DNA of 64,000 nucleotides from Glaucostegus cemiculus (taxonomy: Eukaryota): positions 2,294,001 through 2,358,000 of the forward strand of contig CDPCPM010000370.1 in NCBI GenBank assembly GCA_976551045.1. The letters are read 5' to 3'. Each line of letters starts with the position of its first letter. The stretch's first letter is position 1. The notes beneath the pieces were generated by a model, which ran no database searches, was not told the origin of the DNA, and was given only the letters and a program-made list of their open reading frames with translations. A program made the position numbers and the translations under genes. Positions 1 through 64,000 of the stretch are shown here, one piece after another.

Positions 1-759
1 CAGAATAGACTAGTACCTCTGCCATATTGTTCTTCTACGATTTGAATTGCTCTCGATTCTTCCCAGTGAGTTGATATCCTACCTAATTTGGATTTGCAAA
101 ATCGGATCCAACACAGCAACAAAGGTAAATTAGAGTAACTAAGATAAATACAATACTGTGTGTGGTATTGATCCACAGAACTGTTTCCCGAAGTTTAAGC
201 TGTCAGCTGTGCAGTTTTTAGCAAACAAGAAAGGAAGTTCTGTCCTGCAAAGAACGTCCTTTTCCGATTGATTAATGCAGCGAACAAGGATGAACCGTGG
301 ATTAAATATGCATTCTTATGATAATAGTGCACCCAGCCGCTTGTCACATGAGATCGCTGTCTCGTACTTCTGCAAGGTGAGGTGGCAATTGTGGAATAAT
401 CCACACAATTGCACCGCGTCATCGATCGGAAAGAAAATAAAGTTAAGACATAGCACGCAGAAGAACCAATAAACACGTTAAGTAAATTGCAATGATCAAA
501 AAATCGTTGAAAGTAGTGTGCTTCCGCATGACAATATATACACACAGCAGTATGCCCGGCATAAATTTTATCATTTTCAGCGTCAGGAGATATGTCCTGT
601 ATGCATCACACTGCAGGGACCTGGTACGCAGAGAATTGGCTCGTTTCAGAAACAGGGCAAACAATAAGGCAAGGCTTGTGCTTTATTTTGCCGATCGAGT
701 AAAATGAAACTGAAATTGCCTGGCCGTATCTCTTGCCCTTCAATTCGCCTTTAAAATTT

Positions 760-1062
760 ATTCCACTCAAATCAAACCTATGCCCCTTTTTTTTTGTGCC
801 AAGGATGGTTAAACTTAGGAAAACATATTTTTTAACCTATTTATGATTCTAATAATCTTGCATCCTTCGATCACGTCACTTTGCAGCCTCTTTTTTTTCT
901 CCAGAGAAAGCAAACACAGTCCATTTCATCTCTCCTCACAATTCAAGTCTTTTAATCCAGACAACTTCCTGATGAATTTCCTCTGCACTCTCTCCAGCAC
1001 AACCACATCCTTCCGGTAGACGGCCGACCAGAACTGCACACAACACTCCAACGTTGAGAACA
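760..1062 (-). mobile_element. Old CR1 LINE ORF2 3' fragment
   Basis: Translates CCVQFWSAVYRKDVVVLERVQRKF. Homologous copies at about 6440-6815, 11985-12365 and 17445-17840. Confidence 0.75.
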
Positions 1063-1178
1063 TGAGCCGAATCCTGAAGTGTGATACTTGGGGTTGAAGA
1101 TAAAGACATTTGGGATCACACATAATAAAACGAATGGCGGAGCAGACGCGAGGCTTTCCACTGCAGCTCTTCGTGGGA

Positions 1179-1192
1179 GCTCCCTCTGCTGG
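1179..1192 (-). promoter_or_regulatory. Putative CTCF element, family A upstream type
   Basis: (TGG)CCAGCAGAGGGAGC. Paralogous copies at 6945, 12493 and 17956. Confidence 0.65.
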
Positions 1193-4100
1193 CCACTCAT
1201 AGAAACGTTTTGGGAGTGTCTTTCCACAGACACACATCAGATCCCTGCAAACGTGCTCTGTTCTCACCATATGTTAACAGCACAGTCAGAGATCCACGAT
1301 TTGTTATGTAGAGGTGAAAAGGATTTGGTGAGTCTATTTGAAATAGGAGTTAATCGGTTTATGAAATCCGTATTTCTATTTAATTCACGCAAACACCTGT
1401 GTCCTTCTACAGGTTACCGACAAAGTGAACTCCACTGGACTACTCCAGAAATCCATCCACGGATTTTAGTGACAAACACAGTTACTGTCTTTCATCCATC
1501 GACAGAAACAAAACAGGCTGCCGTCTCTTCTTGTTCTCTCTCTCCATCTCCATGTGACGTGAGTCAATCGGTTTTCTGACCCTCTGACAGCACCAATGTA
1601 CAGCTGATGTAGAACGGCCCGTATTTATATTGCATGTTAGGTCGAGATATTCCCCTGAGCCCTCACGTCCCCATTCCAACAAAACAAAATCGTAGAGATT
1701 ATCGTCATCAATATTAATTAACATTTGGATTCACTGAGTCACCCGGCATCGTCCAATTCCATCTTGTCTCTGTTACATTAGCAATTGACCGGTCTTCTTG
1801 TTTGCATTTTCTCGGCTTCACTCATGTCTTTACACTACAAATCAAACTCCCTTCAGATTTCTCTGCTCAGGATAATAGTTCACATTCACCAACACATCTG
1901 CGCATCCAAGATTCTTCACCCCGGGAAGAACCCTGCCTCTCATCTGAAATATTCTAATCCACACACGTATTTACGTCATATGATGACATACGTTGTGTTC
2001 GTTCGTTGTTCTTTCAAGAATATTGTCTGCGCATACTTCCCGAAGAAGAAGCTACAAATAAAGGCTCATCAGATACCGAAATTCTGGAATCTGGAGCACT
2101 CTGTCGGAACTTAACAGGTCAACCCGTTTATGTCGAGGCAAAGGAACAATTGCTGGCTTGGGCTGTGCCTGCATTAGGGCTGAAAGTGTAGATGGGAAGT
2201 CGACACTACAAAAAAGTGAGAGGGAATGCTGTGGCATGGTCCGGCAGGAGAAGAGTGGCACCAAGTGAGGAGAGGGAGATAATGGACAGATGGATCCAGG
2301 TGGGGTGCTGCTGAATGTCTTCACTGTTTCTGTAATTCAGAGTAACGCAGAGTCTCAGCGTGAGACAGAATTAAGAGGAGGCTGTAGGGAAAAAATTCAA
2401 TTGACAAATTCATCTCTTGTTCGGAACAACATAATTGTAAGCATTTCTGCATGAGGGAGGGTCGGAAAATACTTCACTGGAACATGACGTAACTCCATGC
2501 ATGTGGAGGGGTCTCCAGTTGTTGGGATTCAATTGAAAACCTGCGTTGTGTTTTCAACCTTCACAAATACACGTTCAGTCAGCTTGAGGCTGCTTTCGAC
2601 GATAAAGAAATCACTGAACATATTTCAGTTCTGCATTTCTATTCTCTGTTTCTCTTGCATAACGCAGATTTCCTTAACACTTACATTCTTTATTCGTTAA
2701 ATTATTCACATGGACAATTGCACTTTTTGAGCCACTTCGATGCAAACGGTTGCTGATTGCATCATCATGACGTCCATTTTGCCCACGTGATATTTTAGTC
2801 TGCAAAGAAGATGAGTTTTCTTTTCATTTTCACAGGCTCCAGTTCAACCTAACCTTTTGTTTCTATTGTAACTGATAGTGGTCTCAACCTTGGCGAAATT
2901 CAGGATTCCAACTCAAATATGCCGAGGTTATGGCCACTCAACAGTACCACGTGTATTATTGGCTCCAGCCCAAAGGTATTGCCAACAGGAAGGGGTTTCT
3001 GATTGCATTCAGTCTTGAGCAAGGTCTACCACGATTCCCAAGACTGAATGCTCGGAGAAAGTTACTCGTTTCATCACAGAGCCACAGAGAACTCTTGAAG
3101 AAAAGGTTTGCACAAAGCATCGTTGACTCCGTTAGTTTCAACTTCTAAGCTCACGCAACTAATTCCCCTGGATTTTCAGCCGTTATTTTTTTATGAATAA
3201 GAGTTATGTCGCTCTTCATTTGAGATGATATATTCGAAAAAAAAGGCAAAAAAGCACGGTGCCGTCACAAATAAAATACCACCATAGAACGTTTTCCTGA
3301 GTGAAAGGAAATAATTTGCAATTTTGGCAATTAATTGGCTGAGGCCTGAACTGAACACACAGCGTCGACTCTAGCTACTGTTAATATTTCACCATTCAAT
3401 GTCCTATCAGGTAAAATATTTTTGAATTCATCTCGTCCCATAAAATGGCCCCAGTCTTGATCAGACTACATTTATCCATATTGCATTTCCCCCATTTAGA
3501 GTCCATGAGATATTGCACGCTGATACATGAGGTTTGGTCACATCATATTGAACAGCACTGTAGCTCCATTAAAACGTGGCCAATTTCTCGGTGTTATTGC
3601 CAGGTTCCATCTTGCTGGAGATGGTTGCTGTTAATATTAATCTCGCCTATTCTGCATTTTCCATAGTCAACATTGACATTATTACATTCCTGAAACACGG
3701 AGGACGCGTCTTCATATGTGTACCACATAATATCCCTTTATCAAAAATCCCTGCTATTATTATGAGCGTTTAACTGGACCTGGAGTGCTTACATCATTGA
3801 AGATTTACAACTCAGGACCCCATTTACAGGGGCAGAAATATTTATTGATATCTAGCCAATGCTGAAAACATTTAGACTAGTGTCAATTCATGTTACAGCA
3901 GCCTCTATTGGACTTAACAGTCACTGTTTTAATTACACGTTGTTCTCCCTCTGTTTGAAATACACATTTCCTGTTACGTTTACATACCCATACGTCATGG
4001 CTCCATTTCCAGTCAAGAGGGCATCGATAATTATTGCTCTAAATCTCTTTGGTTTCATATATTTACTAAGTGCAATACTGAGAACGTACGCAAATCCCAG

Positions 4101-4890
4101 AGTTTCTGAACACTGCAGTCAGGCCCGTTGCTTCCTCAGTTCGACTGGATATCGTCTCTAAGGTACCCTGTTTTGAGCACAGCACACTGTGTGGTGGTAA
4201 TGCACATAATTATTTTCTGAAGGTGGAACTGTCAGCCGTGCGGTTTTGTGCAAAGAATAAGAGAAGCTGCAAAAAAGTCGCTCTCCGATTGGACAACGAG
4301 TCGAAGAAAGATGAGCTGTAAACACAAAGTCACGTGCTTCCGGACCCAACGCACACAACCGCTCGACGCCTGTGATGGCCGTCTTGCACTCCTGCAAGTT
4401 CAGGCTGAACTTGCTGAATAGTCCACAGGAGGGAGCTGCGTCATCGACCCGAAGGACTATAAAGTTCAGAAATAATAAGTGATATAAAAACCGAACATTT
4501 CAAGTTAATTTTAATCGATATTAATTCAGTGGTATTTCAGCACAGCAGCATATAATGGATTAAGTAAATCACTCCCGTAGTCAGGATTAATATCCTCCGT
4601 CCATGAGTACCTGGTGCACAGATATTTGGCTCGGAAACAAAAGGGAAAAAGTCAAGGGAATTTTTTGTTTTGCCAAGCGCCTAACAGCAAAATGGAATTT
4701 GCTGACCTTATGGACGTTGGAGCAGATTCAAGAAAATACTGCAGAAAATGGTTTGCTTAGTCTGTTAAAACTGGATGAGAAGAACAGGAATTACATGGGC
4801 GTTAGAAAGAAATGTGGCCCGCCGATTCTCACGAAGTTAGGCTTACTCGCTACTGCTTCTGCTCGCTACCGCCTCTAGGGGTTTTCGGGT

Positions 4891-4929
4891 AGTTTTTGTA
4901 CAGGCTGAACCCAGTTTTGTGCCTCTGTG
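4891..4929 (-). other. 23-RSS of V1
   Basis: CACAGAG, 23 bp spacer, ACAAAAACT. Confidence 0.93.
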
Positions 4930-5712
4930 GGGCTGAGAGCGCAGTAATACATGGCCGCGTCTCCAAGCTGTGTTTCAGACACAGTCAGTGGGACCGTTCC
5001 CCTCGAAACATCGAGATCCGCCGTGAAACGTTGTCCGGGGGTCTTCTGTGGGTCGCCGTCGTATTTCGTCCTGATCACAAGAAGCTCCAGAGATCCGCCG
5101 GGATACTGACGGTACCAGATTAGGGAAACAGCGTTCGCGTTTCCAGCTGTAAAATTACAGTTCAACTCCGCATCGTCCCCTTCGGTGATTGTGGTCGCAG
5201 CAGATGTCTGAGAAACAGCGTCGCCTCGACAATGTCCTGAAAGAGTCCAGAGCGGTTTTCCGTCAAACAATGTCACCTTATTGTATTCACCCCTCAGATT
5301 AACACCCCTGATCTCTGGCACTGAAATAATGGGGGAACAGAAAGAGACATATCCCTCCCCTAGAGATTTGTTGTGGTGGCGTAAATGTCGCTATGGTTCA
5401 CTGAATGAAATTATTTTCAAGAATCTCCATCCCTTATATCCCGGTCGATTCCTCAGCACTACGTCTCAGGCCAAAAAGGATACGACGCCTCACGTTTGCT
5501 TGCGGCTGTTGATCTGGAACATCCACGCATATCTTTTCATATCACTTCCATCTCGATCTCCGTTCATTTTCCTGCTCATCAGAACCTATCCTCCCAGAGA
5601 AACCACGTATCCTCTCCCACACTGGACTGAACCCCAATTTTCGAAACTCCCTAAACTTACCGGTGAGGAGAGTTGCTGCTATGAGAAACGAATAAGTAGA
5701 TAAGACCGGCAT
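4930..5712 (-). CDS. TRAV: TCR alpha(/delta) V segment V1, family A, intact (leader 5712-5661, V exon 5236-4930)
   Basis: Leader MPVLSTYSFLIAATLLT|G with GTAAG donor and TTTCAG acceptor. Ig-V motifs LNC, LIWYRQ and DAAMYYCALSP are in an open frame, followed by a 23-RSS. Confidence 0.92.
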
Positions 5713-7234
5713 GTTTGGTTGTGTCTGGTCGTGAAATTGAACAGAAGCGATCTTCCTCTGAAATGTCTAATCAGATGACGAAGGAAGCTGTGAAGTCTCG
5801 CCTCACTTCTGGTTGGTTTCCCGCTGAGAGTGTCATATCCGCTCAACACAAAGCTCTTTACTTCTTACATCACCCAATCAGCTCTCTTTCTCAATCCATC
5901 CAATCCCTCACTGCTTCATTGTTCCTCAACCCCACCAATCAACTCAAAGATCCTCTGTTGTTCTCTCATTTATACCGTAGCGGATCAGTGGAGACAGGAC
6001 TTAAATTACTTCCTCCGAACAGACAATTCAACAGAATGTAAGGGATTGACAATGCGTTGAGAGAATCAGAAGTGACAGAGCGAATATTTCTCTTACTTCA
6101 AAATCTGAAACGAACATATGGTTGCCAGCACTAATCGAGAAACCGACCATTTCTTTCTAACTTGAGGAGACATGCCTTCAGCTAAAGAGCTCCGAATTTC
6201 TGGGTAAATCTACTTCAGCTTCACATTATTTTCTGTTTCTCCAATTCAAAGATGATACTGACAAAGAGTCATAGTCTCAGCGGGTTAAAGAGTCTCACGG
6301 CAAGAAACAGACCCTTATGCAAACAGGTCTATGCCAACTTTTCTGCACATCTGACTGAATAGCTTCTTCCAATATTCGGTCTGCAGACTTATTTGCAAAG
6401 TCTATTTAAGATCTGAATAAATGTGCCAGATCTGCAGGAGTTGTACCTATTTCCACCGCCATCTCTTGCAGCGCGTTCCAGATATCAACAACGTTCCATG
6501 TAACAAAACAACTTGCCCTTCAGTTCCCATTTAAAACAGCTTCCCCTTAATTTTATACCCCGCCCGTCTGTGGTTGCGTCAAAGACGGAGAAACAGAGGA
6601 AAAATGACCATCCACCTTTTCCAGACCTCTGGTAATCTGACACACTTCTGTCAGGTATCCATCGCTTTAGGCAAGACAATCCCAACTCATTCAATCTCTC
6701 CATACAGCTAAATTCAACCGATCCTGAGAATATCCCGCTGACGTTCCTCTGCAGTCACTAGCACAACCACGTCCCTCCTGCAGGGTGGAGACCAGAATGA
6801 CACACAATACTCCAAAGCAGATAATATGAAGCGATTCTGGAGAGTGATGATTAGGGTAGAAAGTGAAGATGACATCACTGATCAGACATGATATCTGGAA
6901 TGGCAGAGCGGACTCGAGGCGCACACCTGCGCTTCTTGGTGCGAGCTCCCTCTGCTGAGTGCTCAGGGTAGCTCAGGGACAGCCTTTGAACAGAGCTCCT
7001 TGAGATCCTTGCAACGGTCCCCTGGTCTTTCCAAATGTTGACCACAGAGTCAGAGATCGACGATTTGTTGAATTTAAATGCTTTGGTGGCCTTTCAGTTT
7101 AATCTAAATTAGCGACAACGTGTTAAAGGTGACCAATTTGTGAAATACGGATTGAGATTCAATGCAACCATGCAGATTTGAAATAATTAGCTCGGCTGTC
7201 TCGTGGTCTGACAGCACCAAAGCACAGTTGTTAC

Positions 7235-7849
7235 AGTCCCATAACTTAGGAAGGATGTGCTGATGCTGTAGAGGGTTCTGAGGAGATTGATGAGGATGAT
7301 TACCTGAAAGAAAGGGATTGATTACATTTGATGAGTATTTCTAGGCTCTTGGATTGTACTCACTGGGATACAGAAGAATGGGAGGTGAGAGGGGATCTGA
7401 AAGAAACATTTGGAATATTGAAAGGACTAGATAGAGTAGATTTAGCCAAGCATTTTCCCTTGGTGGGTGAATCCAGGACCAGCGGGCACAATCTTAGAAT
7501 TAGACGGTACAGGTTTAAAACAAAGACAGGAGAAATTTCTTCAGCCAGAGGGTAGCGAATTTATGGAATTCCTTGCTATGTACCACAGTGGAGGCCAGAT
7601 CATTGGAGGCGTTTATGGAGGAGATAGCTGGATATCTAATTAGTCAACGTATCAAGGAATATCGGGATAAGGCTGGAAAATGTGTATAGAATATTATTTT
7701 CCGTTTATGGATCAGACTTTCTCCACCATTACTCATTTATTTTTATTGTTTTTTTATTTTCCCCCTTCTCCTTGGAGCGTAGTCGATAGGCCGACTGGTC
7801 AACTTTTGCTGCCTTGTCTTGCAGTCCAGTGTGCTCTTATGATCTTGTG
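7235..7849 (+). mobile_element. 5'-truncated CR1 LINE
   Basis: RGDLKETFGILKGLDRVD...SGHNLRI motif and a 3' UTR ending ATCTTGTG. Confidence 0.85.
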
Positions 7850-8528
7850 AAGCTTGGGCCATCACCCCTGCAATGCTCAGCAAAGAAGAAGGAAAGCTGG
7901 GCCCTGCGAAGTACGTCATCCTTTGTTTCGTCAATCCAGCGAATATGGAAGAAGTGTGCACTCAAAATCATATTCCTCCACACTAATTCACCCAACTGCT
8001 TGCTGTCTGAGATCGCAGTCTCAGCGAACTGAATAATCCTCAGGAGGGCGCTGCGTCATCGAACAGAACAAGCATGACATTCCGAAATAACAAGCAAACT
8101 ACTGAATTAATATGGTAAGTAAATTTTAGTGGATAATGATTTGCGGAAGCAGGTGAGATTTCCACATAGCAGCATAGATGGCAGAAACGAAATCACAGCC
8201 ATAGTAAGGGTGGTTTGTCCAGCATCCATTCTTCTGGAAGGGCATCGTACACATAAAAGAGGATCGGATAAGGAACAGCTGAAGAACAAGAAAAGAGTCC
8301 TGCTTATATTTGCGAGTAGATATGAACTGAAGTTAGCTGGCCCAATGGGCATTGAAACAGATTGAGGGCTTATCTGCTGAAGGCTATTGCATTAGTCTGC
8401 TAAAATTGATTAAAAATCACAGAAAACATATCGGAGTTGCGACGAATGCATCGACCAACCAATATCTGCCTGAGCTCACTTCCCTCAAAGTTCCCTTGAC
8501 TAGCTACTGCCTCTAGGGGTGTTTGGGT

Positions 8529-8567
8529 AGTTTTTGTACAGGTTCGACACAGTTCTGTGCCTCTGTG
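8529..8567 (-). other. 23-RSS of V2 (intact)
   Basis: CACAGAG, 23 bp spacer, ACAAAAACT. Confidence 0.92.
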
Positions 8568-9360
8568 AGGCTCAAAGCGCAGTAGTACACGGCCGAGTCT
8601 CCCAGGTGAGTTTGAGACACAGTCAGCGGGACAGTTCCTCTCGAAACATCGAGCTCCGCCGTGAAACGTTGTCCAGGGATCTTCTTTGTGTCGCTGTCGA
8701 ATTTCGTCCTGATCAATAGAAGCTCCAGTGATCCGCCGGAATACTGACGGTACTAGATCAGTCCAAGACTGTCCGTGTTGGTAGTTGTAAAATTACAGTT
8801 CAACAGTGCATCACCCCCTTCAGTCACCGTGGTCGCAGACTGTGTCTGAGAAACGGCGTCGCCTCGACAATGTCCTGAAAGAGTCCGGAGGGAATTTCTA
8901 TCAAACAAAAAATCCTTAATGTGAAACACCTCAGAACTGTCTCCTCACTTCCTGGTACTGAACATATGGCGAAATAGAAAGAGAAATACCCTACACTGGA
9001 CACTGTAGATTCGTTAGGGTGGCGGGCGGGAAAGGGCATATGGTCCACTGAATGAAATTATTTTTTGATGAACGTCCAAACCCTTCTATCACTGTCTTCT
9101 CGTTTCTCTTCAGTCTCCGGCGGAAAACGACACAAGCCTCCCCGTCGGGGACGGCTGTTGACCGAGAAACTATCATCAAATCTTCTCATAACTGTTCCTT
9201 CTGGATCTATCTTCCCGTTCTTGCTTCTCAGACCTTACCCTCCCAATCAAACGATGTATCTTACCCTCATGAGTGCAAATTTCAATTTTGGAAAAGTCGT
9301 GAACTTTCCGATTAGGAGAGCTGTTGCTATGACTATCGAATAGAGAGGTATGGCAGACAT
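8568..9360 (-). pseudogene. TRAV: TCR V pseudogene V2, family A (leader 9360-9309, V exon 8874-8568)
   Basis: The conserved Trp codon is TAG instead of TGG (8755-8753) and the leader donor is GA instead of GT (9308-9307). Otherwise it is a paralog of V4. Confidence 0.9.
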
Positions 9361-10005
9361 GTTTGTTGTGCGTTGGTCGTGAATTTGAACAGAAATGATC
9401 GAAGTCAGTCTTAATCAGAAGGTCAAATGAAGCTGTGACGTCTCGCCTCTCCCCTGAATGGTTAGTTGATGAGGATGTCATATCCGCTCAACACAAAGCA
9501 CTTCTCTTCTCCAAATCCCCCAATCACCTTTGTTGCACGGTGTTCGCTCGCTGTTTCAATTACACGCTGTTCAGCTTCCTTCTGTAATACACCTGGCCTG
9601 TTTTGTTTATACACCCAGCTGCCATGCATTCATTGTTAATGTGAGAGGACATCAGTAATTATTGTTCTAAATCTATTTACCTTCGTTTGCTTTCGAAGCT
9701 CAAGGCAGAGATCGCAAATCCCAGTGTTTCTGTACACTGCTGTCAGGCACGTTGCTTCCTCAGTTCTACAGGATATCGTCTCTAAATCATCCTGTTTGAA
9801 TGCAATGATGTGTGTGTTGTTACACACAAATTATTTCTGAAGCTTGGGCCGCTATCCCTGCAATGTTTTGCAAAGAATAAGGAAAGCTGCGCCTTGAAAA
9901 GTACGCCGTCTTCCGATTCATACTGCAGCGAATAAAGTTGATGTTCGCACTCAGTTCACCGAGCCGCTCATCATCTGTGATCGCGGTCTCAGTGGATATA
10001 AAAAT

Positions 10006-10019
10006 CCACAGGAGGGCGC
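10006..10019 (+). promoter_or_regulatory. Putative reverse-oriented CTCF element about 450 bp 3' of V3
   Basis: CCACAGGAGGGCGC(TG). Paralogous copies at 4423, 8038, 13566 and 15632. Confidence 0.6.
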
Positions 10020-10470
10020 TGCCTCATCGACCGGAATAAACATGGAAGCTCATAAATAAAAAGTATAATAGTGAACGAACATGGCAAGTAAATTTCAGTG
10101 GATACTAATTTGCACACAAGAGCATAGACGGCGCAAAGTAAAGCACAGCTTTACTAAGGTTAAATGCCCTGTATCTATCTTAATGTTAGGGCATCGTAAA
10201 AAGAGAAGAGGTTCGCATAAGATACAGTTGATAGAAGTGAATGAGGGGGAAGCTGGGCTTTCACTTGCGAGTAAATATGAACTGAAATTCGCTGGTGGAA
10301 TGGGAACTGAAACAGATTCAGGAGGAACCTGCTGGAGGAGATTGTATCAGTATGTTCAAATTGGTTAACAGAAAATATATTGGCCTTGGGACGAATGCAG
10401 AGACCAACCAAGATCTACTGGTGCTCACAAAGTTCTATTAACTCACTGCTGCCTCTAGGGGTGTTCTAGT

Positions 10471-10509
10471 AGTTTTTGTACAGGCTCGGCCCAGTTCTGT
10501 GCCTCTGTG
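10471..10509 (-). other. 23-RSS of V3
   Basis: CACAGAG, 23 bp spacer, ACAAAAACT. Confidence 0.93.
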
Positions 10510-11287
10510 GGGCTCAGAGCGCAGTAATACACAGCCGCGTCTCCAAGCTGCGTTTCAGACACAGTCAGTGGGACCGTTCCCCTCGAATCATCGAGCTCCG
10601 CCGTGAAGCGTTGTCCGGGTATTCTCTTTCGGTCGCCGTCGTATTTCGTTCTGATCAACAGGAGCTCCAGGGATCCGCCGAGATACTGACGGTACCAGAT
10701 TAATGCAGGAGTGCTTGTGCTTGTAGCTGTATAATTACAGTTCAACAGTGTATCATCCCCTTCAGTTACCGTGGTTGCTGCCGGTGTCTGAGAAACAGCG
10801 TCGCCTCGACAATGTCCTGAAAGAGTCCGGAGCGGATTTTGTTTCACCTTATTGTATTCGCCCCTCAGAATCACCCCCCCCCCCCGATCCCTGGTACTGA
10901 ACTAACGGGGGAACAGAAAGAGAAATATCCCTCCCCGAGAGATCTGTTGGGGTGGCGTAAATGTCGCAATGATTCACTGAATGACATTATTTTCAAGAAT
11001 CTCCATCCCTTCGATGACGGTCGACTCCTCACTACTACGGTTCAGGCAGAAAAGGATATGAAGCCTCCCCCTTGCGGACGGCTATTGAACTGGAACAAAC
11101 AACCTTATTTTTTCATATCATTTCAATCTCGACCTGCGTTCGTTGTCTTGCTCCTCAGAACCTATCCTCCCAGTGAAACAAAGTATCCTGCCCACACGCG
11201 AGTGAACCCTAATTTTAGAAACGTCGTGAACTTACCGGTGAGGAGAGCTGCTGCTATGAGAAACAAATAAGTAGATAAGACCGGCAT
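10510..11287 (-). CDS. TRAV: TCR V segment V3, family A, intact (leader 11287-11236, V exon 10816-10510)
   Basis: Leader MPVLSTYLFLIAAALLT|G, canonical splice sites, open V frame ending DAAVYYCALSP. Confidence 0.92.
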
Positions 11288-12784
11288 GTTTGTTATGCTC
11301 TGGCCCAGAATTTGAACAAAAGTGATCTACTCTGAAGTCAGTCTTAATCAGATGGTCTGAGGAAGCTGTGAAGTCCCGCCTCTTTTCTGATTGGTGTCTT
11401 GCTGAGAGGGTCATATCCGCTCAACACAAAGCTCCTTTCTTCTTCAAATCCCCCAATCAGCTCTTTTTCTCAATCCCTCCAGTCCCTCAGTGCTTGTCTG
11501 TTCCTCAATCACGCCAATCAACTCAAGATCATCTGTTTTCTCATTTTTACCGCCGCGGATCAGTGAATTACTTCCTCCGAGCAGACGATTCAGCAGAATG
11601 TAGGCGTTTGACGATGCGTTTGGAGAATCAGAAGTGACAGAGCGAATATTTTCCCTTAATGTCAAAGCTGAAACGAAGATATGGGTGCCATCACTAATCG
11701 AGAAACGAAACATTTCTGTCCAACTTGAGGAGACGTGTCTTCAGCTAGAGAGCTCTGAATTTCTGGGTAACTCTACATTGGCTTCACATGATTTTCTGTT
11801 TCTCAAATTCAAAAATGACATTGCCAAAGAATCACAGTCTCAGCGGGTTAAAGAGTCTCTCGGAACGAACCCGACTCTTATACAAACAGAGCTATGCCAA
11901 CTGCTTTGCACAGCTTCTTCCAATATTCGGTCTGCACCCTTATTTGTATTGTCTATTTAAGATCTGTATAAATGTGCCATAACTGCAGGAGTTGTACCTG
12001 TTTCCACCGATTCTATGGCAGCGCGTTCCAGATATCAGCCACGTTATGTGAAGCAAAATCACTTGCTCTTCAGTTCCTATTTAAAACAGCTTCCCCTTAA
12101 TTTTAAACCCCGCCCGACTGTTGTTGTGGCAAAGATGGATAAACAGAGGAAAAATGACGTTCGACGCTCTTTAGACCTCTGGTAATATGACACACTTCTG
12201 TCAGGTATCCATCGCTTTAGGCAAGACAATCCCAACCCATTCAATCCCTCCATACAACAAATTCAACCGATCCTGATAATATCCCGCTGACTTTCTTCTG
12301 CAGTCTCTAGCACAACCACGCCTCCCTGCCGGGTGGCGACCAGAATGACACACAATACTCCAAAGCTGATAATATGAGGCAATTCTGGAGAATGATCAAT
12401 AAGGTAGAAATTGAAGATGACTTCACTGATCAGACATGATATCTGGAATGGCAGAGCGGACTCGAGGCGCACACCTGCGCTTCTTGGTGCGAGCTCCCTC
12501 TGCTGAGCACTCAGGGTAATTCTTGGGGACGGCCTTTGAACAGAGCTCGATGAGATCCCTGCAACGGTGTCCTGGTCTTTCCACATGTTCACCACAGAAT
12601 CAGAGATCAACGATTTGTTGAGTTCAAATGCCTTGATGGCCCTTCAGTTGAAACTTAATTATTGCCAGCAGGTTAACGATGATCGGTTTATGAAATATGG
12701 ATTGAGATTTAATTCAACCATGGAGAGCTGCAATAATTAACTAGGCTGTCTAGTGGTCTGACAGTACCAAAGCTCAGATGTTCG

Positions 12785-13377
12785 AGCCACATATCTTCGG
12801 AAGGATGTGCTAATGCTGGAGAGGGTTCAGAGGAGGTTGACGAGAATGATTCCTGGCATGAAAGGCATTACATATGATGAACGTTTCTCGGCTCTTGCAC
12901 TGTACTCACTGGAATACAGAAGAATGAACAGGGATCTCAAAGAAATGTTCAGCATGTTGGAAAGACAGGACAGAGTTGATGTGGCCAAGCTTTTTCCCTT
13001 GGTGGGTGATTCCAGGACCAGCAGGCACGGACTTAGAATGAGAGCGTACATGTTTGAAAGAAAGATGAGGAGAAATTTCTTTAGCCAGAGGGTAGTGAAT
13101 TCATGGAATTCCTTGCCATGTACAACAATGAAGGCCAGATCATTGGAGGCGTTTGGGAGGAGATAGATGGATATCTAATTAGTCGTTATCAAGGCATATC
13201 GCGATAAGGCCGGAAATTGGGGTTGGAACCGTTTTTTTTCCGCTCATGGATCAGACATTCTCCCTGTTACTCATCTCTTCTTTCTTTTTATTTTCCCCTT
13301 CTCCCTGGAGATTAGTAGATGGTCCGAATGGTCTACTTTTTCTGCTTTGTGATCCAGTTTGATCTTGTGATCTTGTG
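12785..13377 (+). mobile_element. 5'-truncated CR1 LINE, duplicated copy of 7235-7849
   Basis: LERVQRRLTRMIPGMKG...FFSQRVVNSWNSLP with an (ATCTTGTG)2 tail and the same flanks. Confidence 0.88.
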
Positions 13378-13898
13378 AAGCTTGGGCCGTCAACCCTGCG
13401 ATGCTCAGCAAATAAGAAGAAAAGCTGGGCCCTGCGAAGTACGTCGTCCTTCGTTTCGTCAATGCAGCGAATAAGGAAGAAATGTGCACTCAAATTCATA
13501 TTCCTCCACATAAGTTCACCCAACTGCTTGCCGTCTGAGATCACAGTCTCAGTGGACTGAGTAAAGCACAGGAGGACGCTGCGTCATCGAACAGAATAAA
13601 CATGGTTTAGAAATAACAAGCAAACATGAATTAATACGTTGAGTAAATTTTAGTGGATAATGATTTGCGGAAGCCGGTGAGAATTCCACACAGCTGCATA
13701 GATGGTACGAACTAATTCACAGCCATAGTAAGTTTAAATGCTCTGTATCCATTCTGCTGGTAGGACATGGTACACAGAGAAGAGGATAGGATACGAAACA
13801 GCTAAAGGAACAATACAGGGGTGGGTGCTTGCATTTGCAAGTAAATATGAACTGAAATTCGCTGGCCGAATGGGCATTCAAGCAGATTGAGGAGTAAC

Positions 13899-14000
13899 TT
13901 TTTTTTATTGACAGCGTGGTTACATGCCCTTTCGGCCCAATGAGTCCACGCCGCCCATTTTAAACCCCCAAATTAACCAACCCGTACTTCTTTTTTTAAG
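13899..14000 (-). mobile_element. 5'-truncated copy of the same SINE
   Basis: Reverse complement of the 50290-50375 tail with poly(A). Absent from the paralogous V2 flank. Confidence 0.75.
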
Positions 14001-14157
14001 AATAGTTGAAGGCTATTGCATCAGTCTGCTAAAGTTGATTAATAATTACAGAAAACATACTGGCGTTGGAAAGAATGCATCGACCAACCAATATCTGTCT
14101 GAGCTCACTTCCCTCAAAGTCCCCTTGACTCGCTACTGCCTCTAGTGGTTTTCGGGT

Positions 14158-14196
14158 AGTTTTAGTACAGGCTCAACCCTGTTCTGTGCCTCTGTG
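14158..14196 (-). other. 23-RSS of V4 (variant nonamer)
   Basis: CACAGAG, 23 bp spacer, ACTAAAACT. Confidence 0.88.
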
Positions 14197-14989
14197 GGGC
14201 TGAGAGCGCAGTAGTACACGGCCGCGTCTCCCAGCTGTGTTTGAGAAACAGTCAGTGGGACCGTTCCCCTCGAAACATCCAGCTCCGCTGTGAAACGTTG
14301 TCCGGGAGTCTTCTTTGCGTTGCCGTCAAATTTCCTCCTGATCAACAGAAGCTCCAGGGATCCGCCGGGATACCGACGGTACCAGATAAGTGCAAGACTG
14401 CTTGTGCTGGTAGTTGTAAAATTACAATTCATCAGCGTATCACCCCCTTCAGTCACTGTGATCGCAGACGGTGTCTGAGAAACGGCGTCGCCTCGACAAT
14501 GTCCTGAAAGAGTCCGGAGATAATTTCTATCAAACAAAATACCTTACTCAGTTCACCCATCAGAATCATCTCCTCATATCCTGGTACAGAACTGATGGCG
14601 AAACAAAAAGAGAAATACCATCTCCTGGACCATGGAGATTTGTTAGGGTGCCGGGCGGGTAAGGGCATAAGGTCCAGTGAATGAAATTATTTTTTAATGA
14701 ACGTTCAACCCTTCTATCACCATCTTTTTGTTTCTCTTCCGTTTCCGGTTGGAAACGACACAATACCTCCCCGTCGGGGACCGCTGTTAACCGAGAAACT
14801 CTCCGGAAATCTTCTCAGTCCTCTTCCATCTGGATATAACTTTCCGTTCTTGCTTCTCAGACCCTACCCTCCCATTGCAACGATGTATATTCCCGTCACG
14901 CGTGTAACCGTCAATTTTGGAAACGTCTTGAACTTACCGGTGAGGAGAGCTGTTGCTATGACAAACGAATAAAGAGATAGGGCAGGCAT
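14197..14989 (-). CDS. TRAV: TCR V segment V4, family A, intact (leader 14989-14938, V exon 14503-14197)
   Basis: Leader MPALSLYSFVIATALLT|G with GTAAG donor. Open frame with both Cys and the Trp (WYRR), ending YYCALSP. Confidence 0.9.
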
Positions 14990-16114
14990 GTTTGTTGTGC
15001 TTTGCTCGAGAATTTGAACAGAAATGACCTTACTCCAAAGTCAGTCTTAATCAGAAGGTCAAAAGAAGCTGTGATGTCTCGCCTCTACCCTGATTGGTTT
15101 GTTGATGACGGTGTCATATCCGCTCAACACAAAGCACTTTTCTTCTCCAAATCCCCCAATCACCCCTTTTGCACGGTGTTCGCTCTCTGTTTCAATTACA
15201 CGTTGTTCAGCCTCTTTCAGTAATACACCTGCCCTGTTTTGTTTATACACCCATCTGCCATGCATTCAATGTTAATATAAGAGGACATCAGTAATTATCG
15301 TTCTAAATCTATTTGCTTTCGAAGTTCAACGCTGAGATCGCAAATCCCAGTGTTTCTGTACACTGCTGACAGGCACGGTCCTTCCTCAGTTCTAAATTAT
15401 AACTTCTCGAAATTATCCTGTTTGAATGCAATGATATGTGTGTGGTTACATACAAATTATTTATGAAGCCTTGGCCTGTATCCCTGAGATGTTGAGCAAA
15501 AAATAAGGAAAGTTTCTCCATGCAAAGTACGCCGTCTTCATGTTCATACTGCAGCGAATAAAGATGGGGTGCGCAATTATTTCATCCAACAGCTCGTCAT
15601 CTGTGATCGCGGTCTCAGTGGATTGAAAAATCCACAGGAAGGCGCTGCTTCATTGACCTGAATAAACATGCAATTTCACAACTGACAGATAAAATAGTGA
15701 ACAAACATGTTAAGTGAATTTCAGTGGATACCAAATTGCGGTAGCAGGAGAGATTTGCACACAACAGCATAGACCGGGCAAATTGAATCACCGCTTTACT
15801 AAGGTTAAATACCATGTATCAATCTTAATGTTAGGGCATCGTAAAAAGAGAAGAGGTTCGGATAAGATACAGGTAAATGAACGAGGGGGTGGGGAGTTGG
15901 GCTTTCATTTGCGAGTAAATATGAACTGAAATTCGCTGCCCTAATGGGAACTGAAACACATTCAGGAGGAACCTGCTGGAGGAGATTGTATCAGTGTGTT
16001 ATAATTGGTTAACAGAAAATATATTGGCGTTGGGACGAAGACAGAGACCAACCATGATCTGCTGGTGCTCGCAAAGTTCTATTTACTCTCTGCTGCCTCC
16101 AGGTGTGTTCAAGT

Positions 16115-16153
16115 AGTTTTTGTATAGACTCGGCACAGTTCTGTGCCTCTGTG
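16115..16153 (-). other. 23-RSS of V5
   Basis: CACAGAG, 23 bp spacer, ACAAAAACT. Confidence 0.92.
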
Positions 16154-16725
16154 GGGCTCAGAGCGCAGTAATACACGGCCGCGTCTCCCAGCTGCGTTTC
16201 AGACACAGTCAGTGGGACCGTTCCCCTCGAATCATCGAGCTTCGCCGTGAAACGTCCGGGTATTCTCTTTCGGTCGCCGTCGTATTTCGTCCGGAGCAAC
16301 AGAAGCTCCAGGGATCCGCCGGGATACTGACGGTACCAGATTAATGCAGGATTGCTCGTACTTGTAGCTGTATAATTACAGTTCAGCAGCGCATCATCAC
16401 CTTCAGTTATCGTGGTCGTTGCCGGTGTCTGAGAAACAGCGTCGCCTCGACAATGCCCTGAAAGAGTCCCGAGTGAACTTCCATCAAACAATATCTCCTA
16501 ACTCTGTTTTCCCCTCAGAATGACTAGTCATTGCCGGAGATCGGGATCGACCTTCCTATTCCTGCCCCTCAGTTTCTATCCGCCCATTGACACGGCTGTG
16601 TTCATGAAATTAACTGATAAAGTGTTCTGTCCGATCTGTGTGAACCAGAATATTGGAATCGTTTTGAACTTACCGTTTAGGAGAGCTGCTGTTACGAGGA
16701 ACGAATAAATAGATTGGGCTCGCAT
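16154..16725 (-). CDS. TRAV: TCR V segment V5, family A, intact (leader 16725-16674, V exon 16457-16154)
   Basis: Leader MRAQSIYSFLVTAALLN|G, 216-bp intron, open V frame with a one-codon deletion (IPG-RF). Confidence 0.9.
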
Positions 16726-18885
16726 GTTTGCTGTGTGTTGACAGTGAATTTGAACAGAAATGCTGTCACTCTGAGGTTCTACTGAGTCAGACGGGCGGAA
16801 GAAGCTTTGACGTCTCACCTCTCTATTGATTGGTTTGTTGCTGACGGTGTCACATCTGCTCAACACAAATTTCTTATCTTCTGCACCTCCCCAATCAGCT
16901 CTGTTTCTCAACTCCTCCAATCCCCCACTTCTTATCTGTTCCTCAATCCCACCAGTCAACTCAAAGGTACTCTCTTTTATGTCGCAGATCCGCGGACACT
17001 GTCCTTACATTACTTCCTCCGTGCAGACGGCTCAGCAGAATGTAGGCGATAGAGGATCGTTGGCAGAGTCAGTACTGTCTGAGAAAGTATATTCGCTCAT
17101 TGCCAAGGCTGAAAGGAAGACATGGGAGCCATCTCCAAGTGAGAAACCTACCGTTTCTGTCCTAGTTGAGGAGACATACCTTCACCTGCAAAGTTCTAAA
17201 TTTCTGGGTCACTGCACGTCGGATTCAGATTCTTTGCTCTTTCTAAAATTCGAGAATGTGATTGACAATGAGTCACAGTGTCAGAGAGTTAGAGTCTCAC
17301 GCACAAAATTGGCCCTTATGCAAACACACTCAATGCCCTCTATTTTGTCTATCTGCCTTAATCGCTTCTTGCCACATTCGGTCTGCACCCTTCTTTGCTT
17401 CCTCAATTTATGATCTGTCTTAATGTGCCGTAACTACAGTAGTTTTCCATGTTTACACCGCCCTCTCTGGAGGCCCGTTACAGATATCAACCACATTCTC
17501 TGCAATAGAGACGTTTACACTTCAGTTCCTAATTGCAACAGTTTTCTCTCAATTTAAAAGGCCGTCCGCTTGTGGTTGAGTCGACGATGGTCAAACAGAG
17601 GAAAAATAACGTTCAGCGTTCTTATGGCTCTGATAATCTGACGTACCTCTGTCAGGTCACTCTGCAGTACTCGTCGTTTTAGGGGGAACTCGCCCAACCC
17701 ATCCCAAAGCTCCATACAAATAACTTCATCGAATCCTGACAATATCCCCATGAATTTCCCCTGCAGACACAGCGAAACCACATCCTTCCTTTACAGTGAC
17801 GACTACAAAGGCACTCACAATTCCCAAGTTGAGAACATGAGGCGATTGTGGACTGTGATAATTAGGACTGAAATTGAAGATGACATCAGTGATGAGCCGA
17901 GGTGTCTCGAACGGTGGAGCAGACTCCAGACGTCCCCCTGCGCTTCTTGGTGAGAGCTCCCTCTGCTGAGCGCTCATGGTAACTCTTGGGGACGGGCTTT
18001 GAACAGAGCTACGTCAGATCCCTGCAACGGTGCCCTGTCCCTTCCACATGTTGACCGTAGAGTCGGAAATCATCTATTTGTTAAGTTTGGATGCCTTGGT
18101 GGCGGTTCCATGTAAATTAGTGAAAATAAGTTGTAGATAATTGGTTTATGAAACGTGGATTTATTTCAACCATGGAGATTTGAAGTAATTAACTCGGTTT
18201 TCTGGCGGTCTGACAGTGCCAAAATCCAGTTTGCAGAGAAGAGCCTGTTTTAAACTTGCATGTTAGTTTGACATTACAACACTCTTCTCGTGAATATTCA
18301 AGGTCCGAATATTCCATGCTCCATGTGGCGCAATTCGAACAAACCAAAATAGAAAATTTCGTGATCGATATTTTCATCAATCCGATTGACAGCCGTCAGC
18401 GTGAGAAGCCAAAGCTCGCGGAGCACTGAAACGACTATGGGAAGCAGTTTGACACAATTTCACACACTTCCTGTCTTCGTAACTCTTACATCCGGCGAAC
18501 GCTCGTTTGAGGCACAAATACCGATTTACTCCTCCACTACGATGAGGGGGCAAGAACTGAAAATCTGAGCACTGAAAGCAGCAACATCTCTCCACACAGA
18601 GGCCAAGCAAGCTGAATTAGATTGGAATTTAACGGGCCCAATGGCAAATTTAAACAGAACTATTACTGTTCAAATTCCTGGATTGTGTGCCCTTCAGATC
18701 AGCAAAAGTTGGAACGGGACAATAAACGTTTGGGTGGAGTCTGTGTTCCAGCTTCCGGTCACCAAAGAGCAACTTGAATGAAGCGGATGGAGAGTAGCAG
18801 AACATACGATCCATCCTCTAACATAATGACAGGCTTTATTTGAAGGAAGCATTGGAAATACTCAGCAGGTCATTGGACATCGTTT

Positions 18886-19024
18886 TCTCTCTCTCGCTCG
18901 CTCACTCTCTCTATGTTACTTTCTCTCTTCTTGTCTCTCTCTCTCCCTCTCTCCTTCCCTCTCTTTCTCTCTCTCTTTCTATTTCGCTTTCTATCTTTCT
19001 GAATCTGTCTGTCTGTCTGTCTGA

Positions 19025-19061
<37 letters not shown>

Positions 19062-19090
19062 GGTCTCTTTCTCTCTCCTGTTCTCTCTCC
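18886..19090. repeat. (CT)n-rich microsatellite
   Basis: Direct inspection. Confidence 0.9.
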
Positions 19091-20415
19091 ACGTATATTC
19101 TAAGCTCTAGTGCGGATTGCATTTTCTGAGCCAATGAGGTGCGAACGGATGCCGATTGAATCATCATGACGTCCAGTTAGCCCACGTGACGCCTACGCCT
19201 GATTACTATATGTGTTTTATGTTTGCTTTCACCGGCTCCAATTCAGAGGCTCCTTCCCAATTGCTCGCTTGCATTTTAACTCTTAAGCGGTCACAGCATT
19301 TGCAAAATTCTGGATTCCAAATGAAATACGCCGAGATTCTGTCTACTCAACCGTACCACCTGCATTATCGATACCAGTCCGTGGGGTTGCAACAAGAAGA
19401 GGTTTCTGTGGAGGTCACACATCTACAACGGCAAGTCACAGAATTCCATGCGTGGAGAAAATTCTTTGTTTTTGGGCAAAGACACACAGAGCTCGAGAAG
19501 AAACAGTTTGCACAAAGCTTCGTTAACACAGTAAGTGTCAGCGTTTCTGTTCACGCAAAGATTTCCCCACATTAGAAGCTCTTATTTTGATGGATAAACA
19601 GTTATATCCCCTTGCAATTTAGCAGATATATTTGAGGAAATGGAAAAATACACAGCGCCGTGATAAATAAAAGCCCAAGACAGATTTTTTCCCCTTAGCA
19701 GAAGGGAATAATTGTCAAATGTGGCAATTAATTAGTTGAGGCCTGGACTGAATAGAAAACATTAACTCCAGTCACTGTTCATATTAGCCCAGTCCATGTT
19801 GCACCAGGTAAAATTTTTTAATTAAACTATCTTTAAAATATCGCCCCAGTGTTTGTTCATATTTCACTCTTCCATATTACATTTTCCCCCATCTCCACTC
19901 AATGAGGTATCAGAGCCTAAGACATGAGGTTTGCCTGCAACATATTCAATATATGCTCCATCATCCCTCGACCAAATTCGGAGCCGTATTGTCCTGTTCT
20001 ATTTTACTCAGGGCCATCGCTCTTAATATTGTAGGTCTCCGAACTGAATTCAGCATAGTCAAGTTTCATATCATAACATTCCCGAAAATCCCAGAACCGG
20101 ACTTCATTTACTTACCACACACTTTCCCTTTTGTAGGATCTTTACTGACATTATTTGAATTGCTATATCACTGGATTTGGAGCACTTATACCATTGCAGA
20201 TTTTGCAACTCAGCCCTCCAGTTATAGGAGGAGAAAGCTTGATTTAAATTAATTAATTTTATAAAACATATTGCGTAAAATGTACTGATGTTACAACAGC
20301 CTCTGTTACACGGCGTCCGATCATAAGGCGTTGGGGCGAAAGCTGAGACCAACCAAGATCCGCTTGAGCTCACAAAGTTCCATTTACTCACTGCTGCCTC
20401 TAGGGGTGTTCAGGT

Positions 20416-20454
20416 GGTTTTTGTACAGGCTCATCCCAGGTCTGTGTCTCTGTG
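20416..20454 (-). other. 23-RSS of V6
   Basis: CACAGAG, 23 bp spacer, ACAAAAACC. Confidence 0.93.
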
Positions 20455-21279
20455 GGTCTCAGAGCGCAGTAGTACACGGCTGGATCTCCCAGCTGCGTTT
20501 CAGACAAACTCAGTGGGACAGTTCCCCTCGAAACATCAAGCTCCGCCGTGAAACGTTGTCCGGGAATTTTGTTTCGGTCGCCGTCGAATTTCGTCCTGAT
20601 CAACAGAAGCTCCAGGGATCCGCCGGGATACTGACGGTACCAGATTAGGCCCGGGTTGTCCATGCTGGTAGTATAATTACAGTTCAATAGCGCATCATCC
20701 CCTTCCGTCACTGTGGTCGCAGCCGGTGTCTGAGAAACAGCGTCTCCTCGGCAATGTCCTGAAAGAGTCCCGAGTGAAATTCCATCAAACAATATCACCT
20801 TGTTGTGCTCTCTCCTTAGGATCACCCCCTGATCCCTGGTACAGACGCGAGGAGGTAACAAAAACAGTTCTGTCCCTCACTAATTGACCAGTAGGGGTGG
20901 AGGGAAATGCGCTATGGTCGACTGAATGATATTGTTTTCAAAGGTCTTTCCAACCCCTTCCACAACCGTCAGCTCATCACTACGACGTCTCAGGTGGAAG
21001 AGGACACAACGCTGCCCCTTCGCGGACAACAGCGAGACTGCCTGCTATTGACATAGAATCACCCCTCAAACCTTCTAATTTCACTTACTGGAGATCTGTA
21101 TCGACTCCCCTATTCCTGCCCCTCAGTTCCCATCGTCTCATTGACACGATTGCATTCATGAAATTAACTGATGAAGTATCCTGTCCCATATGTGTGCACC
21201 ACAATGTTAGAAACATCGTGAACTTACCAGGTAAGAGATATGCTGCTATGAGAAACGAATAAATCGATTGGGCCAGCAT
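20455..21279 (-). CDS. TRAV: TCR V segment V6, family A, intact (leader 21279-21228, V exon 20758-20455)
   Basis: Leader MLAQSIYSFLIAAYLLP|G, open frame ending GDPAVYYCALRP. Confidence 0.9.
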
Positions 21280-23753
21280 GTTTGTCGTGCGTTGAGAGTG
21301 AATTTGAACAGAAATTCTGTCACTCTGAAGTTAGTCTGAATTAGACGGTAGGATGAAGCTGTGAAGTCTCTCCTCTCTACTGATTTGCTTGTTGCTGACA
21401 GTGTCACATCCGCTCAATACAAAGTTCCTTCCTTCTCTAACTCACCCAATCAGAATTTTATCATTCCCCTCATGCCCTCACTGCTTCGTTGTTCGGTATT
21501 TCAACAAATCAACTCAAGGGTCCTTTGTTTTCTCTGAATCGCCGTCGTATATTTGGGGAGATCGGACGTATATGACTGCCTCGTCTGAATGACAGAGACA
21601 AAGGCAAAGACTGAAGAATTAGGACTGACTTCACAGCATGTCGGAGGAAGATACCAGTTGGATAATTTCCCTTTCTGCCATGTCTGATACGAAGAGACAT
21701 GTCCGTCTCTAAGTGAGAAACCAACCATTTTGGACTGAGTTAAAGAGACATAGCGTCGCTCAGATATCCAGGTCACACTACGTCGGCTTGAGATTCTTTG
21801 CTGTTTATAATTTTCAAGAATGAGATCGATGAAGAGTCACAGTGTCATGGAGTGAAAGAGTCTGATGGCACCAAACGAACGTTTCTGCCAACGTGTCAAA
21901 GCCCACATTTATTGTCCATCGACCCCAAACACTTCTCCCCATATTTGGTCTGTATCCTTCCTTGCTTTGCCTGTTTACCCACCTGTCTGAATACTTGCAG
22001 TAACTCTTGGGGAGTGCCTTTGTACAAAGACACTTCAGATCCCTGCCACTGGGCCCTCTTCTCACCAGAAGTTGATCCCGGAGTCAGAGAACATCCGCTT
22101 GTTCAGTTCAGAGGCCTTTGTAGCTCTTAAGTTTAAACGTAAATTGATGGCTATGAAAGTTGCAGATAAATGGCACCTGAAATCTGAATTTAGATTTAAT
22201 TAACCATGGAGATTTGAAGGGATTAACTCGGGTGTTTGAAGTTCTAGCAGTAACAAAATTCAGATGGTAGAGAAGAGCCTGTATTTAACTTTTATGTTAG
22301 TTTGACATTACTTCCCTTTTCTCCCTCAAGTCCAAGGTCAGGATATTACATTGAGTCCTCGAGACCCCATTCTAAAAAAATCCAAGATGATAGAAATGAT
22401 CGTCATCAATATCAGTAATTTTAATCCCGCCGCTTTCATCAATCATGGTGACAGCTGTCAGTCTGAGAAAGGAGAGCTTACTGAGAAGTGATATGATGAT
22501 TAGAAGGGGCATGACAATGTTCCACATGACGCTTCCTGCGTTCCTTGCACTAAAGTTCGGCAAACGCTCCATCGAGGTACCAGTGCCGATTCCCGCCCCC
22601 ACTGCCATGCGGTGCCAAGAAATGACAAACAGGGAATCAAAGGCAGCAATATATCGGCAAAAGAAAGGCAGTTAAGTTCATTAAAAGTGGAGCTGGGCCT
22701 GTGGTCTGAACGGGCGCAGAGGCAAAAGTCAGTGGAACAATGGCACTTCAAAATGATGGTTCGTGTGCCAGAATCTCCACGGATGTGATCTGGAAAGTCA
22801 AAGCAAAACTGAAAGATTAGATTGGTGGATGATCACATTTCCATCTCAACCAATGTTCGAGAAGGAATTGTTAAACACAATTACCTGTCATAAATGCTGC
22901 CCACACAACAGACCAACACGGGAGTCGCTCTTCATTGTGTCGATCCGCGCAGCAAAACCGCGGCCTGAGAAATTGACGCTGCCTGTTGCAAAGCTTTTCG
23001 TCACTAATCTGCTCATTGACGTTGTATATCCTCATGTAAACCCCGTGTGTCTCATAGGCGCTCTGCAGACCATTGGTATGAACTTGTTGCAACTGAATGG
23101 AAAAGTGCGAACATAGGAGACTAAGGTGACCCTTCGCTCCAGGGCATTCAGGTAAATATACTCTGCATCTTCTGAAGGAAGTTGACACATTCCGAATGTA
23201 TAATGCGCAGGACTAGGTGCAGAGATATATGTTACCCAACTAGAGCTGGTGAAATACTCGCTGTCTAGGTTGGCCAAGATCACATGTTCAGATATTACGG
23301 AAAACAAACGATATGTGAGTGGAAAAAGAAGCTAGTGTTGTGGTACAAAGCAAGCCTGGTCATACGAATCGACGCAGCAGGTGAGAATGGAGGAATAGAC
23401 TAATACCTGAGCTATGCATTTCCCTTGTATCATTGAAGCCCCTCGGGATCCTTCCAGTCACGTGATATGTTTCCAAACCTGGGATTTGCGAAATGGGATG
23501 CACTTGAGAATTAAAAATGAATTGAAGAACTGAGGATAAGGAATGCCCTTCTTTAATTTTGTCATGAACGATTGGAGCCAGTGCACCACACCTTTGGTCC
23601 TTGACTCTTTCTTCCTGACCATCCCAACAGTTTCAAGGTGTAATTACTGATTTCCATTTTCTTGCAAGGAAGTGCCCGCTGGTGGGCATTCGCAGAAACG
23701 CATCAATTTGTTGTTCGTGATCTATCGGCTTCCGCCTCATTGTGGGGAGGGTC

Positions 23754-24296
23754 ACAAGATCACAAGATCACAAGATCACAAGATAATGGAGCAGAAGCAG
23801 GCCAGTTGGCCCATCGAGTCTGCTCCAAAGGGAAGGGAGGGTGGGAAAAAAAACCCTACTATTCTAAGTCCAAATCCCTGCCTTATCTCCATATCCCTTG
23901 ATACCTTGACCAATTAGATATCTATCTATTTCCTTCTTAAATATCCCCAATGATCTGGCTTCCACTGCTTTCTGTGGTAAGGAGTTCCACAGGTTCACCA
24001 CCCTCTGGCTAAAGAAATTCCTCCTTATCTCTGTTTTGAACCTGCTTCTTCTAATTCTAAGTTTGTGTCCTCTAGTCCTGGATTCCCCCACCAAGGGAAA
24101 CAGCTTGACCACATTCACTTGGTCCATTCCTTTCAACATCCTGTACGTTTCTATTAGGTCCCCTCTCATTCTTCTGTACTCCAACGAGTACAGTCCAAGT
24201 GACGACAGTCGCTCGTCATATGTAAACTTTTTCATCCCAGGAATCATCCTAGTAAATCTCCTCTGAACCCTCTCCAACATCAGCACATCCTTCCTC
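23754..24296 (-). mobile_element. Young 5'-truncated CR1 LINE
   Basis: Open ORF2 C-terminus (LERVQRRFTRMIPG...FFSQRVVNLWNSLP), (ATCTTGTG)4 tail, candidate TSD AGGGTC at 23748-23753 and 24297-24302. Confidence 0.9.
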
Positions 24297-24401
24297 AGGG
24301 TCGAGTGGTATCGGAGCGACTCATCCGGGTTCATGGAGCCTTTTGCGCGGAGTCCCCATCATTCCTCCTCCTCTGAAATTCTTCTCTTTGTATGCATGAG
24401 A

Positions 24402-24415
24402 GCGCTCTCTGGCGG
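24402..24415 (-). promoter_or_regulatory. Putative CTCF-binding element 3' of V7 RSS
   Basis: CCGCCAGAGAGCGC, 24 bp from the nonamer. Confidence 0.65.
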
Positions 24416-24439
24416 GTGTTCGTTGTGTCTATCAGGGTG

Positions 24440-24478
24440 CATTTTTGACAAGGTGCGCAATATCTCCGCGGCACTGTG
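24440..24478 (-). other. 23-RSS of V7
   Basis: CACAGTG, 23 bp spacer, TCAAAAATG. Confidence 0.88.
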
Positions 24479-24913
24479 GGATTCATCGCGCAGAGATACG
24501 TCGCAGAATCGGAGACAAGAACTTCGGAGACGTGTAAAAGAACGGTACTGCTGTCTTTGAATAAAAAGGAAGAAAATCGAGGTGGGAATTCGGGAGATCG
24601 GTCTTCTGCCTCAGAGATGAACTTCCGCAGCACATACCTCGGGAATTCTCCGTGATATTGAACGTACCAGAAAAGAGCGTTTGGCAAAGATGCTGACGAG
24701 TAACTGCAATTCAGAGTTGCGGTCTGTCCTTCTACGATCGTTAATTCAGTCGGATGCTGAAACAATGAATCTTTGCCAATCGCTCCTAGAACACAGCACA
24801 AATTTGTGAAACCTCCTTGTACGGACCTAAAGCATTTGACATACAGATCATTTAAGCTAAGACTCACCGTGCAACAAAGCCGTTAGGATGAGGGACGAGC
24901 ACAGGTACAACAT
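24479..24913 (-). CDS. TRAV: TCR V segment V7, divergent singleton, intact (leader 24913-24868, V exon 24785-24479)
   Basis: Leader MLYLCSSLILTALLH|G, 82-bp GT-AG intron, motifs TLNCSY, FWYVQ and DSATYLCAMNP. Confidence 0.9.
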
Positions 24914-25769
24914 GGCGTCTGCTGTGGACAAAAACGGGATCAGTGGAATGAGTTTAATGAGTTCACACTGCGCTAATGACTCCACAGACTAAACTCATAT
25001 TAATGGCGGTCTTCTCTCATTGGCGGACTCAGAGAATTTACCCTTGCACGGGATGGGTGGGTCTCCCTGAGATGATGTCATCTTGGCAGAAATTAGAGTA
25101 CATTCTTCATTTTGACGCTGTAGCGGTTTCGTCCTCTCCCTCCCCCTCTCTCTCTCCCCTCCCTCCCTCTCTCGTTCTTTCTCAGTCTTTCAAAACCTTT
25201 CCGTTTCTCTTTCCCTCTCTTACTTTTTACAGTTTGGTTCATCATCTGTTTATCTGCCTGAGACCTTTTTTGTGTTCGATATCCCATGGTTCAATCTCCA
25301 AAATCTCATTTCTAACTACTCTTAATCAGGGTTTACAGCAGTATGCATGTTTCCTTACCTCCGAACTTCTGCTTCTCTCTCAGGCTCCCTCTCTCTCACC
25401 GTTTTCAGCAGTGCTTTTTCTGTTCCCTAATTACCTAATCTGTACCTCTCTCTCACGCACATCTCCCTTCTCTTCCCCCTCTCTCTCTGCCTCATCAGCA
25501 CACTCTCACTCAATCACTCACTAACCATCTCTTACCACCTCTGTGCTATTTTCTTGCTATCTGTCTCTCGTTTACCCTCCTCTCTGTCATTTTTCTCGCC
25601 TAGTATCTCCAGGTTGCCAATGTAATGAAGGGTAGGGAGGGAAAATTTTCATGCTAGTCTTTATCACTGTATGTTAAGTTGGAAATGTGAGGAAATCTTA
25701 TTGCAATTCAACGGGGCCTTGCTGCAGCTGTCCGTTTTCTTTTCTTTCATCTGAGAGAAGGTGAAGGAT

Positions 25770-26105
25770 CTTGAAAACCCAGACGACCAGGTTCAACTTC
25801 TTCCCCACTGCTCTCAGATTTTTGTAAACCAATCACCCCCTTGACATCCCGATTCCCGGTGATGTTGTCACTCCTCGGCTTTTAGTTTTATATCTCTCCA
25901 TTTTCCGTTATTCTTACTTCAGCATTTTCTTTTTACACTACTACAGATTTCATTACTATCTTTGCACCAGTCTGCTGTTTTGCACAGGTGGCTGTATCTT
26001 TTTTGTTTATTTATCATCGCGATGTTTACATTGTGAACTTCACAGGAGCAAGCAATATTACTGCACCCTGACAGATATAGCAATCAACTGATCGGAATCT
26101 AAATG
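25770..26105 (+). mobile_element. Degenerate Rex1/Babar-like LINE 3' end
   Basis: ttcttccccactgctctcaga (FFPTA.R-like) followed by a LINE-type 3' UTR. The family assignment is from memory only. Confidence 0.45.
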
Positions 26106-26139
26106 CAGTTTCGCCCACCCGATCTGAGAAAATTTATCC

Positions 26140-27110
26140 CTCAGAAGAAGTGCACCAGAGGATCAGACCAAGAACGGTGAAATTCGTCTCTGATGAGAAA
26201 ATGCGTAGACTGAGGGTGCATTCTTTATAGTTTAGAAGGGTGCGGGGAGTTATCACGGAAATCTTTAGAAGAAATTGTAGACTTGACAGAGTAAATACAG
26301 GATGTGATTGTATCACTTGACTGAGGAGTCTGAGACCGGGGGATATATTAAGAATGAATGGTAGACTATGAAATGTTGAGATGAAGGGGCATTAGCTTGG
26401 TCAGAAGATGCTGAATCATTAGATCTTGCAGGTCTGCAGGTAACTGATCCAAAATTGAGGTTAGTAGATTTCATGCCATCGGATGAACCGAGGGATAGGA
26501 TTATAGTTTGGGAAAATGAGTTGAGGTCGGATGTGAGCCACGGTTTGGATTATTGCTTGCTCGGACATGAATGGCCACGCAGCCGGCTCCAGCTCCAACG
26601 TCGTGTGATCATTTCTCCCTTAAATTTTGCCTGGGATATTGAAATAAATAAAATCGGAGGATCCGGGCAAAACTGAGGGAAGAGTTGCTGAAACATTTCA
26701 AAGTTCACAAATTATGTGCCTTTGGTGAAGTGCTTGTTTAAGAGAAACGAATGGGAAGGTTTATCTGATTTTCCTTGGAGTTAAAAAGGAAATACGGAAA
26801 CGACTCATCTGAGTTTGAAGCATCAAACCTGAGGAGACTTGGCAAGGACAATGCCGAAAAGATGTTTCTCTTTTCGAATTTAGGAGTGGTAAGAACAGGG
26901 GTGGTAACAAAAGTTTCAGAATAATGAGTCCTGGTTAAAATAGGGAATGCAAATGACTAAATTCGGAACTGATAGCTGACGCTTGCAACGCAGAAATGAG
27001 TCTTTGAAAATATTGAATAGATGCATTTTTTTAACTATAGGAGCGTAACTTGTCCTGGCATGGCGCAAAATCGAGATGAGAGCATAACAAACGCTATATT
27101 GTTGATTTCA
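26140..27110 (+). mobile_element. Degenerate CR1 fragments
   Basis: Decayed remnants of the motifs found in the younger CR1 copies. Confidence 0.45.
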
Positions 27111-27337
27111 GAATTAGGTTCCAGTGACCATATTCTGGGATCCTGGACAGATGTCTGGTCGCTTTACACAAACGCCTTCGATAGAATTTCAAGTCCAGTG
27201 AGCGTTAACACTATATATCTGCTTCTCACTTAAACCAAGTATCATAAATTGATCAAGAACGTTGCAATTGATATTGCAGTGAAATACACTGATATATTCA
27301 GAATTCGGCAATTCCTCCGCGTTAACATCATTGAAGG

Positions 27338-27351
27338 CCGCCAGAGGGAGC
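27338..27351 (+). promoter_or_regulatory. Putative intergenic CTCF element
   Basis: (GG)CCGCCAGAGGGAGC. Confidence 0.65.
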
Positions 27352-28950
27352 TCGTGCGTCGTGTTTGCGATTAACACACCGGCATGCGATATCTAATCCA
27401 GATATTACAATGGCATCCAGCCTTTTCAACAGAAGCCATTTCGATTTTATATATATCACGCAGATGTCGATAATGTCGTGCATCTGGAAATATATACCAG
27501 TTGGGAGATAGAAATTTCCAACATGTGGACACAACGGTTTCAGCAGGATCAGAACTGGAATCAGATTAATTAGTGGAAAGTAAAAGGGGAATTGATGAAA
27601 CCATTAACACACTGCTGGCAGTGAACATCTAGAAGTCAGCGGCTGAAGTAGAAATGGTGGCAGACGACAACTAAAAAGATTTGAACACATCAAAATCCGC
27701 AAACGACTCGAACCACGAAATTGGATGTGGATTTAACTTAAAAATCGTAAAGCCAATTTAAAAAAGCTGCTGATGATGCAAAACTGAAGTTGAATTTATG
27801 TTGTAGGAAATGCTTGGAAGATTAGCCAATATCTACGGAAGAATAAACCGTCCATGTTCGACTGTGATGTCCCGAATGGCAATATTGCATGTGGTAAGTG
27901 TCTTCATTGCGACATCTCGATTCAAGGAACTAGAATACCTCTCAGAAACTGTGCAAAATTGTGCCTGGTACGAATCGTCAATGCATACGCAATCTTCTGT
28001 GCGCTGACTATCATCAATGAGGAACCTGAGTTGGTTCAGCACCAGGAAATTTCTCAATTAGGACAATGGATTGATATCAGAAGCAATGCAAACTCAAGTG
28101 GAACTGAAATTATATTGGACTGACAAACTGCAGAGCTGCAGCTTACTATTATCACAGCAGATCAACATACATGAGCGACGACTCAAAATTTCCATTCACC
28201 CAACAAGAAGTTAAAACAGGCTGGAAATGGACAACACCACTATTTGTCGGCCAATGAGCATAACAGTGCAGCAAAACATTGTCAGACAACTGGTAAACGG
28301 TTACTTTAAAATATCACGGTGTTCCTGTCTGTTACAATCCAGACCACCCAGTAGACCCTCGAATATTTTGTCGTTAACCTGAGCATTCTTGGATGAATCA
28401 CTGAGATTTGCATGGGTCTCCTGAAGTATTGAAAGTGAATACTGAGCTTCTGCTGCAGCTTAGCGAATTACAAATGTCAGAGAAGGCTTTTTAGCGCAAC
28501 GTTCTGATGCGGGACTCCGACAGTTCAACTTACCTCGTCCAGTTCCTCGCTATTGCTTCAAATTCTTGCCATAATATGGGTTCCCAGTGTAATTTATTCC
28601 TTGCGTGCCATTTTTGGACACGCATGCATTTATCAAACACGTTCACAAACGTTTGTCAATTTCAAACTTTTATTTAATGAACAGGGTGCGATGAATTATA
28701 TAAGTGCCATCAACTTCGCAGCTGACAAGGTTAAGGCAGAAGCAACACGCGGTTCTCCATCCTCCACTCGATTTGGCTTCTGGGATTCATTCGTTTTATT
28801 CACGTCAATATTGGTGTGTTTAAACCTATCGAAAGTTGCCAATCCTCAATATGCAGCTTTAGTTCAGGAGCGCAAGGTATAACCAGTAGAGAGCTGTCCT
28901 TTATCAGACACTGAGGCCAGCCAGATCCAATTAAGTACCCCCTGTCCTAA

Positions 28951-29035
28951 TACACACACACAGACACACACACACCAGTACCACCACCACCACCACCACA
29001 GACACACCGAACATAATCGCAGGCACACACACACA
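28951..29035. repeat. (CA)n/(CAC)n microsatellite
   Basis: Direct inspection. Confidence 0.85.
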
Positions 29036-30103
29036 TCTCCACAATGCCAGATTGCCACATTAAACCGCTGAGAAGGTAGAATCACATCCATTTCATCCGG
29101 CGCTCTTATGTCACATATCGGAGAACTACCAAACAGTGATTCCACTGGATGCATTGGAAACTAAATGATTGAAGATATGATTGGGCGAACAAACCCTGAT
29201 TGGAAATCTCCTGCTGACTGTGTCGCTCATAAGCCAAATCATTGCAGAAGCCCAATGTGACGCGCCATCGTAACTGGAAGTGAAACGTAATTTTACGTTC
29301 ATCTCTGACAGTTTAAAACTACCACATCACCGCAGATACGCTGGCAGCACCCGTTCGTGGAACGCACATTGTGGCAGCTCCCTTGACTGATGTGATCACT
29401 AGCCTCACAGGGTTTCCTCTTACAGCTGTTACCGAGTTAATAACACATAAAATATATCTGAATCTTTTTTTCGCTGTGTATAGCGAAAAGATCTACTCGT
29501 TTTGTTAAAAAGGAATACGAGTGTGCTCTGTGGTCTTATTCTTGCGTAAGTGTCAAGACTCAGCCTCACAGAGCCCATCAGAGGTGTTTTGTAATATGTG
29601 ATCTGCAGCGATACGATCATAATCAATTTCTATACCACTGCAGTCAGCTCCAACAGAAATCTGCTACCTTCTGTATTCAAAGCATAGGGACCTAATTTAC
29701 TAACTCAATTCGTATTTCATCGAGTGAATATCATATTGGGAGTGCTGTGGCTGTCTGACGTATTATCGCCTGGTGACGTAGACAGCGGCAGAAATAGAGG
29801 CACCCGGCCCCAAAATAATTAGCTTCAATGAGTCAAATTTAACTGGACAACGGATCGTTGGTGGACAGTGGAATAGCCAATGGTGTGCTCTTCAGAATTA
29901 CTACTGCAATATTCTGCTGGTAAGTACACAGAATTGTACATTGAACTTGCAGGGATGGGGGAGAATGTTTGCCAGACACTTGCTGGCAAGATGCAGTACA
30001 TTGGATATACCAAAATGACAGGGAAATAATGAAATTTTCACGGAGCCCAAACGGATTTCGGATCGCGAGCACTTTAGATGTACTTCAGGTTTCTCGCGTA
30101 GCA

Positions 30104-30117
30104 GCGCCCTCTGCAGA
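30104..30117 (-). promoter_or_regulatory. Putative CTCF-binding element 3' of V8 RSS
   Basis: TCTGCAGAGGGCGC(TG), 24 bp from the nonamer. Confidence 0.7.
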
Positions 30118-30141
30118 CTGCTTGCGGGAAACATCCGGAAG

Positions 30142-30179
30142 AGCTTTTGTTCGGGCTCTCCATTTCTTTCCACAGTGTG
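30142..30179 (-). other. RSS of V8 (22-bp spacer)
   Basis: CACACTG, 22 bp spacer, ACAAAAGCT. Confidence 0.82.
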
Positions 30180-30614
30180 GGCTTCATGGCGCAGTAATAT
30201 ACGTCAGAGTCCGAGATCAGTACCCTGGATATAGTTAAAGGAAATATCCGACTTTCCTTTTGTAAAACAGCATCAAACCTGCCCGAAAAATGTGCAGACA
30301 GATCGCCCGACCCAGTGCTGAGTCTTCCCAGTATGTATCTCGGCGATTCCCCGGGATGCTGGATATACCAGAAAAGAGTTTCACCAGCGTATTCTGTGGA
30401 GTAGCTGCAGTTAAGTGTACCGATCTGCCCTTCTTCGACCGTCAGTGCAGGCGGAATCTGGGAGACCGACTCTTGGTCACAGGCTCCTGTAACAAAACAT
30501 ACAACGTAAGAGCAGTCTGGGAGCGCATCTAACTCTAGGGCTTGACACAGACCATTTAAGTCACTCACCTGGCTGCACGAGTGTTATAATCAAGAAGGAG
30601 CAAAACGGGAGCAT
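30180..30614 (-). CDS. TRAV: TCR V segment V8, intact (leader 30614-30569, V exon 30486-30180)
   Basis: Leader MLPFCSFLIITLVQP|G, motifs TLNCSY, FWYIQ and DSDVYYCAMKP in an open frame. Confidence 0.9.
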
Positions 30615-31038
30615 AATTCCTGATTTGGAAAAGGCGCTGGAAGAAATGAGCGTTGTCATTCTGATTTCGTCGTGTGTAATCTGCCAGAAGAAACGCAGAT
30701 GAGGGAAGTCATCACATTCTGAGTGCAACGGACTGATTCCCCAGACCAAGATTGGCTACTTCTTGCCAGGAGGTGCATATTGGGCACCAATCAGATCGTA
30801 TCATTGTTTGGTAACTTCCTTTGCTCATCTCTCTCTCTCTCTTTCTCTTTCATTCACTCTCTGTTTCTGATTCTAATATTTTCTATCTATCTTTCAAACT
30901 ATCTATATTCTTCTGTCGTTCGATTTATCACACTCCAGCACTCTAGATGTTTCTTGCTGGTTGTTTTGGGACTTCTCCCTTTTCTACTCTATCGTATTCT
31001 CTTTTTCTCTCTGTTTATCCGCTTCAGTTGCTCTCTCC

Positions 31039-31225
31039 NNNNNNNNNNNNNNNNNNNNNNNNNNNNNNNNNNNNNNNNNNNNNNNNNNNNNNNNNNNNNN
31101 NNNNNNNNNNNNNNNNNNNNNNNNNNNNNNNNNNNNNNNNNNNNNNNNNNNNNNNNNNNNNNNNNNNNNNNNNNNNNNNNNNNNNNNNNNNNNNNNNNNN
31201 NNNNNNNNNNNNNNNNNNNNNNNNN
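31039..31225. other. Assembly gap
   Basis: Run of N. Confidence 0.99.
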
Positions 31226-33383
31226 TCTCTATTTCTAATCCTCCCTGGGTTGGGCTTTACCAGTCTGAACGACTTTCGGGAGCACGAGAAATTCCTGCCT
31301 CCTTTGACCGCCACACGTAACATTGATCTCTTGGCATGCAATGGATTAAAGTGAAATGATACACCATTGTGCAGCTGAGGCCAATTAAACCTGCTACAAA
31401 CAGGCTAACATCCTGTCCATCATTATAGACTAAATATCTGAATCAAGGGTCATATTTCCAGGCTTTGTGTGGTCGGTTGCCCGGGTCAATATGGATTAGC
31501 TTTTTCAAAGATAAATGGTTTCTGTGCTCCGTCACGGATATAAATTAGAAAAGATAGCCAAGTCTGATGTATCCAGACAGGACGAGGTAGGTAAAGGAGG
31601 CAATAGATACTGTGTTATCGACATTTTCATCATGAAAGCTGCTTGCATTATTGTGGTGAGCTTGGCAGTACATGAGGTTGATCTCTTGGTGAAATAGCTT
31701 CCCATTGCTGCAACAGGTAATCACTCATTGATCTGAATATTAAGAACTGAATTCTATGAGCATATACAGTTCTGACAGTGTCTGTCAGGCTCATTGTTGA
31801 GAATACGTTTCCCTTGATACGGAAAACACAACTGAGGTGACACAGAATCAAATGAGGGATGAAGGGATGACGTTAAAAGTTTGAATTCTCAACTGGGGAG
31901 CTGCAGATATTAAGACAATATATTTTCCGACGGAAATACATCGATATTCAATGGGCCCGAACAATGTGAAGCAAAGGCGAGGACTACATGAACCGAAATA
32001 TGATTGAATGACAGTGAACGCTACCGGTGCAGTGCACCTGGCTGCGGTGAACAAAGCAGCACTGCGTTTATTGGATGAATTTCAGAACAAGGGACTGCAG
32101 ATCCGTTTGGACAAAGTGCTCGTGCCCTCATAATGCCTCACAAGCAAACCAATAAGGAGACAGGCCGAATATGACAGCGCTGCTCTACACTCGTCACACT
32201 GCTCAACGATACACAGTGTCTGCGGCAACCAGTTCATTACGGACCCTCCAGCTGTGTGCAAACAAGTTTGCTGCGCCTACTAATTGATTTATTGTTGGGG
32301 CAGCTCTTTCAAAAGATGAATTCCGAAGTCCAACATTCCGCCGGCTATTCGTATCCCAGAGCGACAACATTCGTCTCAGCATGAAGTTCGTGCATATTTG
32401 AAGCACGTTACGGCTCATAGAATCTTGTCTCATAAAGTCAGATTCAGGAAACCCGCGGCAATTATATGTAGCTGCTCGGCAACAGGAATGTTCTCATCCT
32501 TAAACCAAGCAGTATCAGGGCAGTACTTTCATGATCGTGTTTTATTGCCATCGTCAAATGGACACTTATACTAACATTACACTCAGCACATTTACCCTCC
32601 ACTCGTTTCGATCGTCTTTATCTCAATCTGCCAGTAAATTGTACATTACGAACTATTGGCCAGTTATCCCACAAACACACAAAGCTTTGCGATGCAGGAG
32701 GAACTGAAGCAACTGGCGTAAATTCAGTCGACAGAGTGACAAATACCACACCCAGGAGCGTCTGAGTGCAGGATTGAACCTTTGTCACCCGAGTTGCAAG
32801 GAAATACTTATAGCAACTGTTCCCCAATTAACAAAATGGTCTTATCGAGATATCTGCCAAATTGAGGAAACGGGCACTGCATTTCTCGCCTCACATGCAT
32901 ATTAGCATTTAACACCCAACGCCCCCCCCCCCCAACCAATGCTTGAACAGTTGTTCACTAACGGCCTGTTCTGGACGACAGGATCAGGAAGGGACATCTG
33001 TAAATAACAAAGCTGTCATTTATTTGAAGCTTGTAATGTGCTACAGCTGTGACAGAAGAATCCTGTGTACATCATATGGGATGCTGGGTGTTGCATTGCA
33101 AGAATGATGCAATTGAATAGTTGTCCAGCAACAAAAAGAAACGGTCGTCAGAATGAACCCTGCTGATAATTGCCTAAAATTGTTTCAGATGTTGGTAGGC
33201 GTTGAGCGACAGTGTCAGTGCATATGGGCGCAATCGACGTTGTGGTGCCACTGGGGCAAATTTTTCAGAGGAAGAAGTTTGTAAAGGGTTACTGAAACAT
33301 GTGATTAGCATCCTTATCTTGTCACATTCTGTTCACAATGGTGAGGGCGTCACCTGGTGACCGTTGGTTGTAATTGCTGGTTG

Positions 33384-33422
33384 GGTTTTTGTTCGGATGT
33401 TCAGCTATTCTGTCGCAGTGTG
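33384..33422 (-). other. 23-RSS of V9
   Basis: CACACTG, 23 bp spacer, ACAAAAACC. Confidence 0.92.
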
Positions 33423-33860
33423 GGGTTCATGGCACAGAGATATAGGGCAGAGTCGGATACAAAGGCACCGGAGATGGTTAAAGGAACGGCCTTATTTGTT
33501 TTCTGATAATCAGCCGAAAATCTCTCTGTAAAATGTGGTGATCGGTCTCCAGACCCGCTGCTAAAATTCCTCAAGAGATACTTCGGCTCTTCTCCCGCAT
33601 GCTGGATGTACCAGAAGGCAAAGTTACCGTCGTATGCTGCAGGGTAACTGCAGTTCAATGTTACGGCTTCTTCTTCTTCAACCGTCATCTCAGGCGGATA
33701 CTGAGACATTAAATCATCGCCAACGGTTCCTGCAACGGAGCACAGAATCTATGAGCAGTCTGCAAGTGGATAGAAGCTACAGTACGCATTGGATCATGAT
33801 AAATAAACACTCACCAGGGAGGGCCAGGATTATTATCATCAGTGACCACGGATTCAACAT
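33423..33860 (-). CDS. TRAV: TCR V segment V9, family B, intact (leader 33860-33815, V exon 33729-33423)
   Basis: Leader MLNPWSLMIIILALP|G, motifs LNCSYP, FWYIQ and DSALYLCAMNP. Confidence 0.9.
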
Positions 33861-36528
33861 GCCCTCTAGTTCGAAAGCAAACGGGTCAGAAGGAATGTTG
33901 GCAACCTTGATGCTTCTGATCACATATGCGTGAGGAAATGTAGATCATGGGTCGGAATTTATTTTGTGCAGATTAAGGGGCGTGTCCACAGTGCATGTTA
34001 GGCTAGTCCCTCACACCTGACAATATTTGAGCACATCATTTGTGCGCTGACTTCGTCTTTCTCTCTGTCTTTCTCAAGCTCCCATTTTCTCTCCCTCAAT
34101 CCTTATGATTCTCTCTCTCCCCGCCCTATCTCTCTCTCCCGCTCGCTGTTTCTCTCCTTCTCCATCTCTCTCTTCCTTCTCTCTGTCCTTCTCCCTCTCT
34201 TTCGCTCTCGATCTCTGTCTCACCCCACACCCTCTGTCCCTCTCTTTCTAACTTTCTCCCACACAAACACGAATGATCTCCATGACTGCCTCGAAGTCGG
34301 TATTCTTCTCGGACTCCGGCTATTTAATGATTCTCAAATGAAAATTCATCTCCACCTCTTCCTCGTGACTTACAACAGTGCCTTTGTCTTTCATTTCTTA
34401 TGCATTTTTCTCCCTCTCTAGTTGATTTGAATCGATTTCCTCAAGTAGTATGTACTATTAATTTCGTGCCATTCAATTGATTGAAGCGAAATTGCACCGC
34501 TGATGCCAATTAAACCACCACGAAAATTTGATAGCCATCATTATAGGTTGGAGCTTTGGATCAAAGGGTAGATTCACACCGTTTGTGTGGCACTTCACCC
34601 ATGTCAAAGTAGATTTTTTCTTTGCAAAAATGAGTTTTTCAAGTGATCCAGCAGTTGCAAATGGAACGGGCAGCAAGGTCTCGATACAACTGGATAGAAG
34701 GATATTGGGTTGGGAAGCCATATATATTGAGTGCCTTCATTTTCGTGATTAATCGCGGTTGGGTTTACATTGGGGGAGTTCGGAGGCTTATCGGCTGATT
34801 TCTCGGTGTGATGCATTGCCATGACAGCTGCAGTTAAACGTACAAGTGATTCTGAGCTCATAAATCAGAAGAATGAAAATTGGTCCATTTGAAAATACAA
34901 GTTCCTGACAGTGTCTGTCAGCCAGATGTTGAGAAACCTTTTCCCTCGTTGGGATAAACGAAACCATGGAGTTGGCAGGAAAGGTGTTACTGAATCAAGT
35001 AAGCGACGAAGGGGAATTTCTTCGACACTGTTTCCAATTTCCAACCCGCTGGAGCTGAAGACATTCATACGATATATTCCCCGACTGGACACAGAGGCAG
35101 TGGAAGGAACTCTATGGACCCGCTACAAGTGGAGTTAAAGGGAGGATCATATTAGCCGAAGTCTCATTCACTGAAGGAAAACAATATATGAGCAGAGGCG
35201 GTGTCGTTCGGAATCGAAGGGTCGCTATGTTGATTGGATGAATTGTCGAACAAAGGCGTGTAGATCCGATAGGACGAACAAAGTGCACGTCCCTCATTGG
35301 AAATCAACAGTCGAATGCCTCGTAAATAACTCAATGAGGAGAGAGGCCGGACACGACAAAAGTCCTGTTCATTCATGCACTAATTCTGCGGCCAGCATTC
35401 GCGACGAGCCCGCCAGCTCGGTGCAAACATGTTAGCGGCTCCTAATTACTGTGTGCTCACCACGGCATCGCTTTAACCTGAACAATTGTAATGTCCCAGA
35501 GAACAGTCATTCGTGTCCCTCAGCAGCGGCGTTATTTAATGCTTTCACTTTTTTGTAGTTTTCAGCCGGTTCAGACTTACAGAGGCTTGTTTCAGAGAGT
35601 AAGGTTGACGGAGCCTCCACAGCAATTAATTGCGGTTCTTCAGTCACAGCACCTTTACAATACATAAAACCATCGTTACCAGAACTCTTCAGACGAACAT
35701 GCTTTAGTGTCATAGCCAAAGGCACAGTTAAACAAACCTTACACCAATCCTATTTTTACCCTCGACTCGTTTATATTAATAACCTCAGCTTTGGGTACTC
35801 AACTACACACCACAAGGAACTACCATTGGCCACTTTTCACACAGTTCGTTAGGATCTGGAAGAACTGCATAGAACTACGAGGAAATGTCTGCAGTTGCAT
35901 AGCGAATGTATAAACTGCGGATGCAAATATCACCGGAGGTTAGGAATGGACCCAGGTCATTAAACCTGCGAGAAAACACCTCCACCAACTCTTCTCCAAT
36001 TAACAAAATATTCCTGTTCAGAAAATCTTATGAGAGATAAAGGAAGAACTACATTTTTTCACGTCATCGGATAATTAGGATTTTAATTTCCACCAATTTA
36101 ATCTGCAGTTGCATAACGACTTGTTCCCGGCGATCAGATCAGGAGGTGACCTGGGTAAAAATATCTGGCACACTTTGAAATGCATATCGGTCTGCAGGGA
36201 AGATGGGATAGCCCTTTACTATACGCAAGGGGTGTTTTACGAGAAGCAATATGCAACATAAAACTTATTTTAAAAACGCCAGAAAGAATAACCTTAAAGA
36301 TGATTGTATAACATTGCGGTTCATGTTGTTGGTAGGCGTTGAGGGAAGGAACTATTGAATTAGGGTCATTCGCGTTCTGGATAAAATTGGTTGCATTGCG
36401 GCAGTCATTACTGGAGAAGAAGTGTGCAATGGATTTGCCGGGAGATGCGATCAGCATCTTCCTCTCACTTTCCATTCATACTGGTTAGGGAGCCATCTGG
36501 AGACCGATTGCTCGAACTGCAGGAGCGA

Positions 36529-36567
36529 GGTTTTTGTTCGGATGTGCTGTTTCTCTGCCGCAGTGTG
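36529..36567 (-). other. 23-RSS of V10
   Basis: CACACTG, 23 bp spacer, ACAAAAACC. Confidence 0.92.
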
Positions 36568-36993
36568 GGCGTCATGGCGCAGAGGTACACGGCAGAGTCG
36601 GAAACAAGAACTCCAGAGATGGTTAGAGGAACCGCCCTGTTTGTTTTCTGGTTAAAGGCCGAAAACCTATCTGCAAAATGTGGTGACCCGCTGCTGTAAA
36701 TCCTCAGCAGATATCTTGGCGCTCCTCCATGCGACTGGATATACCAGAAGGCAGTGTCACCATCATATGCTGCAGGATAACTGCAGTTCAGTGTTACAGT
36801 CTGTCCTTCTTCGATCGTCAGCTTAGGCGGATATTGGGACATGGAATCACCGCCATAGACTCCTACAACAAATATGAGAAAATGTGAGAAATCTGGTAAT
36901 GAATCCAATCCACATCCCGCACAGAAGCCATTTGGACAGAGACTCACCGGTGACAGCCAGTATTATTGACAACAATGACCACAGACACAACAT
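36568..36993 (-). CDS. TRAV: TCR V segment V10, family B, intact, short CDR2 region (leader 36993-36948, V exon 36862-36568)
   Basis: Leader MLCLWSLLSIILAVT|G, 295-bp exon, ending DSAVYLCAMTP. Confidence 0.9.
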
Positions 36994-39467
36994 GGCCAGT
37001 GGTTGGATGCAGACCAGAGAGAGAGGAAATAATTTTTCGCGTTTCTGCTTCTGATCGGATATCTGTAAGGAGACAAAGAACAGGGGCAGGTTTCTTTTGT
37101 AGACGCAAAGCGACGTGTCCCTGCTGCATGATTGGTTGGTCTCCCACAGCTGACTCTATTTGAGCTCCTCCTACTGGCTTTATGTGCACTGCCCTGTTCT
37201 TTCTCGTTATCTCCAACTCCTGCTCCCTCCCTATCTCTGTCTCATTCTCTCTGCCTCTCCCTTTCTCTCTCTCCCCCCCCCCCACCACGATTTTATCGAA
37301 AGCTATTCTTGTCGGTCTCCTGGCGTTTGTTGATTCTTAAACGACACCATCTCCTTCCTGTCTTCCTCGCCATTTACTACAGGATCTATGTTTTTTTTTA
37401 ATATGCACCTTCTCTTCCTTTCTGAATCGGTTACTCCCCATGACATGTTTTATTGATCTCTACGTATGAAATTGATGCAAGAGAACTGATAATCTGGTGG
37501 TGACAATCGAGGTAAAGATTTACACGCTTTATTTGGCCGGATTCCCAGCTCAAAACTGATTTCTTTTTTGAAGATTAATCGTTCAAATGCTCTGTTGGGG
37601 TTAGAAAATAATGCTAAGATCCATGCAAATGGGCAGAGTGAAATTGGCTCAGGAAGACATATGCATTCTGTTGTCTGCATTTACATTATTAAAAGTGAGT
37701 TCGCCTTTATGTTGTAGTCAGTACGGCGGCGTATTGTTGAAATATAGGTTAACCGAGTTGTTATTGCGGAAGCAGTTAAACACACCAGCGATTCTACACT
37801 CACTGATCAGAATAATGAGAAATTATTCTTTTCAACGCTTAGCATCCTTACAGTATTTGTCAGGCTGCTTGCTGAGAGGATCATTCTCTTCTTATGACAA
37901 TCGAAACCAAGAGGGCAGGACTAAAATGAGGGATGAAAGAGAATATCCTCATCAATCATTGGATCCAACTACCTGCGGGAGCTTTAGATATTCAAACCAT
38001 AAATTCCCTGACAAGGCAAATCGCTATTACATCGTCCGGCAAACAATTTTATGTAAAGCGAGTCGTATCAGCCGAAATCTTATTGCATGACAGTGAAAGA
38101 TACATGACCCGGTGGAGATTGCTGCGGGGAACAAACAGTGCAGCATTGATTGGACGAATAAGAGAGCAAAGAGGTACAGGTCGGATTGGACGAACAAAGC
38201 ACTCGCAGGCTCATTGCTAAACATCCACATAATGCCTTGTGAGGAAACCACAAAGGAGAGTAGCCGGATATGACATTACTCTTCTCCACTCTTTATAAAG
38301 AAAGGATGCACAAATTCTGGTGTGCCCAGTCACCGCAAAACACCCAGCTATGTGCAATCATTTTGGCTGTCCGACTGATTAAGTGCTCACGAGCGCATGC
38401 CTGTTAACTGAGGAATGCTGACGTCACACAGAACAGCACAGACATTCGAATCCCAGAACGGCAGCATTCGTCTCAGCCTTAAATTTATGCATATTTGATG
38501 CAAGTTCGGGCTCATAGAATCTTGTATCATGGAGTCAGTTTGAGGAAACCCGCAGCAATTAAATGTAGCTATCCGGCAACAGCAATGTCCACATCCTTAA
38601 ACCAAGCAGTATCACGGCAGTACTTGCACCATCCTGTTTTATTGCCATTGTCAAATGCACACTTATTCTGACATTACACGAAGAGCAGGTACCCTCCCCT
38701 CGTTTACATCAGTTTTCTCTCATTCCGCCACTAAATTGTACACCACGAAGCACTATTGGCCAATTATCACATAAACACACAAGTCTTTACGATGCGGGAG
38801 GATCGGTGTAAATTCAATAGAGACGGTGACAAACACCACACCCAGTAGCGCAAGAGTGCAGGATTGAACCTTTGTCGTTCGAGTTGCAATAAAGGACTTC
38901 AAGCAACTGTTACCAACTAACAAAACGGTCTTATCGCGATATCTGCGAAAGAGAGGAAACTGGGACTGCATTTATCGCCTCACATGCATTTTAGGATTTG
39001 AACCACCCCCCCCCCCCCCCCCCCAGCCTGAAGAGCTGTTGACTAACGGCCTGTTCTGGACGACAGGATCAGGAGGTGACATCTGTAAAGAAAGAGCTGT
39101 CATTTCTTTGAAGCATGTAATGTGCTGCAGCTGTGATAGAAGAATCCTGTTCAGATTGTAAGAGGAGTTGGCTTTTGCATTTCAAAAATGATGCAACTGA
39201 ATAGTTGTCCACCAACAAAAAGAAAAGTTCATAACAATGAATCCTGCTGATAATTGTCTAAAATCGGCTCTGAGGTTAGAACGATTTTACTGACGGTGTC
39301 ATTGAAGATGGGCGCAATCCATATTGTGGTGCACTGGGCCAAATTTTCCTTGGGAATAGATTTGTAACGGGTTGGCTGGGACATGAGATTAGCATCCTTA
39401 TCCTGTCACATTTTGTTCACAATCGTGAGGGCTCCACTTGGTGACCGTTCGTTGGAATTACTGGTTG

Positions 39468-39506
39468 GGTTTTTGTTCGGATCTGCAGCTACTTTGCCGC
39501 AATGTG
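39468..39506 (-). other. 23-RSS of V11
   Basis: CACATTG, 23 bp spacer, ACAAAAACC. Confidence 0.9.
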
Positions 39507-39944
39507 GGGCTCATGGCGCAGAGATACACGGCAGAGTCGGATACAAGTGTACCGGAGATGGTTAAAGGAACAGCCTTATTTTTTCTCTGATAATCAGCCG
39601 AAAACCTCTCTGTAAAATGTGATGACCTGTCTCCAGACCCAATGCTGGAATTCCTCAAGAGATACATCGGCTCCTCTCCCGCAAGCTGGATGTACCAGAA
39701 GGCAAAGTTAACATCGTATGCTGCAGGGTAACTGCAGTTCAATGTTACGGCTTCTCCTTCTTCAACCGTCATCTCAGGCGGATACTGAGACATTAAATGA
39801 TCGCCAACGGCTCCTGCAACGAAGCACAGAAGCTGTGAGCAGACTGCAAATGAATAGAAGCTGCAGTCCGCATTGCAACATTTTAAATAAACACTCACCA
39901 GGGAGGGCAAGGATTATTATCATCAGTGACCACCGACTCAACAT
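39507..39944 (-). CDS. TRAV: TCR V segment V11, family B, intact, paralog of V9 (leader 39944-39899, V exon 39813-39507)
   Basis: Leader MLSRWSLMIIILALP|G, open frame ending YLCAMSP. Confidence 0.9.
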
Positions 39945-40013
39945 GCCCTGTAGTTTGAAAGCCGACGGGTCAGAAATGAATGTTGGCACCCTTAATGCTT
40001 CTGACCACACATG

Positions 40014-40092
40014 CGTGAGGAAATAGAGCCTATGTACCGGATTTCCTTTTGTGCAGAATAAGGGGCGTGTCCACTGTGCATGATTGGCTAGT
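40014..40092 (-). promoter_or_regulatory. Family B V promoter module (ETS-like GAGGAA, GC box, CCAAT box), representative copy
   Basis: tgaggaaa...ggggcgtgtcc...catgattggct is conserved about 70-150 bp upstream of most family B ATGs. Confidence 0.55.
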
Positions 40093-40315
40093 CCCTCACA
40101 CCTGACGCTATTTGAGCACATCATTTGTGCGCTGACTTCATCTTTCTCTCTGTCTCTCTTCCGCTCCCTTTCTGTCTCCCTCATTTTTTATGACTCTCTC
40201 TCCCTCTCGCTCCCTCTCTTTCTCTTTCTCTGTCTTTCTCTCTGTCTTTCGCTCTCGATCTTTGTCTAACCCCACACCTTCTGTCCCTCTCCTTCTCTCT
40301 TTTTCTCTTTCTACC

Positions 40316-40332
40316 ACACACACACACACACA

Positions 40333-40375
<43 letters not shown>
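40316..40375. repeat. (CA)n microsatellite
   Basis: Direct inspection. Not expanded at the paralogous position near 34260. Confidence 0.9.
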
Positions 40376-40377
<2 letters not shown>

Positions 40378-42623
40378 TCTCCGAAGTCTAGCTATTCTTC
40401 TCGGATTCCGGCTATTTAATGATTCTCAAATGGCAATTCATCTCCCCATCGCTCCCTCGGGATTTACAAGAGTATCTTGGTCTTTCTTTTCTTATGCACC
40501 TTTTCTCCCTCTCTCGTTGATTTTAATCGATTTCATCAAATAGTATGTTCGATTGATTTCGTGACACAATTGATGAAAGGGTAATGGAACAGCTGATACC
40601 ATTTAAACCACGTTTCCTTTAACGTTGATATCCATCATTATAGGCTGGAGCTCTGAATCAAAGGGTAGATTTACACGGCTTGTGTGGCAGTTTACCCAAG
40701 TCAACGTTGATCATTTTTGCAGAGATAAGTCGTTCGAGTGATCCATTAGAGGTTTTCAATTGGAAAGGACAACACGGTCTCGGTACAACTGGATAGGAGG
40801 ACGTTGGGTTGGGAGGCCATATTATTGAGTGTCTTCATTTTTGTTATTAATCGTGGTTGGCTTCATAAAGGGGGACTTCTGAGGCTTATTTGCTGATTTC
40901 TAGGTGTGATGCATTGTCATTGCAGCAACAGTTAAACGTACAAGTGATTATGCACTCAAAAATCGGAAAAAGGAAAATTGATCCATTTCAAAATATAAGT
41001 TCCTGAGAGCGTCTGTCAGGCCCGATGTTGAGAAAATGCTTCCCTCCGTGCGACAAACGAAACCGTGGAGTTAGCGGGCGGGGTGTTACTGTATCAAGTA
41101 AGTTATGAAGGGGAACTTCTTCGACAATGTTTCTAATTTGCATCCCGCTTGAGCTGCAGACATTCATACGATATAATCCCCGACGGGACACAGAGACAGT
41201 TGAAGGCATTCAAAGGGCCCGCTACACGTGGAGTTAAAGGGAGAATTGTATCAGCTGAAATGTCACTCACTGAAGGTAAACGATATATGAACCGAGGCAG
41301 AGTCGACGTGAATCGAAGTGGCGCTACGTTGATTGCATGAATTGTGGGACAAATGCGTGCAGATCCGATTGGACGAACAAATGCACGTGACTCATTGGAA
41401 ATCACCTGGTGAATGCCTCGTAAATAACTCAATGAGGAGTGAGGCCGGACATGAAAACAACCCTGTCAACTCATGCAAAAATTCTGCGACCACCATTCAC
41501 GACGAGCCTGCAAGCTGTGTGCAAACATGTTAGCGGCTCCTAATTACTGAGTGCTTGCCATGGCATCACTTTCACCTGATCAATTGTAATGTCCCACAGA
41601 ACAGTTATTCGGGTCCCTGAGCAGCGGCGTTGTACTATGCTTCTAATTGTTTTGTAGTTTTCAGCCGGTTCCGACTCACAGAGGCTTGTTTCAGAGAGTA
41701 AGGGTGACGGAGCCTCCACAGCAATTAATTGCAGTCCTTCGGTCACAGCAGCTATTTAATACATCAATGCAGCCGTACCAGTCACTCTTCACAATAACAC
41801 GTTTTAGTATCATAGCCAAAGGCACAGTTATACAAACCTTACACCAATCCCATTTTTACCCTCCACTCGATTATACTAATACCCTCAGCTTCAGTCACTC
41901 AACTACACACCACAGGGACCAACCATTGGCCAATTATCACACAGTTCGCTCGGATGTGGAAGAAATCCGTAGAACTAAGAGGAAATGTGTGCAGTTACAG
42001 ATGAAATGTATAAACTACACATGTAAATATCACCGGAGGTTAAGAATGAACACAGGTCATTGAACCTGCGAGAAAACGCCTCCACCAACTCTTCACCAAT
42101 TAACAAAATATTCTTGTTCAGAAACCCTAAAAGGAGATAAAGCAGGAACTACATTTTTCACGTCACCGATAATTAGGAATTTAATTTCCACCAATTTAAT
42201 CTGTATGTTGCATCACGGCCTGTTCCCGGCGATCAGATCAGGAGGTGACATGGGTAAAAATATCTGGCACACATTGAAATGCATATCGGTCCGCAGGGAA
42301 AATTGAATAGCCCTCTACTATACGCAAGGGATGTTTTACGAGAAACAATATGCAGCATAAAACTTATTTTGAAAACGCCAGAAGGGATAAGCTTAACGAT
42401 TATTGCATAAAATTGCGGTTCCGTTGGCAGGCGTTGAGTGAGGGAACTACTGAGGAAAGGGAAATTCGCGTTGTGGATAATATTGGTTGCATTGGGGCAG
42501 ATATTACTGAAGAAGAGATTTGCAATGGATTTCCCGGGAGATGCGATCAACATCTTGTTCTCACTTTCCTTTCATACTGGTTAGGGAGTCATCTAAAGAC
42601 GCTCACTCGAACCGCAGGAGCGA

Positions 42624-42662
42624 GGTTTTAGTTCGGATGTGCTGCTTCTCTGCCGCAGTGTG
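42624..42662 (-). other. 23-RSS of V12 (variant nonamer)
   Basis: CACACTG, 23 bp spacer, ACTAAAACC. Confidence 0.88.
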
Positions 42663-43088
42663 GGCGTCATGGCGCAGAGATACACGGCAGAGTCGGAGAC
42701 AAGAACTCCAGAGATGGTTAGAGGAACCGTCCTGTTTGTTTTCTGATTAAAGGCCGAAAACCTGTCTTTAAATAGTTGTGAGTCGCTGCTGTAAATCCTC
42801 AGCAGATATCTCGGCCCTCCTCCATGCGACTGGGTGTACCAGAAAGCAGTATAACCATCGTATGCTGCAGGATAACCGCAGTTCAGTGTTACAGACTGTC
42901 CTTCTTTAACCGTCAACTCAGGCGGATCTTGGGAGATGGAATCACCGCCAAAGGCTCCTGTAACAAAAAAGAGAAGCTGTGAGAAGTCTGGAAATTAATC
43001 AAATCCACAGCCCGCACAAAAACCATTTGAATAGTGACTCACCGTTCACAGCCAGGATTATTGTCAGCAATGACCACAGACACAGCAT
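42663..43088 (-). CDS. TRAV: TCR V segment V12, family B, intact, paralog of V10 (leader 43088-43043, V exon 42957-42663)
   Basis: Leader MLCLWSLLTIILAVN|G, 295-bp exon, motifs FWYTQ and YLCAMTP. Confidence 0.9.
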
Positions 43089-45490
43089 GGCCAGTGATCG
43101 GAAACAGATCGTAGGGAGAATAATAAATGCTTCGCGTTTCTGCCTCGGAACGGACATGTGTGAGGAAACAAAGATCAAGGGCAGCTTTCTCTTGGAGACA
43201 CAAAGGGGAGTGTCCCTTGTACATGATTGGTTGGTCTCTCGCAGCCGACGCTATTTGAGATCCTCATGCCTTTGTGTGCACTGTCATGTTTTTGCTCTCT
43301 GTCAGCCACTCCCGCTCCCGTGCTATCTCTGTATCATTCCTTCTGTCTGTCCATCTCTTTCTCTCTCTTTCCCCTCTCTGATTTTTTTTTCGAAAGCTAT
43401 TTTTGTCGTTCTCCTGGCGTTTGTTGGTTCTCAAACGACACCATCTCCTTCCTCTCTTCCTCGACATTTACTTCAGTATCTATGTTTTTTTTTATATGCA
43501 CCTTTTCTCCCTTTCTGAATCGATTTCTCCACGACATATTTTATTGATTTCTACATATGAAATTAATGCAAGAGAACTGAGAAACTGGTGGTGACAATCT
43601 AGTTAAAGATTCACACGCTTTATCGGGCCGGATACCCAGCTCATCACGAATTTCTTTTGGGGTTAGAAAATAATGCCAAGATCCATGCAAATGGGCAGGA
43701 GGAAATTGGCTCAGGAAGACATATGCAGTGTATTGTTTGCATTTACATTATAAATGTGAGTTCGCCTTTATGTTGCAGTGAGTTCGGCGGCGTATGAAGT
43801 TGAATTTCGTTTCAATGAGTTGTTATCGCGGCAGCAGATAAACACACCAGTGATTCTACACTCATTGATCAAAAAAAAAAGAAATTATCCCTTTCAACCC
43901 CTACCATCCTGAGAGTTTGTCAGGCTCGATGTTGCGAGGATCATTCCCTTCTTCTGAGAACCGAAACCAAGAGGGCACGGACTCAAATGGGGGATGAAAC
44001 CGAATATCCTCATCAATCTTTGGATTTCTCTGCTTGTGGGATCTGCAGACATTCTGGCAATAAATTCCCCGACAAGGCACATGCTATTCAATAGACCGGC
44101 AACATTTTTAGGTTAAGCGAATTGTATCCGCAGAAACCGTATTGCATGACAGTGAACTTTAGGTATCCCGGTGGAGAATGCTGCGGGGAACAAACAGTCC
44201 TGTGTTGATTGGGCGAATAAGAGAGTAAAGAGGTGCAAGTCTGATTGGACGAACAAAGGGCTCGTGGGCTCATTGTAAAAGATGCACATAATGCTTCGTG
44301 AGGAACACCCAAGGGATGTATCCGGATATGACAACACTCCTCTCCACTTGTTACAAAAGAGATGCACAACTTCTGGTGCTCCCGGTCACTGCGGAACCCC
44401 CAGCTGTGTGCAATCATTTTGACTGGCCTCTCTACTGACTGCTCACGAGGGCATGTCTGTTAACTGAAGAATGTTGAAGTCACACAGACCAGCACAGTCA
44501 TTCCGGTCCCAGAACGGGGGCAGAAGGATTGTACTTTTAAATTACAGTAGTTTAGAAGAAGGTAGTTCTCATACAGGCATGTTTCGTGCAGCCAATTTGA
44601 AGGTGCTGGCGAGAATTAACGCGCAGGTATTTGGCATCAGCCGTCTTCTAATTCCAAATATCGTCAGGACCAAGATAATCCATCCATTAATCTGTTTTTC
44701 AGTCAGCGTCAAAAGCATATTTACGCGAACCTCAACTAAAGCCCATTTTTATCCTGCCCTCGTTCACATTAACTCCCTTAGTGTCGACAACACACGGGCT
44801 CCACAGGGAATTTATACCGGCAGATTATCCCACAAACGGTCAGGATGTGGGACAAAATCGGAGAAGTCGGAGGAAATGAACGCAGTCGCAGAGTGAGCAT
44901 GCAAACTCCACAGGCAAATCACTCTGGTAGTTCAGAACGAATTCGGGTCGCTGCCTCAGCGAGCAAGCACCTCCAAAAACCATGGCCTAATTAACAAAGA
45001 AAAGACTTCCTGTACAGACACCTTTGGAAGGAGGGAAATTGGGTCTCTATTTTTAACCTCCTTCGGGAATTCCAATTTCCCGCTGGATGAGCCGCGTTTG
45101 CTTAACTCTCTGTTGTCGGCGACAGGATCAGGATGCGACATCCGTTTAACAATCTGACAATTGTTTGGAACTTGTACCGGCTGCAGGTAAATTAGGAGAG
45201 CCCTTTACACATGGTAAGTGATATGGTCGGATGTTGCAACTCAATAGCTGTGCAGCAATTGAAAAAAAAACTACGCTACAGGGGACGAATTCTCCAAATA
45301 ATTGCATAATATTGTGGTACAAATATTGGCAGGAAATGACTGAGGGAGATATTAAAGAAGGTGCAATGCAAGTTCTGGAGAACCTTAGCAGCATTGGTAA
45401 AAATCTTCCCGGGGGAGGGGTGCTTAATGAATTTGCTGGATTATTCACTCAGTATTTTCCTCTGGTTATTTTCTGTTCACAGTGGTGAGG

Positions 45491-45504
45491 GCGCCATCTG
45501 GCGC
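45491..45504 (-). promoter_or_regulatory. Putative CTCF-binding element 3' of V13 RSS
   Basis: GCGCCAGATGGCGC with an upstream AGCAGT motif. Confidence 0.7.
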
Positions 45505-45566
45505 CCGCTTGATAGCACTGCTGGGACGTATATTGGATCGAATGTACTGTTTCCCGCCACAGGGTG

Positions 45567-45991
45567 TGTCATGTTGCAGAAAGAGAAGGCAGAATCGTAG
45601 GTAAGAACAGCGGAGATAGATTAAGGCACTGACCGATGGTCTTTCTGATGAACAGCAGTAAAGTCCGCCTGAGAAATCAGGTGATCAAACCCCGGACCCG
45701 ATGGTGAATATCTTCAGCAGATATCTTAGCTCTTCTCCGGGATGCTAGATATACCAGAGCGCAGTGTACTCGTCGTATGCTTCATGGACACTGCAGTTCA
45801 CTGTTACAGCTCGCCTTTATTCAACCGTCATCCCAGGCGGACGCTGGAATAGTAAACCATCACCAGGCGTTCCTGCAACGAAACAGAGGAACCGTGAGCA
45901 GTTTGGAAGTGAATCGACGTCACGGTTCGCGTAAGAGCCGTTTAGATAGATGCTCACCAGGAAACACGAGGATTATTATCAGTCACAACAT
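45567..45991 (-). pseudogene. TRAV: TCR V pseudogene V13, family B
   Basis: Shortened leader with a stop (ATG TTG TGA) and an in-frame TAG after WYI (45747-45745). The 3' end reads DSAFSFCNMT. Heptamer is CACCCTG and the nonamer is decayed. Confidence 0.88.
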
Positions 45992-46432
45992 GACCTGTGG
46001 TGCGACAATATACAAGGAAGAGAGGAATATCTTCAACATGTTCATGCCTGAGAGAAGGCATATCTGAGTAAATACATATCAAAGAAATGTTTTGCTTCTG
46101 TTTCTGAGACCAACGGACGGTACCGTTGTCAATGATTGGCTGATCGCTCAAAAACAACGAATTTTGAGCATATCCTTCTGTTTGCACGTGGTTATCTGAC
46201 TAGTTGTCTCCTTCTCTCTATCTATCTCTTCCTCTCAGTCTCCCTCTGCTCCTCTCTCTTATTACCTTGAATTCCAGCTGTCTCTCCTGATCTTCATCAA
46301 TCTATCCATTTCTATCTTTGTAATACACGCACTCTCTCTGTACATCTGTACATCTCTGTCTATCTGTCTGTATGTCTCTGTCTATCTGTCTTTCCTAGCG
46401 ATCTGTCTGTCTGTGGTACTTATATGTGTCCA

Positions 46433-46597
46433 NNNNNNNNNNNNNNNNNNNNNNNNNNNNNNNNNNNNNNNNNNNNNNNNNNNNNNNNNNNNNNNNNNNN
46501 NNNNNNNNNNNNNNNNNNNNNNNNNNNNNNNNNNNNNNNNNNNNNNNNNNNNNNNNNNNNNNNNNNNNNNNNNNNNNNNNNNNNNNNNNNNNNNNNN
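46433..46597. other. Assembly gap
   Basis: Run of N. Confidence 0.99.
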
Positions 46598-47439
46598 TAT
46601 CTATCTGTCTATCCATCTCTTATTGTCCCGAAGTCCAGCCATTTCTTTCCTTCTCTTCCCTTGCTGATTCAAGAAGGACACTTTAGCGCCCCATCTTGCT
46701 CGTTATTATCATTGGTGGCTGCATCTCTGACCACATACACCTGTTCTTTGGACTCTCTCCGTCTTTCTTTGGTCAGAAATCTGTCCCTTCCATATTCCAA
46801 GTTTCCGACATCTCCAGCTCCCTTCTCCGTGTTTCTGAGCCACAATTCTGTTCCTCCTTTCGCAGTGTTCACCCACCACGTCACATGAAACTCACGACGT
46901 GCAAAATTCAAATCATTTACCTGTCGTCTTTGCTCGATGTCCTCATATATATGATTCTTATCAATGTGATTCTTCGCAAGAGATCACCGATAGTCAGTAC
47001 ATTCAAAGCCGCCCTCGCACTCTGAGAGCACAAGGTAGCACTCCGACCTGGTCCAATAGCAAGAACCACAAACTACCTCATTCATACTAATCCTGGAGGG
47101 GCGGCGTAATTTTATGCTTTAAATTTCTGCATTTGTGGTACAGGCTCGTCCTCATCGTGACCTGTCTCAACTTAGTCAGTTTCAAGAAGACACAGTGACA
47201 AATAAGTGCACATATTCGATCACAGCAAAGTTCTCCACATTATATCTGTCATCACCTTGAGAGTATTGTCGCGATCCTGAATTAATTGAATTGTCATAGT
47301 CATGGACATCTGCACGGAACCTTGCCCGATGCTCAACTGAATCTACTCTGTCAATCAAGCACCATTCATACTAACCTCACATTAAATCTGCACACATCTA
47401 TTTTTAAATCTCCACACTTCACCCCAAATTCTACTCTAT

Positions 47440-47580
47440 GGGCTACATGAAACTCCAAATTATCCATGAACCTGCCAGTCCCTGGCATGTGGGAGGAAAC
47501 GGCTAAACCACTGGGATGCACTCGAAGATTAAGAACATACACTGACTGCACCGGAGATGGGTATCGAACGCAGGTCGGAG
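47440..47580 (-). mobile_element. Degenerate V-SINE
   Basis: tgtgggaggaaacgg...atcgaacgcaggtc V-domain and B-box remnant. Confidence 0.55.
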
Positions 47581-48158
47581 GAGAGATTAGAAAGCAGATC
47601 GACCACTTGCTGCTGGTGTTCAAATGAAAGTCATTTCTTGTCGTGAAACCTACGGAACAGATGCAATAAAGGCTCAGTTATTCGCCTCATTCTACACGTC
47701 GAATACTGAGACCAGTTTTCTCATTGCAGACCTATGGCTACCTGACGAACTGGTGCATCAGTCTGCAACAGGAATTGACAACAGTAACGAGAGAAAGCAT
47801 CATGAAAAAAACAAGTTGTCGAATTGTGATTCGAGTATCGGCCTGTGGGCAGGATGGAAGGAAGCAGAGGCAGCACCCTGTTATAACAAGTGCTAATATG
47901 CTCGTTGACAAACATGCAACTGAACAGTTATTTAACTGAATACGCCTCAGAACAATCTTGTTCATAGTCCCACAAAATACTTATTTTAAAGGTGATAGGA
48001 GTACATCGGCATTACAACTGGGAAATGGGAATTTCAAATGTGCAGAACGTTGGGTGGACTGGGACTTCTCTGAGATTAGAGAATATTCGCAACATAACAT
48101 GTCCCTGAAAACTCCGAGGAGTTTCAGTCTCTGATCACTTCTGTTTACGACAGTAAGT

Positions 48159-48172
48159 GCGCCCTCTGGCGT
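48159..48172 (-). promoter_or_regulatory. Putative CTCF-binding element 3' of V14 RSS
   Basis: ACGCCAGAGGGCGC. Confidence 0.7.
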
Positions 48173-48197
48173 GGCGCTCGCAGAAACGATCATGTTT

Positions 48198-48236
48198 GGT
48201 TTTTGTTCAACCCTGCTGCTTCTCTGGCGCAATGTG
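48198..48236 (-). other. 23-RSS of V14
   Basis: CACATTG, 23 bp spacer, ACAAAAACC. Confidence 0.9.
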
Positions 48237-48674
48237 GGCTTCATGGCGCAGAGATACACGGCAGAGTCGGAAACCACGACACTGGAGATAGTTAAAGGAA
48301 CCGTCCGATTTGCTTTATGATAATCAGCAGAGAACTTGTCAGAGAAATCAGGAGAAAGTTCTTCGTACCCATTGCTTAAGATCCTCAGTATGTATGATGG
48401 CGCTAATCCAGGAGTCTGCATATACCAGAAGGCAGTGTCAGCAGCGAATGCTTCAGGGTAACTGCAGTCAAGTTTTACAGTTTGTCCTTCTTCAACCGAC
48501 AGTCCAGGGGGATACTGGGATATTGAATCATTACCACAGGCTCCTGCAACAAAGCAAAGAAACTGTCGGCAGACTGAAAGTGAATTAAAGCTACGGTCCG
48601 CACAGAAGGCAATTAGAAGGAGACTCACCAGGAAATATCGACATTAGAACCAATAATGACCAGAGGAATGACAT
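48237..48674 (-). CDS. TRAV: TCR V segment V14, family B, intact (leader 48674-48629, V exon 48543-48237)
   Basis: Leader MSFLWSLLVLMSIFP|G, motifs LDCSYP, FWYMQ and YLCAMKP. Confidence 0.9.
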
Positions 48675-48870
48675 GGTGCCTGGTCTGGAAACAACTGGGA
48701 CGAGTCGAATGAATCCGGGTGGCGTATGACTCCGAAAACTATTTGTGGTAAAACAGAGATAAGGGCTAGGCGTATCTTATGTCGAGACTTAGAGGCGTTT
48801 CCCAGTCGTTTCATTGGCTGGTCCCTTGCTAGTGTCTCACTTTTAACCCACACCAAGTATGCTGATCGGA

Positions 48871-48951
<81 letters not shown>

Positions 48952-48964
48952 CTCTCTCTCTCTC
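48871..48964. repeat. Compound (CT)n(CA)n(CT)n microsatellite
   Basis: Direct inspection. Confidence 0.9.
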
Positions 48965-50132
48965 CCCACCCTGTCACTCCCTCCCTTACCAGTGCACTCT
49001 CTCCCATCTGTCTCTCCAACACTCTTTTGCTATTCTTTCTCTCTTTCTCGCTCGGTCCTGTTTCCTAGCTATCTTTTCGTTTTCTCCTTTATCTGACATA
49101 TTACATCAAGCAGAAGACTTGGACAATTCAAATTCCTTTCAGCCTCGTCTTTGCTCGATTTCCTCATATAAATGTTCTCTCGATGCAATGATTCGCAATA
49201 GGGTATCGACGATCAGCTACTACATGATTCTTTGCTTTTAAAATTCTGCGGTTCAGTGTAGGCTCCGTCTCCCAGTGATCTGTCTCAACGAGACAGTTTC
49301 AAGCAGACTTCAGAGCAAAGAAGGGATCCTGTTCGGATAAAGCAATCCCTCAGCCAGAGACATGTCAGGACCAGGACAGTACTCTCACGATCCTGATTTC
49401 ATACCGCAGCCATGGTCAGTGGTCGGCATGGAAACAGACCCCTCCGCCCACTGGATTCGCCCTGACCAACAAGCACCCATTTGGACTCAATTTACACTCA
49501 CCCCACTGACTTCCATTGTCGCCCCTCAGATCCCCAGATTCTAACGGTCACCTGCACAGCTGGAGGCAGGTTACTGACGAATTATGATAAACCGGCAGGT
49601 CTTTCGGATTTGGAAGGGAACCAGAACAACCAATGGAAACGCACGTCATCACGAGGAAAAAGGGCAAACAAACCAAATGGATCCTGGGTTTTGGGGGCCA
49701 TCAATTATCGTAAAATAAACTTGTCGCAGTGAAACTGGAACAATGGAGAGAATAGAGTCCAGTTTGTCGCATCATTGAACAGTTGGTTCGGTTTTTCCCA
49801 TGCAGACCTGCGGTTCCATGACGGCCTGGTACATCCATCTGGCTCAGTAATTAATAAGAGGAACAAGACAAAATATCGTGTAAATGGTGTACTGTGAAAC
49901 TTTAATCGGCTGTTGATAGGATGGAAAGCATCAAAGAGGACACTCAACCGATTGCATTAGCTATTTAACGGACATAAACATGGACGTCATCGGCTATACA
50001 ACAAAATACACCGATGAGGAAGATATCTGTTGCTAATTCGATGAACTGGCACTGTAAAAGGTTGACAGGAGGATGGCGGGAGGGTTACGACGGAAGGGCC
50101 ATTCCAAATGTGGAGAACATTGGGATAATTGT

Positions 50133-50396
50133 GGGCGGCACGATAGCGTACCGGTTAGCATGACGCTGTTACAGCTCCAACGATCGGCGTTCGAATCCCG
50201 TCGCTGACTGTAAGGAGTTTGTACGTTATTACGTGTCTGCGTGGGTTCCATCCGGGTGCTCCGGTTTCCTCCCACAGTCTAAAAAAAAGACGTACAGGTA
50301 GGTTAGTTTGGGCTTTATAATGGGCGGCGCGGACTCGTTGGGCCGAAAGGGCCTGTTACCACGCTGTAAATAAAATGTAAATAAAAATAGAAAAAA
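50133..50396 (+). mobile_element. Full-length tRNA-derived V-SINE (HE1-like)
   Basis: gggcggcacg head with A and B boxes (gttcgaatccc), V domain gggtgctccggtttcctcccaca, LINE-like tail gggccgaaagggcctgtt and an A-rich end. Confidence 0.85.
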
Positions 50397-50575
50397 TTGG
50401 GTCTCTTCTGCTTGGAGCAGAAAATGTTTGCAGAACATTTGCTGAATTCTCCGGGGAGTTTTTGTCTATTAACACTTTTGTTCGCCGGGACAATTGCCCC
50501 CTCTGGTGAGGGATTGCTGGAACTGAAGCGGTTACATATTTTTGTTCGGGTCTGCTGATTCTCCATCACAGCGTG

Positions 50576-51021
50576 GGTCTCATGGCACAGACCTGCACGG
50601 CAGAACTGCAGACAAGGACGCAGGAGATAGTTTTTTTTAAAAAAAAACGAACGTGTTCCTTTCCGATAATCAGCGGAAAACCTGACAGGGAAATCTGGTG
50701 ACCCGTCTCCAGGAAGGTTGCTGAAATTCTAGAGCTGATATATTGGCTCCTCGCCAGAATGCTGGATGTACCAGAAGACAATGTCAGCACCGAGTGTTGC
50801 AGGGTAACTGCAGTTCAGTGGTACAGCTCGTCCTTCTTCAGTTGTCAGTTCAGGCGGACACTGGGACACTGGATCATCGCCACAGGCTCCTGCAAAGCAG
50901 TACAGAAACCTGTGAGAAGTCTGGAAGTGGGTTAAAGCCACTGACGGCACTGACGACAGTTCAACAGAGACTCACTGTTGAGCATGAACGTAACAATGAG
51001 TATTGTCCAGAGGAAGTACAT
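50576..51021 (-). pseudogene. TRAV: TCR V pseudogene V15, family B (leader 51021-50976, V exon 50889-50576)
   Basis: In-frame TAG at 50731-50729 and a frameshifting T8A9 tract at 50631-50647. RSS CACGCTG-23-ACAAAAATA at 50575-50537. Confidence 0.88.
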
Positions 51022-51175
51022 TTTGTCTGCTTTAAAAACAGATGGAGGATGCGCCGTGGTTATCCGCCATGTGGGAAAATAAAAATCAGTTGTAGGTTTC
51101 TCTTTATAGAGTCAAGGTGGGGGGGTTGCTTTCCCTGGTGTCTGAGTTGCAGTCTCCCATTTTAGCACATTCCTT

Positions 51176-51314
51176 NNNNNNNNNNNNNNNNNNNNNNNNN
51201 NNNNNNNNNNNNNNNNNNNNNNNNNNNNNNNNNNNNNNNNNNNNNNNNNNNNNNNNNNNNNNNNNNNNNNNNNNNNNNNNNNNNNNNNNNNNNNNNNNNN
51301 NNNNNNNNNNNNNN
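51176..51314. other. Assembly gap
   Basis: Run of N. Confidence 0.99.
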
Positions 51315-52587
51315 GAATCTCTGTTCCTTTCTCCTTTTCTATTTCTTTCTCACTATTTCTCTCTGGTTCTCTCTCTCTCCCTCTCAAAGGACACCACCTC
51401 TCTGAATGAATCCTTTGTGTTTTCGCCTCGGATCCGATAAGTGTGAGGCAACAGGGGACAAGGGAATGCTTATTTTTGGGAGAATACGGGGCGTTACCCT
51501 GATGCCAGATTAGCTGGAGTTTCACAACTGGAGGAATTGTAAAGTCCCACAAAACACCTCGTAATCCGAGCCCGACAGCTGCCGCATAACACTCTGATTT
51601 AGATTTCTGGATCTTACAGAAGTTTCTGTCTCCCGAAGACCTGTTTCAAAGGGCGACTTTCGAGAAGACTTGGTATCAAAGGAATGCACCTGATCGGCTG
51701 CAGAAACGTCTCGACCAGCACAGTCCTCTCAGCAGCCTGATCTAAGACCACGGTCATTGTCATGAACTCAGGCAGCAAAGCGGTTCCTAAGGGCGATTGA
51801 ATACATCTTCACCGTCAAGCAGACATTTGGACAAACCTGACACTAATACCGTATCTACCCTCCTTTCTGTCCCACCCATCTCTTTGCTTCCAATTGTAAC
51901 ACCTAAAGGTATCGGCAGCTTATATTGACCAATTACGCCACAGAATATGCATGTGTTTCACAAATGAGAAAGGGAACCGGAGCACCCAATGGAAACACAC
52001 GGTGTCACCAGGACAATGTGCAAACAGGAGTTGATCGATCCTGAGTTTTGGGATCAGTCAATTTTAGGAAAACAAACGTTGTAGTAAAATCTGAGGAATA
52101 AAGGGTACAGAGTTCATGCTCCCCTTGCAGACCTGCGGCTGCATGACGGTCTGGTTCACCCAACTGCCTCGTAATTACCATGAGCAACAAGACATTATCG
52201 TGAAAAATGGTGTGCTGTGAAACTTTAATCGGCTGTCTGGTGGTCAGAATCAAGGAGGACACTGTACAGATCGCAAGAACTATTGGACATACAGAAACAT
52301 GGACGTCATTGGTAATCCAACAAAAAACGACGAAGAGGAAGACACCTCTTGATAATTCAATGAACTGTCATTGTAAAGGTTAGCAGAGGTTGGGCGGGAG
52401 AGTTACGAAGGAAGGGGCATTTCAAATATGGGGGACAGCGGAAGGAACGGGCCTTATCTCTTTGAACAGAGAATGATTGAAACGCATTTCCTAAAAAAAT
52501 ACTCCCAGAAAATTCAGTCTCCCGTCACAATTCATGACAAGAGCAAGTGCGACCTCTGGTGAGCAATCGCTGAAAACTATGGGGATC

Positions 52588-52626
52588 GGTTTTTGTTCGG
52601 GTCTGCTGCTTTTCTGTCGCAGTGTG
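52588..52626 (-). other. 23-RSS of V16
   Basis: CACACTG, 23 bp spacer, ACAAAAACC. Confidence 0.92.
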
Positions 52627-53065
52627 GGACTCATGGCACAGAGATACACGGCGGAGTCGGAGATGAGCACACCGGTGATAGTCAATGGAACCGAACGGGT
52701 TTCTTTCTGATAAACAGCAGAAAACCTGTCAGGAAAATCTGGTGACCGGTCTACTTGTCCGCTGGTGAAACTCCTCAGTAGATATATCGGCCACTCTCCG
52801 GTATAGTGGATGTACCAGAAGACGGTGTTTGCAGCTAATGTTGCGGGGTAACTACAGTTCAATGTTATAGTTCGTCCTTCTTCCGCCATCAGTTCAGGCG
52901 GATCCTGGGACAGTAAATTGTCGCCACAGGCTCCTAGAAAAAAAACACAGAAATTATGAGGAGACTGGATGTGCATCGAAGCCAAAGACCGCACAGGAAG
53001 CATTTAAATGGAGACTTACCGTGGAACATCAGCATTATCATCAGTGTGTACCACCGGTAGATCAT
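52627..53065 (-). CDS. TRAV: TCR V segment V16, family B, intact (leader 53065-53020, V exon 52933-52627)
   Basis: Leader MIYRWYTLMIMLMFH|G, motifs FWYIH and YLCAMSP. Confidence 0.9.
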
Positions 53066-54873
53066 GGTGTTTGCTTTGTCAGCAGACGGGATCACGTCTT
53101 TGAATCTACCGTGTTTGTGATTCGGATCCGAGAAGTGTGAAGATATAGAGATCAGGTGCAAGCTTGTCTTTTGGAGAGACGGGGGGCGTTTCCCTGGTGC
53201 ATGATTGGCTGGATTCTCACCACTGTCGCGATTTGAGCACGTGCATTCTTCCCATAAGAACGCCAATCAGATCTCTCTCTCACTCTCTATATCGATCTCT
53301 ATCTCCACCTCCCTCGAAACTGGTACGTTGACTCTCATTCTCGTTCTCCCTCTCTCTTTGTCTCTCTTTAATTGCCTAGAAGTTTAACTGCCTGTTTCAT
53401 TCTCCTGGCAAGCACTGTTTCTCAATGTACACTACTCGTCATCACTCATTCGCTTTTAACATGACTATCTGAATCTTTTACCGCACGAGACTATTTCTCC
53501 CTTTCTCCAACTCAGTCGCCCATTGCCCCGGTGTCTCCCTCTTTCGTATTCCAGTGTTGGGGCATCGCCATTTCCCTTTCATTAAGGTTCTGACCTGAGT
53601 TTTTGCTTTCTCCTTTCTCGCCGTTTCTCCGACGTGTCGCATAAAAGTCACGACTTGCAAAACTCATATCATTTCTCTTTCATCTTTGCTTGATGGCTTC
53701 GAAGTGTTCTTTGCACGCCATGATGCCCAGTAACTCATCGAGAATCAGTAGGTTTGTGAATCCACTGCATTCTGGCATCACGATTAGGCACTGTGACAGA
53801 GTCAACTGCAAGTTCCAAAAACAACCCAGGTCAACCGAGTCATACTGCTGCAATACGATTCTCTGCCTTTAAATTTCTGTATTGGTGCAGCCTCGGTATG
53901 CTCCTGACCTGTCTCAATGATACATTTTCTGGCAGACCAATGAAGTGTTCCTGATCAGTCAAAGCAGTCCTCCAAAACACAGACACGTCAAGATCAGGAC
54001 AGTCGTCTGACGACTCTGATCTAATGCCACAGCCACAGTCGTCGATGTCTGCACTGAAGCAGGTCAATTGGCCCACTGGATTCGGCTTGAACAGCAAGCA
54101 CACATTTGGACAAATCGAAAGCGAATCCCCCCTCTTATCTCCCTTCTGTGCCCTCACATTGCCAGTATTATTCGCCGACAGATTCACTGCAGAGTTTTAC
54201 GCAGCTTGCATTGATGAATTATGCCACTTCCCGTAAGTCTGTCAGGTTGAAGAGAGGAAACGGAGCTACAGTGAAAACACATGGTATCACAAGGAAAACG
54301 TGAATACAGGACAAGATCGATCCTGGGATTTGGGATCATTCAATTTTAGGAAAACAAAAGTTGTAGTAAAATCTGAGGAATAAAGGGAACAGTTCAGTCT
54401 TCCCTTGCAGACATGCGTCTGCATGACGGCTTGGCTCATCCATCTCTCTCATAATTAACCTGAACAACAAGGCAAAATATCGTGAAAATGGCGTGCTGTG
54501 AAACTTTAATCGGCTATGTGTAGGATGGATATAATCAAGGAGAGCACTGTACAGATCGCAAAAACTATTGGACGTACAGAAGCATGGAGGTTATTGGTAA
54601 TCCAACAAAAAACGATGAAGAGGAAGACACCTCTTGATATTTCAATAAACTGCCATTGTTCAGGTTGGCAGGAGTTGGGCGGGAGAGTTACAAAGGAAGG
54701 GGCATTTCAAATATGGAGGAGACCGGAAGGAACGGACCTTCTTTCTTTGAACAGAGAATGATGAAAACGCATTTGCTGATAAAAGAAACTCCGAAAGATT
54801 CAGTCTCTCGTCGCAACTCATGACAAGGGCAAGTGCGACCTCTGGTGAGCAATCGCTGAAAATGCTGGGGATC

Positions 54874-54912
54874 GGTTTTTGTTCGGGTCTGCTGCTTTTC
54901 TATCGCAGTGTG
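54874..54912 (-). other. 23-RSS of V17
   Basis: CACACTG, 23 bp spacer, ACAAAAACC. Confidence 0.92.
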
Positions 54913-55359
54913 GGCTCCATGCCACAAAGATAGACGGCAGAGTCAGAGATAAGGACACCAGTGATAGTGAATGAAACCGATAGGGATTCTTTCCGATAAA
55001 CAGCTGAAAACCTTTCAGAAAAATCTGGTGACCGTTGTCCTTGTCCGCTGGGGAAACTCCTCAATAGAAATATCGGCCCCTCCCCGGGATAGTGGATATA
55101 CCAGAAAACAGTGTCTGCAGCTAACGTTGCGGGGTAACTACAGTTCAATATTACTGTTCGTCCTTCTTCCGCCTTCAGTTCAGGAGGATCCTGGGACGGT
55201 GACTTGTCGCCGCAGGCTCCTACAAAAAATACACACAGAGAAATTCATAATGAGCAGTCTGGATGTGAATCGAAGCCACCCATCACACTGGAAGCAGTTA
55301 AATGGAGACTTACCGTGGAACATCAGCATTATTATCAGTATGGACCACCGAGAGGTCAT
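54913..55359 (-). CDS. TRAV: TCR V segment V17, family B, intact, paralog of V16 (leader 55359-55314, V exon 55219-54913)
   Basis: Leader MTSRWSILIIMLMFH|G, open frame ending YLCGMEP. Confidence 0.88.
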
Positions 55360-57159
55360 GGTGTCCGCTCTGTAAGCAGAAGGGAGCACGTCGAGTGACT
55401 CTATCTTGTTTATGCTTCGGATCCGATAAGCGTGAGGAAATAGAGATCAGGGGCAAGCTTCTTTTTTGAAGAACTAAGGGACGTTTCCCTGGTACTTGAT
55501 TGGCTGTAGTCTCACCACTGTCACGATTTTAGCACGTGCCTTCTTCTCATAATTAGGCCAATCAGATCTCTAGACCCCCCCCCCCACCTCTCTCACTCTC
55601 TTTCTCTCTTTATCGCCACCTCCCTCTGAACTGGTACAATTCCTTTCATTCTCCCTCTCTCTCTGTCTCACTTTGATTGCCTGGATCAACTGTTTCGTTC
55701 TCCTGGTCAACACTGTTTCTCAACGGACACCACGCCTCATCGCTCATTCGCTTTTAACATCACTATCCGAATATTTTGCCACAAAAAACTATTTCTCCCT
55801 TTCTCCATCCCTCTCCCATATATCCCCGGTGTCCCTCTCAGTGTTGTGGCATAGCCAGTTCCATTTCCTTAAGGTTCTGACCTGAGTTTTTGCTTTCCCC
55901 TTTCTCGCAGTTTCTCCGAGGCGCCGCATGATTGTCACGACTTGCAAAACTGAAACCATATCTCTGTCGTCTTTCTCGATGGCTTCATGTAAGTGTTCTG
56001 TCTACGCCATGATCCCCAGCGGCTTATCGAGAATCAGCTGGTTTGTGAATCCGCTGCACTCTTGCAGCACGAGGAAGCACCGACACAGGATCCACTGTCA
56101 ACTTCCATACACTACACCAGATCATCCAGGTCAAATAGCCACAACACGATTCTCTGCCTTTATAGTTCTGCATTTGTGCAAACTCGGTAGGCTCCTGACC
56201 TGTCTCAATGAGACATTTTCGGGCAGTCTTGGAAGCAAAGTAGTGTACTTAATCGGTCAAAGCAGTCTTCCTAAAGGCATACCCGTCAACATCACGACAG
56301 ACGTCTCACGAGTCTGATTTAATGCCGCAGTGACAGGCCCTTCGTCCCTTTGAATTCGTCTAGAATAGCAAGCACTCGTTTGGACAAACCGAACGCGAAT
56401 TCCACCTCTGTCTTCCCTTCTGTGCTCCCACATCCCCCGGATTCATCACCGACAGGGTCACCGACAAAGTTTTGCGCAGCTTATTGACAAATTATGCCAC
56501 TGACCCGTAAGTCTTTCACGTCTGAGAGAGGAACCGGAACACACAGTGGAAAGAAACGGTGTCAGAGGGAAAACCTGCAAATAGGTCAAGATCGATCCTG
56601 GGTCTCTAGTCTGTTAATTTTCGAAGCACATACCTGTTGCAGAGAACCTGTACAATAGAAAGAAAGGTATTTTCAGGTCCAAGACAAAGTTCAATTTATT
56701 CCCTTGGAGACCTGCGATTGCCTGAGGCCTGATGAATCCATCTCCCTCCGTTACTTGCAACAACAGTAACAGAATGAATCGTTAAAAGCACGGTGCACTG
56801 AAACGTTTACTGGCATGTAGGCAGAATGGAAAGCATCAGGAAGAAGCCTCTTCCGATCGCAAGAACAATTGCACGTGTAGAAAAAATGTAGCTCAGCGGC
56901 TACCCAGCTGAAAACGCCAAAGCTGCAGAAGCATGCAGATAATTCAATAAACAGTGGCTCCAAATATTGGTCGGAGTGGGGAGGGAGTGTTATGGAGGAA
57001 GGACCATTTCAAATGTGCAGAACATTTAGGCTCATCCATTGAACATAGAATATTTCAAAACAAATTTGCTGCAAAATGTGAAGAGTTTCTGTCTCTGATA
57101 ACCTCTCTTTTCCGGTAAAATGCACTCCTGGTGAGGGATCGCTGGAACTGTCATGTTGT

Positions 57160-57256
57160 GGTCTGTTGTTGGATCTCTTCTGTGACGCATTGCGAGCCAC
57201 ATGAGAGTGGTTAAAGGAGCCGAACAAGTTTATTTCCGACTGTAAGCAGGAAACCT
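57160..57256 (-). pseudogene. V relic: decayed RSS plus a framework-3 fragment
   Basis: gagagtggttaaaggagccgaacaagtttatttcc...gcaggaaacct aligns by eye to family B FR3. It sits at the V position of a family B repeat unit. Confidence 0.6.
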
Positions 57257-58010
57257 AGTTCAGCAGTGAAGCAGGCCCATCGCCCAAATTGATTCGACTT
57301 GACCTGCAAGCACACACTAATCCTATCCAACTTCTAAACAGTGTGAACCACCATGTTCTGACAGTCACCTACAAAACGATAGGCAGCTTCTGTGCCACAA
57401 ATCCGCAAGTTTTCCGGATTTGGAAAGCGAGCGGGATCACGCAGGAGAAACACACGCGGCAAGAGGGGAAATTTGTAAACAGTTCTGGATCGATCCTGTG
57501 TAGCGGGGTCTGCCAATTGTCGGGTTAAAAATATCTTGAAGAGAAACCTGACGAATAAAGCGATAGGTTCATTAATTATGCGCCAAACTCAACAGGTCGA
57601 ACACGCGGTTGAATTCCCACCCAGCAGTCCTAAGTTTGCTGGACGGCTTGGTGCATCCATCTGCCTTGGTAAATGACACAGCAATAAGCGGATGTATCAT
57701 TGAAATGTCTGATTGCAGAACATTTATCGGCCGCAGGCAGGATGGAAAGAAATCAATGAGAGCACTCTACCAATTACAAGACATTGCAAGGGCAATCAAC
57801 GGTTATCCATAAAGTTGGTAATTCAATAAAATGGCCCTGCAAATATTGATAGGAGTGGGCGGAAGAGTCACGGAGGAAAGTGAATTTGAAGTGCGGAGAA
57901 TATTGGGATGGTTGGGGCTCTTCTCTTTGGAATACGGAATGTTTGAAACAGATTTGTTGAAGATTCCGAGGGGTTGGTAGCGCTCATCTCTTCTGCTTAC
58001 CGGGGCAAGT

Positions 58011-58024
58011 GCGCCCTCTGGTTT
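58011..58024 (-). promoter_or_regulatory. Putative CTCF-binding element 3' of V18 RSS
   Basis: AAACCAGAGGGCGC with upstream CAGT. Confidence 0.65.
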
Positions 58025-58049
58025 GTGAAGGATGAAACTGTTGGGGTTC

Positions 58050-58088
58050 GGTTTTTGTTCGGCTCTGCTGCTTTTATGTCACAGCGTG
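58050..58088 (-). other. 23-RSS of V18
   Basis: CACGCTG, 23 bp spacer, ACAAAAACC. Confidence 0.88.
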
Positions 58089-58526
58089 GGGCTCATGGCA
58101 CAGAGATACACGGCAGAGTCGGAGACAAGAACTCCGGAGATAGTTAAAGGGACCGAACGAGCTTCTTTCCAATAAACAGCAGAAAATCGCTCAGTGAAAT
58201 CTGGTGACCGGTCTCCAGGCAGGCTGCTGAAACTCTTAAGCAGATATCTCGGCTTTTCTCTAGGAGACTGGATGTACCAAAAGACAGCACTAGTACCGAA
58301 TGCTGCCGGGTAACTGCAGTTCAGTGTTACTGTTCGTCCTTCCTCAGTCGTCAGTTCAGGCGGATACTGGGACATTGAATCATCGCCAAAGGCTCCTGCA
58401 AAGAAGCGCATAATTATTGAGCTGTCTATAAGTGAATCCAAGCCACGGTCCACACAGGAGACAGTTGAGCAGACACTCACCGTGGAACATAGACATCACA
58501 ATCAGGATCGACCAGAGTGCGCACAT
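58089..58526 (-). CDS. TRAV: TCR V segment V18, family B, intact (leader 58526-58481, V exon 58395-58089)
   Basis: Leader MCALWSILIVMSMFH|G, motifs FWYIQ and YLCAMSP. Confidence 0.9.
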
Positions 58527-60044
58527 TGTTTCTGCTTTGGAAACAAATGGGGCAAGTCAAATTAATCCCTCGTCTTTATGCCGCGGATCATATATGTGCG
58601 TGGAAATAAAGATCGGGGCAGGCTTCTCTTTTGGAAGATTCAAGGGCGTTTCTCTGATCTTCGATTGGCTGATCTTCGATTGGCCGATCTCTCACAACTG
58701 TTTGAATACAGGCCTATTTCCTGCACGTATGCTGATTGGACTTCTCTTTCTCGCTCTCTCCACGCTACTTCTCGACCCGAATTCCTCCTTCTCATTCTCT
58801 CTCGCTCTCTCTTCCTCTCCCTTTTCTCTCCTTTCTAATGGCTGCCATTTTCTTGTTTTTAAAGGACATCACTCCCACATCTCACTCACTATTAACATTA
58901 CTATTCAAATCCTTTACCAATTGATCATTTTTTCCTGCCTCTCTCTCCCGCTCTCCTTGCCCCGGCATCTTGCCCTTTCGTATTCCAGCTTTATGGCATC
59001 TCCAGCTCCCTTCTTAAAAATCCTAACTCGCACTTTTTCTTCGTCCTCTTTCGCTGATTCTCTGCCAAGTTGAGTTAATATCACGATTTGCAACATTCGA
59101 AGGATATCCCCGTTATCATGGCTTGTTGGCTTCATGTAAATGTAATAATACGCCCTGATTCGCAACAAACAACGTGGAATCAGCCTTTTTTTTCTCTGCC
59201 GCTACGCTCTGACAGCAGACAACACCACTCCGACAGGCTCAACTGACAATTTCAACAATCTTACCTCAGGACATCTCTGTCGTTTTGCTGCAGCATGAAT
59301 CTCTGTGGTTTCTTTTCTTCATTTCAGTGTAGATTCGGTCTCCGAGTGATCTCTCACCACAAACCAGATTCGGGGAGTCTTCCCAGCAACGAAGAGTACC
59401 TCATCGGTCAATGCAAACTTCCAGACCTTAAACCCGTCAAGAAGAGGACAGTTCGTTCACGACCGTACCGGCGATCTGGCCCACAATTGGTCAAATATTT
59501 GTAAATAGATAATAAACCGTAACTACCTGTGAAAACAATCGCCGACACACGGAGAAGGTTGAAAATCGACACGGAGACAGAGCAGGAGGTTGGAATCAAA
59601 CCCGCGTCGCCTGGGACCTCAGGAGGTTGCCCGACCGGTTGTTGTCCAGTTCCGGACAAAAAAAAATTCTTATCGTGAATCCCGCCGAGCAAATGTCGAA
59701 GAGTGATATCAACTTTCCTCTCGAATGTCTATAGTTGCCTGACGGTCCCGTGCATCACTACGCCTCGGGAATTGTCAACAGGAAAAAGAAGGAAAATCGT
59801 GAAAATCTGTCCACGGTAAATCGCAGTGTAAGCAGGGTTGAAGGAATCACGGAGGACCCTGTAGCGATCACAAAATTATTGCAGGTGCAATTACATGCAC
59901 TTCAACTGTTATCCAGCTGCAGAGACAAAAGATGTAAAAATTAATAAAACGATGCTGTAAATATTGTTTGGTCTGGTGGACAAGGGGGATTACTGACGGA
60001 TGACGAGTTTCTGTCTCTGAGCACCTTTGTTTACTGGGGTACGT

Positions 60045-60058
60045 GCGCCATCTAGTGC
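60045..60058 (-). promoter_or_regulatory. Putative CTCF-binding element 3' of V19 RSS
   Basis: GCACTAGATGGCGC with upstream AGCAGT. Confidence 0.7.
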
Positions 60059-60121
60059 CAGCTCACTGAAACTGCTGTGTTGGGTTTTTGTTCGGATCTG
60101 TTGTCTCTCTGCCACAGTGCG

Positions 60122-60557
60122 GGCCTCATAGCACAGAGATAGACGGCAGAGTCGAACACATTGACCCCGGAGATAAATAAAGGCACCGTCCGATTTTCTT
60201 TCTGAGAAACAGCAGAAAATCTGGCTGTGAAACCTGGTGACCGGTTCAAGGATCCAGTGGCATCTGTCTGCACTGTGGATCTGGGCGCTTCACTGGGATA
60301 CTGGACGTACCAGAAGAAGGTGTCAGCAACGAATTCTGCAGGATAACTGCAGCTAAGTTTTACCGTTTGTCCTTCTTCAATCGACAGTTCAGGGGGATAC
60401 TAGGTCATCGAGTTATCGCTACATGTTCCTACAACAAAGCAAAGAAACTAAGCAGCCTGGAAGTGAATCGCAGGTCGAGTCCGCACAGGAATCAGTTATA
60501 TAGACACTCACCGGGGTACACCGACATTGTAATCATTAAGGACCAAAGAAAAGTCAT
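60122..60557 (-). pseudogene. TRAV: TCR V pseudogene V19 (leader 60557-60512, V exon 60428-60122)
   Basis: TAG in place of the FR1 Gln codon (60402-60400). Heptamer CGCACTG breaks the essential CAC. Nonamer ACAAAAACC is intact at 60091-60083. Confidence 0.88.
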
Positions 60558-61852
60558 TGTGTCCAGGTCAGGTATAGCTAGGGAAGAGACATGTGATTCC
60601 ACCGTGTTTATGCCCCGGATCCGATATCAGTGCGGAAGCAGATGAGGAGCAGGTTTTTCTTTTACTGGAGAGGAAGGGGCGTTTCCTTGTGCGTCTGATG
60701 GGCTGGTCGCTCAGAAGTGATGCAAAACCAGCACATGTCTTCTTGCTTTGCGTGTGCAGGAAGTCTCTCACCACCCCCCCCCCCCCCACCTCTGATTTTC
60801 TCGAAGTCTAGCTGTTCCTCTCGTTCGCCTACAATTTTGCTCGTTTCCAGAGTATACTTCGCCTCCCTGCGGTATGACTTACTTTGGACAGACGAGGAGG
60901 CATTTCCCTTGGGCATAGTTGCTCCTGGAATGTGTGAGCACTTCGCCCCGTATGCCTTTAATTTTGCATGACATTGGTGCTTCATATTATCGATTCAAAC
61001 GAAAAGACACAAATCAGGTTTATTCACACACCCAGTCAGTTAAAGCTTTACTCCAGCCGTTTTTCCGTGTACAGAGCACTATCCTTTACGCGTGGGCGGT
61101 GAAGTAACAACGTTTACACTGTGCTCACGAAGTCCACGTTTCTTTGCTCTTCCTGAGTCGGATTGGACAGATGCTGTCATCGCTCCCTTGGATTGAGCTC
61201 TCAGACTTCGCACTCAGTGGCACCGTCCTCGCTCTCTTTGCGGACTGCTGCCGGGTTTCGGCACGGCTGACCTCGAAGCAGAGTTCTCTCTCACCACAAA
61301 GGGGCGTTGTAGCTCACCAACAGGCAGTGCTACCTCTGCCCTGGCTTGCTGTTCGGTGTAGCTTTGCTGCAGCTATCAAAAATTTCTTTTCTCTTGGCCC
61401 ATTGGATGGCAAGTTGGGAGGGCCACTTTTAGTCTCTTCAAAGAATAAAACATTTGGGGAATCATTGAAACGTGCCATCCAACTAAGGTACAGGAAGGAA
61501 GCCAAGGGTCCATTCCATTTGTTTCTCGATTGTTCCTCTTTCTCTGGAACGACATTGATGAGGAATATTAAATGAGCTGATGAATGGGTTGTCATGCGGT
61601 TAATAAATTCTCTTCTTTCACTGAATCAAGAACCTGTTGGCTCAGACTAAATGTCTGGCTCAACGAGTTGCGATGTGGATTCGGATCTTCTGTGACTAAT
61701 ATCAGCTCAGCCAACATTCCCATGATCCTCAAGCAACTGTGCCCTAACACCCCACTCCCACCCCGTGACTCTATTACGGGAATTGTTTGGCCAGAGCATA
61801 ACGAGTTAGCTGGTCTCTCACAAATGACACAAACTGAACTGGTGCATTCTTC

Positions 61853-61993
61853 NNNNNNNNNNNNNNNNNNNNNNNNNNNNNNNNNNNNNNNNNNNNNNNN
61901 NNNNNNNNNNNNNNNNNNNNNNNNNNNNNNNNNNNNNNNNNNNNNNNNNNNNNNNNNNNNNNNNNNNNNNNNNNNNNNNNNNNNNNNNNNNNN
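61853..61993. other. Assembly gap
   Basis: Run of N. Confidence 0.99.
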
Positions 61994-62830
61994 TTATCCT
62001 CCTATGGGCTAGAACCCAAAGTACATTGCACGGCACCATGTTGCAGAACACATGAGTGCTAAATAATTCAACACTGGTTCCTATTTCACGGCCTACCTCT
62101 CTTTCCCTTTGCTCTGATATATGTCTCTTCCACACGCCAGGCTTGCACGCGGAAAACGAGGAAATACGGCAGCCACAAATCGCCTAAAGTTGCGATGGAA
62201 CCCCTGTCACGATGAAACAACCATTTCGGCCGTTTTTCTATGAACAACACATTCTTGCAGTTCAACGTGCGGAAGAATGGGGAAAGGAGCTTCAGTCTTC
62301 GCCAAATTAAAACATCGAAGACTGAATTCAATATCTCTCTCGAAGATCTGTGGATACCTGACCGCCCGATGCATCACCCGGACTCAGGAATCAGCATTAT
62401 CAACAAGGCAAAAGATCGTTCAAAAGCATGTCCCAGTCTGACTCGATTATTGGCCTGCGGACGGGATGGAATTAATTAGAGAGTACAGTCGGTTGATCAT
62501 AACACATACTGCTCGAGTGAAACTTGAAGCTCGACAGTTATCCAGTTAAAAATGACGAAAATGAACAACCTGTTTATCATCCGATACTATCGTACTTCCA
62601 ATGTTGATAGGAGTAAAGTGGAAAAGTAATCTAGAAGGGGGCATCTCAAGTGCGGAGAAAATTGGGAGAGTTTGAGGCTTTTCTCCGAGCAGCTGGGAAC
62701 GTTTGCAACGCATTTCTTGAAAGCTCCCACGAGTTTGTTTATTCTGATGGCCTCTTCTTACACGGTAAAATGCGTGCTCTGGTGGCTGCTCGCTGCAACT
62801 AGCCTGGTTGTTTATTTTGTTCGAAGTCTG

Positions 62831-63277
62831 GGCGTCATGACACAGAGGTCTACGATAGAGTCGGAAACAAGGATCCAGACGACAGTTAAATGAACCTTCT
62901 TATTTGCTCTGTGATAATCGGCAAAAATCATGTCAGCCAAATCTGATGACTGTTCTTGGAGCCTAGTGTTTAATATCTTCAGTAGATCCTATCTATCTGC
63001 GTTCATCTCCAGGAGACTTGACGCACCAGAAGGCAGTGTTCCAATTGTACGCTGCAGTTTAACTGCAGTTCTGTCTGACGGTTTGTTCTTCATCAACCGT
63101 TAGCTCAAGCGCATATTGGATCAGTGAAACATCGCCAGAGGCTCCAGCAACAAAGCATAGGAATTGTCAGCAGTCTGGAAGTGAATGGACGCCACAGTCA
63201 CCACACAAGCGAACTAACCCCCTAGACTCACCACGTAACACTGGAATTATCGTCAGTAAGGACAACAGACAGGCCAT
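62831..63277 (-). pseudogene. TRAV: TCR V pseudogene V20 (leader 63277-63232, V exon 63144-62831)
   Basis: Acceptor is TG instead of AG, TAA follows NCS, and there is a 7-bp insertion frameshift. The heptamer and most of the spacer are deleted. Confidence 0.87.
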
Positions 63278-64000
63278 GGTGTCTGGTTTGGAAACACATG
63301 GTTAATAGCGGAATGATCCCACCGTGTTGATGCGTCAGATCGGATTGTGTGAGGAAACGTAGACCAGGGTCAAAGCTTCTGTTGGGAAGATTTGGGGCTT
63401 TTTCCTAGTGCCTGATTGTAAGGGCACGCACAACTGTCGTAATTTCAGTACATGCCTGGGGTCTCCCACAGCTCATCAAATTCGACCAAATCCCATCTTC
63501 ACACTTCGCTTTAAGTGCTCTCCCACCCCCCCACCCCCACCCAACATCTCTCGGTGTCTCTGTCTCTCTCTTTCCCATTATCTCCCACTTACACAATTTC
63601 TCTCTTCTTGCCCAGGTATCGTTGGCTTTCCTATTCCAGGTGCTCATTTGAAAATTGACCATATTGAAAACTTTGACAATTGTCTTACAATTCCTAATAT
63701 TCCTTCCACAATAAGATAAAGAGTTCTGTTAATAACAGGACGAAATACTTGCGCAGAAACATGCAACTCCACAGTGATCCAACTAAGAATGCCTAAGAGG
63801 AGTGATTCTGCTCGTCGTACCATAATACGGTTCTTCAAAGTTGCGTCAGAATAGGGTGAGAAAGTTGCTGAGAAAACGCCATCTCAGATATGGAGAGCAT
63901 AGGGGGAATTAGGTTCTCCTTGGAACAGGGACTGTTTGCAACGCATTTGCGAGGAACTGAGGTGGTTGTGATCACTTCTGTATACCGCGGTAAGTGCGCC

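Follow-up and report, generated by a model that had tools for sequence, protein, structure and literature searches.

A TCR alpha/delta V array and its CTCF-type sites

The window, the whole 64,000-nucleotide stretch analysed here, lies in an elasmobranch TCR alpha/delta locus with the features of that class: numerous V with a 23-RSS, an extended 12-RSS J array, a single C1 exon, and IgH clusters nearby. An earlier sequence-only reading had called it a TCR alpha locus, and the J array, the C1-set exon and the 23-RSS V bear this out in the form of TCR alpha/delta. Five 10-kb samples of the J array contain 43 J; the C1-set exon lies 3' of J; and both are encoded on the minus strand, with the J array ~2.2 Mb downstream of the window. 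A loose pattern search for J-RSS was overwhelmed by chance matches. The C exon is presumably alpha, judging from its position and motifs; a search for a named relative of it found none, and a PDB search returned generic V domains only. IgM-type C exons are interspersed within the locus, and linkage of TCR alpha/delta with IgH is described in PMC12227049. Separate contigs, from two DNA sequencing runs of one sample, give patchy cover.

The features of the window are listed below. Gaps (in bp) run from nonamer to core, and scores refer to a CTCF matrix after JASPAR MA0139.1.

24440..63130 (end approximate), minus strand: V7-V20 tandem array, TCR alpha/delta V with 23-type RSS, a single clade, all in the same sense as J
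24402..24415, minus strand: V7 CTCF-type core, gap 24, score 10.9, RSS 24478-24440
30104..30117, minus strand: V8 CTCF-type core, gap 24, score 15.8, RSS 30179-30142 with a 22-bp spacer
33347..33360, minus strand: V9 CTCF-type core, gap 23, score 16.6, upstream-motif match 7/10 at 33370-33379
36490..36503, minus strand: V10 CTCF-type core, gap 25, score 11.5, RSS 36567-36529
36513..36522, minus strand: V10 ZF9-11-type upstream motif, 9/10 letters of the PMC12885311 consensus, 6 bp past the nonamer
39431..39444, minus strand: V11 CTCF-type core, gap 23, score 10.1, upstream-motif match 7/10
42586..42599, minus strand: V12 decayed core, score -2.4
45491..45504, minus strand: CTCF-type core of V13 (broken, nonamer decayed), gap 23, score 15.9
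48159..48172, minus strand: V14 CTCF-type core, gap 25, score 9.5
50496..50509, minus strand: CTCF-type core of V15 (broken), gap 27, score 8.0
52549..52562, minus strand: V16 CTCF-type core, gap 25, score 12.2
54835..54848, minus strand: V17 CTCF-type core, gap 25, score 12.2, upstream-motif match 7/10
58011..58024, minus strand: V18 CTCF-type core, gap 25, score 7.7 (p 1.1e-4), upstream-motif match 7/10
60045..60058, minus strand: CTCF-type core of V19 (broken), gap 24, score 15.3, upstream-motif match 8/10
62772..62785, minus strand: weak core of V20 (broken, RSS broken), score 6.0
4891..20760, minus strand: V1-V6, another V family without the site (internal control), look-alike at gap 8-11 with scores -0.4 to 5.9
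1177..1195, minus strand: relic V end with dead RSS and a CTCF-type site behind it, score 21.8
6943-6961, 12491-12509 and 17954-17972: further relic-V CTCF-type sites resembling that at 1177..1195

The sites of V7-V20 all point toward J, which upholds the uniform orientation first reported, and the 13 listed 14-mers, like the decayed copy of V12, are found at the positions and on the strand first given for them. The near-fixed gap also holds: it is 27 bp for V15 and 23-25 bp for every other V from V7 to V19. V13, V15, V19 and V20 are broken genes: V19 has a stop codon near the 5' end of its exon and a changed heptamer, and V20 has a shortened spacer and a broken RSS, so that its apparent gap of 20 is measured to the best-fit nonamer. 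V12, a close sibling of V10, retains an open exon and has one nonamer change. V10 and V12 are a natural test pair, with the site kept in one and decayed in the other.

In the matrix scan, 11/14 of V7-V20 score at p<1e-4 and 13/14 at p<2.5e-4, the exception being V12. With the same matrix, V1-V6 yield 0/6 at p<2e-4; their look-alike, which is one base short and missing in dispersed kin, is not counted as a site. Across the whole window, p<1e-4 returns 23 minus-strand and 10 plus-strand matches, where 6.4 per strand are expected.

An accessory ZF9-11 upstream motif had been proposed for several of these V. Counting at least 7/10 letters of the consensus printed in PMC12885311 as a match (control 0.8%), the motif is present at offset -19 in 7/17 V of the window-type array, beginning 5-6 bp from the nonamer, and at -18/-19 in 3/12 of families 10-12, but in 0/41 of the distal array. 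The proposal thus finds partial support, in the window-type array.

Sites also persist where the adjoining gene is dead. Behind the relic V, perfect sites remain in 4/5 copies, with 15 columns identical across the four and the fifth copy, near 22000, decayed; the broken V13 and V19 likewise keep strong ones. This survival would suit general architectural or insulator elements that compact the locus, limit germline transcription or insulate TCR V against the IgH clusters scattered among them, and that came to lie beside the RSS only through duplication of the V unit. The IgM-type C exons within the locus fit this picture, as do the link between the upstream motif and insulator activity (PMC12885311) and the many strong CTCF-type sites without RSS linkage in the V region fetched (72 minus, 39 plus). 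Such a function is nonetheless improbable. The site appears rarer in broken clade V (34/91, though with looser anchoring) than in intact ones (64/81), and the spacing described below is one that a position-free insulator would not need.

Restriction to one V clade and the pattern of change

Locus-wide, the site is found at p<1e-4 in 64/81 intact V of one clade, as against 0/141 other intact V, IgH-type included. The clade has support of 100/96 in the V tree, and presence of the site segregates with V phylogeny. The gap is 24±1 (23-25) bp in 60/64 of the clade sites. Among the 81 clade V, p<1e-5 gives 43 forward and 0 reverse matches, and reverse-strand matches at p<1e-4 occur in 7/81. Dinucleotide shuffling of the 81 flanks (200 shuffles) produces a mean of 1.2 and a maximum of 4 sites, compared with the 64 observed. 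A genome-wide search for the combined RSS and site pattern returns 40/40 matches on the locus contig only.

Beyond the clade, the site is found at a gap of 12-32 bp neither in sampled IgH-type V (0/25) nor in the other TCR alpha/delta V families. On a contig presumed to be TRB from a CAWS motif, the 23 V give a forward match at gap 6-13 in 3/23, a reverse match in 1/23, and none at 24. No site turned up behind one V presumed to be TRG or behind several IgL V, most of them germline-joined.

The sequence-only reading held that the motif persists across divergent V lineages with poorly alignable flanks. Conservation beyond the flank is confirmed, but the lineages prove to be branches of a single clade. 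The motif is CTCF-type and, by both a tree-based column test and deep-pair identity, more conserved than the adjacent flank, in agreement with the original claim. On the exon tree, with a matrix-free alignment, nine core columns have undergone 1-7 changes each, the nonamer columns a mean of 2.6, and flanking columns mostly 10-25. In 872 deeply diverged pairs, identity is 0.81 in the core and 0.88 in the nonamer, falling to 0.35 in the gap and 0.31 downstream; gap length differs by 0-1 bp in 800/872 of the same pairs. A gap that keeps its length within ±1 bp although its sequence has become random argues against the insulator explanation.

The same data bear on whether the block is a passenger: a chance GC-rich word in the clade ancestor, copied by duplication or gene conversion. 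Its single origin is compatible with this, all copies being paralogues. However, the core matches the nonamer in conservation although the bases next to it are random, the core CpG is retained in 61/70 copies, and the same gap fits a skate and two sharks. The tree-based column test rejects a neutral passenger, which is the least credible of the explanations considered and has almost no chance of being right.

Which factor would read the block can be judged from its variants. The more information a column holds in the CTCF motif, the fewer changes it has undergone (rho -0.70, p 8e-4), so that variants sit at tolerant positions. One departure is matrix position 4, normally C, which is T in 48/72 copies and may weaken CTCF binding. 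The YY1 consensus contains ATGGCG, and the departure at position 4 in most copies, together with a YY1-like T variant in 16/72, could point to YY1 or another zinc-finger protein on the conserved block. The position of that variant carries G in 54/72, as expected for CTCF but not for YY1; the change profile as a whole is that of CTCF; and an upstream motif stands at CTCF spacing. YY1, which fits 16/72 copies only, is rejected, and another factor of any kind is very unlikely.

Orientation and the route to RAG

How V segments megabases from RAG reach it is understood almost only from mouse. For the clade described here, analogy with mouse VH genes suggests a mechanism: CTCF would occupy the motif 24±1 bp behind the nonamer in thymocytes; cohesin extruding a loop from the J end would pause there, holding the RSS next to RAG; the RSS would be opened locally at the site; and the paused extrusion would raise use of the adjacent V. 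This explanation has an about even chance of being correct.

The arrangement of V strands constrains it. Of the 211 intact V on the contig, 65 are inverted, and each site takes the strand of its own V and not that of J. Accordingly, 59 clade sites face J and five, with scores of 9.0-16.1, face away behind inverted V. With so many inverted V, and with sites that turn along with them, a locus working purely by RAG scanning is unlikely, and since inverted members face their sites away from J, one-way scanning cannot explain the locus. The "RAG-scanning architecture" proposed from the window is not supported for the locus as a whole. All functional V are convergent with J, as linear scanning demands, inside the two clade arrays only, and it is within these two all-deletional CTCF arrays that RAG scanning may apply. 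They show 0 orientation switches in 18 V and 43 V; the site-less V1-V6 array is likewise all deletional. At the J/C end, CTCF motifs facing V outnumber those facing away 16 to 4, one tandem repeat accounting for 5 of the 16; positions 56537, 158933 and 164954 of the locus contig hold candidate convergent motifs.

The same strand data could instead mean that the sites bind CTCF and act locally in either orientation, clearing nucleosomes from the RSS or anchoring loops at the V, with synapsis by diffusion and without RAG scanning. This is possible, though on balance doubtful. Several observations speak for it: the inverted V; the site following the V rather than J, with 5/13 inverted members keeping it; the tight gap, with the upstream motif only 5-6 bp from the nonamer; and Trbv1, which uses a CTCF site and joins in either orientation (PMC10772921). 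Purely local action fits less well with the absence of switches in the 61 V of the clade arrays, as compared with 31 in 51 V of an array bearing another motif, and with the subclade that has lost the site, in which 4/5 members are inverted. Overall, retention is 59/68 in deletional members and 5/13 in inverted ones. In the dispersed region only, the values are 5/7 and 5/13 (p 0.35), and the link to orientation is not phylogenetically independent.

Under cohesin pausing, the locus would recruit V through several modules, the clade element among them, and the many inverted V would have to join by diffusion as well. The locus offers material on which to test these alternatives: the V10/V12 siblings, a clade that has both inverted and deletional members, and another clade that carries a different motif.

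Known systems, origin and a second motif

RSS-associated CTCF sites are described for mouse D-proximal VH and human IGHV clans II/III in PMC6746451, and that of mouse VH81X promotes VH81X use (PMC7930373 and bioRxiv 2020.01.01.891473). The likeness to mouse VH, and the contrast with mouse Tcra/d, where many sites lie upstream of promoters, are upheld by PMC6746451 and PMC5859386. The mouse/human VH sites and the elasmobranch clade share: a CTCF core that lies a set distance 3' of the nonamer and reads in V-transcription sense; a gap conserved in length but not in sequence; an occurrence that the V tree predicts; and removal of the site by the recombination event itself. The clade core agrees with the consensus printed in PMC6746451 except at position 4.

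The two systems also differ. Measured to the first base of the core, the gap is 24±1 in the elasmobranch clade and ~19-21 in mouse VH, ~3-5 bp shorter; mouse VH values of 17-19 refer to a core written two bases earlier, and human values are 19 or 48. The receptor is TCR alpha/delta here and IgH in mouse and human, whereas the IgH-type V of this fish lack the site. Mouse VH RSS sites are J-proximal and the TCR clade sites mostly J-distal; the TCR alpha/delta locus has many inverted V, unlike the VH system; and mouse VH pseudogenes are typically without a site, whereas relics and some pseudogenes keep it here. VH sites are CTCF-bound, whereas the clade sites are putative CTCF-binding sites.

As described in PMC5859386 and PMC7696796, mouse Tcra/Tcrd V-region CTCF sites lie in many cases upstream of V promoters, in some cases between genes, and not beside the RSS. 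This locus is of the same type, its V-region sites likewise mostly face J-C, and convergent sites stand at the J end. For mouse Tcrb and Igk, PMC10772921 describes CTCF-aided, diffusion-based synapsis; there, as here, inverted V cannot join by linear scanning. In mouse Igk, site orientation is independent of V orientation, whereas in the elasmobranch clade the site follows its V.

Among other species, read-through proteins of Leucoraja erinacea, Heterodontus francisci and Chiloscyllium punctatum give their best site fit at gap 24, the comparison being of back-translated protein with one record per species; two more clade-like records fit weakly or ambiguously. In a weak test, 3/27 bony-fish read-through tails score at least 8, at gaps 25 (a clade-like record), 37 (Alosa) and 9 (Coilia), and therefore show no fixed offset. 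The element likely arose once, before the shark-skate split, multiplied as V were duplicated, and came by convergence to the design of mammalian VH clans II/III. Common descent with the mammalian VH sites does not appear to be borne out, and loss in cluster-type IgH may have occurred. The suggestion that RSS-coupled sites are an ancestral jawed-vertebrate mechanism is unsupported because the origin is single and in one TCR lineage; the absence from IgH-type V, a gap unlike that of mouse VH and the lack of a fixed bony-fish offset also count against it. A fixed-distance CTCF site in a TCR clade common to sharks and skate suggests at least two origins, in separate receptors, for the mammalian IgH design. 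In skates, TADs are CTCF-oriented (PMC10115646). A search of openly available papers, by title or abstract start, found none on RSS-coupled CTCF sites in such loci, and PMC12227049 does not mention CTCF.

A second V clade (54 V) carries a different conserved element, a hexamer at +65/66 in 48/54. It is presumably of RUNX type, judging by its consensus, and RUNX is a mark of the T lineage. The array bearing it shows 31 orientation switches in 51 V. A tentative proposal, possible but short of probable, is a two-module RSS-downstream code in elasmobranch TCR alpha/delta V: a CTCF module, predating the shark-skate split, would serve capture by loop extrusion that is locked to one orientation (61 array V, no inversion), whereas capture through a RUNX module would be free of orientation. 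In mouse Igh, two mutually exclusive states downstream of the RSS, CTCF/RAD21 and PAX5/IRF4, are described in PMC4914699. Clade-specific elements just behind the RSS are the point of likeness; here, both modules are predicted from sequence, and the second is RUNX-like. If the code is real, T cells would have evolved, independently, a parallel to the mouse Igh CTCF/PAX5 states, with scanning and diffusion side by side in a single locus. Several V families show neither the CTCF-type site nor the RUNX-type hexamer.

The locus and the CTCF-type sites of the window

The contig (C370) is an elasmobranch TCR alpha/delta locus. It carries 43 J segments with a 12-RSS in five 10-kb samples (60-150 kb) and 4 further J at 220-230 kb; every J is on the minus strand, and a C1-set exon is located 3' of them. 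IgM-type C exons, which carry the shark secretory tail, are scattered among the V segments. The window spans C370:2294001-2358000, and all of its 20 V are on the minus strand, ~2.2 Mb from J. As their orientation is deletional (the same sense as J), their sites point toward J, as mouse VH sites do.

A sequence-only reading had placed CTCF-type 14-mers at a near-fixed distance behind the RSS of almost every V from V7 to V20. Each was recovered where it had been placed. V7-V14 and V16-V19 have 23-25 bp between nonamer and core, and V15 has 27 bp; the RSS of V20 is broken, so its gap is not measurable. Scored with a CTCF matrix after JASPAR MA0139.1, in line with the consensus given by PMC6746451, 11 of the 14 sites of V7-V20 score at p<1e-4 and 13 at p<2.5e-4; the V12 copy is decayed, as described. 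The same matrix gives 0/6 at p<2e-4 for V1-V6, a different family. The V1-V6 block also contains five relic V ends with a dead RSS, four of which keep the site, with 15 columns identical.

Strong CTCF-type sites of relic V ends between V1-V6
window 1177-1195
window 6943-6961
window 12491-12509
window 17954-17972

Reverse-facing CTCF-like words (scores 9.9-13.4) also occur ~450-500 bp downstream of V1, V2, V3 and V5, on the plus strand (window 4420-4438, 8035-8053, 10003-10021, 15629-15647).

Clade restriction, selection and age

The V region measures 2.75 Mb; ~1.1 Mb was sampled, aimed at V from four protein searches, so the V set is a minimum. Among 380 V-like ends, 222 counted as intact, meaning that the last 88 codons contain no stop and that a Cys-Trp-Cys pattern, a 23-type RSS and 300 bp of flank are present (V19 passes despite an earlier stop). 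The other 158 were excluded because they were broken, germline-joined or had too little flank. The site occurs in 64/81 intact members of one V clade, where shuffled flanks give a mean of 1.2 matches by chance, and in 0/141 intact V outside it, including 25 IgH-type V. The clade has support of 100/96 in a tree of a 70-sequence subset and a median amino-acid identity of 47%; one subclade of 5 V has lost the site. In 60 of the 64 the core starts 23-25 bp past the nonamer, and all 40 genome-wide matches to the RSS-plus-site pattern fall on C370 (reversed control, 0). Among broken V, the site is retained in 34/91 clade members and 0/43 others. Decayed clade V at C370 2.91-3.01 Mb have RSS-region deletions and keep strong sites at shortened gaps (~7 bp). 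On the presumed TRB contig (C41), a forward CTCF-like match at a gap of 6-13 bp was found in 3/23 V.

Presumed TRB V carrying these short-gap CTCF-like words
C41:951418
C41:987908
C41:1003586

Because the copies are paralogues, recurrence by itself is weak proof. Changes per column were counted on a tree whose sole input was the exons of 72 V. The nine core columns of a matrix-free alignment require 1-7 changes, flanking columns mostly 10-25, and the nonamer 2.6 per column on average. In 872 pairs with protein identity under 45%, the core was conserved beyond its flank, as had been claimed (identity: core 81%, nonamer 88%, gap 35%, downstream DNA 31%), and gap length differs by <=1 bp in 800. 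The core CpG is retained in 61/70. In a site-anchored alignment, columns of higher CTCF information content show fewer changes (rho -0.70, p 8e-4), and variants are located at CTCF-tolerant positions. A contrary point is matrix position 4, which is T rather than C in 48/72. The proposed upstream ZF9-11 motif (consensus in PMC12885311; >=7 of 10 letters) was matched in 7/17 window-type V at offset -19, in 3/12 V of families 10-12 and in 0/41 V of the distal array.

On these comparisons, the motif is real, selected and clade-restricted. Whether it acts by pausing, local opening or insulation, it is very probably a selected CTCF site.

For age, database proteins reading through the RSS were back-translated, one record per species. 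The best fit lies at gap 24 in Leucoraja erinacea (score 6.9; a stop-truncated, partial record), Heterodontus francisci (10.0) and Chiloscyllium punctatum (6.6), records placed in the neighbourhoods of three subclades. A record without a species name fits at gap 25 (9.0), and two more fit weakly or ambiguously. These single back-translated records suggest that the site is older than the shark-skate split. Read-through protein tails of bony fish showed no fixed offset of the site.

Orientation and the proposed mechanism

In mouse, use of VH81X falls when the site behind it is mutated, and a neighbouring pseudogene with a repaired site becomes the most used VH (PMC7930373; bioRxiv 2020.01.01.891473). 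Skate genomes fold into CTCF-oriented TADs and encode cohesin (PMC10115646). Since deletional V here have the geometry of mouse VH, the predicted site would be bound by CTCF and pause J-anchored extrusion, and the paused extrusion would hold the RSS near RAG. By this analogy, the chances that such a pause operates are about even.

In the main rival, an unlikely one, the site acts by orientation-free local opening, or by loop anchoring with diffusion, as at Tcrb (PMC10772921). General insulation is more improbable still.

Inverted V make up 65/211 intact V on C370, and a site flips with its V, thus facing away from J in inverted members. Retention is 59/68 in deletional versus 5/13 in inverted clade members (Fisher p 5e-4). 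Two tandem arrays drive this difference: among dispersed V, retention is 5/7 versus 5/13 (p 0.35). Orientation switches number 0 among 18 V and 0 among 43 V in the two clade arrays, 31 among 51 V in the 2.40-2.85 Mb array, and 0 among 9 V in the site-less V1-V6 array. At the J/C end (~200 kb), 16 strong CTCF motifs face the V array versus 4 away, one tandem repeat accounting for 5 of the 16. Strong V-facing motifs lie within the J-C intron and immediately 5' of the J array, where mouse has its TEA site.

Strong V-facing CTCF motifs near J
C370:56537
C370:158933
C370:164954

If CTCF-bound pausing operates, the likeness to RSS-associated sites of VH clans II/III would be one of working; the fish sites do not share the mammalian spacing or uniform facing, nor, probably, common descent with the mammalian sites. 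They also differ from mouse Tcra/d, where many CTCF sites lie upstream of promoters (PMC5859386). No description of RSS-adjacent CTCF sites in cartilaginous fish was found in searches of a set of open-access papers.

A RUNX-type module and other features of the locus

Families 43-45 (54 V) have no CTCF site. A RUNX-type hexamer is present in 48/54, mostly at +65/66 from the nonamer, and none of the other six-column windows (155 in all) changes as slowly (permutation p 0.001); the motif was picked post hoc in a younger family.

RUNX-motif V clade, 54 members
C370:2.24-2.85 Mb

E-box-like words also occur at +34 and +44, and the clade's main array has 31 orientation flips in 51 V. The RUNX-motif and CTCF-site clades are reminiscent of mouse Igh, where PMC4914699 describes two mutually exclusive states and raises the question of their existence at other loci.

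Elsewhere, C370 0.37-1.86 Mb holds at least 8 C1-set exons (five read as IgM-type) among TCR V, and 14 intact IgH-type V interspersed with TCR V, in both orientations. Family 27 V at C370:929976, 1093400, 1111209, 1161711, 1169757, 1214367 and 1233069 have a second RSS-like heptamer-23-nonamer, ~20 bp beyond the first one; several of these V lie 2-3 kb from NAR-like V. A strict pattern picks up the second RSS in 3/8 family 27/28 V, and inspection by eye shows it in more. Tail-to-tail V pairs of two families place their RSSs back to back, with a few tens of bases between.

Tail-to-tail V pairs
C370:710764/710905
C370:1157674/1157822
C370:1387756/1387899
C370:2098251/2098395
C370:2105556/2105700
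C370:2111930/2112071
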